Origin: Zygnema circumcarinatum SAG 698-1b | Taxonomy: Eukaryota > Plantae > Zygnematophyceae | Length of the DNA: 64,000 nucleotides | NCBI GenBank assembly: GCA_037447605.1 | Contig: CM074815.1 | Span: forward strand, 1,054,001-1,118,000 | Direction: 5' to 3' | In this document: positions 1 to 64,000 of the stretch, piece after piece | How the letters are laid out: every line of letters begins with the position of its first letter | Position numbering within the stretch: the stretch's first letter is position 1 | Translations under genes and position numbers: made by a program | The notes under the pieces: generated by a model | Database searches by the model: none | What the model was told of the DNA's origin: nothing | What the model saw: the letters and a program-made list of their open reading frames with translations, nothing else

Positions 1-9
1 GCTCCAGTA

Positions 10-1302
10 GTGAAGATAGAGAGCTTGAGGAGCATGTTAGCTATTGCAGCTGAGAAAGGATGGCACATTCATCAGATGGATGTGAAGACAGCCTTTCTGA
101 ATGGAGAATTAGAGGAGGAGATATTCATGGAGCAGCCAGAAGGAAAGGTGGAGCCAGGAAAGGAAAATTTAGTTTGCAGGTTGAAGAAATCCATCTATGG
201 ACTGAAGCAAGCTCCAAGGCTTTGGTATGAGAAGCTTCATCAAGTGTTGTTGAAGGAGCAATGTGAGAGGTTTGATTCAGATCATTCAGTTTACAGAAGA
301 GGAGTTGGTGAGAAAATGGTTGTTATTGGTGTGTATGTGGATGACTTGGTCATTGCTGGACCAAGCTTGCAGGAAATCAAGAAGCTGAAGAAGACTTTGA
401 TGAGACACTTTAAAATGTCTGACTTAGGGGAAGCTGAATACATTCTTGGTATCCAGATTCAGAGGGGGACAGATGGATCTATATTTATGAATCAGAGGAA
501 GTACATGGGGGAGATCTTGGAGAAATTCGAAATGAAGGATGCTAAACCAGTGAGTACCCCATTAGATGTGAGTGTGAAGTTGACAAGTGAAATGTGTCCC
601 AGGACTGAGAGAGAAAGGGAGTACATGAAGGGGGTCCCTTATAGATCAGCAGTAGGAAGTCTGATGTATCTCATGACTTCTACCAGACCAGATCTTGCAG
701 CGGCTGTTGGAATGCTGAGCAGGTTTCTGAATGATCCAGGAAAGGCGCATTGGGAAGCAGTGAAGAGAGTCATGCGCTATGTGAAGGGGACTTTGGATAC
801 AGGATTGAAGTTCCAGAAGATTGAAGGAGAGCCAACAGTGATTGGCTATTGTGATTCAGATTGGGGAGGATGTGTTGATACAGGCAGAAGCACCAGTGGA
901 TATATCTTTGTTTGTGCAGGAGCAGCGATTTCATGGAACAGCAAACTTCAGGAGTGTGTGGCGTTGAGCAGTGCAGAAGCTGAGTACATGGCGGCGTGTC
1001 ATGCAGCGAAAGAAGCTAAGTGGCTGCAGCAGTTGTTTGCAGAGTTGAAGGAACCGCAGCCAAAGTTATTAATGTGGAGTGATAGTCAGAGTTGCATTGC
1101 TTTAGTTAAGAACCCAGTTTATCACAAGAGGACAAAGCATATAGATTTGAAGTATCATTTCATTCGTGAGTTAGTGACCAAGAAGGAGATTGAGCTGAAA
1201 TATGTTCATACGACTGAGCAGGCAGCTGATATGATGACTAAGGCAGGGACAGGACCAATGATTGGTAGATGTTGCAGACTTGTAGGTTTGATGAGTGCTT
1301 GA
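10..1302 (+). CDS. Copia pol polyprotein C-terminus: reverse transcriptase + RNase H (5'-partial, no stops)
   Basis: Motifs HQMDVKTAFLNG, LKKSIYGLKQAPR, YVDDL, YCDSDWGG, SSAEAEY, KHIDLKYHFIRE, ADMMTK are typical of Ty1/copia RT and RNase H. Confidence 0.95.
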   Translation: MKIESLRSMLAIAAEKGWHIHQMDVKTAFLNGELEEEIFMEQPEGKVEPGKENLVCRLKKSIYGLKQAPRLWYEKLHQVLLKEQCERFDSDHSVYRRGVGEKMVVIGVYVDDLVIAGPSLQEIKKLKKTLMRHFKMSDLGEAEYILGIQIQRGTDGSIFMNQRKYMGEILEKFEMKDAKPVSTPLDVSVKLTSEMCPRTEREREYMKGVPYRSAVGSLMYLMTSTRPDLAAAVGMLSRFLNDPGKAHWEAVKRVMRYVKGTLDTGLKFQKIEGEPTVIGYCDSDWGGCVDTGRSTSGYIFVCAGAAISWNSKLQECVALSSAEAEYMAACHAAKEAKWLQQLFAELKEPQPKLLMWSDSQSCIALVKNPVYHKRTKHIDLKYHFIRELVTKKEIELKYVHTTEQAADMMTKAGTGPMIGRCCRLVGLMSA

Positions 1303-1333
1303 GTTGATCAACCCTTGCATCAAGAGGGGGAAT

Positions 1334-1770
1334 TGTGATGATGATGATGCTACGGGTTGTACGGACTGTTGTACGGAAGCTGTACGGATATATGTACGGA
1401 CAGGTGTACGGATACTGTACGGAATATGTACGGGCGAAAGAGAGACTGCGCATGTGAGAGAGTTCAGGAAGGTCTGTGCAGGAAGAGAAGTGTCAGGCGG
1501 AGGAGAAGCGTCTGGCGAAGCGTCGCAAATGTATGGTGCTCAAGAAGGAGGATTCAGAAAGGAGAATTCTGGAAGCTTCGACATTGGGTTGAAAAGAAGC
1601 GCTGCGCAGATGTAGAACACAGTGAAGAGAGAACAGGAAGAGAGAAGAGAGGATGAAGTGATCTGTAATGAGGCCTCATATGAAATAAAGAAGTGTTTAT
1701 GAGTTGTGTGTTGATCTTGTGAGAACATGTGTTTTGTATGTCAAGCTTGAATGTGTTCTCTTCTGTCACA
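1334..1770 (+). repeat. 3' LTR of the copia element, containing seven tandem TGTACGG motifs (1358-1433)
   Basis: Starts TG 1 nt after the PPT and ends CA; 5-bp terminal inverted repeat TGTGA/TCACA. The 5' LTR is outside the window, so the end point cannot be confirmed. Confidence 0.8.
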
Positions 1771-1981
1771 TGGCGGAGAGGCCCGACACAAAAACCAAGG
1801 GACTAATAAGTACAGAGAGGAAAGGACAGGGAGGCAGAGAACGGCGAAGAGAAGTCGAATAACGGGGACAGGGAGAGACTAGGATCTTGAAAGTTCGTGC
1901 GAAAGGGTAGAGGAAGTGGTAGACGGTAAAGTACCACTTAATTATGGCTTGCATTCCTGCTCTTTGACGGGTCGGTGCAGG

Positions 1982-4900
1982 ATGGGACAGAGGCCATGGC
2001 TGGCGCTTTTCCTCGCGCTCTGCGGCGCCGCATACTTCGGTGGCATGCACGCACATGCGCACCGCCGGCCATCCAACAAGCCTGCTCACCCGACCCGCTT
2101 CTCTCCCTCCCTGGAGGGAGAGGGGCTTCAGAGGGAGAGCGCACTCACACAGCAGGTGCTCCTCTTGCGGCTTTGCGTCAATAGAGTAGTGATCCACAAA
2201 GGTGTTCCATTTTTGTTAATTCTTCGATGCCGAGTAGCTTTTTGTTGCTAGAAGGGTGAGGCCTCAATTCATTCCGCCTAATGTGAGGAGGGTACGCTGT
2301 GCAGGCAATCCATGGCGGAGGCGGTTTGGCGATCTTTGACGCGTCGGGTGTGGAGTTGGAAGTGGCGACCGCCACGGCCTTTGCGCACTTGGGCGTGTTC
2401 GCGGAGCCCCACAAACCCACCGCCTTCTGTGAGCGCTCTCACCTTGGACCCTCCTCCTCCCCATCTTCATAAAAACTTGAGCTTTCCTCCATATGGGCAC
2501 ATGCTGAGTAAGGGCTCCCTTCTCCTTCGCTTTTGGACCCCACAGCGTTCAGCCTCTTCAAGCAAAACCGCAACATTTCAGAGGGGTGGCTCCTCCACGC
2601 CGAGGGGCCCAAGGGACAACAAATTTTTGGGCGCCAAGGAAACATCACGTTCTACGAGCCCGGTCAGCAGCATCTCAAAGTTTCCGCCTGCCCGATCTCC
2701 GCCGACTCCTCTGAAGACTGCTCGACGGGCGCAAGCACGGCGGTGGGTAGAACCTACTTCCCAAAGAATTCCCACAAGGGGTTGGGTTCTCGAGACTCTT
2801 TGAGTGCTGGAGAACACGCTTCTTGTCCTTGTTAACGCGATTTTGGACCATTCGATATTCCTACGACTATTTGTTTTGTTTTCATGTTTTCCACCCTATT
2901 GGCAGACCTTCCTCGTGCCTGTGCGTGTCAACTACGTCCGCAGGAGCATACTCTCCCTTGACAAAGCCGAGTTGGAGAAATACTTTTCGGCCATCAAAGT
3001 GATGCGGAACCACACCACAGAAGGAGGCCAGGCCATATTTGGCCCGAGGTATTGCCCTTTCAGGCGTACCATCCCGCCCCTCCCTCCCTCCCTTCCTTTT
3101 TTTCCACGATTTTCCTTCCCTATTTTTGCACCCCTGTCCCCCATCAGTCCATATCTATCCGTTCTCGGTTGATCTCCTTCCCCCTTCCTGCTCGCCCACA
3201 GCGGCTCCTTCATGGGACTTTCTCTAAGGAAAATTGTCATTTGGAGAAGCGCCACTCTAACACAATGCCGCTCCACGCGCTGTTTCCGCGCAGGTTCTAC
3301 AGCTACATGGAGATGGCGGCACTCCACACCGCGGCCGTGTGGGTGAAGGCATCAGAGTGCGATTTCGGCCATCACGGGCCCGCCTTCGTCACCTTCCACC
3401 GCGCTTTTCTGCGCATGTTCGAGCTCTCACTCCAGGTGCATTGCTCTCCCAATCATGGGGCCCTTTCGACATGCCTGCTTTACATAACAATAAATCATGA
3501 TGCTTCAAATTTTAGGTAGTGTATCTGTGTTGTTTGCGCGGGTGATTCTAACGTTACCTTCATGTGGTGGGGCAGTCCATAGATCCCAGCCTCGCTATGC
3601 CGTATTGGGATTACTTGAATGAGAAGGATCCACTGCAAAGCTTTTTCTTTTCAGACGACTATTACGGAAACTACACAGGGGACCCCCTGAATGACTTTCA
3701 AGGTAACATCGACAGGTTTTTTCCTTTTTGTTATTGGGTTGTTTTGTGTACGTTGCTTCATGTAACATAAGTTTTTTTACTATAGCAGTGCTTTGACGGT
3801 TCCGATTTCATCACTTCTCTCTCCATGCAGTCGAGCTATTTTTGCTTTATTTTTATTTTTTTGCATTCATTTTGCTTCGTGGATCGCATCTCCATGGTTG
3901 CAGTTGTTACGGGTCAGTTCGCGAACTGGACAGTACCATCAGGCACGGAAGCATTGGCGCTCTCAAAGTTGACGTGGGGAAGGCTGGGCCCAAGCAATAC
4001 AACAAATGCCTATGGCTTTTTTCGAGGGTCAGTTCACATGCCTTGCCCAACTCCGTCAGTCGACATTGACTCCGTCTTTCCCATGCAAGCTTCTGCAATT
4101 TGGAAACTAAAGCCTGTCCCCGTTTTACCCTTATCGTGATCATGTGCGCTTATTGCGTTGCAGACCTGATAATGTGAACAAGGCTCCTTTCATCACACGA
4201 TACGGCACTCGATCCTCGCCGATTCCACCAAACATTACAACCTGGGAAACTTGTGCACAGAAGAATGTGTTCGGCGACTATATTCACTGCTTAGATACTT
4301 CCAGTAAGCAGCACTGAACTCCACACTTTTTCAGTCGAAGGATCGCATAATTTCCGCCATTTGACGCGCAGCAGTTTCTGTAAAGACTTGGTTTTTGTTT
4401 GTTGTCTGGAGGAGCATTGCCACTTTTGGATAGTAACTGGTGGAGCTCTTCACTGTGCAGACACGCATCCTTTCTATCATGCATGCATAGGTGGCTCTTA
4501 CGGTGTTCCCAAGTTCGAAGAGGTCGTCGGCGAGCTGAACTGCTCCGCTTTCGCAACTCTCGACGATTGCAAGACCGCCTTTACTTCGGCCGTAGCGGCC
4601 GGCGGGTCGTATCGGAGTCAGGGCGTGAGAGAGGGATGCATTGTATGCGACAAACGCTGCACTTTGGATCAACCGTTGCAGGACTGCGGCTGTCGATGTG
4701 ACATTGTGAGCACTTTTTCCAGACGACAGGAAATCATGCAAGAAATGCACATTCTTCTTTTCCTTAGAGTGCAATGCACATGTTTGTTGATAACTGCTCG
4801 GATGCGAGAGGGTTAGATCATTATGCGACAAATAGAGTAGCTGCATGCACATCTCGAACTAGTCCTTTCAACTTTTAAGGTGAAGGTATCATGCCGAAAA

Positions 4901-5980
4901 TTATGCAGCCAAAAAGCACATATTCCAGAATGAGAAGTGCAACTGTAAGCTACCATTGAACCATAAGAATGGGTCGACCTCATCACTTCTACTGTGGGTG
5001 AATAGTTTGGCTTGAATGCTGAATTGAGGACTCCAATCTTCCTCGGTAAGTCTCCTACAAACGTCCCTGAAGTTGTTCGTCTCGCGTGTTCAGGAAACGC
5101 CGATGTGCTTGCCTGAGAACGCCATCATCCGGTTGGCCCGTAAGTTGAATCTGGAGGTGACCGATGCTCTCACCGAGCACTGGGAGTTCGCACTCTACGG
5201 CATGTGCAGCGTTACGAGAACCGTGGGAGACTACCTCGGTAGGCTCTTCTTCTCTTCTCCCTTTTCGAGTTCTCGTGAGGGCTGTACGGAGAGGGGAGAG
5301 CAAGGACAAGGGGGCGAAATGGACGACGGAGATAGAAGAGGGTGTGGAGGGAGGGAGGGAGGAGGAGACGGGCAATGAGGGACAAGTGAGAGCGGGGTAG
5401 AGAGAAAGAGAGGGGGTGGAGAGGGATTGGGAGGGTGAGCTAGAGTTAGGAAGAAGAAGAAGACTAGACAAAGAGAGGTGGACAGAGAAGGAGAATGTCT
5501 TAACCCGCAACCTTATTTCGTTTGTGGCTGTGTGAATTGTTCGATGTGTTGTTCAACAATGCAGACAACGCTGTGGCTGCCCTTGATCCGGTGTTCTATC
5601 CCATCCACACCAACATCGACCGCCTCATTGTCTCGTGGCGCCTGCGCTTCCCCGACAGGCCCTGGAACGAGACGGGCTTCACATTTCCCAGCCTCGACCC
5701 GCGAGTGTACCCCGACTTTGGGAGCATGACCAACATTTTGGAGGCGGGCCGAGTCCATCCCGGCGTGGTGTGGCCCGGAAACGGCAACCCTTCAGGCGCG
5801 TGCGCTGGTCACGGCCTGTACGATGAGATCGCGGATGGAAGCTTCATGAATGTCTTCAGGTCCCTCCCTGCGGACCAACCGCACACGAACTTGGATGTGT
5901 TGGAGACTATCGACATGGAGCTCGCACACCCGCACTCAGCGGACTACATATACGATCGATACGAACTGCAGGAATCTTAG
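1982..5980 (+). CDS. Tyrosinase-domain (type-3 copper) protein, multi-exon, with putative N-terminal signal peptide
   Basis: Exonic translations give CuA MAALH...GHHGPAFVTFHRAFLRMFELSLQ, SIDPSLAMPYWDY, NAYGFFRGPDNVNKAPFITR, CuB THPFYHACIGG and DPVFYPIHTNIDRL. Hydrophobic N-terminus MGQRPWLALFLALCGAA. Some internal exon borders (4.7-5.1 kb) are unresolved. Confidence 0.85.
2270..2332. repeat. 63-bp dispersed repeat; inverted copy at 6717-6779
   Basis: CATTCCGCCTAATGTGAGGAGGGTACGCTGTGCAGGCAATCCATGGCGGAGGCGGTTTGGCGA matches the reverse complement of 6717-6779 with about 2 mismatches. Confidence 0.9.
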
Positions 5981-6436
5981 TGGTCAGAATGCCGTCGAAG
6001 GGTGCCGGTCCTCTCCGTGGCAGAACATTTGTACATACATGTTGTACATTGGAGTTAGGGCAACGCACGCTAGCAGGTCTTGTTGCAAATAAGACATTCT
6101 TATATTGTCGGATATATTTTTTGGTCTGCTAGCTTGTAATAGATCTTGTATTTTGCATCCAGGTGCCTTACACCTAGCGGCCTTTGCTAGACCTATGCTG
6201 CCACTCACTTTCATCGCCTAGCTCTCGCCGCATTGGCAAACTTAGGACATTCATTGAATAGACACTTTTCTTTTGTGTCATTTGTTTTTTCCATTCTTAT
6301 TGTGTGCATGCAATGTCCACTCCTACTTTAATAGGTCTTAGTAGCAGATTTTTTAAAATGTAAATTTCCGAATGGGGGAATTTTCGTACATGTTTTCCGT
6401 GCGATTCTATGTCTGGCTGTACGGATCAATACATTA

Positions 6437-6611
6437 GGGGGGGTCAGACCTTGACCATCGCCAAACCAATTTCGTAAGCCCGTCGGGCCTATTCCGCCGT
6501 GTACGGCAGGCCTTTTTCGCAAAAAGTGGCCGTTCGGCAGGTTCGGGCGCCGCGAATTCAAGAAAATAATTATTTTACCTTTGTATCTCCGAGCCAGGTC
6601 TGACCCCCCCC
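6437..6611. mobile_element. Short MITE-like element with GGGGGGTCAGACCT terminal inverted repeats
   Basis: GGGGGGGTCAGACCT at the left end and AGGTCTGACCCCCCC at the right end. The left end also matches 60895-60945. No TSD identified. Confidence 0.65.
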
Positions 6612-7384
6612 TTTTCGCCCCGCCGCGCTCCCTCCGCCGCCCGCCGCCCGCCGCCCTCCGTTTGCCCGCCGCCCTCCGTTTTGCCGCCACGCGCCCTTCA
6701 CACGTGCGAGAGGCGCTCGCCAAACCGCCTCCGCCATGGATTGCCTGCACAGCGTACCCTCCTCACATAAGGTGGAATGTGTTGGGTACAATAAGGGTAT
6801 AGCCTAGAATTGTACGCTGTACGGTCCTTAGCCTTTTGTCGGCGGTCCTTAGGAGATTTGGTCACAGTCTGAACAAGGCGCTAGGGCGCTGTTCTTGGTG
6901 GGAACACGGGAAGTCTGAGTAAGACACGTGGAGGGCGGCGATAGGCCGCGCCACCACAGGAGTCTACTTAGAATTGATAAGTATAGTTTGGACACGTGGC
7001 GCGCAGCGATAGGCTGCGTGTCAGCTTTGTATTGCTTATTGCTTTAGTGGACGACCGTACGAAATGTCCGGAGCTTACGAGACGCATGGATGTACGGACG
7101 ACCAACACAGGCGCTGGAGAAGCGCGCGCGTGGATGCTGTAGCGTAACGGAGCTGCGTTCGGCGGATCCGCGTCCGTTCAGTTGTACTTGACGTATGCCT
7201 CTTCCGTGTCACGGATCAACGGAATCCAGGAGCTGCCAACGGAGATTGAGAGAAGGCGGCGCCATGCGTTGGCGGCCCACGGAACAGCACACCATCCAGC
7301 AAGGCGCACTCGGGAACACCGCCTAAGGCCGCCGATNNNNNNNNNNACGCTAAGGCGTGCTTCATGTACTGTATGCGGTTTTCC

Positions 7385-8110
7385 ACGATACGATACGGTA
7401 CGATGCGGTGCGATATTTCAGAAAACGATACGATACGATACGCTATGATACGGTACGTACGGACATACATGAACTCTAACATAATTCCGCTCGCCTATTG
7501 GTAACACGGACCTTATATTTGCCAAATACAATATTTTCGCCCGATTTTTGCCAAATGTAGGTGGAAAATATGACGGGGTCCTACTGCATGTAAGGATGGA
7601 GCGTGGACGTACGGACGGCGCGCGATGGTACGGCCGAAGCAGAATTGTACCAACTATAAGGAAAAGTACAGACGTGGAGATCTCTGGCGTGAGAGGCGGA
7701 TTTGCACGATGCGACATGATTGGTCGCTTCAGCGCACAGGTCGCGGCAATCTGTGTGCGTGACGTGACGAAGGGTTTGGCAATGTCGGTGGAGTGATATG
7801 AAATGTAGGTGACGAATGAGGGTGCGCCACGTAGACCTTTATTTGGCCTCCAGTTCTGACGAGGTAACCTGAGAAAGGGACCAAGGTCAGGGTTTGCAGG
7901 GCGGCGGAGCTGTACGGCTGGCATAGGCATAGGTCGGTGCTATGCTAAATTTACGGGGTCTTGCATGGCTGGCTGTTGAACGGTCCGCTGGCTGTTGAAT
8001 GCATACACTTGCTAGTGCGGCTGTGACGTGACATCGGGTGGTCACGTCACGCTGGCCGCCATTGTATAAGAGGGAGCAAGCTTGGCTCCCTTACTCACTC
8101 ACTCACTCTC
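7385..8110 (+). repeat. Interspersed repeat copy 1, headed by a (GATAC)n tract
   Basis: Colinear blocks shared with 9115-10270: TACGGACA.ACATGAACTCTAACAT, CCTATTGGTAACACG.ACCTTATATTTG, GAGGCGGATTTGC...GCGACATGATTGGTCGC, GTGACGTGACAT...GTCACGTCAC. The right boundary is approximate. Confidence 0.7.
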
Positions 8111-9114
8111 TCTTTATGTTATGCTGCTCGACCTTTTTGTTTAGGAAGATTATGCGAAGGTGGAGGCTTAGAGGAGTCCGGCCTTGTGTAGAAAGGTCGT
8201 GAAGGAACTATCTCTCATCATGCTAAGCTTTAGCAATGGAGTTAGGTGGTTTGTCCCTCTTGTGTTGAGGTAGAGGAGATCTTGGAGGCATGAAGTGCTT
8301 GTAAAGGTGCAAGGGGGACTCTAGGAAAGATAAATACATGCCCGAATGAAACTCAAAACTTTCCTCCACTTCCTTGGGCCACACACCGCTCCCCTTGCGA
8401 CGTGCCCTCTCATCCACCCCTCGCCAGGTTCGCACAGTGGAAACTAAACGCGCCACCTACAAGGACACTTCTTCATCTCCTTCATGGTCTCGGCTCCTTC
8501 AGACTCCACGCTTCTCCAATGGTCTCCTCGTTGTTGATGTATAGGTACATCAGGATGTTGGTACTTAGTTCCTCGCATGAGTGTTGTCCATGAGAACAAT
8601 GTTGTGTTGGGACAATGTCATGCATGGATGGTCATGTTTGGTATAGGACCGAACATGGGGGAGTGCCCGTACAGTGGGGGGTCCTCATACTTTCCACCCT
8701 TTACAATGCGCTCCCAAGAAATTCGCCCCGATTTTGCCGAAACCACCTTTTTGTACGGTAACTCAATGTTAGCCGTACTGTTCGTACTGTCCGTAGTATT
8801 TGTACTAGCCGTACGAGTTGTAGAATCGTCCCACAGGTGCTGCCGTAAGAGGCGCACGCTCCTCTCCTCGTCTGCTCCATATACCATCCACATCAACCAT
8901 CTACACGGCAAGCATATTGACTTTAAGAGGTGTTTTGGTATTGAGCGTCTTCCAAGTCGCACAAGGCACCCGTTTTGGTTCATTGCCGTGGAAGCCCGTC
9001 AACCCCCAGCCCAATATTAACTCACTCATTTATTTCATCATGGGTGTGCTCTTCCATTATTGATAATTATAGCATCATCAATGAGACGAACAACGCGAAG
9101 AGCGGAAAACTACG

Positions 9115-10270
9115 TGTATGCGATACGATACGACACGGTACGATAGATACGGCTTGATACGGTACGATACGATACGATATTGGACGATACGATACGGCAT
9201 AGGAAGATAGATATTGAACGATATGGTACGACACGATACGATATTAGACGATACGATACGTACGGACAAACATGAACTCTAACATGGTACCGAAAGCCTA
9301 TTGGTAACACGAACCTTATATTTGCAAAATCAATATTTTCGCCCCTTTTTGGCCAATACCATGGCGAAAATATGACGACCCCCCACTGTATCGTTAGGGC
9401 ACGGTACGGTAGGTCTAGGGAAAGTCTAGAGTCAAAGGGTTACGGCTTAGGCTTTGACCGTACCAAAGGGGGTGCGCGGAATGCGCTTTGGTTGAATGGA
9501 GCGCGGCCGTACGGACGGCGCGTGACTGTACGGACAAAGCGGAAATGTACGGACTATGTGATTTTGGACGCAAGAGGCGGATTTGCGTGAAGCGACATGA
9601 TTGGTCGCGACAGCACGCAAATCGCAGCGTGATCTCCAAGCGTGACATGACGAATGATTGGTACAGTATGTATTTTAGAGGTACGGACGTTGGTCGGTGC
9701 TGAGATGTCGGCGCGACGAATCAGCATGAGGAGGCGCTGAGCAACGTCTACATCTGGAGGATAGTGGCGAATCGGAAGGCGCCACGTGTCAGGTCTAACC
9801 TGTATGGGGACAGGCTTGCTTCATCGTACGACTCAGGAGCGTGCGCACGGAGGCGAGACCGGCCGAGCGGCCGATGCTGATCGTACGGCCACGGAGGCGA
9901 GACCGACCAAGGGACCGATGCGGATCGTGCGGTCGGGAGTCTGCCAGTCAACATTGCTCTGAGGAATCTTTTCTAGAGTGTGGAGTCTTGAAATGTTGTG
10001 GCGGCAAGGAGTCGGCGGAGCGTACCTCGAGGAGTACTGGAGTTAGTCTTTGTTAGGACGGCGGGATGTATAGCCGGCGGTGGAGTGCATGGCCACCTGG
10101 GTTAGTGCGGTGGTGTTGGTACGTTGCCAGGCTAAGATGTACTTTGCATAGCAAGACACGAAGTAGTTTAAGGTTGTTTGAATTAAGGTTGTTGCATGCA
10201 TGGTCCCGGCGTGTGTGACGTGACATTGTCACGTCACAACCTCATACTATATATTGAGTAGATGAGTAAG
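9115..10270 (+). repeat. Interspersed repeat copy 2, headed by a (GATAC)n tract
   Basis: Diverged direct copy of 7385-8110 with insertions. Boundaries approximate. Confidence 0.7.
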
Positions 10271-10905
10271 ATAGTAACCTTCTTGATGAGCATTGCAAAG
10301 CTATGGTAGTTTCTACGGCAGTTAGAGGCATGGCTTTGGCAAGAGGAGGTGGACCTTTGTGAGGAGTCTCCGTGTGTGGAGAGCTGTCTCACGTGAAGGT
10401 GGAGTTATCATGTGTGGAAAGCTTGGCTAGGCTTATGGGGGCTTGAGCTGGAGAGCTTGTCATGATAAAGAAGTTTTAGGCTGGGAGCTTTCTCCTTCGT
10501 TTTTCTATTCCGCCTCTTGTGTGTTGTGTATGCACTTGAGTGAAAAATGAATGAGAGTGCTGTGGGCACATGGAGAGAAGCTTCCATGGAGAGTGAAGAG
10601 GGAGAAAGAATTAGAGATGAATTTACTTCTCAACCTTCTACCCCACACTCACACTCGTGTGGAGCGACACACCGCCCATACAATGGTCGCCTCCAACTCA
10701 TCCGCCACGCCAATCCAACACAACGTCCCGAAAATGGTATTGAACTCACGATGAACACAAGGACTACATGCACACATTATTTGTCTAGATACAGACCTTT
10801 TTTCGCCGGGCAGATTTTAAAATAGACAAAAAATGCTTTTTTCGCACCTTTTTGGAATCGATACAAAATCTGTTTCCGTCGGGCAGATTTTACCCCTGTT
10901 TATTA

Positions 10906-11499
10906 TTTTGAGAGAAAAAAATATCGGCCTGCCCGAATTCGCTCGGAGCGCAAGATCCGTCCGCCCCGAGATCGTTCGCGGGTGTGCGTCCTTCACAAGT
11001 GCAGTGAATCGCAGCCGTCGATTCTACCACAGATCGCATCACGGCAGATCACCGTTCGATCTGCAGCTATGGCACGCGCCCACGTGTCCCGCAAAAGCTG
11101 GCTCAAAATCGGTCCGTACATAAGTCGTACTGTATGTTCACAGCCTTGATGAAAGGTGAAATACCGTACATAGCCTAGACCAATCACAATTTTACCACGC
11201 TCTACAAAATAGTACGTGACAGATGGTGATTGGCTGTGAGTTGACAAAACTCAACTTGACTTGCCGCCGCAAGCTTGACCGGTCCAGCTCATAATTTTGC
11301 GGAGATCTCGGGCTTTCGCGGGACACGTAGGCCCGTGCCAGTCGCTGGGACCGAGCCCAGATTGAATGGTGATCTGCCGAAGTGCGATCTGCAGAGATTT
11401 ATCGCATGTGTAAAGGACGCACACCCACGAACGATCTCGTGGCGGACGGATCTTGCGCTCCGAGCGGATTCGGGCAGCCAATATTTTTTCCTCTCAAAA
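10906..11499. mobile_element. Foldback / Mutator-like MITE with ~190-bp imperfect inverted arms
   Basis: Left arm 10906-11098 (GAGAGAAAAAATATCGGCCTGCCCGAATTCGCTCGGAGCGCAAGATCCGTCCGCC...) is the reverse complement of 11311-11499. TSD not resolved in the A/T-rich flanks. Confidence 0.75.
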
Positions 11500-11923
11500 A
11501 AAAAATTCAGGGACGCGGGATATTCAAAATGGGGTGACGGGGTATCATTTTCCATAATTTATCCATGTCGAGTCGATGTTCGAGGCTGCACGTACGGCAA
11601 CCGCGATAGATGGAAAAGTTCGGGGTCAAGTCGGCCAGGTCGGACGGACGGGATGGCGTACGGGTGTAAGGCAAAACTCTACTTAGGGAAACAAGTACGA
11701 GCACAGACAGATGGGGACGTTTCCTTCCATGCCTTTCCAATGCATATGAGGACAGGAATTGGCGTTAAAGTGGAGCAAAGTGTGGACAAGCGGACGAGTG
11801 TTCGGGGGCTTGGACTGCGCCAACCCATATACACATCGCACAGCCCCGAGCCATCCCAGTCAGAGTTAAGCTTTGCTTCTTGGCCCAGCCCTAGGCAGCG
11901 GTAGTGACCAAAATGACCCAAGG

Positions 11924-13847
11924 TCACTTTGTTCGGTGAGACGAAATGAACTCCTCTATCCGCGCCTTCAGCTCCGCATTCGGCTTCAGCATCTCCGGTG
12001 TGCAGTGGGCTCGGCTGAAAGGGTCTTTCTGGAAGTATCCACAAAAACGCCCACAAGACCGGAAGTTTGAATCTCATCTCTCTCTCGCCATCTCTCTCCT
12101 TCTCCTCCATACAGAGAGGATCTGAGGCTGCAAAAGGTGAGGGAGAAAGAGCCTCTTACTGGATCACTGAGAAGGTGCCTCAAAATAACTCCGCGGTCGA
12201 CTGTGTTGCCAGATGGCAGCACCACGGGGTCCCGCATTATAGTGCACTGAAAGAAAGCAGAGAAGTCAAACATCCACCAATGTGATACGTGAGACAAAAG
12301 AAAAAAATACAGAAAGAGAAGGGAACAAAACAGTGGAGCTGAGCAACCATTGAGGTCGACGAAGTTCACCACATGGAGAAAACCACAGGAATTACTCTCA
12401 CCTGAATTGGGTCCAAAAACTCATCCGGAATATCCCCCAGCTGCGACTCTATGTCCATGGCCTCCACGGCTGCCTCCTTGGCCCTCTCCCCGAGTCTTTC
12501 AAATTCGCGAATACTCTGCTCCTCCAGCAATCGATGTGTGCGTACGACACCAGCTGCTTCCGGAAACGCCTGCATTTAAAAGAAAGCCCTACGATGAGAA
12601 CACAAACCTGAAGGGAGAAAGAAATTGGCAACGAAAGACGAAAAAAAGGGAGAGGGGGGGAGGAGGAGAATTCATGCAAACAACACACAAAACACAATAT
12701 TCAAAGTGGAAATCACGGCCTTCAAGAGCAGTAAAAAAACGAAGAAAGAAGGAAGCGGACCTCCCCTCGATATGATCGTCCATCTGCTGAAATTGCTTTA
12801 GCAAAGTGCCCTTGCGAGTCTCCCCTCGCCAGATGCACATATATCTCCACTATCTGTTCACCCACACGAGAAGTCCCTGTGAGATGCTTATCGGGAAATG
12901 AAAGATAATCGCCACACTTCACCCTCATGCCTCATCAACCGAAAACCGTAAACTACGAGAAAAAGTCTCCCCTTCAGACATTCCAGATGTAGTTCAGCTC
13001 TAACGTTATGGCATGCGTAGCTGCATCCCTCGCCACTGTCTTGACATTATCACATTACAGCCGTTCATGGGCTACAGAACTTCACGCCAAGAGAATGTCA
13101 CTAGCCCATTCTTTTCCCTACCCGAGCCTCTTTCCTCCCTGACATTCATTGGAAGCCTCCTCACCTGTGAGAGAAGCTCCTTAGGCCTGAAGTCGTACTT
13201 TTCCGGATTCAAGACCCGAAGATCTTTGCGTTTGGGGCCAACTAACTGCAGTAGAAAGTAGTTCAGCATGCCTGCAATTCTCTCCACCTGCACCCTCCCA
13301 GATTCTTCTTATATGACCTGAAAATCATCGTGAATCCTAGAAACTGAAGCTGCAACGACGCTAGCACAGACTCAGGTATATAGCATTTCCCTGCAGATTA
13401 TTCAAGCCAAGGAAACGAAAGGGGACAAAGAAACCCAAACCCAAACCCTTTTAGAGTTCAGAGTCGTCGATAATCTGGTACGTTATGGACATTGAGTCTG
13501 AAATCTCTATGTCCAGCTGTCGCAAAAGTAAAACCAGCATACCATTTCTGGAAGCAAAAATGGCTCCACGATCTTATCAGTGGTGTACTGCAGCATGCGC
13601 ACATCTGCATTGGCGAGCTGCATGTCGTATTTAACAATCTGAATCCAAGAAACCCACCCTCGTTCCACGTGTTTGAAGTAAGAGGCAAAGTTCACTTCCG
13701 CAATTTGCTGAAGGGAATTAACCTTCTCTGTCAACGTCTACACTTTCCACAGCTCGTCTCGTAAAACTTGATGAAATGAACACAACGGTCGACTAGCCGA
13801 GTCTCGTTGCAGCTTCTCCTTTCAACCCAGAGCAACGATACTCTCTC

Positions 13848-13891
<44 letters not shown>

Positions 13892-16800
13892 TCTCTCTCG
13901 CTCTCTCTCTTGCTCTCTCTCTCTCTCGCTCTCTCTCACTCTCTCTCTCTTTCACAATTCCCTTCTTTTCTCTTTCAAAAGGGAGTCCTGTAAACGAGGA
14001 TATGTGAGCCGCTCACCGACTCGTCCCTTCTGAACTGCTCCTCCCTCGTGCGCCGCTCCTCCGCCGGCAGGCGAAGCCACTGCGCAGAGTCCGCCATAAG
14101 GGCCTCCTCCGTCCTCAGCTTCGGAATCTTCTCCAGACTGTCGTCGAGCAGGTAGATGCTGTCGTTTATTAGCAGACTCACGAATTTGAGGTAGAACCCT
14201 TGGACTTCCACTACTGCCATCTGCAAACCCTCAGAGGGTGGATTTCAGTCAGTGTTCGTGTCAATAAAGGACATGTGACAAAAGGGAAATCTGGGTTTTT
14301 CGAAGATTGTTGAAGGTGATGGCAGGGTGATCAGACAGGCGTTTGTATTTGTAGGTTGCGTGAAGCTACTGTTTTCTTTCATTCTTTACTTGGGCAAGAA
14401 GTGAAAGTGACAGGTTTCCGCACCCTTATCCAGGCAGCCTGGTGGCTAGGCACCCCCCAGAGATACTCCAGCAGTTCTGCTATACGGAAACGGATCGTGA
14501 ACTTCTCGTAAAACTGCAGAGCCCAAACCATGCCACTCATAAAACGCCAACAAAATCAAAATCGAATTCCCCTTACTGTCATACAAATACACAAAGGGAG
14601 AACGAGAGAGCGAGCGAGCGAACGAACGAAAGAGCCAGAGGGAGACAGAGAGAGACAGAGAGAGCACGAGAGAGAAAGGGAGAGGGAGAGCGAGAGAGAG
14701 AGCTCACAGCATTGTGACCCCCGGTGAATTCGATGTCGACATAGAGCTTCAAGAGGTTGGGTGTGAGGTGTGCCATAGCCAAGGGGTGTCCCTCGAACAG
14801 CGACGCCATCTGACTGGCAAGGACTGAATTTGCACTGCATCCTCCATGCCAGTAAGTCACTCAATAAAGAATCAGTATCCAGCTCTGAAACCCACTCAAA
14901 GGGCACTTGAAACAACCTTGTTTTCAAGGTGGGAAGAGGAGGGAGAGCAGAACAACCAGTGGCTGGGCATCCAATGTTGCAGGAGTTCCACCATTTTGGC
15001 TCGAAGGTATGGGTTCTTAATGTGAAGCGGACTTCCCATAAACATCACTATGAAGCTCATGAACTCATCCTGCATCCCCATCACCAGAAGAGCCTGCTGA
15101 GTGACGTTCCTCACCCCCTAAGAGTTTGAGACATTAACGATCTCATAAATCTACCCGTGGAAATGGAAATGAGTAGAGTCATCGTATAAGCTACAGTGCA
15201 GGGAGAAAAATCCTATTCTATTATTCAACGCTTTTCAGAGCAAGTGGTAAAATGTACCAGGCGGACCCCATCCAATGCATGGGGTGTTCTGCAGGCCATT
15301 AGGAGAGACTCAATCGCATCCTCCACAAAGTGTTCCGGCATGGCTGCAAACTCCATGGGGCAGGGTACGGGCACAGGGACTTGGAATCCGCCCACAAGGC
15401 GGACAAGCCAAAGCAGCATGAGCTGGTAGAAGTTCACTGCGAGCTGCAGGTAATCCACATCCTGCCACTCCAAGAATACTCTTCAGAGTGGTTGACTCAG
15501 AGATCAAAACAGTTTAGGACATAGATACTTGCATTTATTTATATAAGTACATGGAATGGTTTTTTTTAAAACCTTTTTTCTTTTACTTCTTTAGCTGTTA
15601 AAGCCCTGCATGGGAGGGATTGGATAGGAGGGAGGGGAGCTATAGAGATACTGGCAATACCTGGAGAGTAATCAAGTCCTCAGTACAAGAGTATAGCTAC
15701 AATTCAAGTTATGAAGCTGCATGTGCCTTGATTCAATGGTGAAGCTGTGTGCTGTGAGCTGCGTGTGGGGTGTATCATACCCAGCAAATGATGCCTTTTT
15801 TTGTCTTAGCAAATCTGATGCTACAAAAAAAATTACAACAAAATATGCCACAAAAAAAAGCCTGCATTTGACAATCTACACAATAACAATGTGGGACTAC
15901 ACTACTTTCCACCATGCATCACCCCAAACGGCTCAAACACACTCGAAGCCGTTCAGAAACCCTTTCGGCTATAGAAGAATTAGAAAACCTACCCTTAACG
16001 CTGATTCAAAGCACAATCGAACCTCCTTCATTTGGTCAAGCTCAACCTTCTTTCTCGCTATCTCCTCTTCCAACTCTGGAGGGGCCCCCGGCCCTCGCAG
16101 ACGTTCCAATGCAGCTATTGCCTCCTGATCGTCACGACCATATCTCTGCTCGCCCCTTCAACCGGAGAGGCAGCCTGTTAGCCAAGAACTGCTGCTGTAT
16201 AGCCAGATTCTTAGCCAAGACTGTTCTCCCCTCTGACTTGAGCAGCAAATCTTACCGTGACTATGGTGTGCAGATCATGGTATACTTTCAGGAGGCCCAA
16301 GTTGAGAGCCCGAGCCGTCATAAAGAAGCATTTGCAAATGAAGTGGTAGTTTTCAGGAGATTTTGCCGGGGATGCTGGAAAGGGCGAGGACGATGAACCC
16401 GCAGAGGAAGATGAAGGAACACTTGAAGGGGATGGACCGAAGGGATTGGCTGCAGCGGGAGAGGATGAGTGCTCACGCAGTCTGAGCTCCTCCTGCTCTC
16501 TGTGTGCTTGCGTTTGGGTGAAGGTCTGCTGCCGAGCCAAATTGCGTTTATCGACCCACGAAGCAATCTCTTCTGAAGTGGCATAGAGGGCGGTTAACTG
16601 ACTGCAATACCAGAGTTTTTCGCGTGAGCTTAAAGGAATGTATCCCAACAAGGAAACAACCTGGAGGTTCCTTAAAATCCGTTTGACATAGTCATTACAA
16701 AACACTATCCTCTGAATTACGCTTTGTTTGTTGCAAAAAAGACTAATTACAATAAGTGCGTGAGTCTTGTTCTAAAACTCATTGCGAAAACAACATTTGT

Positions 16801-19747
16801 CTTTTCACATCAGATAACGGCACTCTCACGGAGTAGTGGTTTGCGGTAAAGTGACTTGGGCTGAATAATTCTAGCAGATTACCCTTCCTGTACCGCCATG
16901 CTATTCAGATTGACCACACTTTTTGCAGCTTATAACCATATTCAAATTACGTCACTCCTCTTAAGCAAGAATACCTGAAGTCCAAGGGACCGCCTTTGTT
17001 CAGCACATAAGTGGGATCGATCTTGTCCAGTTTGTTGGAAGAGGGATCCAAGAATGGAGCACACAACTTCAGCATAATGACACTAAGGTTGAAGAAGCAA
17101 CCGTTACTAGCCATCCGCATGTGGTCCATCTGCAATCACAGCAGATTCCCATGATCAGCTCGAAAAGCCACTTTAAGGGTAATACCCGCACTCTACAACC
17201 GTTAACCACAACTCATCTGAACTGCCATCATACACCACTTCGAACCAAACGGATGCCTAGATATACTAGAAGTCAACATTTTGGACCTCCTTGTGCAGTT
17301 AACAACGAGATAGGCAGGCCTCTGTATTGTTCATGCCTGCATTTGGCTTCGACCGGAATTGAGGCTTATAAGTGAGGCCAGATACTGTAGAGCAGCTTCG
17401 CGTGTGTCAGCCTGACGCAGAAGAATTTGCAAAATTTCGTGCAGACCATCCCACAGTTGATGTGACATTGACCGCAGAGTGGCGAAGGAGGAGTTGATGT
17501 CAGCAGGGCGACGTTCAAAGGGTTTGGAAAAGCATTGCTGTCTGCACAAACAACAGGCAGAAAGGCTGTGATGACAAAGAGCAGAAACATACTCTTCCAA
17601 ATTGAACCGACGGGGTGCCGTATGTCGACTTCACTCGACTAACTTACACCATGCTCTGTAACTAGGCTAGGCTTTATTCAGCGTACCTGATGTTGGGTTC
17701 TCCGTTGCCAAAAACTGGGTCTGGGATTTGACTAATATGTAGGAACGGCCCAAGCAAACTGGATGTTTCGAGTTGACGACCCGAAGTCACGGAAGGATTC
17801 CATTTTGGATGCTTCACTAAGATGCGAGCGAGGGCAGGATACTTCACGAGTTGAGCCAACGAACGGAGATACGGCTGGAAGCTTCCCAGCAGCGACATAT
17901 GTTTGACCTTGCTGCACAACTCCTGCACCTCCTACCCCTCCGGCAGCAGCCGTTAGCCTGCTCTTCTCCTGAAATTCACCAAGCTCAATGTGCTTCCTTT
18001 ATCTAAATTTATCTTATCTTCCTTTGTTTATTAGTCACCTAAAGGCCCAAATGTCCATGGATCTAAGCCCAGAAACTAAAACTAAGTCAAGGTCATTTAA
18101 TGCACATAACACATTCGCTGCAGAAATAGGGAAATGCTATCGGGGTTAATCTATTTGGAAGCAGCCTTTATGAGAGACAAGTTTCCCATGGACATAGAAC
18201 TAAAGTCCTAAACGCCTAAAACCCTAAAGCCCTTAAACCCTCAAATTCGCTGTTCTGGTTTGCCGAATGCTTGTTCATGCGAGACACTGAATTGCAAATT
18301 TGGAATTGATACTCTACGGTTGGCTCACAATTACTTTACCCTCTCACCAGTACTAAACCACACTATGTTTTGCATGTGAGTTAAGCGACTAGGATAACAC
18401 TAACCCATCTCTATGCTTCGTTTCAGGACTGATCATGAACCAACAGTCTTGTTGGAATGGTTAGGAACCTGGATGCTAAGTAAGATGCTCAGACGGAAAT
18501 ACATTGTAGGAATTCCATGCATTGGGCCGACAGAAGGTAGAATGCATTGCATCACCACCAATACAAATAATTTAGAAGAGCTAGTTCAGAAGGGCTTACA
18601 GCAAACAGAGGCCAAAAAATTTCCTCTAAGCCTTCGCCTTCAAAGCGTGACACCATATCGTCCATGAAGCCGGAGGGCAGCGACTGTGCAGAAGAGCTGC
18701 TCGAGCTGCCTAGAGCCAAACCAGGCTCAAACGACGGTGCACCGACAGAAAGGGAACAAAACTGTGATACAAGTGAGGTTGCATTCGAGTTCACAGGAGG
18801 CTGTGGGAACATATCAGCATACTGCAGCATCAGGCCTGCATACGATACGATCAATTGCTTCGCACGCTGCATCCAAAAGACGGGGGCAAAGGCCACAATT
18901 GCACAAGTTGTTATGTCAGACGGTTGCTGAACTTCAGCAACTTCTCATGTGGAATTGCTTTGACTCGTGCTGCACGACTGAAGGAAGGAAACTGAGATTT
19001 CCACCACCGACAGACATGGCGAAGTGTTTCTGAGCAGCAGCATTGTGAAGAGAAGATAGCTTTATTAAACCACACAGTCTTGTATGATATTCTTCTTTAC
19101 AGGTAAACCTCCCGATGCACGGGAAACATCTACAAACGTAAGCTCGGACGGAGCAATCATTAAATTTTCCAATTCCCTGCTTTAGAGTTATTATCAAGTG
19201 CTCTAAACTAGAAAGCAGGATATCTACAGATTCGTCTCATCGTCTGCTAGTGCTTCTTCTACCTCTTGTCATATCAAAATCAAAAGTAATGATACGATAC
19301 CATGAAAGACAAGTTTGATCATCTCCCAGCTATCAAAAATGACTCAGAAAGTTTCTAGGCAAAACACTAACTTTGAATGGCTGAACTTACCTGGAGCGCG
19401 GCCGATATGCTTATTCTCTTGTTGTCATCTTTAATGCCTGAGACTTTACGCTGCTCCTCTAGCGCCCTTCGATACGAGTTTATCAGATAGATTAAGGGAG
19501 GGTCTGGACATGGATAAAGCGTAGAGAGCCTGTCCATAATGGCACGCTCCAAAACCTCTGCAGAGAGGCGCATAGGCTTGCTCTCACTAAGAAGCTCAGC
19601 AGCCAACTGCTCCAAATACACAATCACAGTAGGAGCGGAGTCAGGAGGGGGTGCAATTGTTACTTGCAGCACCTTCTTCAAAATTTCATCTTCTACCTCT
19701 TCTATACTGCGTGGCCCTTTTGGAGCAGCCGTCTTGACAGTCGCCAT
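11924..19747 (-). CDS. UFD2: Ubiquitin conjugation factor E4 (UFD2/UBE4, U-box), about 16 exons
   Basis: N-terminus [15 protein letters not shown]...[13 protein letters not shown]; core [83 protein letters not shown]; U-box [23 protein letters not shown]...[16 protein letters not shown]; stop TGA at 11924-11926. Confidence 0.93.
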
Positions 19748-20246
19748 GCTATCTTCTATCCTTCCTCAAATTCCAAGGGTCTCTCCTTCTTAGATTGGGC
19801 AGACCATCAACTATCTCTTGCAAGTCTCTGGCCCGCGACTCCCTTCAGTCACTGACTTATTCTTCTTGCATGCTTGGTTAAAGCAGCAGCAGCAGCAGCA
19901 TGTGTCCAATCAAGCAAATTGTGCAGGCGACTCCCCTCCGCTTTCAGCTTTCCAACGTCTCCTGAGGACCTTTTACAGCTGTAATAACAAGCAGGCGACT
20001 CGCGAAAACCGGAGCAGGCGTCTCTTGGAGATTCCGCTTGAACCAAAAAGCGAAGGCAACCTCCGCCTTGAAAGGAGGAAACGGCGCTGCAGGCCTGCAG
20101 GACGGGTTCCATACAAGCGATGAAATATCGGCAGAAATAGGGCGAAGGCAGGTGACAGTGGGAAGCAAGCGTGTTAGTGCCCTTTGGAAGGGGCCCTCAT
20201 CTTAGTTCCTCCTTCCAAGAAGGCTTTTGTCCAGGTTCAGAAAAAC

Positions 20247-23200
20247 ATGGCTGGTGTGTGCCTGCTTCCAAAGATCTCTACAGCGATATATTCTCCAACA
20301 CAATACGCATCTGGGCTTCATTCAGCAGAGAAATGTGCTGGGTTCGCAAAGGTTCGCCGGTCTTGGAATGCTGCCTCTCTCGTACAATGTCAAGGATGTC
20401 GGAATGTGAGCTTGAGAGGCTTAAATCCTGGGATAAAATGCTCTGCCAGTTTGGCTACAGAACAGGCACAATCCCATCCAGAGTCTACAGAATCCCGGCT
20501 TGATGCCTTCTGGGCGTGGTTCCTTGAAAAGGGAAAGCAGAACTCTAGCAAGATTCCGGTCAGACCGGGGAAAGTGCCCGAAGGCTTGGGTTTAATAGCT
20601 GAAAAATACATAGGATCAGGAGATGAAATTTTTGCCGTGCCGGAGTCCCTGTGCGTCAGCAAAGAGACTGTGCAATCCTCTGAAGTGGGAAAATATACGG
20701 CTGAGCTGAAGCCATGGATAGCAGTCGCCTTGTTCCTTATATACGAAAGAAGCAATCCTCGCTCGGATTGGAAGCCTTACTTGAATATCTTGCCGACAAA
20801 CTTGGATTTACCACTTTTTTGGTGAGAAAACCTGTGGGGGAATCTCTGATTTAACTTTGGATGGATAGATATAGAGTTGGTAAAGAAACTCTGGAATAAT
20901 AGAAGGCTGGACTAAAATTTTGTTGTGAGAAATTTGCCGTATCTTCAAGGCGGAAAAAAAGTGTTGAAATGCTGAAGTTTAGGTAATGATGGACTAGGGG
21001 ATGTGAATGGGAGCTCTTTTGCAGGACAGAGACGGAGCTCACAGAAATTCAAGGCATGGTTTCTTCTGCTCGATAGGAGGCCTCGATGCACTGTATGATT
21101 TGGTTGCTTGTTGTCTTCTAATCAAGGTTACCAAGAGATGACTTTGTATTGATTGGTTCACAAAGAAGCTGAGATTAGCAAGGACTGGTCTGGAATAACG
21201 AAGAGGTCTCAAATGGTGTAATTGGTGTCCTCATTAATACCACTGTTCAAATTTCCCATTTGTCAACAATCTAGAGCGTTTGTTTCTGCATTGGCAAGAG
21301 CCAGCCGTTGTCTGAATGGACACGTGCATATGTGACTACTTATGCATGTTGCACTAAGGGCAAAGTAAAGTAATAGTTTTCAGCGCACCTGCTGGAAAGT
21401 AACGCCCCCTTGTGAACCCTCTGATTTAAAATGAATAACTGTGTAACCGACACTTTCGTTTGAAGACGTTGTTGTTTCTTAATGAGACTTGACATTTAGA
21501 TGGTTCCATGCGAATTGCGCAACGTAATAGGTCATGCCACGTTGGCATGTGCGACTCTTTCTTTGCTGTTGGCAGGAAAGGTGTATTGATTGCGTTCTTT
21601 CAGTCAGGATGTCATAGAATGTCAGTGAATGTTCGTGTCTGTCCTGAAGGGAATGAGGGGGCTGATGCCAGGCACGCAGCTTCTCGCATCCGTTGAGAGC
21701 TACAAGGAGTATTTAGACACTGAATTCGCTCAGCTTCAGGAGAATGTACTGGGCCCAAATGCAGCAGTGTTTTCGCCAGAGTTTTTTACTCGTGAGGCAT
21801 TCTTCTGGGCGTTTGGGATTCTCCGTTCACGCACGTTCCCTCCGGTTACTGGAGAAGACATCGCTCTTGTTCCACTTGCTGACCTTGTAAGTTGCTTGCC
21901 TTGTCAGATAGCATGTGGCTCTGACTTGTGGGTATAAATTTACAAAGCACTACCGGTCTCGTTTTTCTGGAAGCTTGCATGAGTACCCCTTCAGTTGGGT
22001 CGAGAAAGCCGCATTTTGTCAAAGTGGACTTAAGTAGCTATCTTGTAAAGAAATTATAGGAATACGCAGACATTGACACCCAGTAGCTTCCTCCTGCACA
22101 TGAACAGTCAGCTACCTCAAAAAACGGTTCCTTGTAAACTAGTGGATAGTGGAAGCGTGTGTTTGACCCGAGTCTACCTCTAAGCGGGCTTGGCTTGCAG
22201 TTGAATCATGGAGTAGGAGGTTCTGCCCCTGCAAAAATTTGTTGGGAGAAACGCGAAGCAAGTCTTTTCGACCGACAGAGGGTTGTTGCAATGAAATCTG
22301 GTCGTACCTACTCTGCAGGAGAACAGGTATCTCTCCGACATTCATGCGCAAAAGACAAATCAGCTGCTTCTTTGCTTCTTGGGTTCGTCCTGGTGGCTAG
22401 TGGTGATAGGAGTAGGCATGTGACAGCAGACCTCTAGTCTAAAAATGTGTCGAAATTTTTGTATATTGGTTTCTGGGAGTCTTGTCCTTGTTTGCGGCTG
22501 GGAAGGAGACAATTGCTGCGAGTTCTTTATTCTTTCACAAACATTGCTCTTTCTCGTATGGTCTTGTTCCATGACAATGGAGGGACTCATTCGGCTATAA
22601 TGCTATGAAAAAGCATAATGCTATGATGCTACTGATAATGCTATGATGGAGATGCAGGTAATTTTTGAATATGGTCGAGACAAAAGCAACGCCCAGCTGG
22701 CCCTAGACTTTGGCTTTGCGGAACGAGAAATGGTTGCAGGAACAGCTATAGGCCTTGGGAGTCGCAGTAGAGACACCTTCTCTTTGACTTTGGAAATTTC
22801 TGAAAATGATCGATTTTTTGATGATAAGGCAGACGTGGCAGAGTTAAACGGAATGGCCACTACGACCTACATTGACCTTTGCAGGGGAGAGGGTCCGCCT
22901 GAGAATATGCTCACGTTTCTTCGTCTGATTGCTTTAGGGGGAAGTGATTCTTTTCTTCTTGAGGTATGCTGCAGCAACCATGAACCTTATTCTGCTTGGC
23001 GAGTTGATGGCAAACATGGGAGCAGATGCTTCTTTTTAGATAAATTGCGACATTTCGTTGAAGTGTGAATGCGGAGCGTTGCCTCACCTTATCAAGTGTT
23101 CAATTATTAAAGGAGAATGCAGCTTACTATCCCTCACAGATCATCATGCTAAAACCATTGAATCATTGGAGATGCCTTTTGGGCGAGTCATGAAGGTGTT

Positions 23201-24125
23201 CATAAAGATTCGAGGATACGTAAACTGAACTTAGGTTTCTTTGTTCCTAAGGAGAAGCGATTTGTTGGGATTTGTTGCACGGCTTTTGGCAGGCACTCTT
23301 TCGCAATGCTGTATGGGGTCATTTGGGTCTTCCTGTGAGTAAGGAAAACGAGGAAGCCGTGTGTCAAGCGATGATCGATGGATGCCGGTCAACTCTAGCC
23401 GGATACAATACCTCCATTGACCAGGTTGGTCAATATTATATGAACCGAAAGGGTCGTCAGCATTCAGCGACAAATGCCAAAAGCAAAAAAAACGGAAGAA
23501 GTATGCCTAGCATGTGAAGTGATGCAGATGCACTTAGCAACAGGGCCAAGGACTGGTGGCTATGGTTTTTTGTGTTGTATGGGTTTTGCAGAGTGTAACA
23601 TATGGCTGCTTGCAATTGCAGGATCTGAGGTTGCTGAAAGATGGCGGCCTGAGCCGGAGGCAAGAAACTGCAGTGGTGGTCAGGGTGGGGGAAAAACGCA
23701 TTTTGGTGGAGCTCCTTGACTGGTTTGAAGCACGCCTTGGAGGGTTGGACAATCTTGAATATTATGCGGAGCGAAGGTTACGGGACTTGGGCCTGTTGGA
23801 TGACAAAGGGGACATGACCCCTTGGGTGAGCACAATCACGTCTAACTCTGAACATGGATAAGCTTAAGGCAATCAATAGACAATTTCCATGTAGGTTTGA
23901 GAGCAGCAGGGAGAGTGCCTGTCTTAGAATCTGAGAAACGTTTGCAGACAAGCCAGTTAGCATTGTGTTTGATTTCGGTTTTTCTGACTTAGAGGGATCC
24001 GCTTCCCTTGTTGGTACGTTCAAATGTAGAGTTCTGTGATTGCTCTACTAGTAGCTCATCGCTGCATAGCTGCTTTTTGATTCTTACCTCACGGTTTGTG
24101 CTGCTTGCAGGTGTTCAACGAATAA
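20247..24125 (+). CDS. LSMT: Rubisco LSMT-like chloroplast SET-domain lysine methyltransferase
   Basis: Transit-peptide-like N-terminus, then GLGLIA, PWIAVALFLIYE...WKPYLNILP...PLFW, GTQLL, AFFWAFGILRSRTF...LVPLADL-LNH, YGRDKSNAQLALDFGF, ALFRNAVWGHLGLPVSKENEE, EYYAERRLRDLGL. Confidence 0.9.
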
Positions 24126-24740
24126 TTCCACACTGGATTAAGTCTCCTTTATCAGCATGAGAGCAGTGCTCAACTTATTTACTTGGCTTGGACCCGTCAG
24201 TCAGATCAACTTTTGTCAATGGACGTATCTTAAGTTGAAGGGCCGTCTTGTGCGAGACTCATCACTTGAAGATGAGATGTTTCCTATCGCAATAGTGAAA
24301 GGAATCCCTTTGCATGGATGAGGTCATGCATGAGTCATGTATGGCGGGCATGTGGCACGTGCGAATGGGACATCATTCGAGTGTTCAACGCGGTTTCACA
24401 ACTACACTTTTCATGGACGGACATAAAGTTTCCATACGCGAACAATATTTGACATAAGACTCTTGAGTGAAACATGCAAGCAAAGAGTTTCAAGTGACAA
24501 AAACCTGTTATGGCCTATCGGCGATCGCTTTCAAGGAAGGGGGTATGAGCTTTATTTCCGCAGTAAGCGACCACGCGCACAGCCCACACACCCTCCCTCG
24601 CTGTGGACCGCGTCCGTCGCCGCTTGTGTGGGGCTCTGGACGCGTCGGTGGCGGGGGTCAGCAGGCAGGGGTCTTTTCGGGTTAGCATTGTTTGAAGTTT
24701 ACATTTGGAAAAAAAACATTAACATCCCTCACCTCGCCTT

Positions 24741-24857
24741 GGTGCGATCATACCTAGGCTACTACGCCGGATCCCATCAGAACTCCGGAACTCAGCGCCT
24801 GTGGGCCGAAATAGTACTGGGATGGGTGACCTCCCGGGAAGTCCCGGTGTCGCACCC
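24741..24857 (+). rRNA. 5S rRNA-derived copy A, near full length (gene or pseudogene)
   Basis: GGTGCGATCATACC...CCGGATCCCATCAGAACTCCG...AGTACTGGGATGGGTGACCTCCCGGGAAGTCCCGGTGTCGCACCC. Helix I (GGTGCGA/TCGCACC) can pair. A TTTT tract follows at about +8. Confidence 0.88.
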
Positions 24858-24924
24858 ATCAACCTTTTGCTGTTCCACTTTCCAACCGCGATCGATCAAG
24901 AACCAAGGATCATTTTCCGCTCAG

Positions 24925-25380
24925 GAAAGTGACGTGGCGGCGCTTGAGTGGCCGCAGCACGTGCACGTCGTCGTCGTGGAACGCGGCCGCGAGGTGGGTT
25001 TGTCCTGAAGCGGTTTTTCTATCTGCCCGCAAAGTTGAGGCAGGACGGCAGGCGGCGGCGGTCGCGGCGGGCCAAGGTTCCACAGTTCGGACCAGTGGAT
25101 CGGCAACCATTGGACAACCATTGGATGGCAATGGTTGGACGTCTACTGGTTGGCAACCAGTCGAATGGTTGTTTCGGTCCGCAACCACTGGTTGGCAACC
25201 AGTCGACTGGTTTGGAACCAGTGGATGCCACTGGTTGGCAACCAGTCGAATGGTTGTTTCGGTCCGCAACCACCGGTTGCCAACAAGTCGACTGGTTTGT
25301 CTAATGGTCCGATCTGTGCAAGGTTCCGAAGGTCGGGAACCAATCAGCGCGCGCCCGCCCGCGATACTTCATGCCGATAC
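24925..25380 (-). repeat. Repeat module homologous to 48365-48575 / 49295-49503, interrupted by a CAACCA(C/G)TGGTTG-type palindromic array (about 25100-25300)
   Basis: Shared blocks GTCGTCGTGGAACG..CCGCGAG, TTGTCCTGAAGC.GTTTTT, TCTGCCCGCAAAGT and CCAATCAGCGC.CGCCC.CCCGCGATA.TTCA.GCC, in inverted orientation relative to 48-49 kb. Confidence 0.75.
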
Positions 25381-25437
25381 GGAGCCCGCGATACTTCATG
25401 CCGATACGGAGCCCGCGATACTTCATGCCGATACGGA
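25357..25437. repeat. 27-bp tandem repeat x3 (GCCCGCGATACTTCATGCCGATACGGA)
   Basis: Three perfect consecutive units. Confidence 0.95.
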
Positions 25438-26512
25438 GCCAGCGATGAGCGCCGCCTGAGGGCCAGTTTCCATCAGCCCGTTATTCCGACGTGGCGTCGT
25501 AATGGACGACGACCCATGGGTTCCATGAGGCCGTTTCCACCAACGTGGCGCCGACGTGGCTGCCACGTGGTAACGAGGCCCCGTTCCCCAGGACGGTCCG
25601 AAGAAGGTGGTGTAACGCCATTACGACCATTCGCGTGCCGCCACGTGGCTACCAAAGATACGCCAGCGTGCGACTGCCACGTTGGCTGGAAGCCGTCAAC
25701 GCACGGTGACCGCCGGTCGTAGTCGCAGGTCGCTTCAGCGCCGAGGAAACTTCCGAAGGTGCAGCCATGGCTGCCAACTTATCTGGAAAACCACGAGGAG
25801 AAGCCCGAGTACCTGCGAACGGACAACGGGCGTTTCATGAGTCAGTCAGCCAAAGGGCGTAGAAGCTCGTTGCAGGAGGGAGGGCTGCAGAGTTAAGCTC
25901 TGGCACTTAACCCTAGAATAGGGGATGAGCACGGAGGGGGCTCTCTTCCCATTCTCGCCTTAGGATTAGGGTTTGGAGACGGCTCTGGAGCATGCCGGAA
26001 GGGGGGGGGGTGTGTCCCTTTACTTCTCGTGCCGATGGAGATTTTTTGTTAGAGGGAGGAGGGAGATCGCACTCTATGAAGGTCTAATGGTTGTGTCGCT
26101 GCTACTCCGCGCTTTAGAAGCAATTGATTAGGGTTGTAATTATTATTATTCTTTTTGTTTAATTAATTTGAGTACGTGATTGGCAATTTTTCACTTTCAG
26201 ATTTTTGCTTCCATTCTCTTGGATGGCTTTTTCTAATGATGCTTGTGTTTTGGAGAGGAAAAAAACGAAATTGGAGTGGCTTTGCGTCATCAAAGCCAAT
26301 GGCTAAAAAATGAGGGAAAAATAAAGGGAAAGAAGAAAGATTGAGGAAGGGGTAAAGAAATAGAGGTGTGCATAGAAACCATTGCCTCTTTGTTTTTGTT
26401 TTTCGAAAATGATTTTTTTTCGCTTTATCTTTGCCATTTATTGTCTGTTTGTGTGCCTTTGTAGTCTGTAGTTGTTTATGTAATAATTTTTCCGTAGGGT
26501 TGTATGTAATTC

Positions 26513-27008
26513 GCAAGAAGCAAGAAGCAAGAAGCAAGAAGCAAGAAGCAAGAAGCAAAAAGCAAAAAGCAAAAAGCAAAAAGCAAAAAGCAAAAAGCCA
26601 GAAGCCAGAAGCCAGAAGCCAGAAGCCAGAAGCCAGAAGCCAGAAGCCAGAAGCCAGAAGCCAGAAGCCAGAAGCCAAAAGCCAGAAGCCAGAAGCCAGA
26701 AGCCAGAAGCCAGAAGCCAGAAGCCAAAAGCCAGAAGCCAGAAGCCAAAAGCTAGAAGCCAGAAGAAGCCAGAAGCCAGAAGCCAGAAGCCAGAAGCCAG
26801 AAGCCAGAAGCCAGAAGCCAGAAGCCAGAAGCCAGAAGCCAGAAGCCAGAAGCCAGAAGCCAGAAGCCAGAAGCCAGAAGCCAGAAGCCAGAAGCCAAAA
26901 GCCAGAAGCCAGAAGCCAAAAGCCAGAAGCCAGAAGCCAAAAGCCAGAAGCCAGAAGCCAGAAACGAAAAGCAAGCAGCAAGCAGCAAGCAGCAAGAAGC
27001 AAGAAGCC
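26513..27008. repeat. Heptamer satellite (AGAAGCC)n with AGAAGCA and AAAAGCA variants
   Basis: About 70 seven-base units read directly. The open frames (SQKPEAR / LASGFWL) are by-products of the repeat. Confidence 0.97.
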
Positions 27009-28120
27009 TCTTGACAACAAAGAGAGAAATCAGCCAATGGAGAATAGACATACGTGTCTGTCTATGGCGGAAACACGACCAATCAGACAGAGCTGAGCTT
27101 TGAAACATTCCTGACAGCAGCCAGACTCATTCTGGCTCTAGCACTACTTTTCAAGATTAATGTATCAACTGTGCAGTAATGTGCCTTGATGCGGAATTAG
27201 CAAAAAATGGAGCTCAGTGTCTGCAAGCACGTAATTACTTTCGAATGCAGCCCCTGAACGTTCTCAAGGTGCAGGTGCAGGAATGGATTGAGCACTTAGT
27301 GGCGTCGGGGGACAAAACAGACTTCCCTCGAAATGTATTTTCTCTCACAGTCGTGAATGGGGGGCCATACACAATTGTGATTTGTAATGCTTTAGCTCAC
27401 CCGTTCAACATACATATCCTCTCAATTTCTCAGTAATGGATTCAGCTGAACTTGATCTTCATGCTCTTTGTTGGAAACAATTCAGAAGTTGTTCCATGTG
27501 TACCTGCTGTTGAGAAAGTACATCACCGAGCACAAGATGGCTTACGAACGAGAGTGCCCAATTGCTGGTGTGCAGATTATGAAGGCACCAGCATTAGTGG
27601 AGCATTAGTGGAGCACCAGCAACAAGAGGGCTCTTCGATCCATACTGTTGCCGGAGAGTGTTGCTAGTACTACCAAACCTGGGAGAAGACGACGCAGAAA
27701 GGGAACGGAAGCCTCCGGCCGTGGAATTGCGAGGCAAACGCCGCGAATGACGTTGCCGCGAAAGGTAGGGAAAGGAGGGGACGAGAAGGGAGGGGGGAGG
27801 TGGCGGCTGCAGTGGCGGCGTCCGTCGCCTCCTGCAAACCCTAAAAAATTGTCGACGGTGACGCGCGTACGGTAACCGCCGTGGGCCACGGCGGACGCTT
27901 CAAATCGTGCACGTGGCGATCGCTGATTGGAAAACGGCGTTTTGATGGAACTCGTCATTTTATCTACAAAACGGCGTCCTACGTGGACCGTAATGAGCTC
28001 GTTACGAAACGGGCTGATGGAGACTGGCCCTGAGTCCATTCGCTTCAGCACCAGCGAAAGTTTGCGTCGAGCGATGCGAGCTCGATCGCGTGTTGGAAAG
28101 TGGAAAAGCAAAAGGTTGGT

Positions 28121-28216
28121 GGGTGCGACACCGGGACTTCCCGGGAGGTCACCCATCCCAGTACTATTCCGGCCCACAGGCGCTTAGCTGCGGAGCTCTG
28201 ATGGGATCCGACGTAG
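28121..28216 (-). pseudogene. 5S rRNA-derived copy B, lacking the 5' ~20 nt
   Basis: Reverse complement reads CTACGTCGGATCCCATCAGAGCTCCGCAGCTAAGCGCCTGTGGGCCGG...GTCGCACCC. It shares ~40 bp of 3' flank with copies A and C. Confidence 0.88.
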
Positions 28217-28529
28217 GTTAAGGCATTCTAATTACAATTATAAATTTAAAATCCTCGAGGAACCAATGGGCCGCCGAAAAAAGTACTGCCGTTTGTACCG
28301 TACGGTCCTTTCACCGAATGTGGCCGGCAGGAGCGGGACCGTTCGATCTAGGTGGAACCGGATCGATGAAACATCAGCCGTCGGATGGCCGACAGCGGCG
28401 CGGGGGGTCGCAGCCGTACGATACGAGGCGATTTCGACGCACGAGGCTACTGTATATACATACGGTGGTGGTGAGAGCGGCACAGCTTGGAGAGCTTCAA
28501 AATGAATGGAGGGGGGGGAAGGGGGGGAA

Positions 28530-28700
28530 GGAAATTTCATTGAACTCACAATGGCGAGGCCATTAAATGTACATAGACAAAAGCATGATGTGGAACCACG
28601 AGGGACTGGTCGCAAAGGTCCGAAACACCTTAGAACGAAGCTAAGAGCTGAAAACTACGCCTAGGCACAACAACGCAGCCCTAGAAGCAGCCGCGATGGA
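28530..28700 (+). repeat. Dispersed module (CATTGAACTC.C.ATGGCGAGGCCAT.AAATGTACA...)
   Basis: Related sequence at about 33130-33290, 47105-47150, 47765-47810, 48720-48765 and 50615-50740. Confidence 0.7.
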
Positions 28701-29365
28701 GGAGGGAGCGGCGGAAGTCCACCGACACGGTCACCAACAAACGCAGCACGCCGAGGGCGATGCCCGGGACTAGGGTTGGGTTCAACTTTGAACACGCAAG
28801 GTCCAAACTTTTTCGATTGAAGAAAACGAAACGTTTAAAAGAAAAAGTTCAACGACTCAACACGTTAGGTCGCACGTGTGGATTCTAATTTTTGCCACGT
28901 TGGTTCCGTGCGATTCGAGGGATCCGGTTGACCCGAACTCCAATTTTTGTACTGTACAACTCTTCCCGCGAGCCGAGCAACAATTTCTGTACGAACAACC
29001 GGATCCACGCGCTTTGCGATCCGCTAAAATCTTATTGTTGATCGGTGGACCCAAGGATCACTCAAATTGAACACGAACGATAATTAATTGTTCAATGTTC
29101 AATTGGTTCTCCATAAAAATTGTATTGAGAAAAAAAAGTTAGAAATTCTTTTCTCGTTTCTCAAAATGCACCGTGTTCACAAATATATGGTTTTTTTTTG
29201 GAGAAACCGTTTTTTAATTTTTTTTTTTGAGAAGCCAAAATCTTTAATTTCTTCAAGCGTGAAAGTACAGATTAAAAATGTTCGAACTTTAAGATGTAAA
29301 TTACATTATGGTACAACATAAATTATTAAACCAACTATCTCATTATTTCCCGGGTGTTCGAATTT

Positions 29366-30930
29366 CTAAACGCCTACATCTGTCACTTTACAGCTTTGGT
29401 CTTTCACTGTTTGCGAAGTGATGTCTATGTCCACATCGCAGCGCGCGTTCACCTGTGACAGCCAAACAGGCGCAACAACAACAAGGACGAGTCAGAATCT
29501 GAGGGAGGGGAGGGAGNNNNNNNNNNGGAGGGAGGGAGGGAGGGAGGGAGGGAAAGAGAGAGGCAGCACCAACCTTAACTGTTGGCGATGATATGCCCCA
29601 AATGTCAGCGGCTCCCTTAACCATAATCCGGCTCTGCACGAAGCAACAGTTTGGCTGTCAGTCCCCGACCCACATCATCAAAGCACCACTCGCGCTATTC
29701 AGTCATTGCAGCAGCAACTGCCAATAAAGCTTTTCTTTGAAACCTGCAGTTTCGCCAGGCCAATGAGGAATCGAACTCTCAGAAGATGGCTGAAGCATAA
29801 AGGGGTGACCGACACCTACCACGAGTGAGATGGTTCCGCCGAGGAACGACGACAGGAAATCAGAAGCCAAGGGGCCCGAGATTTGGGCATCCATGGCCAG
29901 GTCACCAAGCGTGCTGTACGTCTCTCGAGACCCCACTTTGAACGCCGGCAGCTGCATGCCAACATGGCACGAACATACATGAGATCATCATGTCCATACA
30001 TATAAGCAACGATCAAGCAAACGCGCCTTTTCGACTTTTTATAATAGATGAATACTTACAGTGCTATTGCCAATAGAATGATCCTTGTAGAAGATGGCAG
30101 CTCGCACGCTCTTAACATTCAACGAGTACTTGTTCCGATTCTCCACAGTGACGTTGTATGAGAGGACTCCCATGACCCTGACGAGTGTGGCCGAGTCATT
30201 ATTGAATTGGCTTAGGAGGTCCTGCAGGCTGCTGTCCGTGACGGGCGAGGAGACGTTCAGAGAGCGAATTCCTGTAACGTTGACGGAAACGGTAGGCTCC
30301 TGCCAGGTCACAGGGAGCCCCTTCTTTCAGCCCATGCAAAAAAAAACGTTTTTTTTTCTGGACTGATGCATCGGAACTGAGCTAGGGAGTGGGCGAAGGA
30401 GAGGGAGAGGAACAGGGAGCGGAAGCGGGAGAGGTAACCTGAGAGGGAGCGGAACGGGAGAGGGAGAGGGAGAGGAAGAGGGAGGGGGAGAGGGAGTGGG
30501 AGCGGGAGAGGAGGAAATGGAAAGGACGAGAGTGAGAGGAAAAGATAGAGTGAGAGGGGGGACGGGGTAAGCCTCTTGACCTTGGGCTTGAGCACGAGGT
30601 AGAGCACAAGCACAGTGATTCCCAGCGTCAAAAGCAGCAGCACCAGGAAGCAGCAGAGCCAGCAGCACACGCGCCCCGGAGTACACCTCCGCCGCCGCTC
30701 CTGCGCCATCCATGCATGCATCCATGGCAGAGTGAGCCATGGCCATCCCATGCCATGCCCTGAGGGCATGCGTGCAGGCATAAACTGCAAAGCCAAAGGT
30801 CTGAACAAAGGCAAGGAAAAAGCTGAGTCAGGCGACGGGAGGCAGCGGCGGAACCCACCTCTTGCACTGCTACTGTAGTGTACGGCCCGGCATTGCCCTT
30901 GGAAGGGGGATAGGGCGGGGGGTTCTCCAT
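29366..30930 (-). CDS. NDR1/HIN1-like (LEA_2 domain) membrane protein, multi-exon
   Basis: MENPPPYPPS...; Cys-rich TM segment CCWLCCFLVLLLLTLGITVLVLYLVLKPK; LSYNVTVENRNKYSLNVKSVRAAIFY; LPAFKVGSRE; DIWGISSPTVK; final exon VNARCDVDIDITSQTVKDQSC, stop TAG at 29366-29368. Confidence 0.82.
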
Positions 30931-31374
30931 CAAGATCTAAACAAACCACCCTTATCGCGAACGCTGCAGCCTTAGCCTTGCTTCTTTTTTGAGGTCTGAA
31001 AGGCCTCTTAAGTCGTCTCCGAATTGTGCAGCAGAGCGCGCGGAAGAGCTGTGAGCGCAGCGCCAATCGCCACCCTCCCTCCCTTCTATGTTATTTATTC
31101 TCCCTCCCTCTCTCCCTCTCTCCCTCTCTCCCTCTCCCTCTCTCCCTCTCTCTCTGTGCGACGCGCCCCGTGTTGGAGGGAGGACCTCCCCAGCGCGCCC
31201 ACGCGGCGACGGGGCCTTCCCGGAAGGTGCGCGGAACGCGCACTGTACGGCAGGGGAGAACAGTTGACCATGACACGTGGACCGGTCACTATGTGCCACA
31301 TGACCCAAAGTCGGCCAGGATGGACCCGGCCGACGGCGGGCGTCAAACCGGGAGGGGTGCGCCGGGCCGGCAAG

Positions 31375-31725
31375 GTGCCCGGGCGGGATTTTTTGTCGTA
31401 TCTGGATTGGACAGGTGGCGATAACGGACAAGGACGGCGGGACGGACGGCGGACCCCGACCGCGGTCGCGGTCGCCGTTTCGTACGGCGAATCCGGGCGC
31501 GAGGCTTATACAAGGTGACTTTCACTGTCCCTAAAGAAACAAAAACATGCGCATGGTTGTTGCTGCTGGCTGGCATCCATGCATGCATGCGGTGGGCCTT
31601 AATCGGCCCGCGGGTCATCCACAAGACGACAAACTGGCTCCGATGACGCGCTCGCTCGCTGTACGGCAAATCCGTCGTATGAGCCTGTCCAATTAAAATA
31701 CGACAAAGTCCCCCGCCCGATGCCT
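31375..31725. mobile_element. Possible MITE with degenerate ~35-bp inverted termini
   Basis: GGGCGGG....TTGTCGTAT....TTGGACAGG (about 31381-31417) versus CCTGTCCAA....ATACGACAA....CCCGCCC (about 31684-31719). No TSD seen. Confidence 0.45.
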
Positions 31726-32194
31726 AGCTGGCGAACGCTTCAGTCTGATCAGACATGGCCGATTTTATGACACGTGGCACAACATGAATGGCCCACACGG
31801 CGGTCATTGGCATTATTTTGTACGGCCGAATTCGTATTTTGTACGAATGGTTCGAAGAAGAAGTTTCTACGAAGCAGTCCCACGGTCAACCGAGTCACAA
31901 CCGCGACGCGACCGCCTGCCCGTCCGTATATGTCGGCCGTACACAAGTGTACACCACACCGCGATTCCCGGAAAGTGCTGCGGTCTGCTGCCGACACCTG
32001 GCGGCCACTCCACTCCGCACGTATGAGGATTATCCCAAAGCCAGAGGAAAAGCCCACGCGTTTGTCGCGACAAGCCACGCGGCAGTCAACGGGACTCGGA
32101 AGTCCCTACCCTGTACGGCCAGTGGCCGCGTGGCAACAAGGCGCGAATCTATGCGCGGCCGGTGACACGTGCGGGGACCGCGGCGGCGCGTTCC

Positions 32195-32426
32195 GATTGG
32201 TCGAGGACGGAGGGGCGGTGCCGTACGAGGACGGCCGTCACGGTTACCGCCGGTCGGTTACCAGCGGTCGGTTACTAGCGGTCGCGATAACCGAGGGTTC
32301 AGTCAGTGTACGGCACACTTTATCGTCTTTGGATTGTGATACGATATGACTCCCGATACGATACATTACAATACGATACAGGGGTCCGTGTGCGACGCCC
32401 GACATTCCGTTGATCCGATCGAATAG
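32195..32426 (-). repeat. Dispersed module, inverted homolog of 46270-46455
   Basis: Shared CTATTCGATCGGATC, GTCGCACACGG, AAGTGTGCCGTACACTG, GTGACGGCCGTCCTCGTACG and CCAATCGGAA. Confidence 0.8.
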
Positions 32427-32451
32427 AAGTGGCGCGAGGGATGATGATGTC

Positions 32452-32723
32452 GAGGGAGAGGGATGGTGGGAGAGGTAGATGTCAACCTTGGGTAGATCGA
32501 GAGTGCTGAGCAAGCGAACCACGAGCTTGGGGGGAAGCACCGGATAGGAGTATGCGAGGGTGTCTCGAACAAAGGAGAACGGCAGGGGGTGGTCGACAAT
32601 CACATGGTAGGGGGCAGCGCGGTGCAGGGCAAGGAGGCGATCAGATGTTTCCTTGGCTTCGTGTTCAATTAGTGTGTGTACAAATATCTGAAGGAGGGGG
32701 GTGATTCGAAGGCAGAAATGGTC
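32452..32723 (-). pseudogene. Captured MED23 fragment (copy of 43436-43707: most of an exon plus ~35 bp of the next intron)
   Basis: Translates DHFCLRITPLLQIFVHTLIEHEAKETSDRLL...LDLPKVDIYLSHH versus gene DHFCLRIIPLLQIFVHRLIEHEAMETADRLL...LDLSKVCIYLSHH. About 18 substitutions in 272 bp by eye. Confidence 0.93.
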
Positions 32724-32765
32724 ATATGTAACAGTGGAGCGTACAAGTAGTGTGACCATCCATAA

Positions 32766-33110
32766 CTTCAATTTGGGCATGCTTGAAATTCTTTCTAGTA
32801 AAAAAGTGCGTTACACATCCTCAAACAAATGCTCCCTCTGCACTGTGCTTCGACGTGTATACATGTTCCTGTCCTTACTATTTGATGTCTGGAAAATCAA
32901 ACAGAAAAACATCTCTGCACCTCAAGGGTGGTTTGACAAGAGACACAGAAACGAGTGGAATTAACGGTCCGCGGTTCAACAGCCCTAAAGCTACCAAAGC
33001 ACGGGCAGAGCGTTGCAAAAGAGTCAGAATTATTAAGTTCACTGCTTACCTTAAAAACGAGATGCCAGAAACAGGCGGCGACAATCATAGTCGGAAGCAC
33101 CACATTGGTG
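32766..33110 (-). pseudogene. Captured fragment of the fatty-acid-hydroxylase gene (copy of 51502-51846: exon 3 end plus intron)
   Basis: VLPTMIVAACFWHLVFK followed by ~285 bp of colinear intron sequence in both places. Confidence 0.93.
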
Positions 33111-33443
33111 GAAGGCTTAATGCAATTATAGATGTGGCATTGGTCTCACGATGGCGATGCCATCAATGTATATGGACAAAATCACCAGGGGAACCACAAG
33201 GAACTGGTCACAAAGGACCTAAAGTCACAAGAAAAGAGCTACGCCTAAGTTCAACAACGCAGCCGTCGAAGCAGCCACGAGTTAGGCTTCTAGTAACTTT
33301 TCATCGCATCGAATATGGACACTAAAGTGGAACATTATGGCATACCAACATCAACATGCGAAGTGGCCGAATTGAGAAAGGTGGGAAAATGATCCTCGGT
33401 TCTTGATCGATCGCGGCTGGAAGGTGCAAAAGCAAAAGTTCGT

Positions 33444-33550
33444 GGGTGCGACACCGGGACTTCCCGGGAGATCACCCAACCCAGTATTACTCCGGCCCAC
33501 AGGCGCTAAGCCGCGGAGTTCTGATGGAATCCGGCGTAGTAGCCTAGGTA
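33444..33550 (-). pseudogene. 5S rRNA-derived copy C, lacking the 5' ~11 nt
   Basis: Reverse complement reads TACCTAGGCTACTACGCCGGATTCCATCAGAACTCCGCGGCTTAGCGCCTGTGGGCCGG...GTCGCACCC. It shares ~60 bp of 3' flank with copy A (...CGCGATCGATCAAGAACC.AGGATCATTTTCC). Confidence 0.88.
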
Positions 33551-33993
33551 AACACGATTACTTAAACAGCTGTGAAAGTCTAATAACCATAATCTAGCGC
33601 GAAACGGCCGTAAAGCGAGTTGAAGACGCGCGTGTTGTGTTCGTGGGGCATTGGGCGCTCGCTCGTGGTCGGTTAGCGGCATGGATGGATGGATGGATGG
33701 ATTGATGGATTGAGGGATGGATGGCCATGCGCAGCAGCGACATGGGTCCATTTTCACTCTAAGTGCGAGCATGCGGATGGGCGCGGCAGCGCCGCGACGG
33801 AGGCCGGCCCCGACGTATGGCATCGGCATCGTCCCCCCTGTGTACGATATATTGGACATCGAATCGATATCTCGATACGCAGGAGCTCCCCTGTCTCCTC
33901 CCTTCCCGAGCTCCAGCTGGCCATGGCGCGCTTGCCTGCCTGCACCGCAGTTGGGCGCTCTCTATGGTAGGGCGAGAGAGGGAGGTAGCGGGC

Positions 33994-36900
33994 ATGGCTG
34001 CCCCTGGAGAGTCGTTGCTCACTCTTCTGCAGCGGTACTTGGGGGTGAGCAACATCTCCGTTTGTTTGACATGGTTTTGATGTAGTTGCTGTGTTTAGAC
34101 TTATCATGGAGTTCTTGATCCAAAGAAATTATGAATGCATGTGATTCATTCAAAATTTAAAATAATGCTTGGACGTAGAATTTCGTTGAGCCCCTTTCTG
34201 GTGTTGCTTAGCAAACAAACACTCGTTTGAAAAAACTATTGGCTTTGCAAAAGACCTCACATTCTGAAATTTTAATGAGTACGAGTGTTATGTACTCTTT
34301 TTAATAGCTTTATTTATTGAACCTCTTATGAAATTCTTAAAAGCCTCCCATGGTTACGAAGCAATCACTATAGTAAGAGATCCGGGAGTTGATGATAGCT
34401 GTGCTTTACTCTGCTGCAGGAAACACGCAGCGGGTCTGAGCGAAGGACATCTGCAGCTCTTTTACGGTATTTCCTTATGTCATTTGTTAGAAATTTTGTG
34501 GAATTCGATATGAATTAAGATTTGAACAACTTAGTGACATTCTAACATTGCTGTCTCGCATTGAGCCCATGACCTCTGCATCCTCTGGAGAATCATAATT
34601 AGGTCTTCACGACAATTGAGGTGTTTCTTTCCAGTTAGAGGCTGTAGTAATGGCGTGTGTTTTTCTAAACTGAACATGTTTATTCACTTTTGCATGACAT
34701 CCTCTTATACTCATCTATCACAGACAAGACAAGGCCCCCAAGCCTGGGAAAGTTCTCACAAAGAAGCGCATCATATCTCCAAAAGATGGAGAGCTTCCAA
34801 CTGACCTGGAAAACTTTATAAGCAATGCCCCTGTAAGTACTTATATGGCCCGAAATCATCAAATACTGCTAACTTCAACCAACTTTCACAGAACCATACT
34901 GCCCCATTGCAAAGGTGGATTGGCTTGAATATGTTGTGGATAATTTTCCTAGGGCACTTTACGCCCGGGGATGAATGCAAACCCATTGGCTACATTTAAG
35001 GTACAAGGTAGCTGCACGCACACAAAAAACATCAAGCTTACAGCCACCATGCCACTTTCAATGACTCGTCAGTGTGAAACTTGTTTCGAATAAATGGAAA
35101 GTGCATCTTTTGCCTGTTGATGCCCTCATAGGCAAGCTGGAGAGGGTTATATTATATGTGCAAATTCGGCGTTTTAAAGTGAACCCATGGAGGGAATTTT
35201 AATCAGTGAGGTTGCAAAACGTTGCAGATTAGAATATCCCTCTGAGAAACAGAAGATTAAGTCACTCATATTCAGACAAGATTTTTCTTACATGGCCCTT
35301 GCCCCCGTGTCCGCAGGATGAGTTTGTAGATGTGGCTACCTAATCTGATGATTACGTAGACACTCTTCACTCCCTCCTTGCTAAAGTCCCAAGCTGAATA
35401 ACCTCAAACATTTCAATTTCACTCTTTCCAATCTCCTGTAAAGGAAGGAACACGTGTCTGTTGCCTTCGGGTGCTGTTTTTTTCCTCTGAAAGTCCGGAT
35501 TTTCTCATGCTGCAATTGATAAGGTGTTAGTAGAAAGCTCAAGAAAGTTCAGGCACCTTCAACACAAGGTGGGTCAACTTGTTTTTGGGCTTTCCAGGAT
35601 GGTAGTGAACTTCGCCGAGCGGTGGAGCCGACTATGGCTTCTCTGCTCCTTCAATGTGGCTCCAATAGTGTTCAGGTGTGGTTTACTGCAGTCCGCATTC
35701 TTAAATTTCTGCATTCTGCGAGTTGCCTTGAAACTCCATCATATGATTTCGCCCTTATTGTGCCTCTGCTGCCAGGTCGACTTCCTCCTTCGAGCCATAC
35801 AACTTCTCCTTCTCAAGGGATGCTTTCTTTGGGATTTGTTCATTCCCCTACTCGTAAAAAGCGCAGGCAATTTCGATCCCATTGCTCGCAGACTGCCACC
35901 TTCCCACAGCTCATCTGGGGGTCTCTTGGCTCTCACAAGGGCTGGAAATTCCGGTCCTTTGGAAGGCGGCCCTTCTGCTGCTGCCACTCCTCAGTTGACC
36001 TCTCCGTTGCGACCTACAGGTTCTATGGCTACAACGGAAGTCCCCCCCGGAACAGGCGGAGAGGAGACTCCAATAGAGGAGAAGAGCAGCAGACCTCCAC
36101 CACTCTGGCTAAGGTCTTTGGTCTGCAGAGTTTTTCTCATGGCTTTGGAATCATCCTCCCTCAAAGCTCTCACATGTGCAGAGATTCTTGCGTTGGTAGT
36201 TGCATGGTTGAGGAGTGGGGGCGACGATACCATCGATGAAACTAATCAAGTTGCGGATTCTGTGATAACTAGTGGGTCGGCAGTCAAACAAGAGCAGGGG
36301 CAAGTGGTAGAGCGATTGGAGAATGGGAGTGGAGTGGGAGTTCTTGGCAAGGCTGGAAGGCGATGGGAGAGAGTGGGTGATGTGTGGGAGGAGGAGGAGG
36401 ACTTTGAGGGGGGTCCTCCATGGCGAGAGAGGTGTGTGGCAGTGCTGCAGGCAATGGTGGAGCCTTGCAGGACTCTCGTGCCATGGCATGCTCTTCTGTA
36501 TGGGCCCGCACAGGCAAGTCAGCATACTGCCTTTCCTCTCGGGCAAACGATTCATTCGGGTTTGAATTGTTGTTTAAGTTGTTTAGGTTGGTTAGGTTTT
36601 TAGATTTGAATCGTTGTTTAGATGCTCTAGTAAGATTGGTTTCTTTGCTAAACTACGACTTTTGTTAGACAAGAATATCGTCTGCAGACACTAGTGTTTA
36701 CGTATGGATGTTTTCCATTTACTCCATCCTTAAAAGGCCTGTCTTTGCATTGCAAGTGTCATTTCTGCTGATACACAGAGTGAAAGTTGCATGACAAGTA
36801 CTTCTTGTTAGAGGAGACTTGCAAGAGTCAACTCATACTTTTCCAAGAGTACAAACCATAGGAGTATCATCCGAGTAACTCCTTCCGCTCTTTAGAGTTG

Positions 36901-39161
36901 CTACTTACAACTCAGAGCTGAGACCCCACCCAACCTCTTCCCAACCTTTCCTTCCACTACTGTCGATAAAAAGGCATCCATCCCCCCCCTCCCCTCTGCC
37001 TGCTGGTTTGCGCCGTGCAGCTACCGTCAGACTGTCTTCCCTCAGACGATGCCGCCTCCTCCTCCTCCTCCTCCTCCTCCTCCTCCTCCTCCTTCTTCCT
37101 AGAGGTGGAGTCCCGCCGGCGGCGCATGCAGCGGTGCATGGAGGCGGCGGACGGGCACCTCCGCGGGCCGACCTTCGCCACGCTCCGCCTCGCGCCGCTC
37201 ACCTACAAAGGGGCCGCGGGGGAGCCCCTGCACTGGAAGGTGCTGGCCTGGGCTTTGTCGAACTATGTACGCAGGATGTATGTATGTATGTATGTATGTA
37301 CGCATTTTGTAGCACTTTCATGAAGGGAGGAAGTGTTAAGGATTCAGTTTCGGTGTTCTCTATAGTTAGCTTCGAGCTAGGATGGCTGTAACTCCTGAAC
37401 CCGAAACCTTGAAACCCTAAACCCTCAATCCTGAACCCTGAACCCCACACCCTGTATTCTAAACTTTACACCCTGAACCCTAAACCCTGGACTCTAAGCC
37501 TTAACCCCGAATCCTAAACAGTGAACCCCAAACACTCAATCCTGTAAACTTTAAACCCTGAACCCTGAACCCTTAACCCTAAACCATCAAACCCCGAGCC
37601 CTAAACCTTGTAACCGAAACCCGAAACCTAAACCCTAAACCCTGCCCCCCCCCCCCCCCAGGCCGTCCCCCCTGGCAGCCTCGCGTGGCGGCGCGGCCTG
37701 CGGTCCCTGGGCCACGCGCTGCGGTGCGGGCCGAGGGCGGAGTGGTGGGCGGGGGCGCTGCGGCACCCCCCGCGCTGGGAGGGCCACCCGCACACGGCCA
37801 ACCTGCCGCCCGCCCTCTCCCCCAACCCGGTGTTCCCGCACGCCATGCTGGTGGAGGCCGTCGTGGAACGCATCGTGGAGCTCATGCGGCCGAATGTAGC
37901 AGGTACTGTCTGTCTATCTATCTTCACAGTCTATTGGAAAGTGGGGAAAACACAGTGGGAGCAATAAACTTTAAACCACCACTTTTTTCTACTCCTGTTT
38001 CTGTGGAGAATCGCCATCTCTTCTCGCGTTAGCTTGTTCTGATGCACGCATTCTCAAACGTGCATGGCAGCATCTCCCGAGCAGAGCGAGACGGCGGTTG
38101 AAGCAGGACGGTGGCAGGAGTGGCTGACCTTCGCGGACATGTTCTACTACGCGGTGCGCCTCGGGCTGCTCGACTTTCAGGACCTCGTCGACGCGCTCGC
38201 GGAGCGGTTCAGGGCGGAGGGCCGCCCGCGGTCCAACCACGTCACGTGGCTACTCGCACAGGTCTCAAGGGCTGAGGCCACAGCCATGGCGCTGCAGAAC
38301 GGATCGCCGCAGAGGGTGGGTGGGTGGGCACCTGCCGTTTGGAAGCACGCTTGAGTGTATGGCTCAATGGAGGGGGAGAGGGGGAGAGGGGGAGAGAGGG
38401 AGAGGGGGCGAGGGGGGAGGGGGAGGAGGAGGGGAGGGGGAGGAGGGGAGGGGGGAGGGGGGAGGAGGGGTAGGGGGGCGAGGGGGGGCGAGGGGGGGCG
38501 AGGGGGGGAAGGTGTGGGAGGGGGGGAAGGGGGGGAGGGTTGGCGAGGGGGGGCGAGGGGGGGCGAGGGGAGAGGAGGGAGAGAGGGAGAAAGAGAGAGG
38601 GTGGGGAGGGACGAGGGAAGGGGGAAGGGGAAGGGGAGGGGGGGGGGTTGTGTGGGAAACCGGGGGATGGAGGAGGGGGGTGGGGGAAGGGGGTGAAGGG
38701 ATAAGTGAAGGGAGGATATGGGAAGCAGGATGTGATGGAGGATGCGAGAGCAGATGGATTGAGGGAGGGGGGAGGGTGTCTGCTGTGACTGTTTTTTTAT
38801 GTACTACATCAGAACTAAACACATGGAGAGAAGGCTGAGATTCCCAATGTTGGGTGTGTTGCAATGTGCAGCTGCAGAGCACCTTGCAGAAGATCCTTTG
38901 GTTCCATACAGAGAGTCGGGGAGAGGAGGGGCAGCCCCCCTCTGCATGGAATCTCCTTTTGGAGTTCATGGGCAGCTGCCAGATTCTCCGCCTTTGGAGT
39001 CTGAACAAGCGGCTGTTGGAGGAGCAGGTGGGAGTGAACGACTACAACGTCAAGAGCAAGCAGCTCAACGAGTGGTGGCAGACCACTGTCAAAGGTGGCT
39101 GCCTACCCACGTAGAGTGGATAGGAGAGAGGGTGGGAAAGAGGGGAGAGAGCGAGAGAGAG

Positions 39162-39197
<36 letters not shown>

Positions 39198-42100
39198 AGA
39201 GAGGGTACATGGGGAGTATGCTGCAGCATCTGCTACCGTTGTTGGGTGAAACCCAAGAGATGTAATTGCATAGTTGAGAGAGGCTGGTGGTTGGTGGTTG
39301 CAGAGCGCGGATTGGACTATAGCAGTTTGGATGAGAAGACGATGGGAATGGTGTGGGTGCTCTCCCACACCATCAGTCAGCCCGTGTGTGAAACGGTTCT
39401 CTCTTGGATGCGCTCACAGGTGAGGGAGAGGTTTGAGGTGGCAGAAATAGACCTGACCCGTGGCTCACCATTGGAATTCGACACTCCTAAAAGGAGTCAC
39501 TTGTAAGTGCCTTAGAATTTGTTTTTTATGGAGTGATGGAGGAGAGTGGGTTTATACTATGGCAGGGTACAGAAGAGATATCAGTGGGACAACCTCCAGT
39601 GAAGATGCTCCGTTTGCGGGAGACGAAACCACTACCAATGAACTTTTTGGCAGGACTCTCCTTCCAAGTGGCTCAGCGCCTTGTTGCCAGCATTGAGGAT
39701 ATCATTGCCATGGAGAAGGTCAGACTACCATGCTCTCAAAGCCAATATCTCCCTCGCGTGTGACAAAAAAACGCTCACAAAAAACGTGCACATGAAACTC
39801 TCCGAAAGCGGCATGATGGTAAAAGACGGTAAAATCATGAGGGTAAACGAACGTAGGAGCCCCTGAAACGCAGGGAAAGAGTAGAAAAGCATAGGAGATT
39901 CTGGTGAGTTCTGAGACATAGGAGGAGCAGGAGGTTGGATGATGTGCAGGTGATCCCCAGTGCATGCATGGTGGAAACCTATGCTCGCCTCATGCTGGTC
40001 GCCCCCCATGTCATGCACAGTCAGCAGACACTGCACCCGCCGGCCCATGCAGCTCTCAACAGTGCGAGACCTCCTCTCCTGCAGGTGAACTGAACGGAAC
40101 GGAACTAAACTGTCTGATTAACTGTCGAAACTAGGAAATTAGACAAACTGGATAGTGAGGAAATTGAACGAGAAGCTAGGGAAAACTACAACGTAAGAAA
40201 GTGAACTAGAAAGTAGGACCAAACTAGGACCGAACTAGGAAAGGAAAGAAACAAAACTTGCTGCTCCTGCTGCTCTCTTATTTCGATCAGTTAGGGCCTT
40301 AGCCCATAGATGGATGTGGAATTTGCCTCATGCGTCTGCTTGCGTGGAAATAGTAGGGGGCTGATAAACAAGAAGGGGGAAGCTGCAGAATTTTTTGCAG
40401 GGCTATGAGCCCCGCCAGTCTCGGAGCGGAGTACCGCTTTTGCTTCTCGAGCTGATCAACTATCGCCTTCTCCCCTTCTTCAGGTGAAGGCCGCTAGTAG
40501 CTGCTGTTCTGTGTGCCTTTCTATGTGAACTGAATACCTTTCTGCTATCCTTGCCGTACTATTCGAGAAATACTACCACGTGTGGGGGAGTCTTTCCTTC
40601 AATCGGGATGCAGTCCTTTGTTCATGAGTGGCAGTTCCCAATTTGAAAATTTCCTATGGCGATGGAGAGAGGGAGGGCAGATATCAGGGAAAGATTCGAG
40701 GACTCATTTTGGACTTAGCGAAGATTTTGATCACAGTAAAGAAGGAGCGTGGAGAGCATCGGCTCTACCGATTGGCTGAAAACACAGCCATCAATCTCAT
40801 CCTCTCTCTGCAGGAGGTGATGCTGGTGAAGCTGGAAGGGAAGGTGATCACTCCTCCCTTTTTCTCAATTTGCCCTCCCTTTCCACACTATCTTTCCTAT
40901 GTTCTCATCCACTCTCCCTCCTTCCTTAACTACTTCTCTCGTTTCTGCTCTGCTTTGGCCATTTAGTGTTCCACCTCGGCTTATTTTTAGGTTTCACCTC
41001 GTCTGTCAGAGAGAGAGAAAGAGATTGATTAATTTAGGGTTTATGGTGGAGAGTGTCTGCAGGGTGTCTGCACAGACCTCTCCGAAACTCTGAACCGAGT
41101 GATGGTGATGAATCTGGCTGTTACGATAAAGACAAGAGGGATACATGAGTACGAGCAGTACGCCATAGTGCATGCAGCCATGGAGCAGATTTTGGGGTCA
41201 AGCTCACACCGCTGGTCTGAAAAAACCCTCCGCCATTTCCCCCAAATACTTAGAGACATTTTGGCGAACAGGCCGGACAGGAAGAGCCAAGTCCTCGCCA
41301 GGTGGCAGCAGGTGGGAAAATCCCACTAACACATGGTCTTGAATGTGAAATTCCACACCTATATTTGGACTGCCCCCTCTCTTTCTTCTTTCGGTTTTTT
41401 CAAAAGAGCTTTTTGGGTTTTATCAAAAGGAGCTTTTTTTGTTTTTTCTAATGAACTTCTTTATTTTTCTCGAAAGAACTTTCGTGGGTTTTTCCAAACG
41501 AACATTTTGAAGAGGGCTTAGAGCCTTTCCGGAGTATATGTGCAGGTGGAGGCAGCGATGGTCCAGCAAGTGAACCACCTTCTTTTGCAGAACCGCTCCT
41601 ACTGCAGTTCATTTGCTGCCTCTCTGCCCTCTGAGCAGCGACCCTTCCTTTGCGCCGCCGCATGGATGCTGGTCTCCTCCCATCAGCCCAATACGCTCGA
41701 TCTGACTAACCTGGTCAGCTCCCTTTCTGACGGAATTTTTTGATAAATATACAGTCACCACATACATATGCCGTGTTTCAAGAGTGATGTATCATGTCTT
41801 CATTTAGCTTCCTTGAGATTTTCTGGACAGATTTCTGATCTTTTCGGGTCCTTTTTCCCTGCTGCAGAGTTTGGTTATGCAAGATTTCTCCCCCGAGGAA
41901 GTAACCCAGAATGCCTACGCGTTAGTCGACGTTCTCCTTCATAATGTGCAGGTACATCCTCAAACACACTCCCACCCTGCTTCAGATGTGGGAGCTCATT
42001 CCGAGACTCGGTTCTGACTACTGGAGGGAGTTGTGGCTGTATCCTCTTTCCTCTTCTTAATCTTCAGCAATTGATTGGTTATAGCTTCCCTATATACTCC

Positions 42101-45100
42101 CTACATAGGCTCCTTCTAGGCTCCGGACTCCCATAGACTCCTTATAGCCTCCCTATGTAAGCTCTCGATAGCCTCCCTATAAGCTTCTTCAATAGCCTCC
42201 CTACAGGCTCCCTATACACACTTCTTAACTAGGCTTCTTTTAGGTTCCTTCTAGGCTCCCTATTGGCTCCTTGCTTCCCTTACACCCCCCCCCTCCCTCC
42301 NNNNNNNNNNCCCTCCCTCCCTCCCTCCCTCCCTCCCTCTCCCTCTCGTGCAGGTGCAGGTGGAGAGCAAGGCCGCCCTGGGCGCCCTGCTGGTCGCTGC
42401 CACGCAGGGCCTGACCGCCTTCGTGTGGGGGCCCGAGGCGCTGCCCTTCGACATCGTCATGCTCGCACTCATCGACCGCGACGACACGCCCTCCTTCAGC
42501 CTGCGAGTCGTGGTCAGTTGCTTCAATGTGGAAATCCCACCTCTGTTTGCGTTTATTAAGAGAGGGGAGGTGCATTATACAGCGGTCAGTGCTTGTATGG
42601 ATGGATGCATGCTTGCATGGATGGGTGGATGAATGCGTGGGTGGATGCATCGTTTTGTATTCGTGCATGAATAGAGATGTAAAGATATGGGTGCCTGGAT
42701 GATGGACGGATGCACGCATCATGAATAACGCTGGACAGATAAACGTCTAGACGAATGAACGAACGAACGTATGGATGACTCACCTTATAGAAACACAACA
42801 TAAACATCACCCATCAACAACCCAACCCCTAAACCAATCCCTTCCTTTGCCTGCTGCTTGCCTGCCTTCTTTCCTGCCTGCTTCCCTGCCTGCCTGCTTC
42901 CCTCCAGGTAGGTCTGGTTTTGGACCGGGTGGAGGTTCGGCAGCGCGCACAGCCGTACTGCGCTGCGAGGGGGCAGCAGCGGTCCGCGGAGCATTGGGCT
43001 GCGCCCGTACCCGCCCCCGCGCCGGAGGGCGCACAGGCGCTGGGCCCACACCTCGCGGGCCGGGACGGGTGGGCGCACACCCGAGACACGTTTGGAAGGG
43101 GGGGCAAGCAAGAACAAGGAAGGGGGTCTAAGGGGCAGTGGGATAGTGGGGGATAGAAGGGCTGTAATCGAAGGAAACTGTTTAGTTAGTGGGTTTTGTG
43201 GGTTCAATTGTGGGGTTTGATATGGGGAGTTTTGGGAGTTAAGTGAGTTGAGAGGTTATGTTTGATGGAAGCTTGTTATGGTAATGGTGAAGATTTTTGT
43301 AACTTTTTTCAAAATTGTGAATAGTCATGTTGGCTGTGAACCTGGACTCTTAACGGAGTAAAAGGCATTCTTCTAATGAGGACATTTTTCTGTTTTTTTT
43401 TTGTTTTTTTTTTTTGCAGATATCCCATATTCTTCGACCATTTCTGCCTTCGAATCATCCCCCTCCTTCAGATATTTGTGCACAGACTAATTGAACACGA
43501 AGCCATGGAAACAGCTGATCGCCTTCTTGCCTTGTACTGCACTGCCCCCTACCATGTGATTGTCTACCACCCCCTGCCGTTCTCCTTTGTTCGAGACACC
43601 CTCGCATACTTCTATCCGGTGCTTCCCCCCAAGCTCGTGATTCGCTTGCTCAGCACTCTCGATCTCTCCAAGGTTTGCATCTACCTCTCCCACCATCTCT
43701 CTCCCTCTCCGTTGCTTCCCACCCATATTCATTTCAGAAACAGAGTCTTCATCGAGCTTGGTGTTTTGTATATTTTGCAATGCTTACGAATAATCCTGCG
43801 ACTTTATGGCTGCTGGGTGTTTGCTCTAAGTGGCTACTAGTCCGCAAGCTTGAAACCGAAATTCTGTTCAGTTTGTATATCCACATTGCTCACGGAGAGG
43901 ACCCTTCCCTTCCTCTCTTACGCAGATTCCGTTCTCTATCTCATTTCTCAGCCATATGGGCAGTCCTGGCAAGCTTCCTGGGGCCGACTACTTCTTCAGT
44001 CTCCTTACCACTCTCGCACTGCAAGTCATCCCCCCTCTCTCTCCCCCCTCCCGCTCCTCTATGACCTCTCCCGAGAGCCCTCCCTCTGAGCCTGATGCTG
44101 CAAGCCCTTCTCCGAGCCCTCTGGGAGTTAGCAAACCGTTCTGTGAACACATGGACACTGCTCCCTATGTCCACCTTCTCCTAGAAACCGCTGCGGTAGA
44201 ACTCCTCTCCCTCCCTCTCCCTCTCGTCGACGGAGTGAAGACTACCGTCCCCTACCAAGTCGTAAAAATGCTCCTCGCAGCAGCAACGCTTGTACCTTCT
44301 CCGAATCACATACATTCCAGCAGTTCTGCTCCCTCTCCCACTATTCCTCCCTCTTCCTCTCCCACCCCTGGAAGTGCAGGAACAGCCGCAGCAGCGGCCC
44401 TTTTTGCGGACCTACCACCACCTACCGCTCCCTCCGGGGGGGGTTCAGGAAGGAAGAGTGCTCCCTCTCCCCCACTAATGGCACAGGCTTGTGGAGTGCT
44501 GCTAGCACAGCTTCCCACCCCCTTCCATACAGCCCTATATGCTGAGGCTGCAAAAGTTTTCCTGGCCTGCCCGTGGCTGGTAGACCCCAACCGCAGCAAG
44601 GAAGAGGCAGCGCTGCTGTGGGAGCGAGTGGTAGTAGATCCGACTTGGGCAGCAGGAAATGACATGTGCTCAGAGATAGGTAATACCCTCTCTGCAATAT
44701 GGGGACGAGAGGTAGCTCAGTTTCACTAGATTTGAGGCTATAATGTACCCGAGAGATCAACTTCTTGTGTATGATTACATGGGGATGGTGCAGGAAATCT
44801 GATTGCACTGCTCCATGCCGCCATGGCTGCTCTTCCCTTTGAGTGGCTGGAGGGAGCGCTCGCAATAGTGACAGCCCAGAGGCCTCTCCGTACGGCCGTA
44901 CAGCTCCGGCTGTGCTTCCACCTGCTGGGGCCCCTGGTTCCGCGCACAGCGGTTTACCGGCCCCTCTTTGTGAAGGCAAGCTGCCACTTTCTGACCCTCT
45001 GTACTAGCAAATCAGCAGAATTTATTTGCTAGATGTGATGGATGTGGTGAGGTAACGGTGAACATTGCAAACATGCGACATTCACTCATTAGTGTGCGAA

Positions 45101-45669
45101 AAGTTTTGGCTCATAGGATGTGTTTTATGGTCCCGTTGAGAGGCTCATGCAGGAAGGACCTGGAATTTGTCCACAATGGTTTTGTTCGATGTATTGACAT
45201 GAGATGCTGCACGTGGCTGCAGACTCTCTCTCTTCTCTTTTCGGCTCTCGCTGATGTGTTTGGAGTGGATTCCGACGCAGCGATTACTGGACCAGCCACG
45301 CTCATCTCAGACCTTGTCGACTTCATGTGAGCATCTCCTCATCGCCCTCAAATCGACCAAACAGACCAAACCAAGAGTGAATAGACTTTGACTCTGACTG
45401 ACTCTCCAGTTTGCGGTTAACCTCTCTAATCAAAAGCATTATTGGCATTATTATCCCTCCCCTCCTCCCCCTCTTGCAGGCACCATGCAGTGATGTTGGA
45501 GGCAGGCCCGGGCAGTAGTCGGCCGAGGGCAGAAACTCTCCTTGCGTGTTCTGAGGGAGCGGGTCGCCTCCGCCCCGACCTGCGCCTCTTGCTGCGCCAC
45601 CTCACCGCTGACCCCCACGTGTCCCTCTACGCGGCGAGCAGCGCCCGGCCGGGGAAGACCCCCTCGTAG
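33994..45669 (+). CDS. MED23: Mediator of RNA polymerase II transcription subunit 23, many exons
   Basis: Exons match recalled plant MED23 motifs: LLQRYLG, WQEWLTFADMFYY, RSNHVTWLLAQ, FSPEEVTQNAYALVDVLLH, PFDIVMLALIDRDD, YHPLPFSFVRDTLAYFY, LLAQLPTPFH, AALPFEWLEG, TLSLLFSALADVFG, HHAVMLEA...LRPDLRLLLRHL. The start codon assignment is less certain. Confidence 0.9.
37395..37644. repeat. Degenerate interstitial telomere-like array (CCCTAAA / CCCTGAA variants) in a MED23 intron
   Basis: About 30 degenerate AAACCCT-type heptamers ending AAACCCTAAACCCT just before the intron acceptor. Confidence 0.85.
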
Positions 45670-45705
45670 TGGGCGACCGCTGGGGGGGGGCGCGTGGCAG
45701 ATGGG

Positions 45706-45771
45706 GGGTTCAGGGTTTTAGGGTTTTAGGGTTTGAGGGTTTGAGGATTTGAGGATTTGAGGGTTTGAGGG
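45706..45771. repeat. Degenerate telomere-like array, G-strand (TTTAGGG / TTTGAGG variants)
   Basis: GGGTTCAGGGTTTTAGGGTTTTAGGGTTTGAGGG... about 37 bp after the MED23 stop codon. Confidence 0.8.
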
Positions 45772-46479
45772 CTTTTCACGATGAGGCGTTGCTCTCATGC
45801 ATGCGAGTGTTGAATAAGCTGTGTTCTATATTTGCGGGAGTGGAAGTAGGTAGCTGTTCAAAGGTAGACAGTTTTGGGAAAGGAAAGGAGAGTAGTCGTA
45901 GAGATATGGCAGGCGATCATCATCCCAAGGATGGCGGCCGGCTTGCTCACTTTTTTTGCATGTAACTGTGTGTTCGGATTTCGAAAGCCAAAAAGTCAGT
46001 AAGCCGATTTTTTTTTTTTTTTTTTAAGCACTGCACAACGCGCCACTTTCGTTAGGGCAGGTCAGTCATGGCCAAACATGTCCAAATCGATATCGTACGC
46101 TTGCCGGACGTACTGTATTTCGCATTGGCTAGGTACAGTACGCATTTCGATACGGCTGGATTAGGCGGAGCCGCGGATCCCGACCCGAAATTCGTACACG
46201 AAAAAATGCCTTTTCGTAATACTGAATTCGGGAATTTCGAACGCTCCGCGCTAAGTCTGACCCCCCCTCCCCCTATTCGATCGGATCTAACGGGATGGCG
46301 TGGGTCGCACACGGTTCCCATGTATCGTATCGTATCGTCAATCAAATGAGCGTAATTTTGAAGTTGACAAGTGTGCCGTACACTGCGGTTGCCGGCCAGT
46401 AACTGTGACGGCCGTCCTCGTACGCGGCCACCCCCCCGTCCTCCGCCAATCGGAAGGTGCGACATTGCGACGGGACAAA

Positions 46480-46830
46480 ACAGAACAACGATTGCTAATG
46501 GTTCCAACCATACCATTGCCTGCGGTACGGTTGCAACCATTGGCAATGGTTTTCAATGTTGCCAACCAAACCATTGCCGCCGGCCCGAAACAACGATCGC
46601 CAACGGTTGGCAACCTTGGAATTGAAGGGCCGGTTGCCAACCATTGGCGATCGTTGTTTAGGGCCGGCGGCAATGGTTTGGTTGCCAATTGAAAACCATT
46701 GCCAATGGTTGCAACCATTGAATTCCAAGGGTTGCCAACGGGATTGCGATTGGGATTGCGACGGGACCGAAACAACCATTGCCACTGGTTCCAACCATTG
46801 CCGCCGGTCCCAAACAACCATTGCCGAAAG
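46480..46830. repeat. CAACCATTG/CAATGGTTG palindromic array containing a foldback (46531-46714, ~83-bp arms, 16-nt loop)
   Basis: 46531-46615 is a near-perfect reverse complement of 46632-46714. Confidence 0.9.
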
Positions 46831-46899
46831 GAGGCGTCCGATGTTCTTGCCTCGAAAGGGAAAAAGAAAAAAAATATTAAATGTTAACACGGTAGATGT

Positions 46900-47016
46900 G
46901 TTGCGATCATACCTGGGCTACTACGCCGGATTCCATCAGAATTCCGCAGCTAAGTGCCTGTGGGCCGGAATAGTCCTGGGATGGGTGACCTCCCGGGAAG
47001 TCCCGGTGTCGCACCC
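46900..47016 (+). rRNA. 5S rRNA-derived copy D (probable pseudogene)
   Basis: Full-length 5S pattern with several changes versus the in-window consensus (GGATTCC, AGAATTCC, TAAGTGCC, TAGTCCT, 5' GTTGCG). Followed by TTTT tracts. Confidence 0.85.
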
Positions 47017-47244
47017 ACACCTTTTACTCTTTTCTTTCATTTTTGGAAATGGTCAAACATCGACATCGATGGTGTGACCAATAATGTTGACATGAAGTGG
47101 AAACTTTCATTGAACTCGCGATGGCGAGGCCATCAAATGTACACATGGACATGAACAATGTTGACATTGTTCTTGAGGTGTTCTTGGCTGACGTCACAAG
47201 GTGACGCCTTGGCGGACTGCTTGTCTCGGCAAGCCGGTCCGGAA

Positions 47245-48362
47245 CAGCAATTGCCAATGGTTGGAACCATCGCCGCCCGACCGACACAACCATTGCCTAC
47301 GGTTGCAACCATTGGCAATGGTTTTCAATGTTGCCAACCATTGCCGCCCGCCGGCCCTTGAATTCCAATATTGCCAACCNNNNNNNNNNGGTTGCCAACG
47401 GGATTGCGATTGGGATTGCGACGGGACCGAAACAACCATTGCCACTGGTTCCAACCATTGCCGCCGGTCCCAAACAACCATTGCCGAAAGGAGGCGTCCG
47501 ATGTTCTTGCCTCGAAAGGGAAAAAGAAAAAAAATATTAAATGTTAACACGGTAGATGTGTTGCGATCATACCTGGGCTACTACGCCGGATTCCATCAGA
47601 ATTCCGCAGCTAAGTGCCTGTGGGCCGGAATAGTCCTGGGATGGGTGACCTCCCGGGAAGTCCCGGTGTCGCACCCACACCTTTTACTCTTTTCTTTCAT
47701 TTTTGGAAATGGTCAAACATCGACATCGATGGTGTGACCAATAATGTTGACATGAAGTGGAAACTTTCATTGAACTCGCGATGGCGAGGCCATCAAATGT
47801 ACACATGGACATGAACAATGTTGACATTGTTCTTGAGGTGTTCTTGGCTGACGTCACAAGGTGACGCCTTGGCGGACCGCTTGTCTCGGCAAGCCGGTCC
47901 GAAACAGCAATTGCCAAATGGTTGGAACCATCGCCGCCCGACCGACACAACCATTGCCATCGGACCGAAACAACCATTGCCTACGGTTGCAACCATTGGC
48001 AATGGTTTTCAATGTTGCCAACCGTTGCCGCCCGCCGGCCCTTGAATTCCAAGATTGCCAACCATTGGCAATAGTTGTTTAGGGCTGGCGGCAGTGGTTG
48101 GCAACGTTGAAAACCATGGCCCATCGTTGCAACCACTGCATTCCAAGGTCGCCAACCATTGCGACGGTACAAAACAAGACAACGATTGCCAATGGTTCCA
48201 ACCGTACCATTGCCTGCGGTACGGTTGCAACCATTGGCTATGGTTTTCAATTGGCAACCATTGCCGCCGGCCCTTCAATTCAAAGGTTGCCAACCATTGG
48301 CGATCGTTGTTTAGGGCCGGCGGCAATGGTTGCCAATTGAAAACCATTGCCAATGGTTGCAG
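47245..48362. repeat. CAACCATTG palindromic arrays flanking copy E, including a foldback at 48226-48361 (49-bp arms)
   Basis: TGCAACCATTGGCTATGGTTTTCAATTGGCAACCATTGCCGCCGGCCCT pairs with AGGGCCGGCGGCAATGGTTGCCAATTGAAAACCATTGCCAATGGTTGCA with one mismatch. An N-gap lies within the interval. Confidence 0.85.
47560..47676 (+). rRNA. 5S rRNA-derived copy E (appears identical to D)
   Basis: Same sequence as 46900-47016, with the same ~170-bp upstream flank. Confidence 0.82.
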
Positions 48363-48585
48363 AATCTCTAGGCGTGAAATATCGCGGGTGGGCGTGCGCT
48401 GATTGGCTCTTTCCGGGCGGACCTTGACCCGCCGCGACTGCGGCCGCCCTGCGCCGACTTTGCGGGCAGAACGAAAAACTGCTTCAGGACAATTCCCCCC
48501 TCGCGGGCCGTTCCACGACGACGCCGGTAAGGGCTACGGCCACTCACGCGCCGCCACGCCATCTGATCGGGCAGANNNNNNNNNN

Positions 48586-48630
48586 AGTCCTGGGATGGGT
48601 GACCTCCCGGGAAGTCCCGGTGTCGCACCC
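48586..48630 (+). rRNA. 5S rRNA-derived copy F, 3' part only (cut by assembly gap)
   Basis: AGTCCTGGGATGGGTGACCTCCCGGGAAGTCCCGGTGTCGCACCC directly after an N-run, with the same 3' flank as D and E. Confidence 0.8.
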
Positions 48631-49505
48631 ACACCTTTTACTCTTTTCTTTCATTTTTGGAAATGGTCAAACATCGACATCGATGGTGTGACCAATAATG
48701 TTGACATGAAGTGGAAACTTTCATTGAACTCGCGATGGCGAGGCCATCAAATGTACACATGGACATGAACAATGTTGACATTGTTCTTGAGGTGTTCTTG
48801 GCTGACGTCACAAGGTGACGCCTTGGCGGACTGCTTGTCTCGGCAAGCCGGTCCGGAACAGCAATTGCCAATGGTTGGAACCATCGCCGCCCGACCGACA
48901 CAACCATTGCCTACGGTTGCAACCATTGGCAATGGTTTTCAATGTTGCCAACCATTGCCGCCCGCCGGCCCTTGAATTCCAATATTGCCAACCATTGGCA
49001 ATAGTTGTTTAGGGCTGGCGGCAATGGTTGGCAACGTTGAAAACCATTGCCCATCGTTGCAACCACTGCATTCCAAGGTCGCCAACCATTGCGACGGTAC
49101 AAAACAAGACAACGATTGCCAATGGTTCCAACCGTACCATTGCCTGCGGTACGGTTGCAACCATTGGCTATGGTTTTCAATTGGCAACCATTGCCGCCGG
49201 CCCTTCAATTCAAAGGTTGCCAACCATTGGCGATCGTTGTTTAGGGCCGGCGGCAATGGTTGCCAATTGAAAACCATTGCCAATGGTTGCAGAATCTCTA
49301 GGCGTGAAATATCGCGGGTGGGCGTGCGCTGATTGGCTCTTTCCGGGCGGACCTTGACCCGCCGCGACTGCGGCCGCCCTGCGCCGACTTTGCGGGCAGA
49401 ACGAAAAACTGCTTCAGGACAATTCCCCCCTCGCGGGCCGTTCCACGACGACGCCGGTAAGGGCTACGGCCACTCACGCGCCGCCACGCCATCTGATCGG
49501 GCAGA
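48586..49505 (+). repeat. ~0.92-kb tandem unit (5S 3' part, spacer, palindromic array, GC-rich module) duplicating about 47632-48575
   Basis: Near-identical sequence on both sides of the gap at 48576-48585. Confidence 0.85.
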
Positions 49506-50107
49506 AAAACAATATTGTTTTGTAACCTTGAAATAATTTACGGCGCTGGGGCAGCAGCACAAATGTTTGGGCGCGTTCTCCGGCCGCCACGTCCACCGGG
49601 GAGTGACTCGGCGCGGTCGTCGCGCGAGGTTCCGCCACGTGGCGCCGGTCCTTGCAACGTTGCCCGCCACATCTTGAAGCCAACGCCGGGGGTGAAAGGG
49701 ACGCAGGGAGGGAGGGAGGGGGTAGGGGCAGAGAGAGGGAGGGATAAATAGTGGGGAGAGAGAGTGAAAAAGGAGGGAGTGAGAGAGAAAGAACTTTAGG
49801 GAGGAGAGAGGGTGATAGAGCGATAAAGAGAGAGAGACAGAGAGAGAGGGGGGGAGCGAGAGAGGGTAACAGTGAGAAAGAGGGAGAGATAAAGGGGGAG
49901 AGATAGTGAGGGAGAGAGATAAAGAGAGAGAGAGAGAGCGAGAGAGAGGGTAGGAGAGGGTAGGAGAGAGAGAAAGAGAGAGAAGGCGCCGTTGAAGAGA
50001 CCTCGACAGCCTCACCAGCGTCGTCGTCGTCTGAAGAAGTGGAGGGCGTAGCCATAGCTTCCTCCTCTCCAGTCCCCGCCGACCGCCCACCAGGACGACC
50101 CGCCAGA

Positions 50108-52609
50108 ATGGAGCCTGCAGCGGTGGCTGTGAAGGAGGCGGACAATCTCGCTCTAGAAGCGGCGGAGGCGGCAGCGCGCGGGCGTGGAGAGACGCTTTCT
50201 GCGGAGGCCCTCGCGGCGTACGACTACAACGTGCCGAGGTCGCTCGTGGGCGCCATCGCCCGCTTCGCGAAGGAGCCCAGCGTCGCCATAATCCTCGCAG
50301 GAATCGTCGCCACTGTTGCGCTTCGCGTGGACCATCCATGGGGGCCGGCAGACGCTCTGGGTGAGGATGCAAGGTCTTAAAGTTCATTTCTGGCACTCCC
50401 TTAGACGTGAAATAGGGGCTTAAAGTCTTCGAAAATGGAGGATGGTTTTTTTTTTTTTTCTCAAATAAAACAAGTGAGGATTGTCGGATTTTTTTAAAGC
50501 AGCTCGGCTCCTTTAAATCTGAATGGATTAGGTTTGCGTAAGCCGCGAGGATCCTGCGTTGTGCTTTCTGAAAGCCTCCTTGTTGTGCTGTTTAACCCGA
50601 AAGAAAAAAGTGAAAATGATGTGGCATTGATTTCACGATGGCTAGGGCAATTAATGTACATGGAAAAAATTATCATGGGGAAACACCAGGAGGAGTGGTC
50701 ACAAAGGATCTAATGACAATAGAAAAAAGCTTTAACAAAGAGTGAAAGAAATATACAACCTTTTCTTTGCAGGATAGGTTTTTCCTGTATAGGCTTTCTT
50801 TCATGGTTAGGCGTGCACCGTGTGCTCATTTCGTGGATGAAAAATGAGCGAGGAAGCGGCTTAGTATCATAACCAGAATTCTGCTTATCATCAGAATGCT
50901 GCTTGTTATCTGGATGTGTGTGGCCATTGAAAATGTAATTTTAGAGCCTCTCTCTGCTGGTGAGGTGGTGCAGCAATCCCTGTTGTGGCGGTCTTTTGGC
51001 TTCTTCAAGAATGGTTTCTGCATTCGAAGCTACTTCACAATGAAAGCAATTGGTGAGCACTTTCGTGACTTTTTGTCAATGTCTGTTTCGTTGAACGTTA
51101 TAAAAAGTTTCTGGAATTGCACTGCTGATGACGGCACAGCCAGCAATTGGCAGCCGCTTCTCTGTACATTTCTGCAGCTCAGAGAAACTGGAATCTTAGG
51201 AAGCACTGCTCTTCATAAGTGGTCTTGTCAAGTATTAAGGACGATGCTTTTTCTGCGACCTATTTGTTTAGCTGTCACGGAAAAAACTGTTTCACTACAC
51301 GCTTGACAAAAGCAAAGGGAGAGAGAGAGAGAGAGAGAGATAGAGAACGAGAGAAGCTGGCGTGATACGCTTGACAGGATTTGGCTGGCTCTTTCTGTAA
51401 TGCTTTATAACTTCTTGTCTTTCAATATTTGAGTGCAGGTATGGGCGGCGAATTCACGAGAGGCATCACTTAGTGCCGTTCTACCACATATCAGTTGACA
51501 GCACCAATGTGGTTCTTCCGACTATGATTGTCGCCGCCTGTTTCTGGCATCTCGTTTTTAAGGTAAGTAGTGAACTTAATGATTCTGACTCTTTTGAAAC
51601 GCTCTGCTCGTGCTTTGGTAGCTTTAGGGCTGTTGAACCGTGGACCATTAATTCCACTCGGTTTCTGTGTCTCTCCTCAAACCGCCTTTAGGTGCAGAGA
51701 TTTTTTTCTGTTTGATTTTCCAGACTTCAAATGGTCAAGACAGGAACATGTATACACGTCGAAGCACAGTGCAGAGGGAGCATTTGCTTGAGGATGTGCA
51801 ACGCACTTTTTTACTAGAGAGAATTTCAAGCATGCCCAAATTGAAGACCTTTATGATGTTGCAATCAATGAAATATCTGTCATTTATGTTTTGCAGGGCT
51901 GTCCAGGACTCGCCCTAACGGCGACTCTGACCTATTATATAATGGGTCTCATTTATGAATGGACGCACTTCTTGTATGTTCCTCCTCCTACTCCCACTCT
52001 CCTGTGTTGGGTTGTACATATGCATGCATTGTTTTCTCTTAATCACAAAGGCCCTTGCTATTCTCTGCTGCCATTATTCATTCGAAATGTTTGTTGAGTG
52101 TAGATTGATGCACGACCTTTTGTTAAGTCGGTGAGACACTTGGAAGGTCCTGGTTGAGCATAGTATTGGCAAATCCCCAAGTCAAAATGACAGAAGCAGC
52201 TTGGGCATTCTGTATTTGGCGATCCAGTTTCGGCTTGGTGATTACTGTTAATTTAATTCTGTATGGTTGTCTCGAACGAATGCTGGAAGTTTTTCCGTTT
52301 TCAGACGATTGTCAGTAATTTCCACTGCTAAAGTTTCACATTCTCCGCCCCCGCCCCCCCCCCTTGTGCAGGGTGCATACACGTGTCCCAATGCGGAGCT
52401 GGCTGGCGCGAACCATCAAGAGGGCGCATGTCCGCCACCATTTACGTGACGAGCGGTTCTGGTTCAGCTTCACCTGCCCTCCCATAGACAATCTGTTCGG
52501 AACGGTGCCACCACAGGCAGTGGGAAGGCCTCAAATCGCAGATAAGGGGAAGGCTGCTGTTGCCTCAGGCCTAAAGGAGTTATCAAAGCATACCGTCGGG
52601 TGCAAGTGA
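50108..52609 (+). CDS. Fatty acid hydroxylase / sterol desaturase superfamily membrane protein, at least 5 exons (N-terminus may extend upstream)
   Basis: Spliced His boxes QEWFLHSKLLH, IHERHH, YEWTHFL-VH and HVRHH, plus FWFSFTCPPIDNLFGT. The frame is open upstream of the ATG at 50108. Confidence 0.85.
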
Positions 52610-54263
52610 GTGACTCGGCACCATTCAGGTGACAGCTGTACAGAGGTTTAGAACAGACGCACATGCAGGAAATTTCCTGCTCCATATACACTCGAGACCT
52701 GGTTGTTTAGTCTGGTATGCATTTCTCCATGTAGTTTCATTCTTGTACTATTGGGGAGGAGGATGGGTATTACTGGTCTGCTTCTAGTTCTTAATTTCAC
52801 CCCCACACTTTAGCCCTTCAATTCGTTGGAGTGAAGACTGTACGTTTCATTTCATAGGGCCTCCAATTATGGCTAAACCTAGGATTTGGGCTAAAGGACA
52901 TTTCCTCGTGGTCTGTGGTTATGTGAAGATGGTAGTAGGACGCATGATAAGATTAGATCAAAATAAAACTTTCTGTTTGTAGTACGAAGCTCCGTTATAT
53001 GACGTAGTCAATTACTACTACATTTAAGATATGCCTATTCACACATTTGAGAAGGAAGGTGCAGTGGTTCCTGTTCTGCACAGCATCGCTCTATGCGACG
53101 AATTCTTTTGCAACTGATCAGATGGAGTGGTCTTGAAACTTCTGTTGACGCTCACTAAAAATGCATACCCCACGATGTGACAAAGACAGATTGCCATACC
53201 TCGCAGTCAAGCCGTTTTAGACAAATTAAAAAAGGCCATAAAATTCAACCGTCTAAAGACATATTTTCACAGCTATTTGAGCGGGCGTAACGTTTACCAA
53301 CACTTTATGAAGTCATCATCACACTTGCGGATAATTGAAGATCAGCATGTCTGTATCCAAATAGGAAAAACGTGGTACATATAGCAAAATAGGCAATACA
53401 AACTAGCTACAATTTGCCACATGCCACACAGCACCAAGCCCATATATGCACACAGCCTTTTTCTCTCGCATAGTTTAACATTCGCTTTTTGTAGTTCTAC
53501 TGAATGCTACCCCCTCCCCCTACCCCCCAAATGACGCAATTTTATTCGCATGGACAGGCCCTTGAAAGTTCTCTTCAGGTCAATTCTCACATGCAAACGA
53601 GTAATTTCGGAGGTTGAAAAACTTGGGCACCCGAGTTTCAGAGTCTGAGAGACCTACAGCCTGGGTTTCGACACCAGAGTTGCAAGCAATTAAAATAAGT
53701 TATGAAAAAACATGAAAACTAAAACGAAGGAAAGGTTCACCACCTCTCCGTACTACTGTAGCATGCAGACACATTGCCACATTGCCTCAAAAGCTCAAAG
53801 ACGAACGCAATACCGAGAAAGGAGAGAGTACAACGCAAGCCGAGCAACTGAAACTGTGTCTGACAAAGAGAACAATTTCAAAGATGGCTAACTTTCCAGC
53901 TTGCACGCAACCAACCGCCTAAGCTTGGCTTCAATGCTTCAACTACTCAGGAATCGACAGAAGTCCTCCGTCCACATTTGCGACAGTGACAGTGACTGAC
54001 AAACAAAAAGAAGAACGCCTCTTCCCTCCCACTGCCCTCACAGACCTCCCAATGGAACCCCAAAGCCCAGTTCCAGGTCCACTCCGAGCCCACTCCCAAG
54101 GAAGACCACGTCTCCGGGTACAGAGTGTGCACTCGCTTCACTTAGAGCCTTCTTATGAGTCCCCTCCTTTCATGCCCTTTGCATCACGAAGGTGCTTCTT
54201 GAGTGGTCACTGTACAAAAGAAGGCACTGGAAAGGACGAGAACGTATCTCTTAAGACCTTCAC

Positions 54264-57200
54264 TCAGCTATCGTACTCCTGCACAAAGAGGGAGGCGTGG
54301 GGGTGCAGGCCGGCCTCTCTGAGGGAGGTCCCCCTCGTCTCGGGACCATATACAGTGCGAGGAAAGTTAGTCACTAGAGAGTAGTTGGAAGTGCGGAGGA
54401 GGCCCAAGGAGTCCACGTAGTCATAGACGAGCTCCACCACATCAGTGCTGTGGAAACGTCTCTCCTTGCGTTCACCGCCAGGTAGACGAATCACAACCTG
54501 CGTTCCAGAAGCTGTGTGAGCTCCTTTCCCGCATAATACATACTGAAAACTTTCACCATTACATAGTGATGGGCCTTAGTGATGGGCTTCTACATGTCAT
54601 ACAGCACATGCACTCAGTCTGTGATCTCTCACTTGTGTGACATCTGGGCCCTTCTCCGGCTCGACTCCGAGTTTGGCAGCTTTCTCCACTCTGCGCTGCT
54701 GCAAAGCCGCCTCCTGCTCCGCGGCTTTCTGTGCAACCGCCTGCTTGGAGGCCTCCTCCTCCTGCTTCCTGCGCTCTGCCTCCTCCGCTTCTCTCTGCTG
54801 CCTTTCAGCTTCCTGCTGCCGCTTGCGCTCTCGTTCCTGACAGCCAATTCATTTACAGCAGACCTGGGTTCAATAAATGACAGAGCTACGCATGTCTTAA
54901 AAAAACACCTGTTTAAGCCAAGTCCGGGTACTACCTTGGTTCAAGTTACAAGGAAGACCGACTCCCCCAAAACTAGAGACAGACAGGCAGCCATACCAGA
55001 TAGCTTTATACAAATTCCTAAACTGGGATACGGGAGCACTTCCTTTGATATGAGACTAATCGGCTAAATGGCTAATAGGCCAGACCTGTAAAAGCAACGG
55101 CACTATGTTTCTAGGCTTTTATTCTTGGGTAGTTTCTTTCAGCCCATATGCTCGAACTGTCACTGCACTTACTTCCATATCTTAACCTCCGAAGCAATCC
55201 AATTCACGACGGTACTCGCGCCGATCCATAGCGACTATAGACACCTTAGCAAGAAGCGTGCAAAGCCATTTTCTAGCTCTTGGGATTGTGTTCAAAGGTG
55301 TGTGATATTGAGAGGTGATTCCTGGCTTGCCCCGAGCTCGGCCGAAACATGCCCTTGAACTGACACTTTCTCTCAGTGAGCTGACGAGCTGCTCCAGCCC
55401 GCAAACTGGATTGGAAGCTGACTTCTTTCAGCAGCTGCATCCCATATGGGAAAAATCCCAGAGCCAGGAAACTAAGCAATAACAGCAAGACTGCCTCAAT
55501 CGTAGTTTCGAAGTCCTTGAACCAACTTTGTCTTTTTGACCCAGACCATCCTCAGCATGAATTCTCTCACGTTTTTACAGCTGGGTTAAGAGTCTTGAGA
55601 AACTTTTGACTAAACTGCAAAAATCAAACCGACGATCAGAATTCCTAATCCTTGCAAACTTCAACCCACCTGATCAGCCAGAAGAGCTTCTTGGTATGCT
55701 GCATCCTGCTCCTCCCGCAAGCGCCGACTGACCAGAAGCTCCTCTGCCTCCAAACGAGCAGCCACCAACATAGCTCCCTGCTCGTCCAGTACTTTCTGGA
55801 GCTGGTTGATCAGGAAATCTGGCGATACAGGGCCCTCCATCTGAGAAGCCATGCATGGGAGAAAGCCAGCCTGTCAGTAACTCACAATGAAGTATCGCTC
55901 ATTCACATTGTCAACTCACTGCCCTTAATAAAAAGTAAAGCAAAGAATCACAACAAACTTTCAGCAACTAGGTGCCCAAAGTGTTCATCCACTTTGGCGT
56001 CAAAGACAAACTCTTTCTGACAAGAAATCGGAAAATATGCAAATTAGTGCAAAAAGCTCTCGCCCTCTCTCACAAACACAGACATATTTATGTATGTGTT
56101 TTGTGTGTGCGTATAACTTGAATACGAAACGCTTGACAAATCAACAACCTGAAGAGTGTTAAGCATTAGGGCGCAACCAGGAAGCACCATGTCCTACAAA
56201 AAAAGAGAAATGGAGACCTGATGGACAACAAACCAGCTCTTTTCAGGAGATTAATTTTCAGTGAGTACTGAGGCCACAGACCTAGGGCTCATCCACCAAC
56301 GGAAGAGAAAATTAGTATGGCCAAAACTGCATTGTTTGCACAGGTTTGACAATTGTGAAATCAACCTTACTAAGCCATATGGTAGGGATTTCGAGACGAC
56401 CTTCTAAATAGTAATGTAGCTTTAACAGTGAAGAAAGGAAACCATCGGCCATCATAGCAAGCAGATTCGTTGTTAAATTTCAAGCTTACAGTATATGTTT
56501 CATTTTTTTCCAAACCAACTATGTAGAGCACCAATTATAGTACCTGTTGCAGTAGAGCCACACGCTGATTACTCGAGCCAGTTACCACAGCACAAAAGGG
56601 ATAAGTCGGAGCTTTCAAGCTGTTGCTCATTTGATAACCTTCGGCACTCCGGATATCGCCTCCCCATGACAAAAAGTTCGCATTAATGAACTGAGTCACA
56701 GTCTCGGAGCAGAGAGTATTTCGGCAAAATGCAGGAGTGTTCACGTGCTCAGGGGAATGCAAATAAACGAACAGAAATTTAAACTGCTCGCTTGCACTTC
56801 TTACAGCTTCAAGAAAAGTTAAGTTAACAAAGTCTGGATGCGTTTCACCATATTCCACTTCAAACCTCTGAAGAAACAAACCGGAGTCAGATCTGGCCTG
56901 CGGAAGCCTGCCATAAGGCTGTGTCCCTCCTGCCAAATAAGTTGCAACCGAGCCAGCCGTCGTCAAAGACTTCGACAAAACACCCGCCACTACCCACAGC
57001 CCCAAGCTTAACACTCCTCTCAAAATCTTGAAACTTCTGGAAAGCATCCAGAACGGTAGGCCGATGATCCTCCAAAGAAGACTTGGCTGGCTGAAAGGTA
57101 GAGTAGAGACTCTGCTTGGAACTGCCTGTGCAGATTCCTGTGGGTATGAAGCAGTTGCAGGGCCTCGACTTGCTCCATTAACATCTGTCCATTGCGTTCC

Positions 57201-57416
57201 ATTGGAGGATGAAGCTCCGTTTCTAGACCTAAGCAGAGCTCCACCATATGAAGTTCCCGCACCATTCTCTTCCCTTTCTCCTGCTGTTGCTGCCAAAATT
57301 GTTCCTACAGCTGCGTCAAGATCCCAGTCATGCGCTTCCAATATTGTAACGCACTGCTGCGAATCCGCCATGCCTGTAACATCTTGAAAGTACTTCACCT
57401 TCTCCGAGGCATCCAT
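54264..57416 (-). CDS. Plant UBX-domain protein, PUX10/FAF2-like (UBA-like, hydrophobic hairpin, UAS, coiled coil, UBX)
   Basis: FQDVTG...ILEAHDWDLDAAV; YGETHPDF...FLFVYLHSPEH...FINANFLSWGGDI; LREEQDAAYQEALLADQ; IRLPGGERKERRF...YSLVTNFPRTVYG...SLREAGLHPHASLFV. Confidence 0.9.
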
Positions 57417-58022
57417 ATTAACCCGCTTCTCCGCTTCTCTCCGCTTCTGCACTACCTCTCACCCCTCCTCTCAAACCCTAGTTCCACCGCTCCACCTCTC
57501 CACCTTCACCTAACTCCCTCCCTCCACCTCAATTTCAAAACCTCTCGAGCACCCTGCCGCTGCCTGCAGCTCCTGCCCTTCCTCTCCCTTCTCCCCTCCT
57601 CCTCTTCCCCCCTCTGCCAGGCCCCACTGCACCCTCTCCCTCTCCCTCTACCTCTCCCTCTCCCTCTCCCTCTCCCTCTCCCTCTCCCTCTCCCCCCCTC
57701 CCGCTTCGCGTCCTGCAGAGCAACAAAGCTCCCTGGGAGACGACAAGTGGCGCGTTTGGCGAGTTCGGAGAAGGAGAGAGCGACGTGGCAGGTGCGCTGG
57801 AACGTCGCTGCCGTCCCGCGGAACTGGAGTCGCCGCGTCCTTTAACGGCGGCCGTTCGGCGGGACGGCGGAGAGGTGCCGCCGGGCGGTCCGTGGAAGGG
57901 CGCGTTGATGCGCCGAGGGAGGGAGGGAGGGGAAGGGGAATCTGCCCCCCTCCTCTGTCTGCCCTCCCTCTGCTGCTGCAGGGCGGGCAGGGAGGAGGGG
58001 GGGGGGGGGGGGNNNNNNNNNN

Positions 58023-58064
<42 letters not shown>

Positions 58065-58739
58065 CTGCTCCATGGCCCGCCGGCGTGCTGCTCACTTCAG
58101 AGAAAGCATGGGGAAGTAGGAAAGTCCAAGGGCCGTGCATTCAGGGGGGCTTCTTCTGTGGATTGAAGGTACCTTCAGAAACCAAGTTTGGGCTAGGGAA
58201 GCACTTTTTTGCAACGTGTACTTGTGCCTGACAATGGCACATTGGTTGGAGTACGAACTCATATTTTTTCACAATGGAGCGCTATGTTTTTGCGCAATCT
58301 CTATTGTTGCGGGAACGCACAAGCCAGTGCACACTGCGGATTGCTTCCCCCATCGAGTACATATGAGCGCCAAAGTACTGCTACTATTTTAAATACGGAG
58401 ATCCTCGCAATAGTCAAATAGGTCTATGCAGCTTGCTGTTTACAGGGGCCTTCTAAAGAAACAGTTTCTTGTCCTAATGGAGGCCTTCTACACAGCATTA
58501 GCGCCAAAGTGTTTGAAATGCTTCAATTGACTTCACGCCTAGATGCCTCTGAAAGCGAAGGTGCTCCTTCACTGAATCAAGGTTATGAGCCCATTATCTT
58601 GGAACTGCTAAACAAGTGTTTTTGAGGTTTTTGTCCGCTGAAAGCGCCTCAGCAACTGCCAATTTACACAAATTACAGACAGAAGTGCACCAAAGTAAGC
58701 TGCAGGTTGACTTCTTACTCCACGGGCCTCAATTGGGCG

Positions 58740-60254
58740 TCAGAATAAGGCTGTGAACCATGCTCCCATGAGAGCCATACCGCCAAAAGGCGCCCCCCAT
58801 CCAAGCCGTCGGTCTTCATAAAAAGCAGCCAGGTAGCAGCTGCAGATAATCACTCGCCTTCAATTAGGAAAATGCAGTTTCTACATAAGGGATGACTTCA
58901 GACTTGTAAATGTATAAACATTGACTGCAATGTCGCCAAATAGCTGCATGGTAAGGACACATCAGAATGCACTGCTCACCTTCCTGAGAAGCTGATAATG
59001 CCAAACGTCATCAATCCGCCAAACTGTTTCAGAGGCTCCGACAAATCAGCCATCAGCGAGGACCCTGAGGTTCAAATAGCTTGCAAGAGACAATTCTGAC
59101 ACGATCTTCTTGGATATAAGTTGTTAAAAAGCAAGCAGAGTGAGTCAGCAGACACAAAAACAGGCTGCAAAAACCTTTAAAGTCCGTATCCTGCCCTCTT
59201 ATTCAGTAATTGCAGTCCCGTCCAAATGCATTTGTTTATAAGTTACTTGAAGAAAGGGAGTGGGAATTGAAAACGAGAAAAGCTAGGAAGTGAGATGTCG
59301 GAGGTTCACATTGCATACTCGGCACATACTCGGCACATTGACATACTTGACTTGACGGTCACAGTGTCTGCAATGTGCTTTCAACCACAGGTGAGAAGAT
59401 AGTGGAGCACTGAAAACGTACAACATGCGGCCTGGCCGTGAGGGGAGTTGCAAGGAGTGCTGCTGAATGCACTAAGTGGTAGAGGTTTGCAGTGCGCCAG
59501 ACCTGCACTATGGCCAAAACAAATAGTGATGACTACGTTCGTCACCGGAGTCGGAGGCCTCCCTGTCTCTACTGAAACATGTAACTCTGCATAGTACATG
59601 AAACCTTATGCTTACAGGACCATTGCAAGCAGCGAAACATTCCAAAACGTTCGTGCTTCATAACACTCGGCCATATAACTCTCCGCACCTCCTTGTATGC
59701 CTCATTTGTCGGCTTAAGCATGTGTGCTCCATATGCTCCCAGAGCCACAGCAGTAATACCTGAAGGCCCAAACCCGGCCTGACAGACCAATGCGATAAGT
59801 CCGATTAAGGGCAAACCTGCTTGCCTACACCGTAAAGACATTTATTTCTATCTTTTGACAAAGTATTGTTTGGGCTGAGCCTACGTCTCTGTCTTTCCAA
59901 TCGCCAAATTTCTCATTCTGGTGAACTCGTGAGACTGTAAGGAAACTCATTGTGCGCAATGGCAGAGCTTGATGCAGCTCCTGAAGCCTGACAGGACAAA
60001 GTAAAAGGGAAAAAGGAGCTTTAATGTCGGCCACTACATTACAATTCCCTAAATTTGATTTTATTTTCGCTCCATCATAACCGCAGTCCCAGAGCTGGGC
60101 AAGGATGACTCAGCAAACAGGAGTGTGAAGCTGTCTCTGTGAAAAGAGACGCCAGAGAGCGAGCGAGTCAGAGAGAGGGAGAGAGAGCAAGAGAGAGAGG
60201 TAGCGAGAGTCTGCCTGAGACTGCAGCTGCGCGGCGCCAGACAGCCACCTCCAT
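58740..60254 (-). CDS. TMEM256: TMEM256 / DUF423 small membrane protein, 5 exons
   Basis: Spliced product MEVAVWRRAAAVSG-ITAVALGAYGAHMLKPTNEAYKE-VWRTANLYHLVHSAALLATPLTARPHV-FGGLMTFGIISFSGS-CYLAAFYEDRRLGWGAPFGGMALMGAWFTALF*. It is not visible in the ORF track because the exons are short. Confidence 0.88.
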
Positions 60255-60894
60255 GGCGGCTTCCGCGACGTGTCTAAGTCCCTGCCCAGCAAGCGCCCTC
60301 TCTCTCTCTTTCTCTTCCCGCTTCACAGCACTTCGGAAAGGAAACCAGCAGCCATGTCCTCCATATTGCCAACCCGTGCAGGATATACGGACTCCTGCCC
60401 GTGCAGGATATACCAACTCTTGCCCGTGCAGAATATGCCTGATTTTGATAGGCCTAACCGCGTTTCATGTAGAAATAACCGTCATGTTCCACACGTTTCG
60501 AAACAGAACAGCGTGCCACACATAGGCACGATACCGTATCGTCATCGATATACGGATACTGTATCGTATTTTGTAGTGTATCGCATCGTGAGGTCCTGTA
60601 CGGTGGCGTGCATTTTTAGGAATTTAGGAAGGAGAACTATATACCCCCCCCCCCCTTTTGGTTATCCCGCCCCTGTTTTTTTGAAACCCCACTCTCCCAT
60701 TTTGGCTATTCCGCCCCCTCCCATTTTGGGATATCCCGCCCCCTACTTTGGACATTCCCCCCTTGTTTTCTCCTTCTCACACATCAGCGCAACGTCCGTA
60801 AAGAGAGCAGAGCAGAGAAGAGAGGGAGAGAGAGAGAGAGAGATAGAGAGCGGTATATAGTTCTCCATTTAGGAAGGAGGCACCAAAAGGACAA

Positions 60895-61685
60895 GGGGGA
60901 GTCAGACCTTGACCATCGCCAAATCAATTTCGTAAGCCTGTCGGGCGAATTAAAACATTGGCTAGGTACGTATTTCGGTACGGCTGTGTACGGCGGAGCC
61001 GCGGATCCCAACCCGGAATTCGTACACGAAACTTTGACTTTTAGTAGGGCGTGTCAGACTTAAAAAATTCTCGTAATACTAAAAACTCGATATTCGTAAC
61101 ATTTCGAGTCAACGTCAGTAAAACTAAAATTCCCGAGCCTAGTTTTTCGCACTCGCGGCGCGGTCCTGTTCGCACTCCGCGATCTCCGTCTTCGCACTTC
61201 TCCAAACGCCGTCTTCGCAACTTCGCCCTCGCGCGGGGCCCTCAGACTTAGAAACAGCGCCGGCGCGGCGCGCGGAGACCGCTTGTCGTTGTGTCGTGTT
61301 GCGCGTCACGGGCGGGCGCGGGCGCGGGCGGGAAGCCGGGAAAACAACCATGACGTCACGTTGACGCGATTCTCGCCAGTATTTTCTTCGCACGTCCATT
61401 TCGGCGCCTCTTTTGGGTGCGAACAAAATCGTGCGAAGAAATGCAATTTCAGTAAACCCCACGGGTCAATCTTCGCAACGTTGACCCGTTGACTTAGTAC
61501 AGTTGACTTCCGTTCGGTTCGGTTTAGGTTCGGGGGCGCGATAATTTTTAGTACTTAGTAACCTCGATTCTCGTAATACTAAAAACTCGATATTCGTAAC
61601 ATTTTGTTAAGTCTGACACGCCCTAGTATAAGGAATTCGGGAATTTCGTAAGCGATGGTCAAGCTCTGTAAGACTGTAACCCCCT
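60895..61685. mobile_element. Outer MITE-like element of the GTCAGAC family (hosts a nested insertion)
   Basis: Left end GGGGGAGTCAGACCTTGACCATCGC; right end GCGATGGTCAAGCTCTG...CCCCC. Internal similarity to 6437-6490 and 46165-46240. Confidence 0.6.
61047..61623. mobile_element. Nested 577-bp MITE with perfect 17-bp TIRs and internal 38-bp direct repeats
   Basis: TIR GGGCGTGTCAGACTTAA / TTAAGTCTGACACGCCC, flanked by TAGTA on both sides. Direct repeats at 61067-61104 and 61567-61604. Confidence 0.88.
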
Positions 61686-61878
61686 AATGGCATGTCCTTT
61701 TGTCCTTTTGTCCTTTTGTCCTTTTGTCCATGTCCTTTTGCTGTCCTTTCAAGAGGGAGAAGTGATCATTTGCATTCTGACAAGCGCACTAGGGATAAGC
61801 GTAAGGGCTGCTCTAAGGCTGAGGCTGTGTGTGGCATACATTCAGAGCTATTAGGGTTGCTCCGTTCTCGGGGTAAGG

Positions 61879-63686
61879 ATGGCCGGGTGCTGCCATGCGG
61901 CGCTCTCTGTAGTTGTGCTTCTGCTGACTGCAAACATTGCTTCTGCTTGGGAGTTTCATGAGAGTTCAAGCTACCAGCGGGGAAGAGTCGGCTTGATTGA
62001 ACAGAATGCATATTATACAGGCGGAGAGAAGCCAGGCCATGAGGAATATGCAGCCATGGCGCGTTGGCTGGTGGCTGAAAGTACTTGGGGAGTGCTCAGG
62101 TTTGGAGGCAAATTTCTCTTATGTTTGTTTTGGTACTACAGCCATGGCTAAGTCTCGCTAAACTGCAATGCCTGTCAGCAAACCGCATTAGTTTCCCGCA
62201 TTGTATTCAATGTATGCTGGCTTATTTTTTTCCGTTTTATCTGGCTTTACTACATTCAAACTCGTCTTGTTTTTTCCCGAATGCTGTATCCGTGGCGTTG
62301 GCATGCTTCTGTGCGGAAATTCCTCATTCTCAAACATGGTCTGTATCTATCGGCTGCAGCACTGTCTCTAAACGCTTGAAGGGCAGCCCGTTTGGGTACG
62401 TATCTCCTCCTTTCTCCTACTTTCGCCCATATTTGAAACATCATAAGTTGTGTACCTGAGTCTCAGACTGAGACTTCAAATAACTTCTGGTTTGGCATGT
62501 TCAGTTCCATAATATGCTGTTCAGGCCCTCTGTCGGGAAGCGAGGATCATTACTCTTATATTTAGCTCTCAGAATATAATTACATGTCTCTTGGTCAAAC
62601 TGCAGAACTCAACGAAAACAAAACCTCTTCTGGTTGTCTTTTCTGCTCAGAAGTGCAGTAGATAGGAGCATTTTTTCTTTTTGTTTTAGCTGTTGTCCTG
62701 GGGTTTGAGTGATTGTGGGCTAAAGTTTGGTAGTGTTGCAATACATGCCAATGTCGTTGAAGCTCTTCTCCCCTTGCAGAAATCCTAATAACTAAGTCTT
62801 GGAATGTTGCAGCAACGTTGTTTCCTTCAGTGACGGGCCTGCCATCAGAGCTTCTGGCCAGCCATACTTCTACCTCACTGCCCTTGACCCTACCGCCTCG
62901 GATGTGGTAGATGACGCTCGCTGCTCCTTGACAGTGGCTGAGATGGCCTTGGGCACATGTGGAAAGAACGATCCAGAGAGCCCTGCCTGCGCAAAGCTCA
63001 CTCTATCTGGGCAGGTAAGCTCCACCTCTCTTAAACTCTTTCAGTCACTCGAGAGAGAAGCATTTCCCAATCCAATCGAATAGCCAATCGCGAGAGATCA
63101 TCGGGAGAATGTCAAGAATATTTGGCTGTGTATAATAAAGGTTACATTTTGTATTGATGATAATAGCTATTGAATGTGGGCATGCTGGGTGTGGTTCCAC
63201 AGCTCAAGCGAGTCGAGGACGAAAGGGAGGAGGAGTTTGCCAGAGATGCTCTTTTCTCAAAGCATGACGAAATGAAACGTGGGTGCCTTTGTCAGTTTCC
63301 TTGTTTTGTTCAAATTATGAACATGGTTCGTTCAGAGGCATCCAATTCACTCATTATCGCACACACTCTCCTTATGCATCCTGTCATTCGTGAACTAAAA
63401 TCAAGAGTTTGTTCTCCTATTTGCTCTTTGAAGTCTTCTACGGTTGCAGTCCTCCTTGGACTTAACATTTGCCGCCTGCTCAATACCTTCATGTGCAGAC
63501 TGGCCAGCGAGTCACGGATTCCATTTCTACAAGTTGCAGATTGAGGACATTTTCCTTGTGGACTGGTTTGGCGGAGCCAAGTTGTTAACTGTGGAAAATT
63601 ATTTCCGTACTCCATCCCCTAATAACCCGAGGGATCGCGAACTGGACGAGTCAGTTGCCTCAATGCTGATGTTGAAGGTCGGCTGA
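61879..63686 (+). CDS. CREG1-like secreted protein (pyridoxamine 5'-phosphate oxidase-like fold), 5 exons
   Basis: Signal-peptide-like start, then ARWLVAESTWGVL-STVS...GSPFG-NVVSFSDG...PYFYLTALDPT...CSLTVAE...DPESPACAKLTLSG, ALFSKHDEMK, WPASHGFHFYKLQIEDIFLVDWFGG. Confidence 0.9.
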
Positions 63687-64000
63687 GGACGAGGAGAGCC
63701 AATGATGCGGCCCCACCCCATGCATGCAAAGTCTGCTCGCAACGTATACATATAACTGACAAGAGGACAGTCTAAGTTCCAGCGTCTGGCCCGAGCATTT
63801 GGACGCAATGCATGTGGGTGAAACAACATAAGCATAAGCATTATAAATTCATAAGCATGTAATCTAAGGAGTGGCGCAGAGTTGCCATGTTGAGGACTGG
63901 ATAGGGTGAATTCTTGACATGAGCCCCAATTGGCCGTCCAATGGGAACCACAGCACCGGCAGGAGGATCCTTTTTAAGTATTTACAACTTCTGTAGGCCT

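Follow-up and report, generated by a model that had tools for sequence, protein, structure and literature searches.

The window, by which we mean the whole 64-kb stretch of DNA analysed here, carries 5S rRNA sequences interspersed with protein-coding genes, namely an LSMT-like gene, MED23 and a FAF1/UBA gene. A search of the window with the Rfam RF00001 covariance model (gathering threshold of 38 bits) gave five full-model matches (1–120) above the threshold, copies A to E, and a sixth copy, F, was placed by alignment (Table 1). An earlier, sequence-only reading of this DNA had put A to E within 1–2 nt of the RF00001 boundaries, and its view that the copies derive from a real 5S gene is upheld. 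The T4 run that it reported is indeed retained in all copies in the flank alignment. Pairwise divergence among the copies is 6–10% and star-like, with private substitutions in every copy, which argues that the copies are old. Rfam found no large- or small-subunit rRNA in the 64-kb window, and an L-type (35S-linked) arrangement was therefore rejected. A copia reverse transcriptase is encoded in the window; no transposase was found in it. The assembly gaps at 29517 and 42301 lie within (GGGA)n microsatellites and touch no 5S copy.

Table 1. Positions of the 5S copies, their flanks and the associated repeats in the 64-kb window.
Feature	Position	Strand	Remarks
Upstream motif of A	24708–24722	+	A-rich/TATA-like, GAAAAAAAACATTAA; D/E counterparts at 46865–46879 and 47525–47539
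Copy A	24740–24858	+	RF00001, 85.1 bits; apparently intact solitary 5S rRNA gene
A/B/C-type 3' flank, A	24859–24918	+	Alignment, BLAST
Module X beside A	24930–25078	-	GC-rich, array spacer; 81% over 150 bp to 48421–48561, E = 1e-30
MITE	25081–25318		238 bp; inserted in the X-Y module beside A
Module Y beside A	25337–25375	-	CCAAT; 87% to 48371–48409
A/B/C-type 3' flank, B	28082–28122	-	Alignment, BLAST
Copy B	28123–28236	-	RF00001, 51.5 bits; 5S pseudogene
Z repeat near B	28538–28696	+	Upstream of B by about 300 bp, in inverted orientation
Mosaic beside C	32186–33110	-	Inverted copies of nearby sequence (self-BLAST)
Mosaic piece	32186–32426		Resembles 46273–46460, left flank of the array
Mosaic piece	32452–32723		93% to 43436–43707, MED23 exon region
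Mosaic piece	32766–33110		94% to 51502–51846
Z repeat near C	33138–33280	+	About 100 bp past the 3' flank of C, inverted relative to C
A/B/C-type 3' flank, C	33384–33444	-	Alignment, BLAST
Copy C	33445–33561	-	RF00001, 55.8 bits; 5S pseudogene
Tandem 5S rDNA cluster	46463–49505	+	Self-BLAST, gap test, module map
Third palindrome	46559–46688
Copy D	46899–47017	+	RF00001, 82.3 bits; full-length 5S
Copy E	47559–47677	+	RF00001, 82.3 bits; 5S sequence identical to D
Spacer palindromes, two per unit	47985–48134, 48226–48361		Repeated at 48915–49064 and 49156–49291
Copy F	48586–48631	+	46 nt, 5S nt 74–119 (alignment); cut by an assembly gap
Fourth Z repeat	50618–50731	+	1.1 kb right of the cluster, without 5S

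The description of all six copies as dispersed does not survive closer analysis: D, E and F belong to a single cluster of head-to-tail units with a common gene and spacer, assembled from three contigs that are separated by 10-N gaps (47380–47389 and 48576–48585). The unit is about 1.16–1.19 kb long, with the order promoter region, 5S, Z, palindromes, Y and X, and in each unit the 5S gene is preceded by an A-rich motif and followed by a T4 terminator. The end of the D contig (46972–47379) is exactly identical to the start of the F contig (48586–48993), a 408-bp suffix/prefix overlap, and D and F may therefore be the same physical copy. The middle contig (47390–48575; 1186 bp) comprises one whole unit and aligns collinearly, at 97.5%, with the two flanking contigs once these are merged, the E unit differing from the D/F unit by six mismatches and one 24-bp indel. 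Copy F had been listed as a partial copy. The 46-nt piece is there, but its cut is an artefact of assembly, as the overlap indicates, rather than a biological truncation. Read in this way, the cluster holds at least two units, with the true number and the unit-to-unit junction falling within the gaps.

The spacer palindromes are near-perfect and about 140–150 bp long, with arms of 49–57 nt that are 87–98% complementary; folded as single-stranded DNA they have predicted dG values of -53 to -72 kcal/mol (z of -10 to -17). Forty of the 41 window matches to the CAACCATTGGC-type motif lie in the palindromes or beside A, against 1.5 expected by chance. The spacer modules occur in the cluster and beside A, B and C, and elsewhere in the 64 kb only as the Z repeat at 50.6 kb; an Rfam E-value scan of 49400–53000, around that repeat, was empty. 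Z is about 150 bp long, and the copy near B is 81% identical to the array Z (E = 5e-10) and 74% identical over 159 bp to the copy near C (E = 2e-22). Module Y beside A runs into a 27-bp tandem repeat of 3.3 copies (25357–25446, TRF). The three solitary 5S copies thus lie outside the array with array-type flanks, X-Y beside A and Z beside B and C. The orientation of the 5S of A relative to X-Y, and of B and C relative to Z, is opposite to the arrangement in the cluster. A precise test of a simple cassette inversion was not significant (P of 0.13–0.2), with a control scoring equally.

In copy A the 5S structure is complete, and both the upstream motif and the terminator are kept. The only non-canonical pair in its RF00001 alignment is the terminal pair of helix I, and it carries five private substitutions relative to the majority 5S sequence. 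The upstream motif (GAAAAAAAAYATTAA at about -33 to -19) is common to A and D/E: when the 45 nt upstream of A and of D were aligned locally, P was 0.008 against shuffles, and the BLAST homology between A and D/E begins at -31. The sequence-only reading had stated that the upstream flanks differ among A, B, C and D, which holds for B and C, where upstream alignments revealed no promoter-proximal homology, but not for A against D. Because the homology between A and D/E extends beyond the transcript start into promoter-proximal sequence, A is a paralogue at the DNA level, and the suggestion of copying at the DNA level can be upheld at least for A. The criteria applied for a functional Pol III 5S gene were intact helices, an upstream TATA-like element and a T-run terminator. 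By sequence, A and D/E carry the helices, the upstream element and the T-run, D and E with a U–C mismatch at the third helix I pair. We infer that A is a live RNA polymerase III gene.

The X-Y module beside A is interrupted by a 238-bp MITE, the uninterrupted X-Y module of the array serving as its (paralogous) empty site. The element has terminal inverted repeats (TIRs; CACAGwTCGGACCA), of which these two are the only perfect matches to the pattern in the window, an 8-bp TSD (CAAGGTTC at 25073–25080 and 25319–25326) and a small non-coding body with CAACCAnTGG palindromes. An ARAGORN call of tRNA-Ala at 25157–25254 lies inside the element and lacks Rfam support. In its TIRs, its 8-bp TSD and its lack of coding capacity the element resembles hAT-like MITEs. 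It is the sole bounded element found among the 5S flanks and it carries no 5S; it is a passenger in the spacer and not the vehicle of the 5S gene.

Copies B and C had been described as 5'-truncated at different points, and neither shows a clean truncation. B is scrambled over its first ~22 nt, neither helix I nor helix II is intact and many pairs are non-canonical, while nt 23–119 carry just two substitutions relative to the majority sequence. C keeps TGTT and lacks seven nucleotides (GCGATCA) from the 5' strand of helix I, where five of nine pairs are broken; it has seven further substitutions. Both retain the internal control region (roughly nt 50–97) and the T4 terminator, score about 30 bits below A and fall short in helix I and the upstream motif. 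B and C would accordingly be classed, from these sequence features, as probable dead copies.

The 3' flank reported as private to A, B and C was recovered by alignment and extends over 37–60 bp: A and B are homologous to +37 (92%) and A and C to +60, with B and C 82% identical, against about 40% to D/E/F. BLAST with this flank matches at A, B and C alone in the 64-kb window. The T4 terminator lies at +7 to +10 and a second T4 at +53 to +56. The ends of the shared block differ by copy, at -31, about +1 and about +23 on the 5' side and at +37 and +60 on the 3' side; B and C keep about 135–180 bp of contiguous homology. The common flank of A and C stops 2 nt past the second T4 and C begins at about +1, which gives this pair a transcript-like shape. 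Flank alignment, together with inverted-repeat searches around A and C, identified no TIRs or TSDs bounding the 5S block, and a TIR transposon or MITE carrying the 5S was rejected given the differing block ends and the lack of bounding inverted repeats around A and C. The absence of poly(A), LTR and TSD noted previously also stands, none being seen in the aligned flanks.

Beside C lies a mosaic of inverted pieces with sharp edges and a 42-bp filler, the sources of which are 10–19 kb away (Table 1). Helitron or Pack-type elements were sought as a 5' TC and a 3' CTRR with a hairpin, or as TIRs with a 9-bp TSD. No bounding inverted repeats or TIRs were found for the mosaic, which is present as a single copy, where Helitron ends cannot be called.

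The reading that we favour, as probable though by no means secure, is that A, B and C are 5S orphons and that D, E and F form a minor tandem array, with no new mobile element needed. A, B and C would represent an older 5S subfamily marked by its own 37–60-bp 3' flank. They would be pieces of 5S repeat units, produced by local duplication and rearrangement of the DNA, each of which then decayed on its own course, by birth-and-death evolution. To judge from the anatomy of the locus only, the hairpin-forming spacer palindromes may promote fold-back or template-switch replication errors, or capture during break repair, and the inverted patchwork beside C fits this. Some observations count against orphons. 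At a divergence of about 10%, homology in B and C breaks off sharply outside a short block of ~135–180 bp, which needs real breakpoints near the gene in each copy; such close breakpoints at B and C would be equally expected from a mobile cassette or a retrocopy. The Z repeat without 5S at 50.6 kb suggests that Z may be an independent dispersed repeat and not strictly a spacer. The transcript-like shape of the A–C pair and the cassette-inversion test without significance weigh on the same side.

The sequence-only reading had instead proposed DNA-level mobilisation of 5S cassettes by an undescribed non-autonomous element; on this view the 5S and ~40–60 bp of 3' flank would be the cargo or core of a foldback, MITE-like, Helitron-like or Pack-type DNA element that inserts on either strand among genes. 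We consider this improbable, even though the 5S plus 37–60 bp recurs at A, B and C as a short block in otherwise different contexts and on both strands, with the cassette inverted relative to X-Y and Z in all three. C also borders a mosaic of captured gene fragments, such as Pack-type or Helitron elements make, and the hairpin-rich MITE-like DNA that accompanies 5S in the window likewise speaks for such an element. However, the ends of A, B and C are ragged, with no common termini and no TIR or TSD at any boundary, no transposase is present in the window, and the sole element with proper ends, the 238-bp MITE, is empty of 5S. Three of the six copies form an ordinary tandem array, all copies are embedded in pieces of one common 5S spacer, and 6–10% divergence points to old events rather than an active family. 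Alternatively, B and C could be RNA-mediated copies of an A-type Pol III read-through transcript, running from +1 past a leaky first T4 to the second T4 (about +56) and then reverse-transcribed or used as a repair template, with A as the DNA-level source type. The homology of C from about +1 (TGTT) to 2 nt past the second T4, the promoter-proximal homology that is absent in B and C and present in A and D/E, short copies with damaged 5' ends typical of retrocopies and the copia reverse transcriptase in the window are all consistent with this route. We nevertheless regard it as doubtful: neither a tail, A-rich or otherwise, nor a TSD is present, the homology of B ends at +37 and not at a T-run, and C has an internal 7-nt deletion instead of a 5' truncation. 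Of the retro-pseudogene features, then, C has the boundaries and the lack of promoter homology, and B does not end as expected. The Z repeats near B and C also suit remnants of DNA units better.

A further reading, that in this alga a 5S cassette (the gene plus ~40–60 bp to the second T-run) is repeatedly copied to new sites on either strand without TIRs or TSDs, is in our view also unlikely. The copying could proceed by capture from an RNA or DNA template where forks break or stall, and the hairpin-rich 5S spacer would favour it; if true, 5S genes would be Pol III units that disperse themselves, a kind as yet undescribed in the green lineage. It is most improbable that all copies are a normal functional set of scattered 5S genes, free of any distinct history of duplication or rearrangement, in which the defects of B and C are tolerated variation. 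B and C do retain the internal control region and T4, but neither can form helix I, B cannot form helix II, both fall well below A in score, and both lack the upstream motif common to A and D/E.

Dispersed 5S genes are known from Neurospora, Aspergillus and Schizosaccharomyces pombe, where, as here, single genes and pseudogenes of several variants lie among protein-coding genes; the alga differs in that it also has tandem clusters, whose spacer is long and structured. SINE3 and other 5S-derived SINEs, reportedly described by Kapitonov and Jurka in 2003, are likewise Pol III units of 5S origin found at many sites, and damage at the 5' end is common among them. The copies in the window are full 5S sequences with genomic 3' flank, A shares promoter-proximal DNA with D/E, and the flanks, as read and aligned, contain no LINE-related body, A-rich or simple-repeat tail or TSD, for which reason a SINE was rejected. 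Cassandra TRIM retrotransposons (Kalendar et al., 2008, as cited in PMC3692318) also disperse 5S-derived sequence with a Pol III promoter and terminator. They were rejected as well: such an element would have a short internal domain between two direct 5S-bearing LTRs that lie less than 1 kb apart, whereas no second direct copy occurs near A, B or C, and D/E/F repeat the whole unit in tandem. The Cassandra primer-binding site (TGGTATCAGAGC, up to two mismatches) has three matches in the window, all far from 5S, against 4.4 expected by chance. The earlier judgement that the copies are neither SINE3 nor Cassandra was thus correct, there being no tail, paired 5S-bearing LTRs, tRNA-iMet primer-binding site or TSD.

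The orphon concept (Childs et al., 1981, as cited in PMC3225859) and birth-and-death evolution of 5S families (PMC3123226) offer the closer likeness, with copies outside the array that carry spacer pieces, intact variants mixed with pseudogenes, independent divergence between loci and homogenized units within one cluster. The window differs in that the strays lie at most 22 kb from a minor cluster, in gene-rich streptophyte-alga DNA, and have the cassette inverted relative to the spacer. The formation of eccDNA from 5S arrays and its possible reintegration (discussed in PMC3225859) could similarly carry tandem 5S units to new loci at the DNA level, where they would later be seen as orphons, although such circles carry whole units or multiples, whereas B and C keep only the short block.

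According to Wicke et al. (2011, as cited in PMC3692318), the usual description for streptophyte algae and early land plants is of 5S genes in tandem arrays, often 35S-linked. The window, with a minor stand-alone 5S cluster and decaying stray copies in gene-rich DNA, is unlike the described arrays. Taken by itself it is mainly a correction, in that a new mobile element is unnecessary. If the same state were true genome-wide, the alga would be a plant-lineage example of 5S birth-and-death evolution and a natural case in which to study how hairpin-rich spacers drive local inverted duplications.

Scanning the entire window against Rfam returned five full-length 5S rRNA matches, all of them well above the gathering score. 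Together with the partial copy F, they confirm the positions of the 5S copies proposed in the sequence-only reading. The structure of copy A is complete, the terminal pair of helix I being the sole non-canonical one, and D and E have an additional U–C mismatch within this helix. Helix I is lost in both B and C. About 22 nt at the 5' end of B are scrambled; C, which had been described as 5'-truncated, instead retains the initial TGTT and lacks only the following 7 nt. The TTTT terminators are kept, as claimed earlier, with a T4 run 7–10 nt past the gene in all copies. Over 5S nucleotides 23–119 the inter-copy identity is 90–94% with a star-like pattern, and private substitutions are present in every copy (five in A, five in D, two in B in addition to its scrambled 5' end and seven in C in addition to its deletion); copy-specific variants include nt 49, 51, 54 and 70 in A and nt 34, 44, 57 and 77 in D/E. 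No copy has the look of a master gene.

Features of the window (window-relative positions; scores are from Rfam)
Feature	Position	Strand	Score (bits)	Remark
Copia-type reverse transcriptase	10-1302
Exon with Rubisco LSMT substrate-binding domain	22643-23068
5S copy A	24740-24858	+	85.1	solitary
MITE	25081-25318			beside A
5S copy B	28123-28236	-	51.5	solitary
Patchwork of inverted copies	32186-33110			beside C
5S copy C	33445-33561	-	55.8	solitary
MED23 exons	43376-44729
5S copy D	46899-47017	+	82.3	cluster
5S copy E	47559-47677	+	82.3	cluster
5S copy F	48586-48631	+		cluster; final 46 nt of 5S, directly after N run
FAF1/UBA-domain exon	56535-57452

The arrangement of D, E and F is revealed by the assembly gaps around them. 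The 408 bases preceding the gap at 47380 exactly match the 408 bases following the gap at 48585, and the 1186-bp contig between both gaps is collinear from end to end with the merged outer contigs, from which it differs by six mismatches and a single 24-bp indel. It follows that D, E and F, previously read as dispersed copies, make up one 5S rDNA cluster with its units in head-to-tail order. The cluster comprises at least two distinct units with a length of about 1.16–1.19 kb, each ordered as promoter region, 5S, module Z (about 80 bp downstream), two palindromes of ~140–150 bp, module Y and module X, where X, Y and Z denote GC-rich, CCAAT and ~150-bp repeat modules of the spacer. The truncation of F is an assembly artefact, and the matching sequence suggests that D and F may be the same physical copy. 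The gaps at 29517-29526 and 42301-42310 fall within (GGGA)n/(CCCT)n microsatellites, leaving all 5S copies unaffected, and that at 58013-58022 lies within a poly-G homopolymer; all three look like sequencing dropouts rather than joins between unrelated contigs. Interstitial telomere-like arrays in opposite orientations were also observed, namely a degenerate (CCCTAAA)n-like array of ~35 copies at 37394-37643 and (TTTAGGG)-like variants at 45705-45776, ~1 kb to the left of the cluster.

The near flanks separate the solitary copies from the cluster on the 3' side. The sequence-only reading had noted a 3' flank common to A, B and C and absent from D, E and F, and the identities bear this out: A and B are 92% identical up to +37 and the flank common to A and C reaches +60, 2 nt past the second T4 run, whereas past the first T-run the identity of D, E and F to this flank is only about 40%. 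Upstream, the flanks were said to differ throughout. This holds for B and C, whose upstream regions showed no detectable homology with one another or with A or D, but not for A and D: the motif GAAAAAAAAYATTAA is common to A and D/E at about -33 to -19 relative to the 5S gene start (P = 0.008 against shuffles), and the homology between A and D/E begins at -31 in BLAST. Metagenome scans with the A/B/C-specific junction and with a 35-nt lineage-specific segment of the 5S 3' part gave no match. A 27-bp block (GGGCCAGTyTCCATCAGCCCGTT) occurs downstream of A and B at unequal distances (25456-25482 and 28008-28034), amid abundant ACGT-core (G-box-like) motifs.

Further out, pieces of one common spacer are present at all 5S loci. 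Beside A, X and Y are found 70 bp downstream in inverted orientation (81% identity over 150 bp, E = 1e-30). Z is present ~300 bp upstream of B and ~100 bp past the flank of C, and in both places its orientation relative to the 5S is inverted. A fourth Z at 50618-50731 has no 5S within 1 kb. The + strand carries Z at each of the four loci, and the module may represent a short, independent dispersed repeat that has a conserved core of ~50 bp. A Z-like similarity seen by eye upstream of A was dropped, as BLAST did not recover it. A simple-inversion model, which equates the A-type unit with a cluster unit whose -31 to +14 segment is flipped, did not reach significance, a control scoring equally; the flip in orientation has thus been observed, but its breakpoints are not defined. 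With up to one mismatch tolerated, the palindrome motif CAACCATTGGC has 41 occurrences in the window, where 1.5 would be expected, and all but one of them (40 of 41) are in the cluster or beside A. The spacer palindromes have arms of 49–57 nt with 87–98% complementarity, and their folding energies as single-stranded DNA range from -53 to -72 kcal/mol (z from -10 to -17). Rfam found no further RNA genes in the 5S spacers, the palindromes giving only sub-threshold similarity to miRNA-precursor hairpin models.

One real transposon was found beside a 5S copy. A 238-bp element interrupts the X–Y module beside A, has terminal inverted repeats (CACAGwTCGGACCA) and is flanked by an 8-bp target-site duplication, CAAGGTTC; the uninterrupted X–Y site is found in the cluster. 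It is a MITE inserted in spacer DNA, contains no 5S and is not the vehicle of the 5S copies. A 98-nt tRNA-Ala (GGC) called by ARAGORN in its palindromic body (25157-25254) is a false positive, because Rfam has no tRNA match there. Beside C lies a 0.9 kb patchwork of inverted, sharp-edged copies from 10–19 kb away: the left flank of the cluster (71–83% identity), a segment of the MED23 exon region (93%) and, beyond a 42-bp filler, sequence from 51.5 kb (94%). The donor gene was identified as MED23 from Pfam and from land-plant homologues (Marchantia, Ginkgo and Camellia), in keeping with a streptophyte genome; its exon, searched alone and without joining exons, gave land-plant MED23 as top matches at 35–42% identity. 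Template switching and break-repair capture produce mosaics of this sort. No terminal repeats bounding the patchwork were found; this single copy may have been left by template switching or repair, or it may represent a Pack-type or Helitron-like carrier of gene fragments. A protein search with the LSMT-like exon gave no match. The 7-bp microsatellite AGAAGCC (~70 copies, 26516-27008) produces spurious long ORFs on both strands.

The best-supported explanation is a minor tandem 5S cluster accompanied by three orphons, A, B and C, that belong to an older subfamily of 5S units. The sequence-only reading favoured mobilization by an undescribed non-autonomous element; this is possible, but there is no structural evidence in its favour. 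The block common to A, B and C ends differently in each copy and is bounded by neither inverted repeats nor target-site duplications. The window encodes no transposase, its sole mobile-element protein being the copia reverse transcriptase at its left end. The same reading was right that the copies fit neither of the known 5S-bearing elements. Cassandra, a TRIM with 5S in its LTRs, is excluded, since A, B and C lack a nearby second 5S-bearing repeat in direct orientation and none of the 5S copies has a primer-binding site for the initiator tRNA in its vicinity. A 5S-derived SINE such as SINE3 is likewise excluded, as inspection of the flanks revealed no tail or LINE-like body. For B and C the chief alternative is that they are RNA-templated copies of a read-through transcript, in keeping with the block of C, which extends from about +1 as far as the second T-run and is without promoter homology; however, tail and target-site duplication are both absent and the homology of B stops at +37.

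Under the cluster-and-orphon explanation, A, B and C would have arisen by local DNA-level duplication and rearrangement followed by independent decay, as in birth-and-death evolution (PMC3123226). Fold-back or template-switch events could plausibly have been driven by the spacer palindromes, with their strong tendency to form hairpins. Orphons have been proposed to arise by reintegration of 5S eccDNA (PMC3225859), but such an origin predicts whole units, whereas the blocks here are 135–180 bp. The genome papers for Zygnema and Spirogyra make no mention of 5S organization. Linkage of 5S to 35S is the state described in streptophyte algae and early land plants by Wicke et al. (2011), as cited in PMC3692318, and a genome-wide 5S census in this alga would therefore be of some value.

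Follow-up and report, generated by a model that had tools for sequence, protein, structure and literature searches.

How do pieces of two neighboring genes come to lie inverted, side by side and among 5S rRNA repeat sequences, just upstream of one of the genes from which they derive? In the window, by which we mean the whole stretch of 64,000 nucleotides of Zygnema circumcarinatum SAG 698-1b analyzed here, this question is raised by a cassette that the earlier note had described as inverted and built of a truncated 5S and pieces of MED23 and of a hydroxylase gene, and had attributed to local multi-template capture by a 5S-bearing element. We find that this anatomy is borne out by self-BLAST and alignments, and that the local multi-template copying stands while the 5S-bearing element does not. 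The patch is, in our judgment, probably complex filler DNA: within an old relic of 5S repeats, two nearby templates would have been copied, either during break repair or through template switching in replication.

Self-BLAST of the window returns two inverted pairs that correspond to the gene pieces, 32766-33110 with 51846-51502 (93.9% over 346 columns, E 8e-150) and 32452-32723 with 43707-43436 (93.4% over 272, E 4e-116), and pairwise alignments give both pieces sharp breakpoints. The MED23 piece (32452..32723, minus strand) copies one exon together with ~35 bp of intron on either side and differs from its donor by 18 substitutions and 0 indels, and the hydroxylase piece (32766..33110, minus strand) copies an exon end and 284 bp of intron with 19 substitutions and two one-base indels. 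Both pieces include intron, which agrees with the earlier claim of capture at the DNA level and points to a DNA (or unspliced) template from two local genes. A 42-bp linker (32724..32765) separates the pieces, and orphan linkers of 25 bp (32427..32451) and 20 bp (33111..33130) flank them, none of the three being assigned to a strand; a search of the window for linker sources yields only chance 8-11-mers. The complete patch thus measures 704 bp (32427-33130), and when read along the minus strand it runs from hydroxylase 51502 to 51846, through the linker, and on from MED23 43436 to 43707, with both templates taken in the same direction from the same stretch of chromosome.

To the left, the patch abuts a GC-rich CCAAT/GTAC module (32186..32426, minus strand) that is a diverged copy of a segment bordering the 5S array, 46273-46460 (71-83% identity by BLAST and alignment), with homology that stops exactly at 32426; the match, to 46460-46273, bears out the earlier report of this left module at 46270 as well. 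To the right lies the R repeat (33131..33280, plus strand), a module associated with 5S spacers whose high-copy core of ~35 bp occupies 33131-33166, followed by 103 bp of unique sequence, a 60-bp 3′ flank common to dispersed "type A" 5S only (33384..33444, minus strand; aligned to 24859-24918 and 28082-28122), and a 5S rRNA pseudogene (33445..33561, minus strand; Rfam RF00001). All of this occupies a 3.07-kb spacer between two divergent genes, a minus-strand gene (ATG 30929; GT at the exon end, 30858) and MED23 (ATG 33995), and the end of the 5S pseudogene is about 435-445 bp from the MED23 ATG, close to the ~450 bp first reported. The donors lie ~10-19 kb from the patch on the same scaffold, and the distances of 11 and 19 kb given previously hold there as minimum values only, because 10-N scaffold gaps are present at 42301, 47380 and 48576. 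Eight ORFs in the flanks give 0 Pfam matches to further hidden gene fragments. A 178-codon ATG ORF (32244-32780, minus strand) starts in hydroxylase-intron-derived sequence, crosses the linker, continues in frame through the MED23 exon copy and runs into the CCAAT module; this junction-crossing 178-aa ORF is probably due to chance, 160-190-aa ORFs being common in this GC-rich spacer.

Several features of the spacer itself were observed in passing. The first exon of MED23's divergent partner (30858-31089, minus strand) is very highly expressed, with a depth of ~1400 in RNA run X7, and a GA/CT-rich leader occupies 31090-31162 of the same minus-strand gene. The remaining spacer (31163-32451 and 33111-33995) is 54-60% GC with a CpG observed/expected ratio of 1.0-1.3, and by its composition looks like an unmethylated CpG island, though built largely of repeat modules.

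Both donors are colinear, expressed genes. The MED23 donor region (43436..43707, plus strand), identified by BLAST, alignment, Pfam and the outgroup discussed below, holds a 201-bp exon at 43472-43672 with its intron edges, and the hydroxylase donor region (51502..51846, plus strand), identified by BLAST, alignment, RNA contigs and Pfam, holds the last 61 bp of an exon (51502-51562) and the 284 bp of intron that follow it, up to 51846. This exon/intron border is marked by RNA contigs of the donor, whose ends fall precisely on position 33049 in patch coordinates and which continue beyond 33110 as donor sequence. Two ORFs, one at 41.1 kb and one at 43.4 kb, match colinear positions 690-751 and 949-1009 of the Pfam Med23 model, and an ORF at 52364-52606 matches FA_hydroxylase, all three matches (two Med23, one FA_hydroxylase) being below the gathering cut-off and mutually consistent.

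We then consider the reads. Logan contigs from three DNA runs (X1, X3 and X4, from three studies) placed on 30800-35300 match with 0 mismatches and at baseline depth. In all three runs, contigs lead from the left flank into the MED23 piece (31163-32578), span the MED23 piece, linker and hydroxylase piece (32564-32855), lie within the hydroxylase piece (32844-33001), and lead from R to the 5S (33195-33470) and from the 5S into the MED23 exons (33449-34983). The bridge from the hydroxylase piece into R (33068-33159), of the same quality, is seen in X1 only, because the X3/X4 contig listed at 32972-33110 is that of the donor. Depth gives a copy number of one for the patch, ~15 for the R core and hundreds for the 5S, and a protein search with the 177-aa junction ORF recovers a single distant MED23 ortholog and no second copy of the patch. 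A ~35-bp stretch of the R core (33160-33194) is unbridged by the short-read contigs shown, and the join there rests on the assembly; no Ns occur between 29527 and 42300. We conclude that the patch is real and single copy. X1, X3 and X4 all match perfectly and may be one strain, and are thus uninformative on polymorphism. Six further DNA runs labeled as the same organism (X15-X20) contain only 10-20% of the words present in 32100-33700, which is about what the 5S and R account for; they may derive from strains that lack the patch, or from low-coverage or targeted libraries.

The direction of copying is given by the MED23 exon. Between the copy and the donor exon there are 14 differences, 10 non-synonymous and 4 synonymous, close to the earlier count of about 11 and 4, and this ratio fits neutrality and argues that the patch is unconstrained. 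The outgroup is a Logan contig from a distant relative (L001:1-6010), colinear with 42378-45636, the 3′ third of MED23, at 40-80% amino-acid identity per exon. Its MED23 exon carries the donor residue at 8 of the 10 changed positions and the patch residue at none of the 10, and at the remaining two it differs from both; the donors are therefore original and the patch the copy. To judge from the sequences, the patch is a decaying copy, ~6-7% diverged and drifting without constraint. A test for faster evolution of the patch than of the donor introns is not significant (p = 0.13).

Changes in the MED23 piece are mostly AT to GC, with 8 T>C and 2 A>G versus 2 G>A and 0 C>T, which bears out the earlier remark on T>C and A>G changes in the MED23 copy; the directions are balanced in the hydroxylase piece. 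The CpG observed/expected ratio is 0.78 in the gene pieces and 1.0-1.3 in the surrounding spacer. By these measures the changes are unlike the C>T signature of decaying methylated repeats, as the earlier note had also argued.

We favor an origin of the patch by templated repair. The insert copies sequences that are still intact elsewhere, and is a mosaic of two nearby templates with three orphan linkers (20, 42 and 25 bp) bracketing the pieces. Because both donors are close, proximity-dependent repair or replication is indicated, rather than capture followed by transposition. A break or stalled fork would have arisen in the old 5S-module relic of the 3-kb region between the divergent genes, and the healing 3′ end would have copied 345 nt of the hydroxylase gene, then ~42 nt of other origin, then 272 nt of MED23. 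The copied end would then have been rejoined, the whole process being synthesis-dependent strand annealing with end joining, or else replicative template switching. The donor originals remained intact, and the patch has since drifted neutrally and would be passively transcribed, being beside or within the MED23 upstream transcription unit. What we infer here is that a break occurred, how it was mended and in which sequence the templates were used; the anatomy, the single-copy status, the direction of copying, the neutral decay, the lack of transposon hallmarks and the transcription are observed. A comparison of the donor flanks with the linkers gives 0 bp of junction microhomology.

Filler DNA at plant double-strand breaks, and gap patching by SDSA, are described (PMC2686159; PMC3445842), including the gap-patching work of Wicker et al. 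as cited in PMC3445842. The patch resembles plant filler DNA in that nearby sequences are copied in while the originals are kept, in its multi-template mosaic with short unexplained linkers, in the presence of gene fragments or pseudogenes at non-colinear positions, and in the absence of transposon ends. The pieces, at 272 and 345 bp, are larger than those of classic maize filler, which measure 8-131 bp (PMC2686159). Serial copying from spatially close templates, in either orientation and in one event, is also characteristic of FoSTeS/MMBIR templated insertions (PMC7954356, PMC5120786, PMC8421209), from which the patch differs in that no switch-point microhomology is seen between donor flanks and linkers. 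The closest known kind is complex filler DNA, or a templated insertion at a repaired break.

The 5S sequences are best taken together with the modules around them. The pseudogene scores 55.8 bits versus 82-85 for intact copies and passes the Rfam gathering score, and with ~11% substitutions and, by alignment, the 7-nt 5′ deletion that confirms the truncation first noted, it is not a functional 5S rRNA gene; the 5S of this genome is presumably plant-like. It lies >330 bp from the gene pieces and is ~89% identical to any other copy, versus ~94% for the gene pieces to their donors. The common part of the type-A family comprises only the 5S and ~75 nt of 3′ flank, and the 3′ flank of the patch 5S aligns to the copies at 24.7 and 28.1 kb and not to the array units at 46.9-47.7 kb. 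The flanking modules are 71-89% identical to their relatives, versus 94% for the gene pieces, and their order and orientation are shuffled at other loci. These more diverged flanks and the type-A 5S flank argue that the 5S relic predates the patch; the flanking modules look like an older 5S-repeat-unit relic into which the gene pieces arrived later.

Relatives of the R repeat are found at 28538-28696, 50618-50731 and 47108-47151, and also at 47.8 and 48.7 kb, and its core is a near-palindrome with an ATTGG motif, at ~15x single-copy depth in the DNA runs; it runs into many different flanks and is present in RNA contigs too. Three dispersed 5S copies (24740-24918, 28082-28236 and 33384-33561) have in common the ~75-nt 3′ flank, which ends in a T-run. 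Their 5′ truncations differ (0, ~18 and 7 nt) and the DNA upstream of each is unrelated, and such dispersed copies may have spread as short patches or retro-copies. The 5S array (46730-49505) contains 10-N gaps at 47380 and 48576 and a 408-bp stretch repeated at 100% (46972-47379 = 48586-48993), and is probably collapsed or incomplete. ARAGORN predicts a 98-nt tRNA-Ala(GGC) at 25157-25254, within a 70-bp tandem duplication (25145-25214 / 25230-25299, 96%). The intact 5S at 24740 lies ~300 bp upstream of this site, and the two may form a small cluster of pol III genes, unless the tRNA is a pseudo-tRNA.

Transposon capture is less likely than filler DNA as the source of the patch, and we consider it unlikely, with perhaps one chance in a handful. 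In that case an element, be it a Pack-MULE, a Helitron or one of no known class made of 5S-associated modules, would have taken the gene pieces from local DNA and would now be immobile and decayed. Intron-containing fragments of several genes are typical Pack-MULE or Helitron cargo, the patch likewise forms a transcribed chain of exon and intron fragments from different genes, and these are embedded between recurrent 5S-associated modules (CCAAT, R, 5S). Unlike such elements, the patch is without TIRs, target-site duplication or hairpin/CTRR, is present at single-copy depth and has immediate neighbors as donors; two donors within ~20 kb are unpredicted by capture and subsequent transposition, and the flanking modules, shuffled elsewhere, are far more diverged than the cargo they would have carried.

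Scans for the hallmarks of transposons give the same picture. Only low-complexity or chance inverted pairs are found in 30500-35000, rather than the TIR pair of a Pack-MULE; no target-site duplication, such as the 9-10-bp one of a Pack-MULE, surrounds the patch, the 13/16 direct match of 32410-32425 with 33300-33315 being at chance level; and no Helitron end (perfect-stem hairpin and CTRR-T) occurs on either strand of 31000-34100, in a scan that decayed ends could escape. The tRNA-Met primer-binding site of Cassandra is absent, matches with ≤2 mismatches being at chance level and elsewhere; within several kb there is one 5S only, with no second 5S or LTR pair to make a Cassandra TRIM; and no tRNA-derived SINE lies nearby, the sole tRNA being that at 25157. 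Decayed or unconventional transposon ends could have escaped these scans. In its dispersed 5S-like sequence away from the canonical array the locus recalls the Cassandra TRIM and 5S-derived SINEs (PMC10946416, PMC7215508), of which the latter are, according to one review, not known in plants (PMC10946416); it differs from them in lacking an LTR pair, a tRNA-Met primer-binding site and a SINE tail, and in that the 5S merely adjoins the gene pieces. Capture by a 5S-bearing element, as first proposed, is thus not supported, in view of the distance and divergence of the 5S and the lack of transposon ends, an LTR pair and extra copies.

The patch is transcribed. In RNA run X7, which shows GT..AG joints at 34043>34419 and 34465>34723 and a depth of ~0-1 in MED23 introns, patch-specific contigs cover 32580-32873 at depth 19, 32844-33001 at depth 25 and 33195-33771 at depth 17, compared with 4 in the left flank and 26-29 in the MED23 exons (26 in exons 1-3). 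Further runs of the same study and one other study hold 30-87% of the patch words, and three older RNA runs hold almost none. The contigs being strandless, the transcription unit therefore either reaches from ~32.58 kb as far as MED23 exon 1 or beyond, or is transcribed divergently from the promoter of MED23. A plus-strand transcript would contain the copies of both donor exons in antisense orientation, a minus-strand one in sense.

Inverted duplication of a target-gene fragment is, in the model of Allen et al. 2004, said to mark the birth of hairpin RNA or miRNA loci, and the PAI and CHS inverted repeats are examples in which an inverted gene-fragment duplication gives rise to hairpin RNA. 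The patch resembles such birth loci as a transcribed, inverted partial gene copy near its gene, and differs in that its arms are ~10 kb apart and that it is known here from strandless contigs. That it already works as a regulator, a plus-strand MED23 leader whose antisense exon copies would form double-stranded RNA and small RNAs tuning MED23 or the hydroxylase, seems to us doubtful, and more so than capture. X7 covers 32580-33001 and 33195-33771 at 17-25, near the 26 of MED23 exons 1-3, several RNA-type runs contain much of the patch (30-87% of its words), and stretches of 20-48 nt still match the donor exons perfectly. Against this, a minus-strand transcript, which strandless contigs would equally represent, would give sense copies, other RNA runs hold almost no patch, the exon-matching parts are unconserved under neutral decay, and a CpG ratio of 0.78 (1.0-1.3 in the flanks) with AT to GC changes is not the C>T decay of a long-term small-RNA or methylation target. 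The neutral decay, together with the lack of mutations of the methylation type, speaks against a small-RNA role of long standing.

A further step in this direction, on which we would place slightly less weight still, is that a plus-strand MED23 leader starting at ~32.5 kb would carry 144-272 nt of antisense MED23 exon, ~10 kb upstream of the genuine exon, and an antisense hydroxylase exon. The locus might then be a self-targeting hairpin or antisense module born by break repair and not by a transposon, and templated patches of 150-350 bp in 5S-repeat relics may be a routine source of such modules in this genome.

Two other ways of producing the arrangement by rearrangement fare worse than templated copying. 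A simple inverted segmental duplication with later deletions is ruled out by the order of the pieces, in which MED23 comes left of the hydroxylase. It is very improbable that the patch is what remains of a circularized or head-to-tail duplicated segment, such as an extrachromosomal circle, which spanned at least 8.4 kb (43436-51846, with the 5S array inside it), was reintegrated inverted and then mostly deleted. The joining of donor 43436 to donor 51846 has the head-to-tail topology of such a circle, and CCAAT module, MED23 piece, hydroxylase piece and 5S, all inverted, form a circular permutation of the donor region; four blocks, however, would match in order by chance about 1 time in 50, and two of them belong to multi-copy families. 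The 3′ flank of the patch 5S is moreover of the dispersed type A and not of the donor-region array type, the module and 5S are at 71-89% versus 94% for the gene pieces, and the R copy is in the wrong orientation. Least credible is an assembly artefact in which reads of the two genes were chimerically joined, which the N gaps of the scaffold and the unbridged R core (33160-33194) might suggest. Contigs from three separate DNA studies, and from one RNA run as well, oppose it: with 0 mismatches and at single-copy depth they show the patch-specific variants and all gene-piece junctions, and the stretch 29527-42300 is free of Ns.

Read as filler DNA, the patch is a clean and datable natural case of multi-template gap patching, with the donors next door and the direction of copying fixed by an outgroup. 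From such cases one can see how gene fragments move with no transposon involved, and how a gene's own upstream transcribed region can receive inverted, partial copies of that gene, the proposed raw material for antisense and hairpin regulators.
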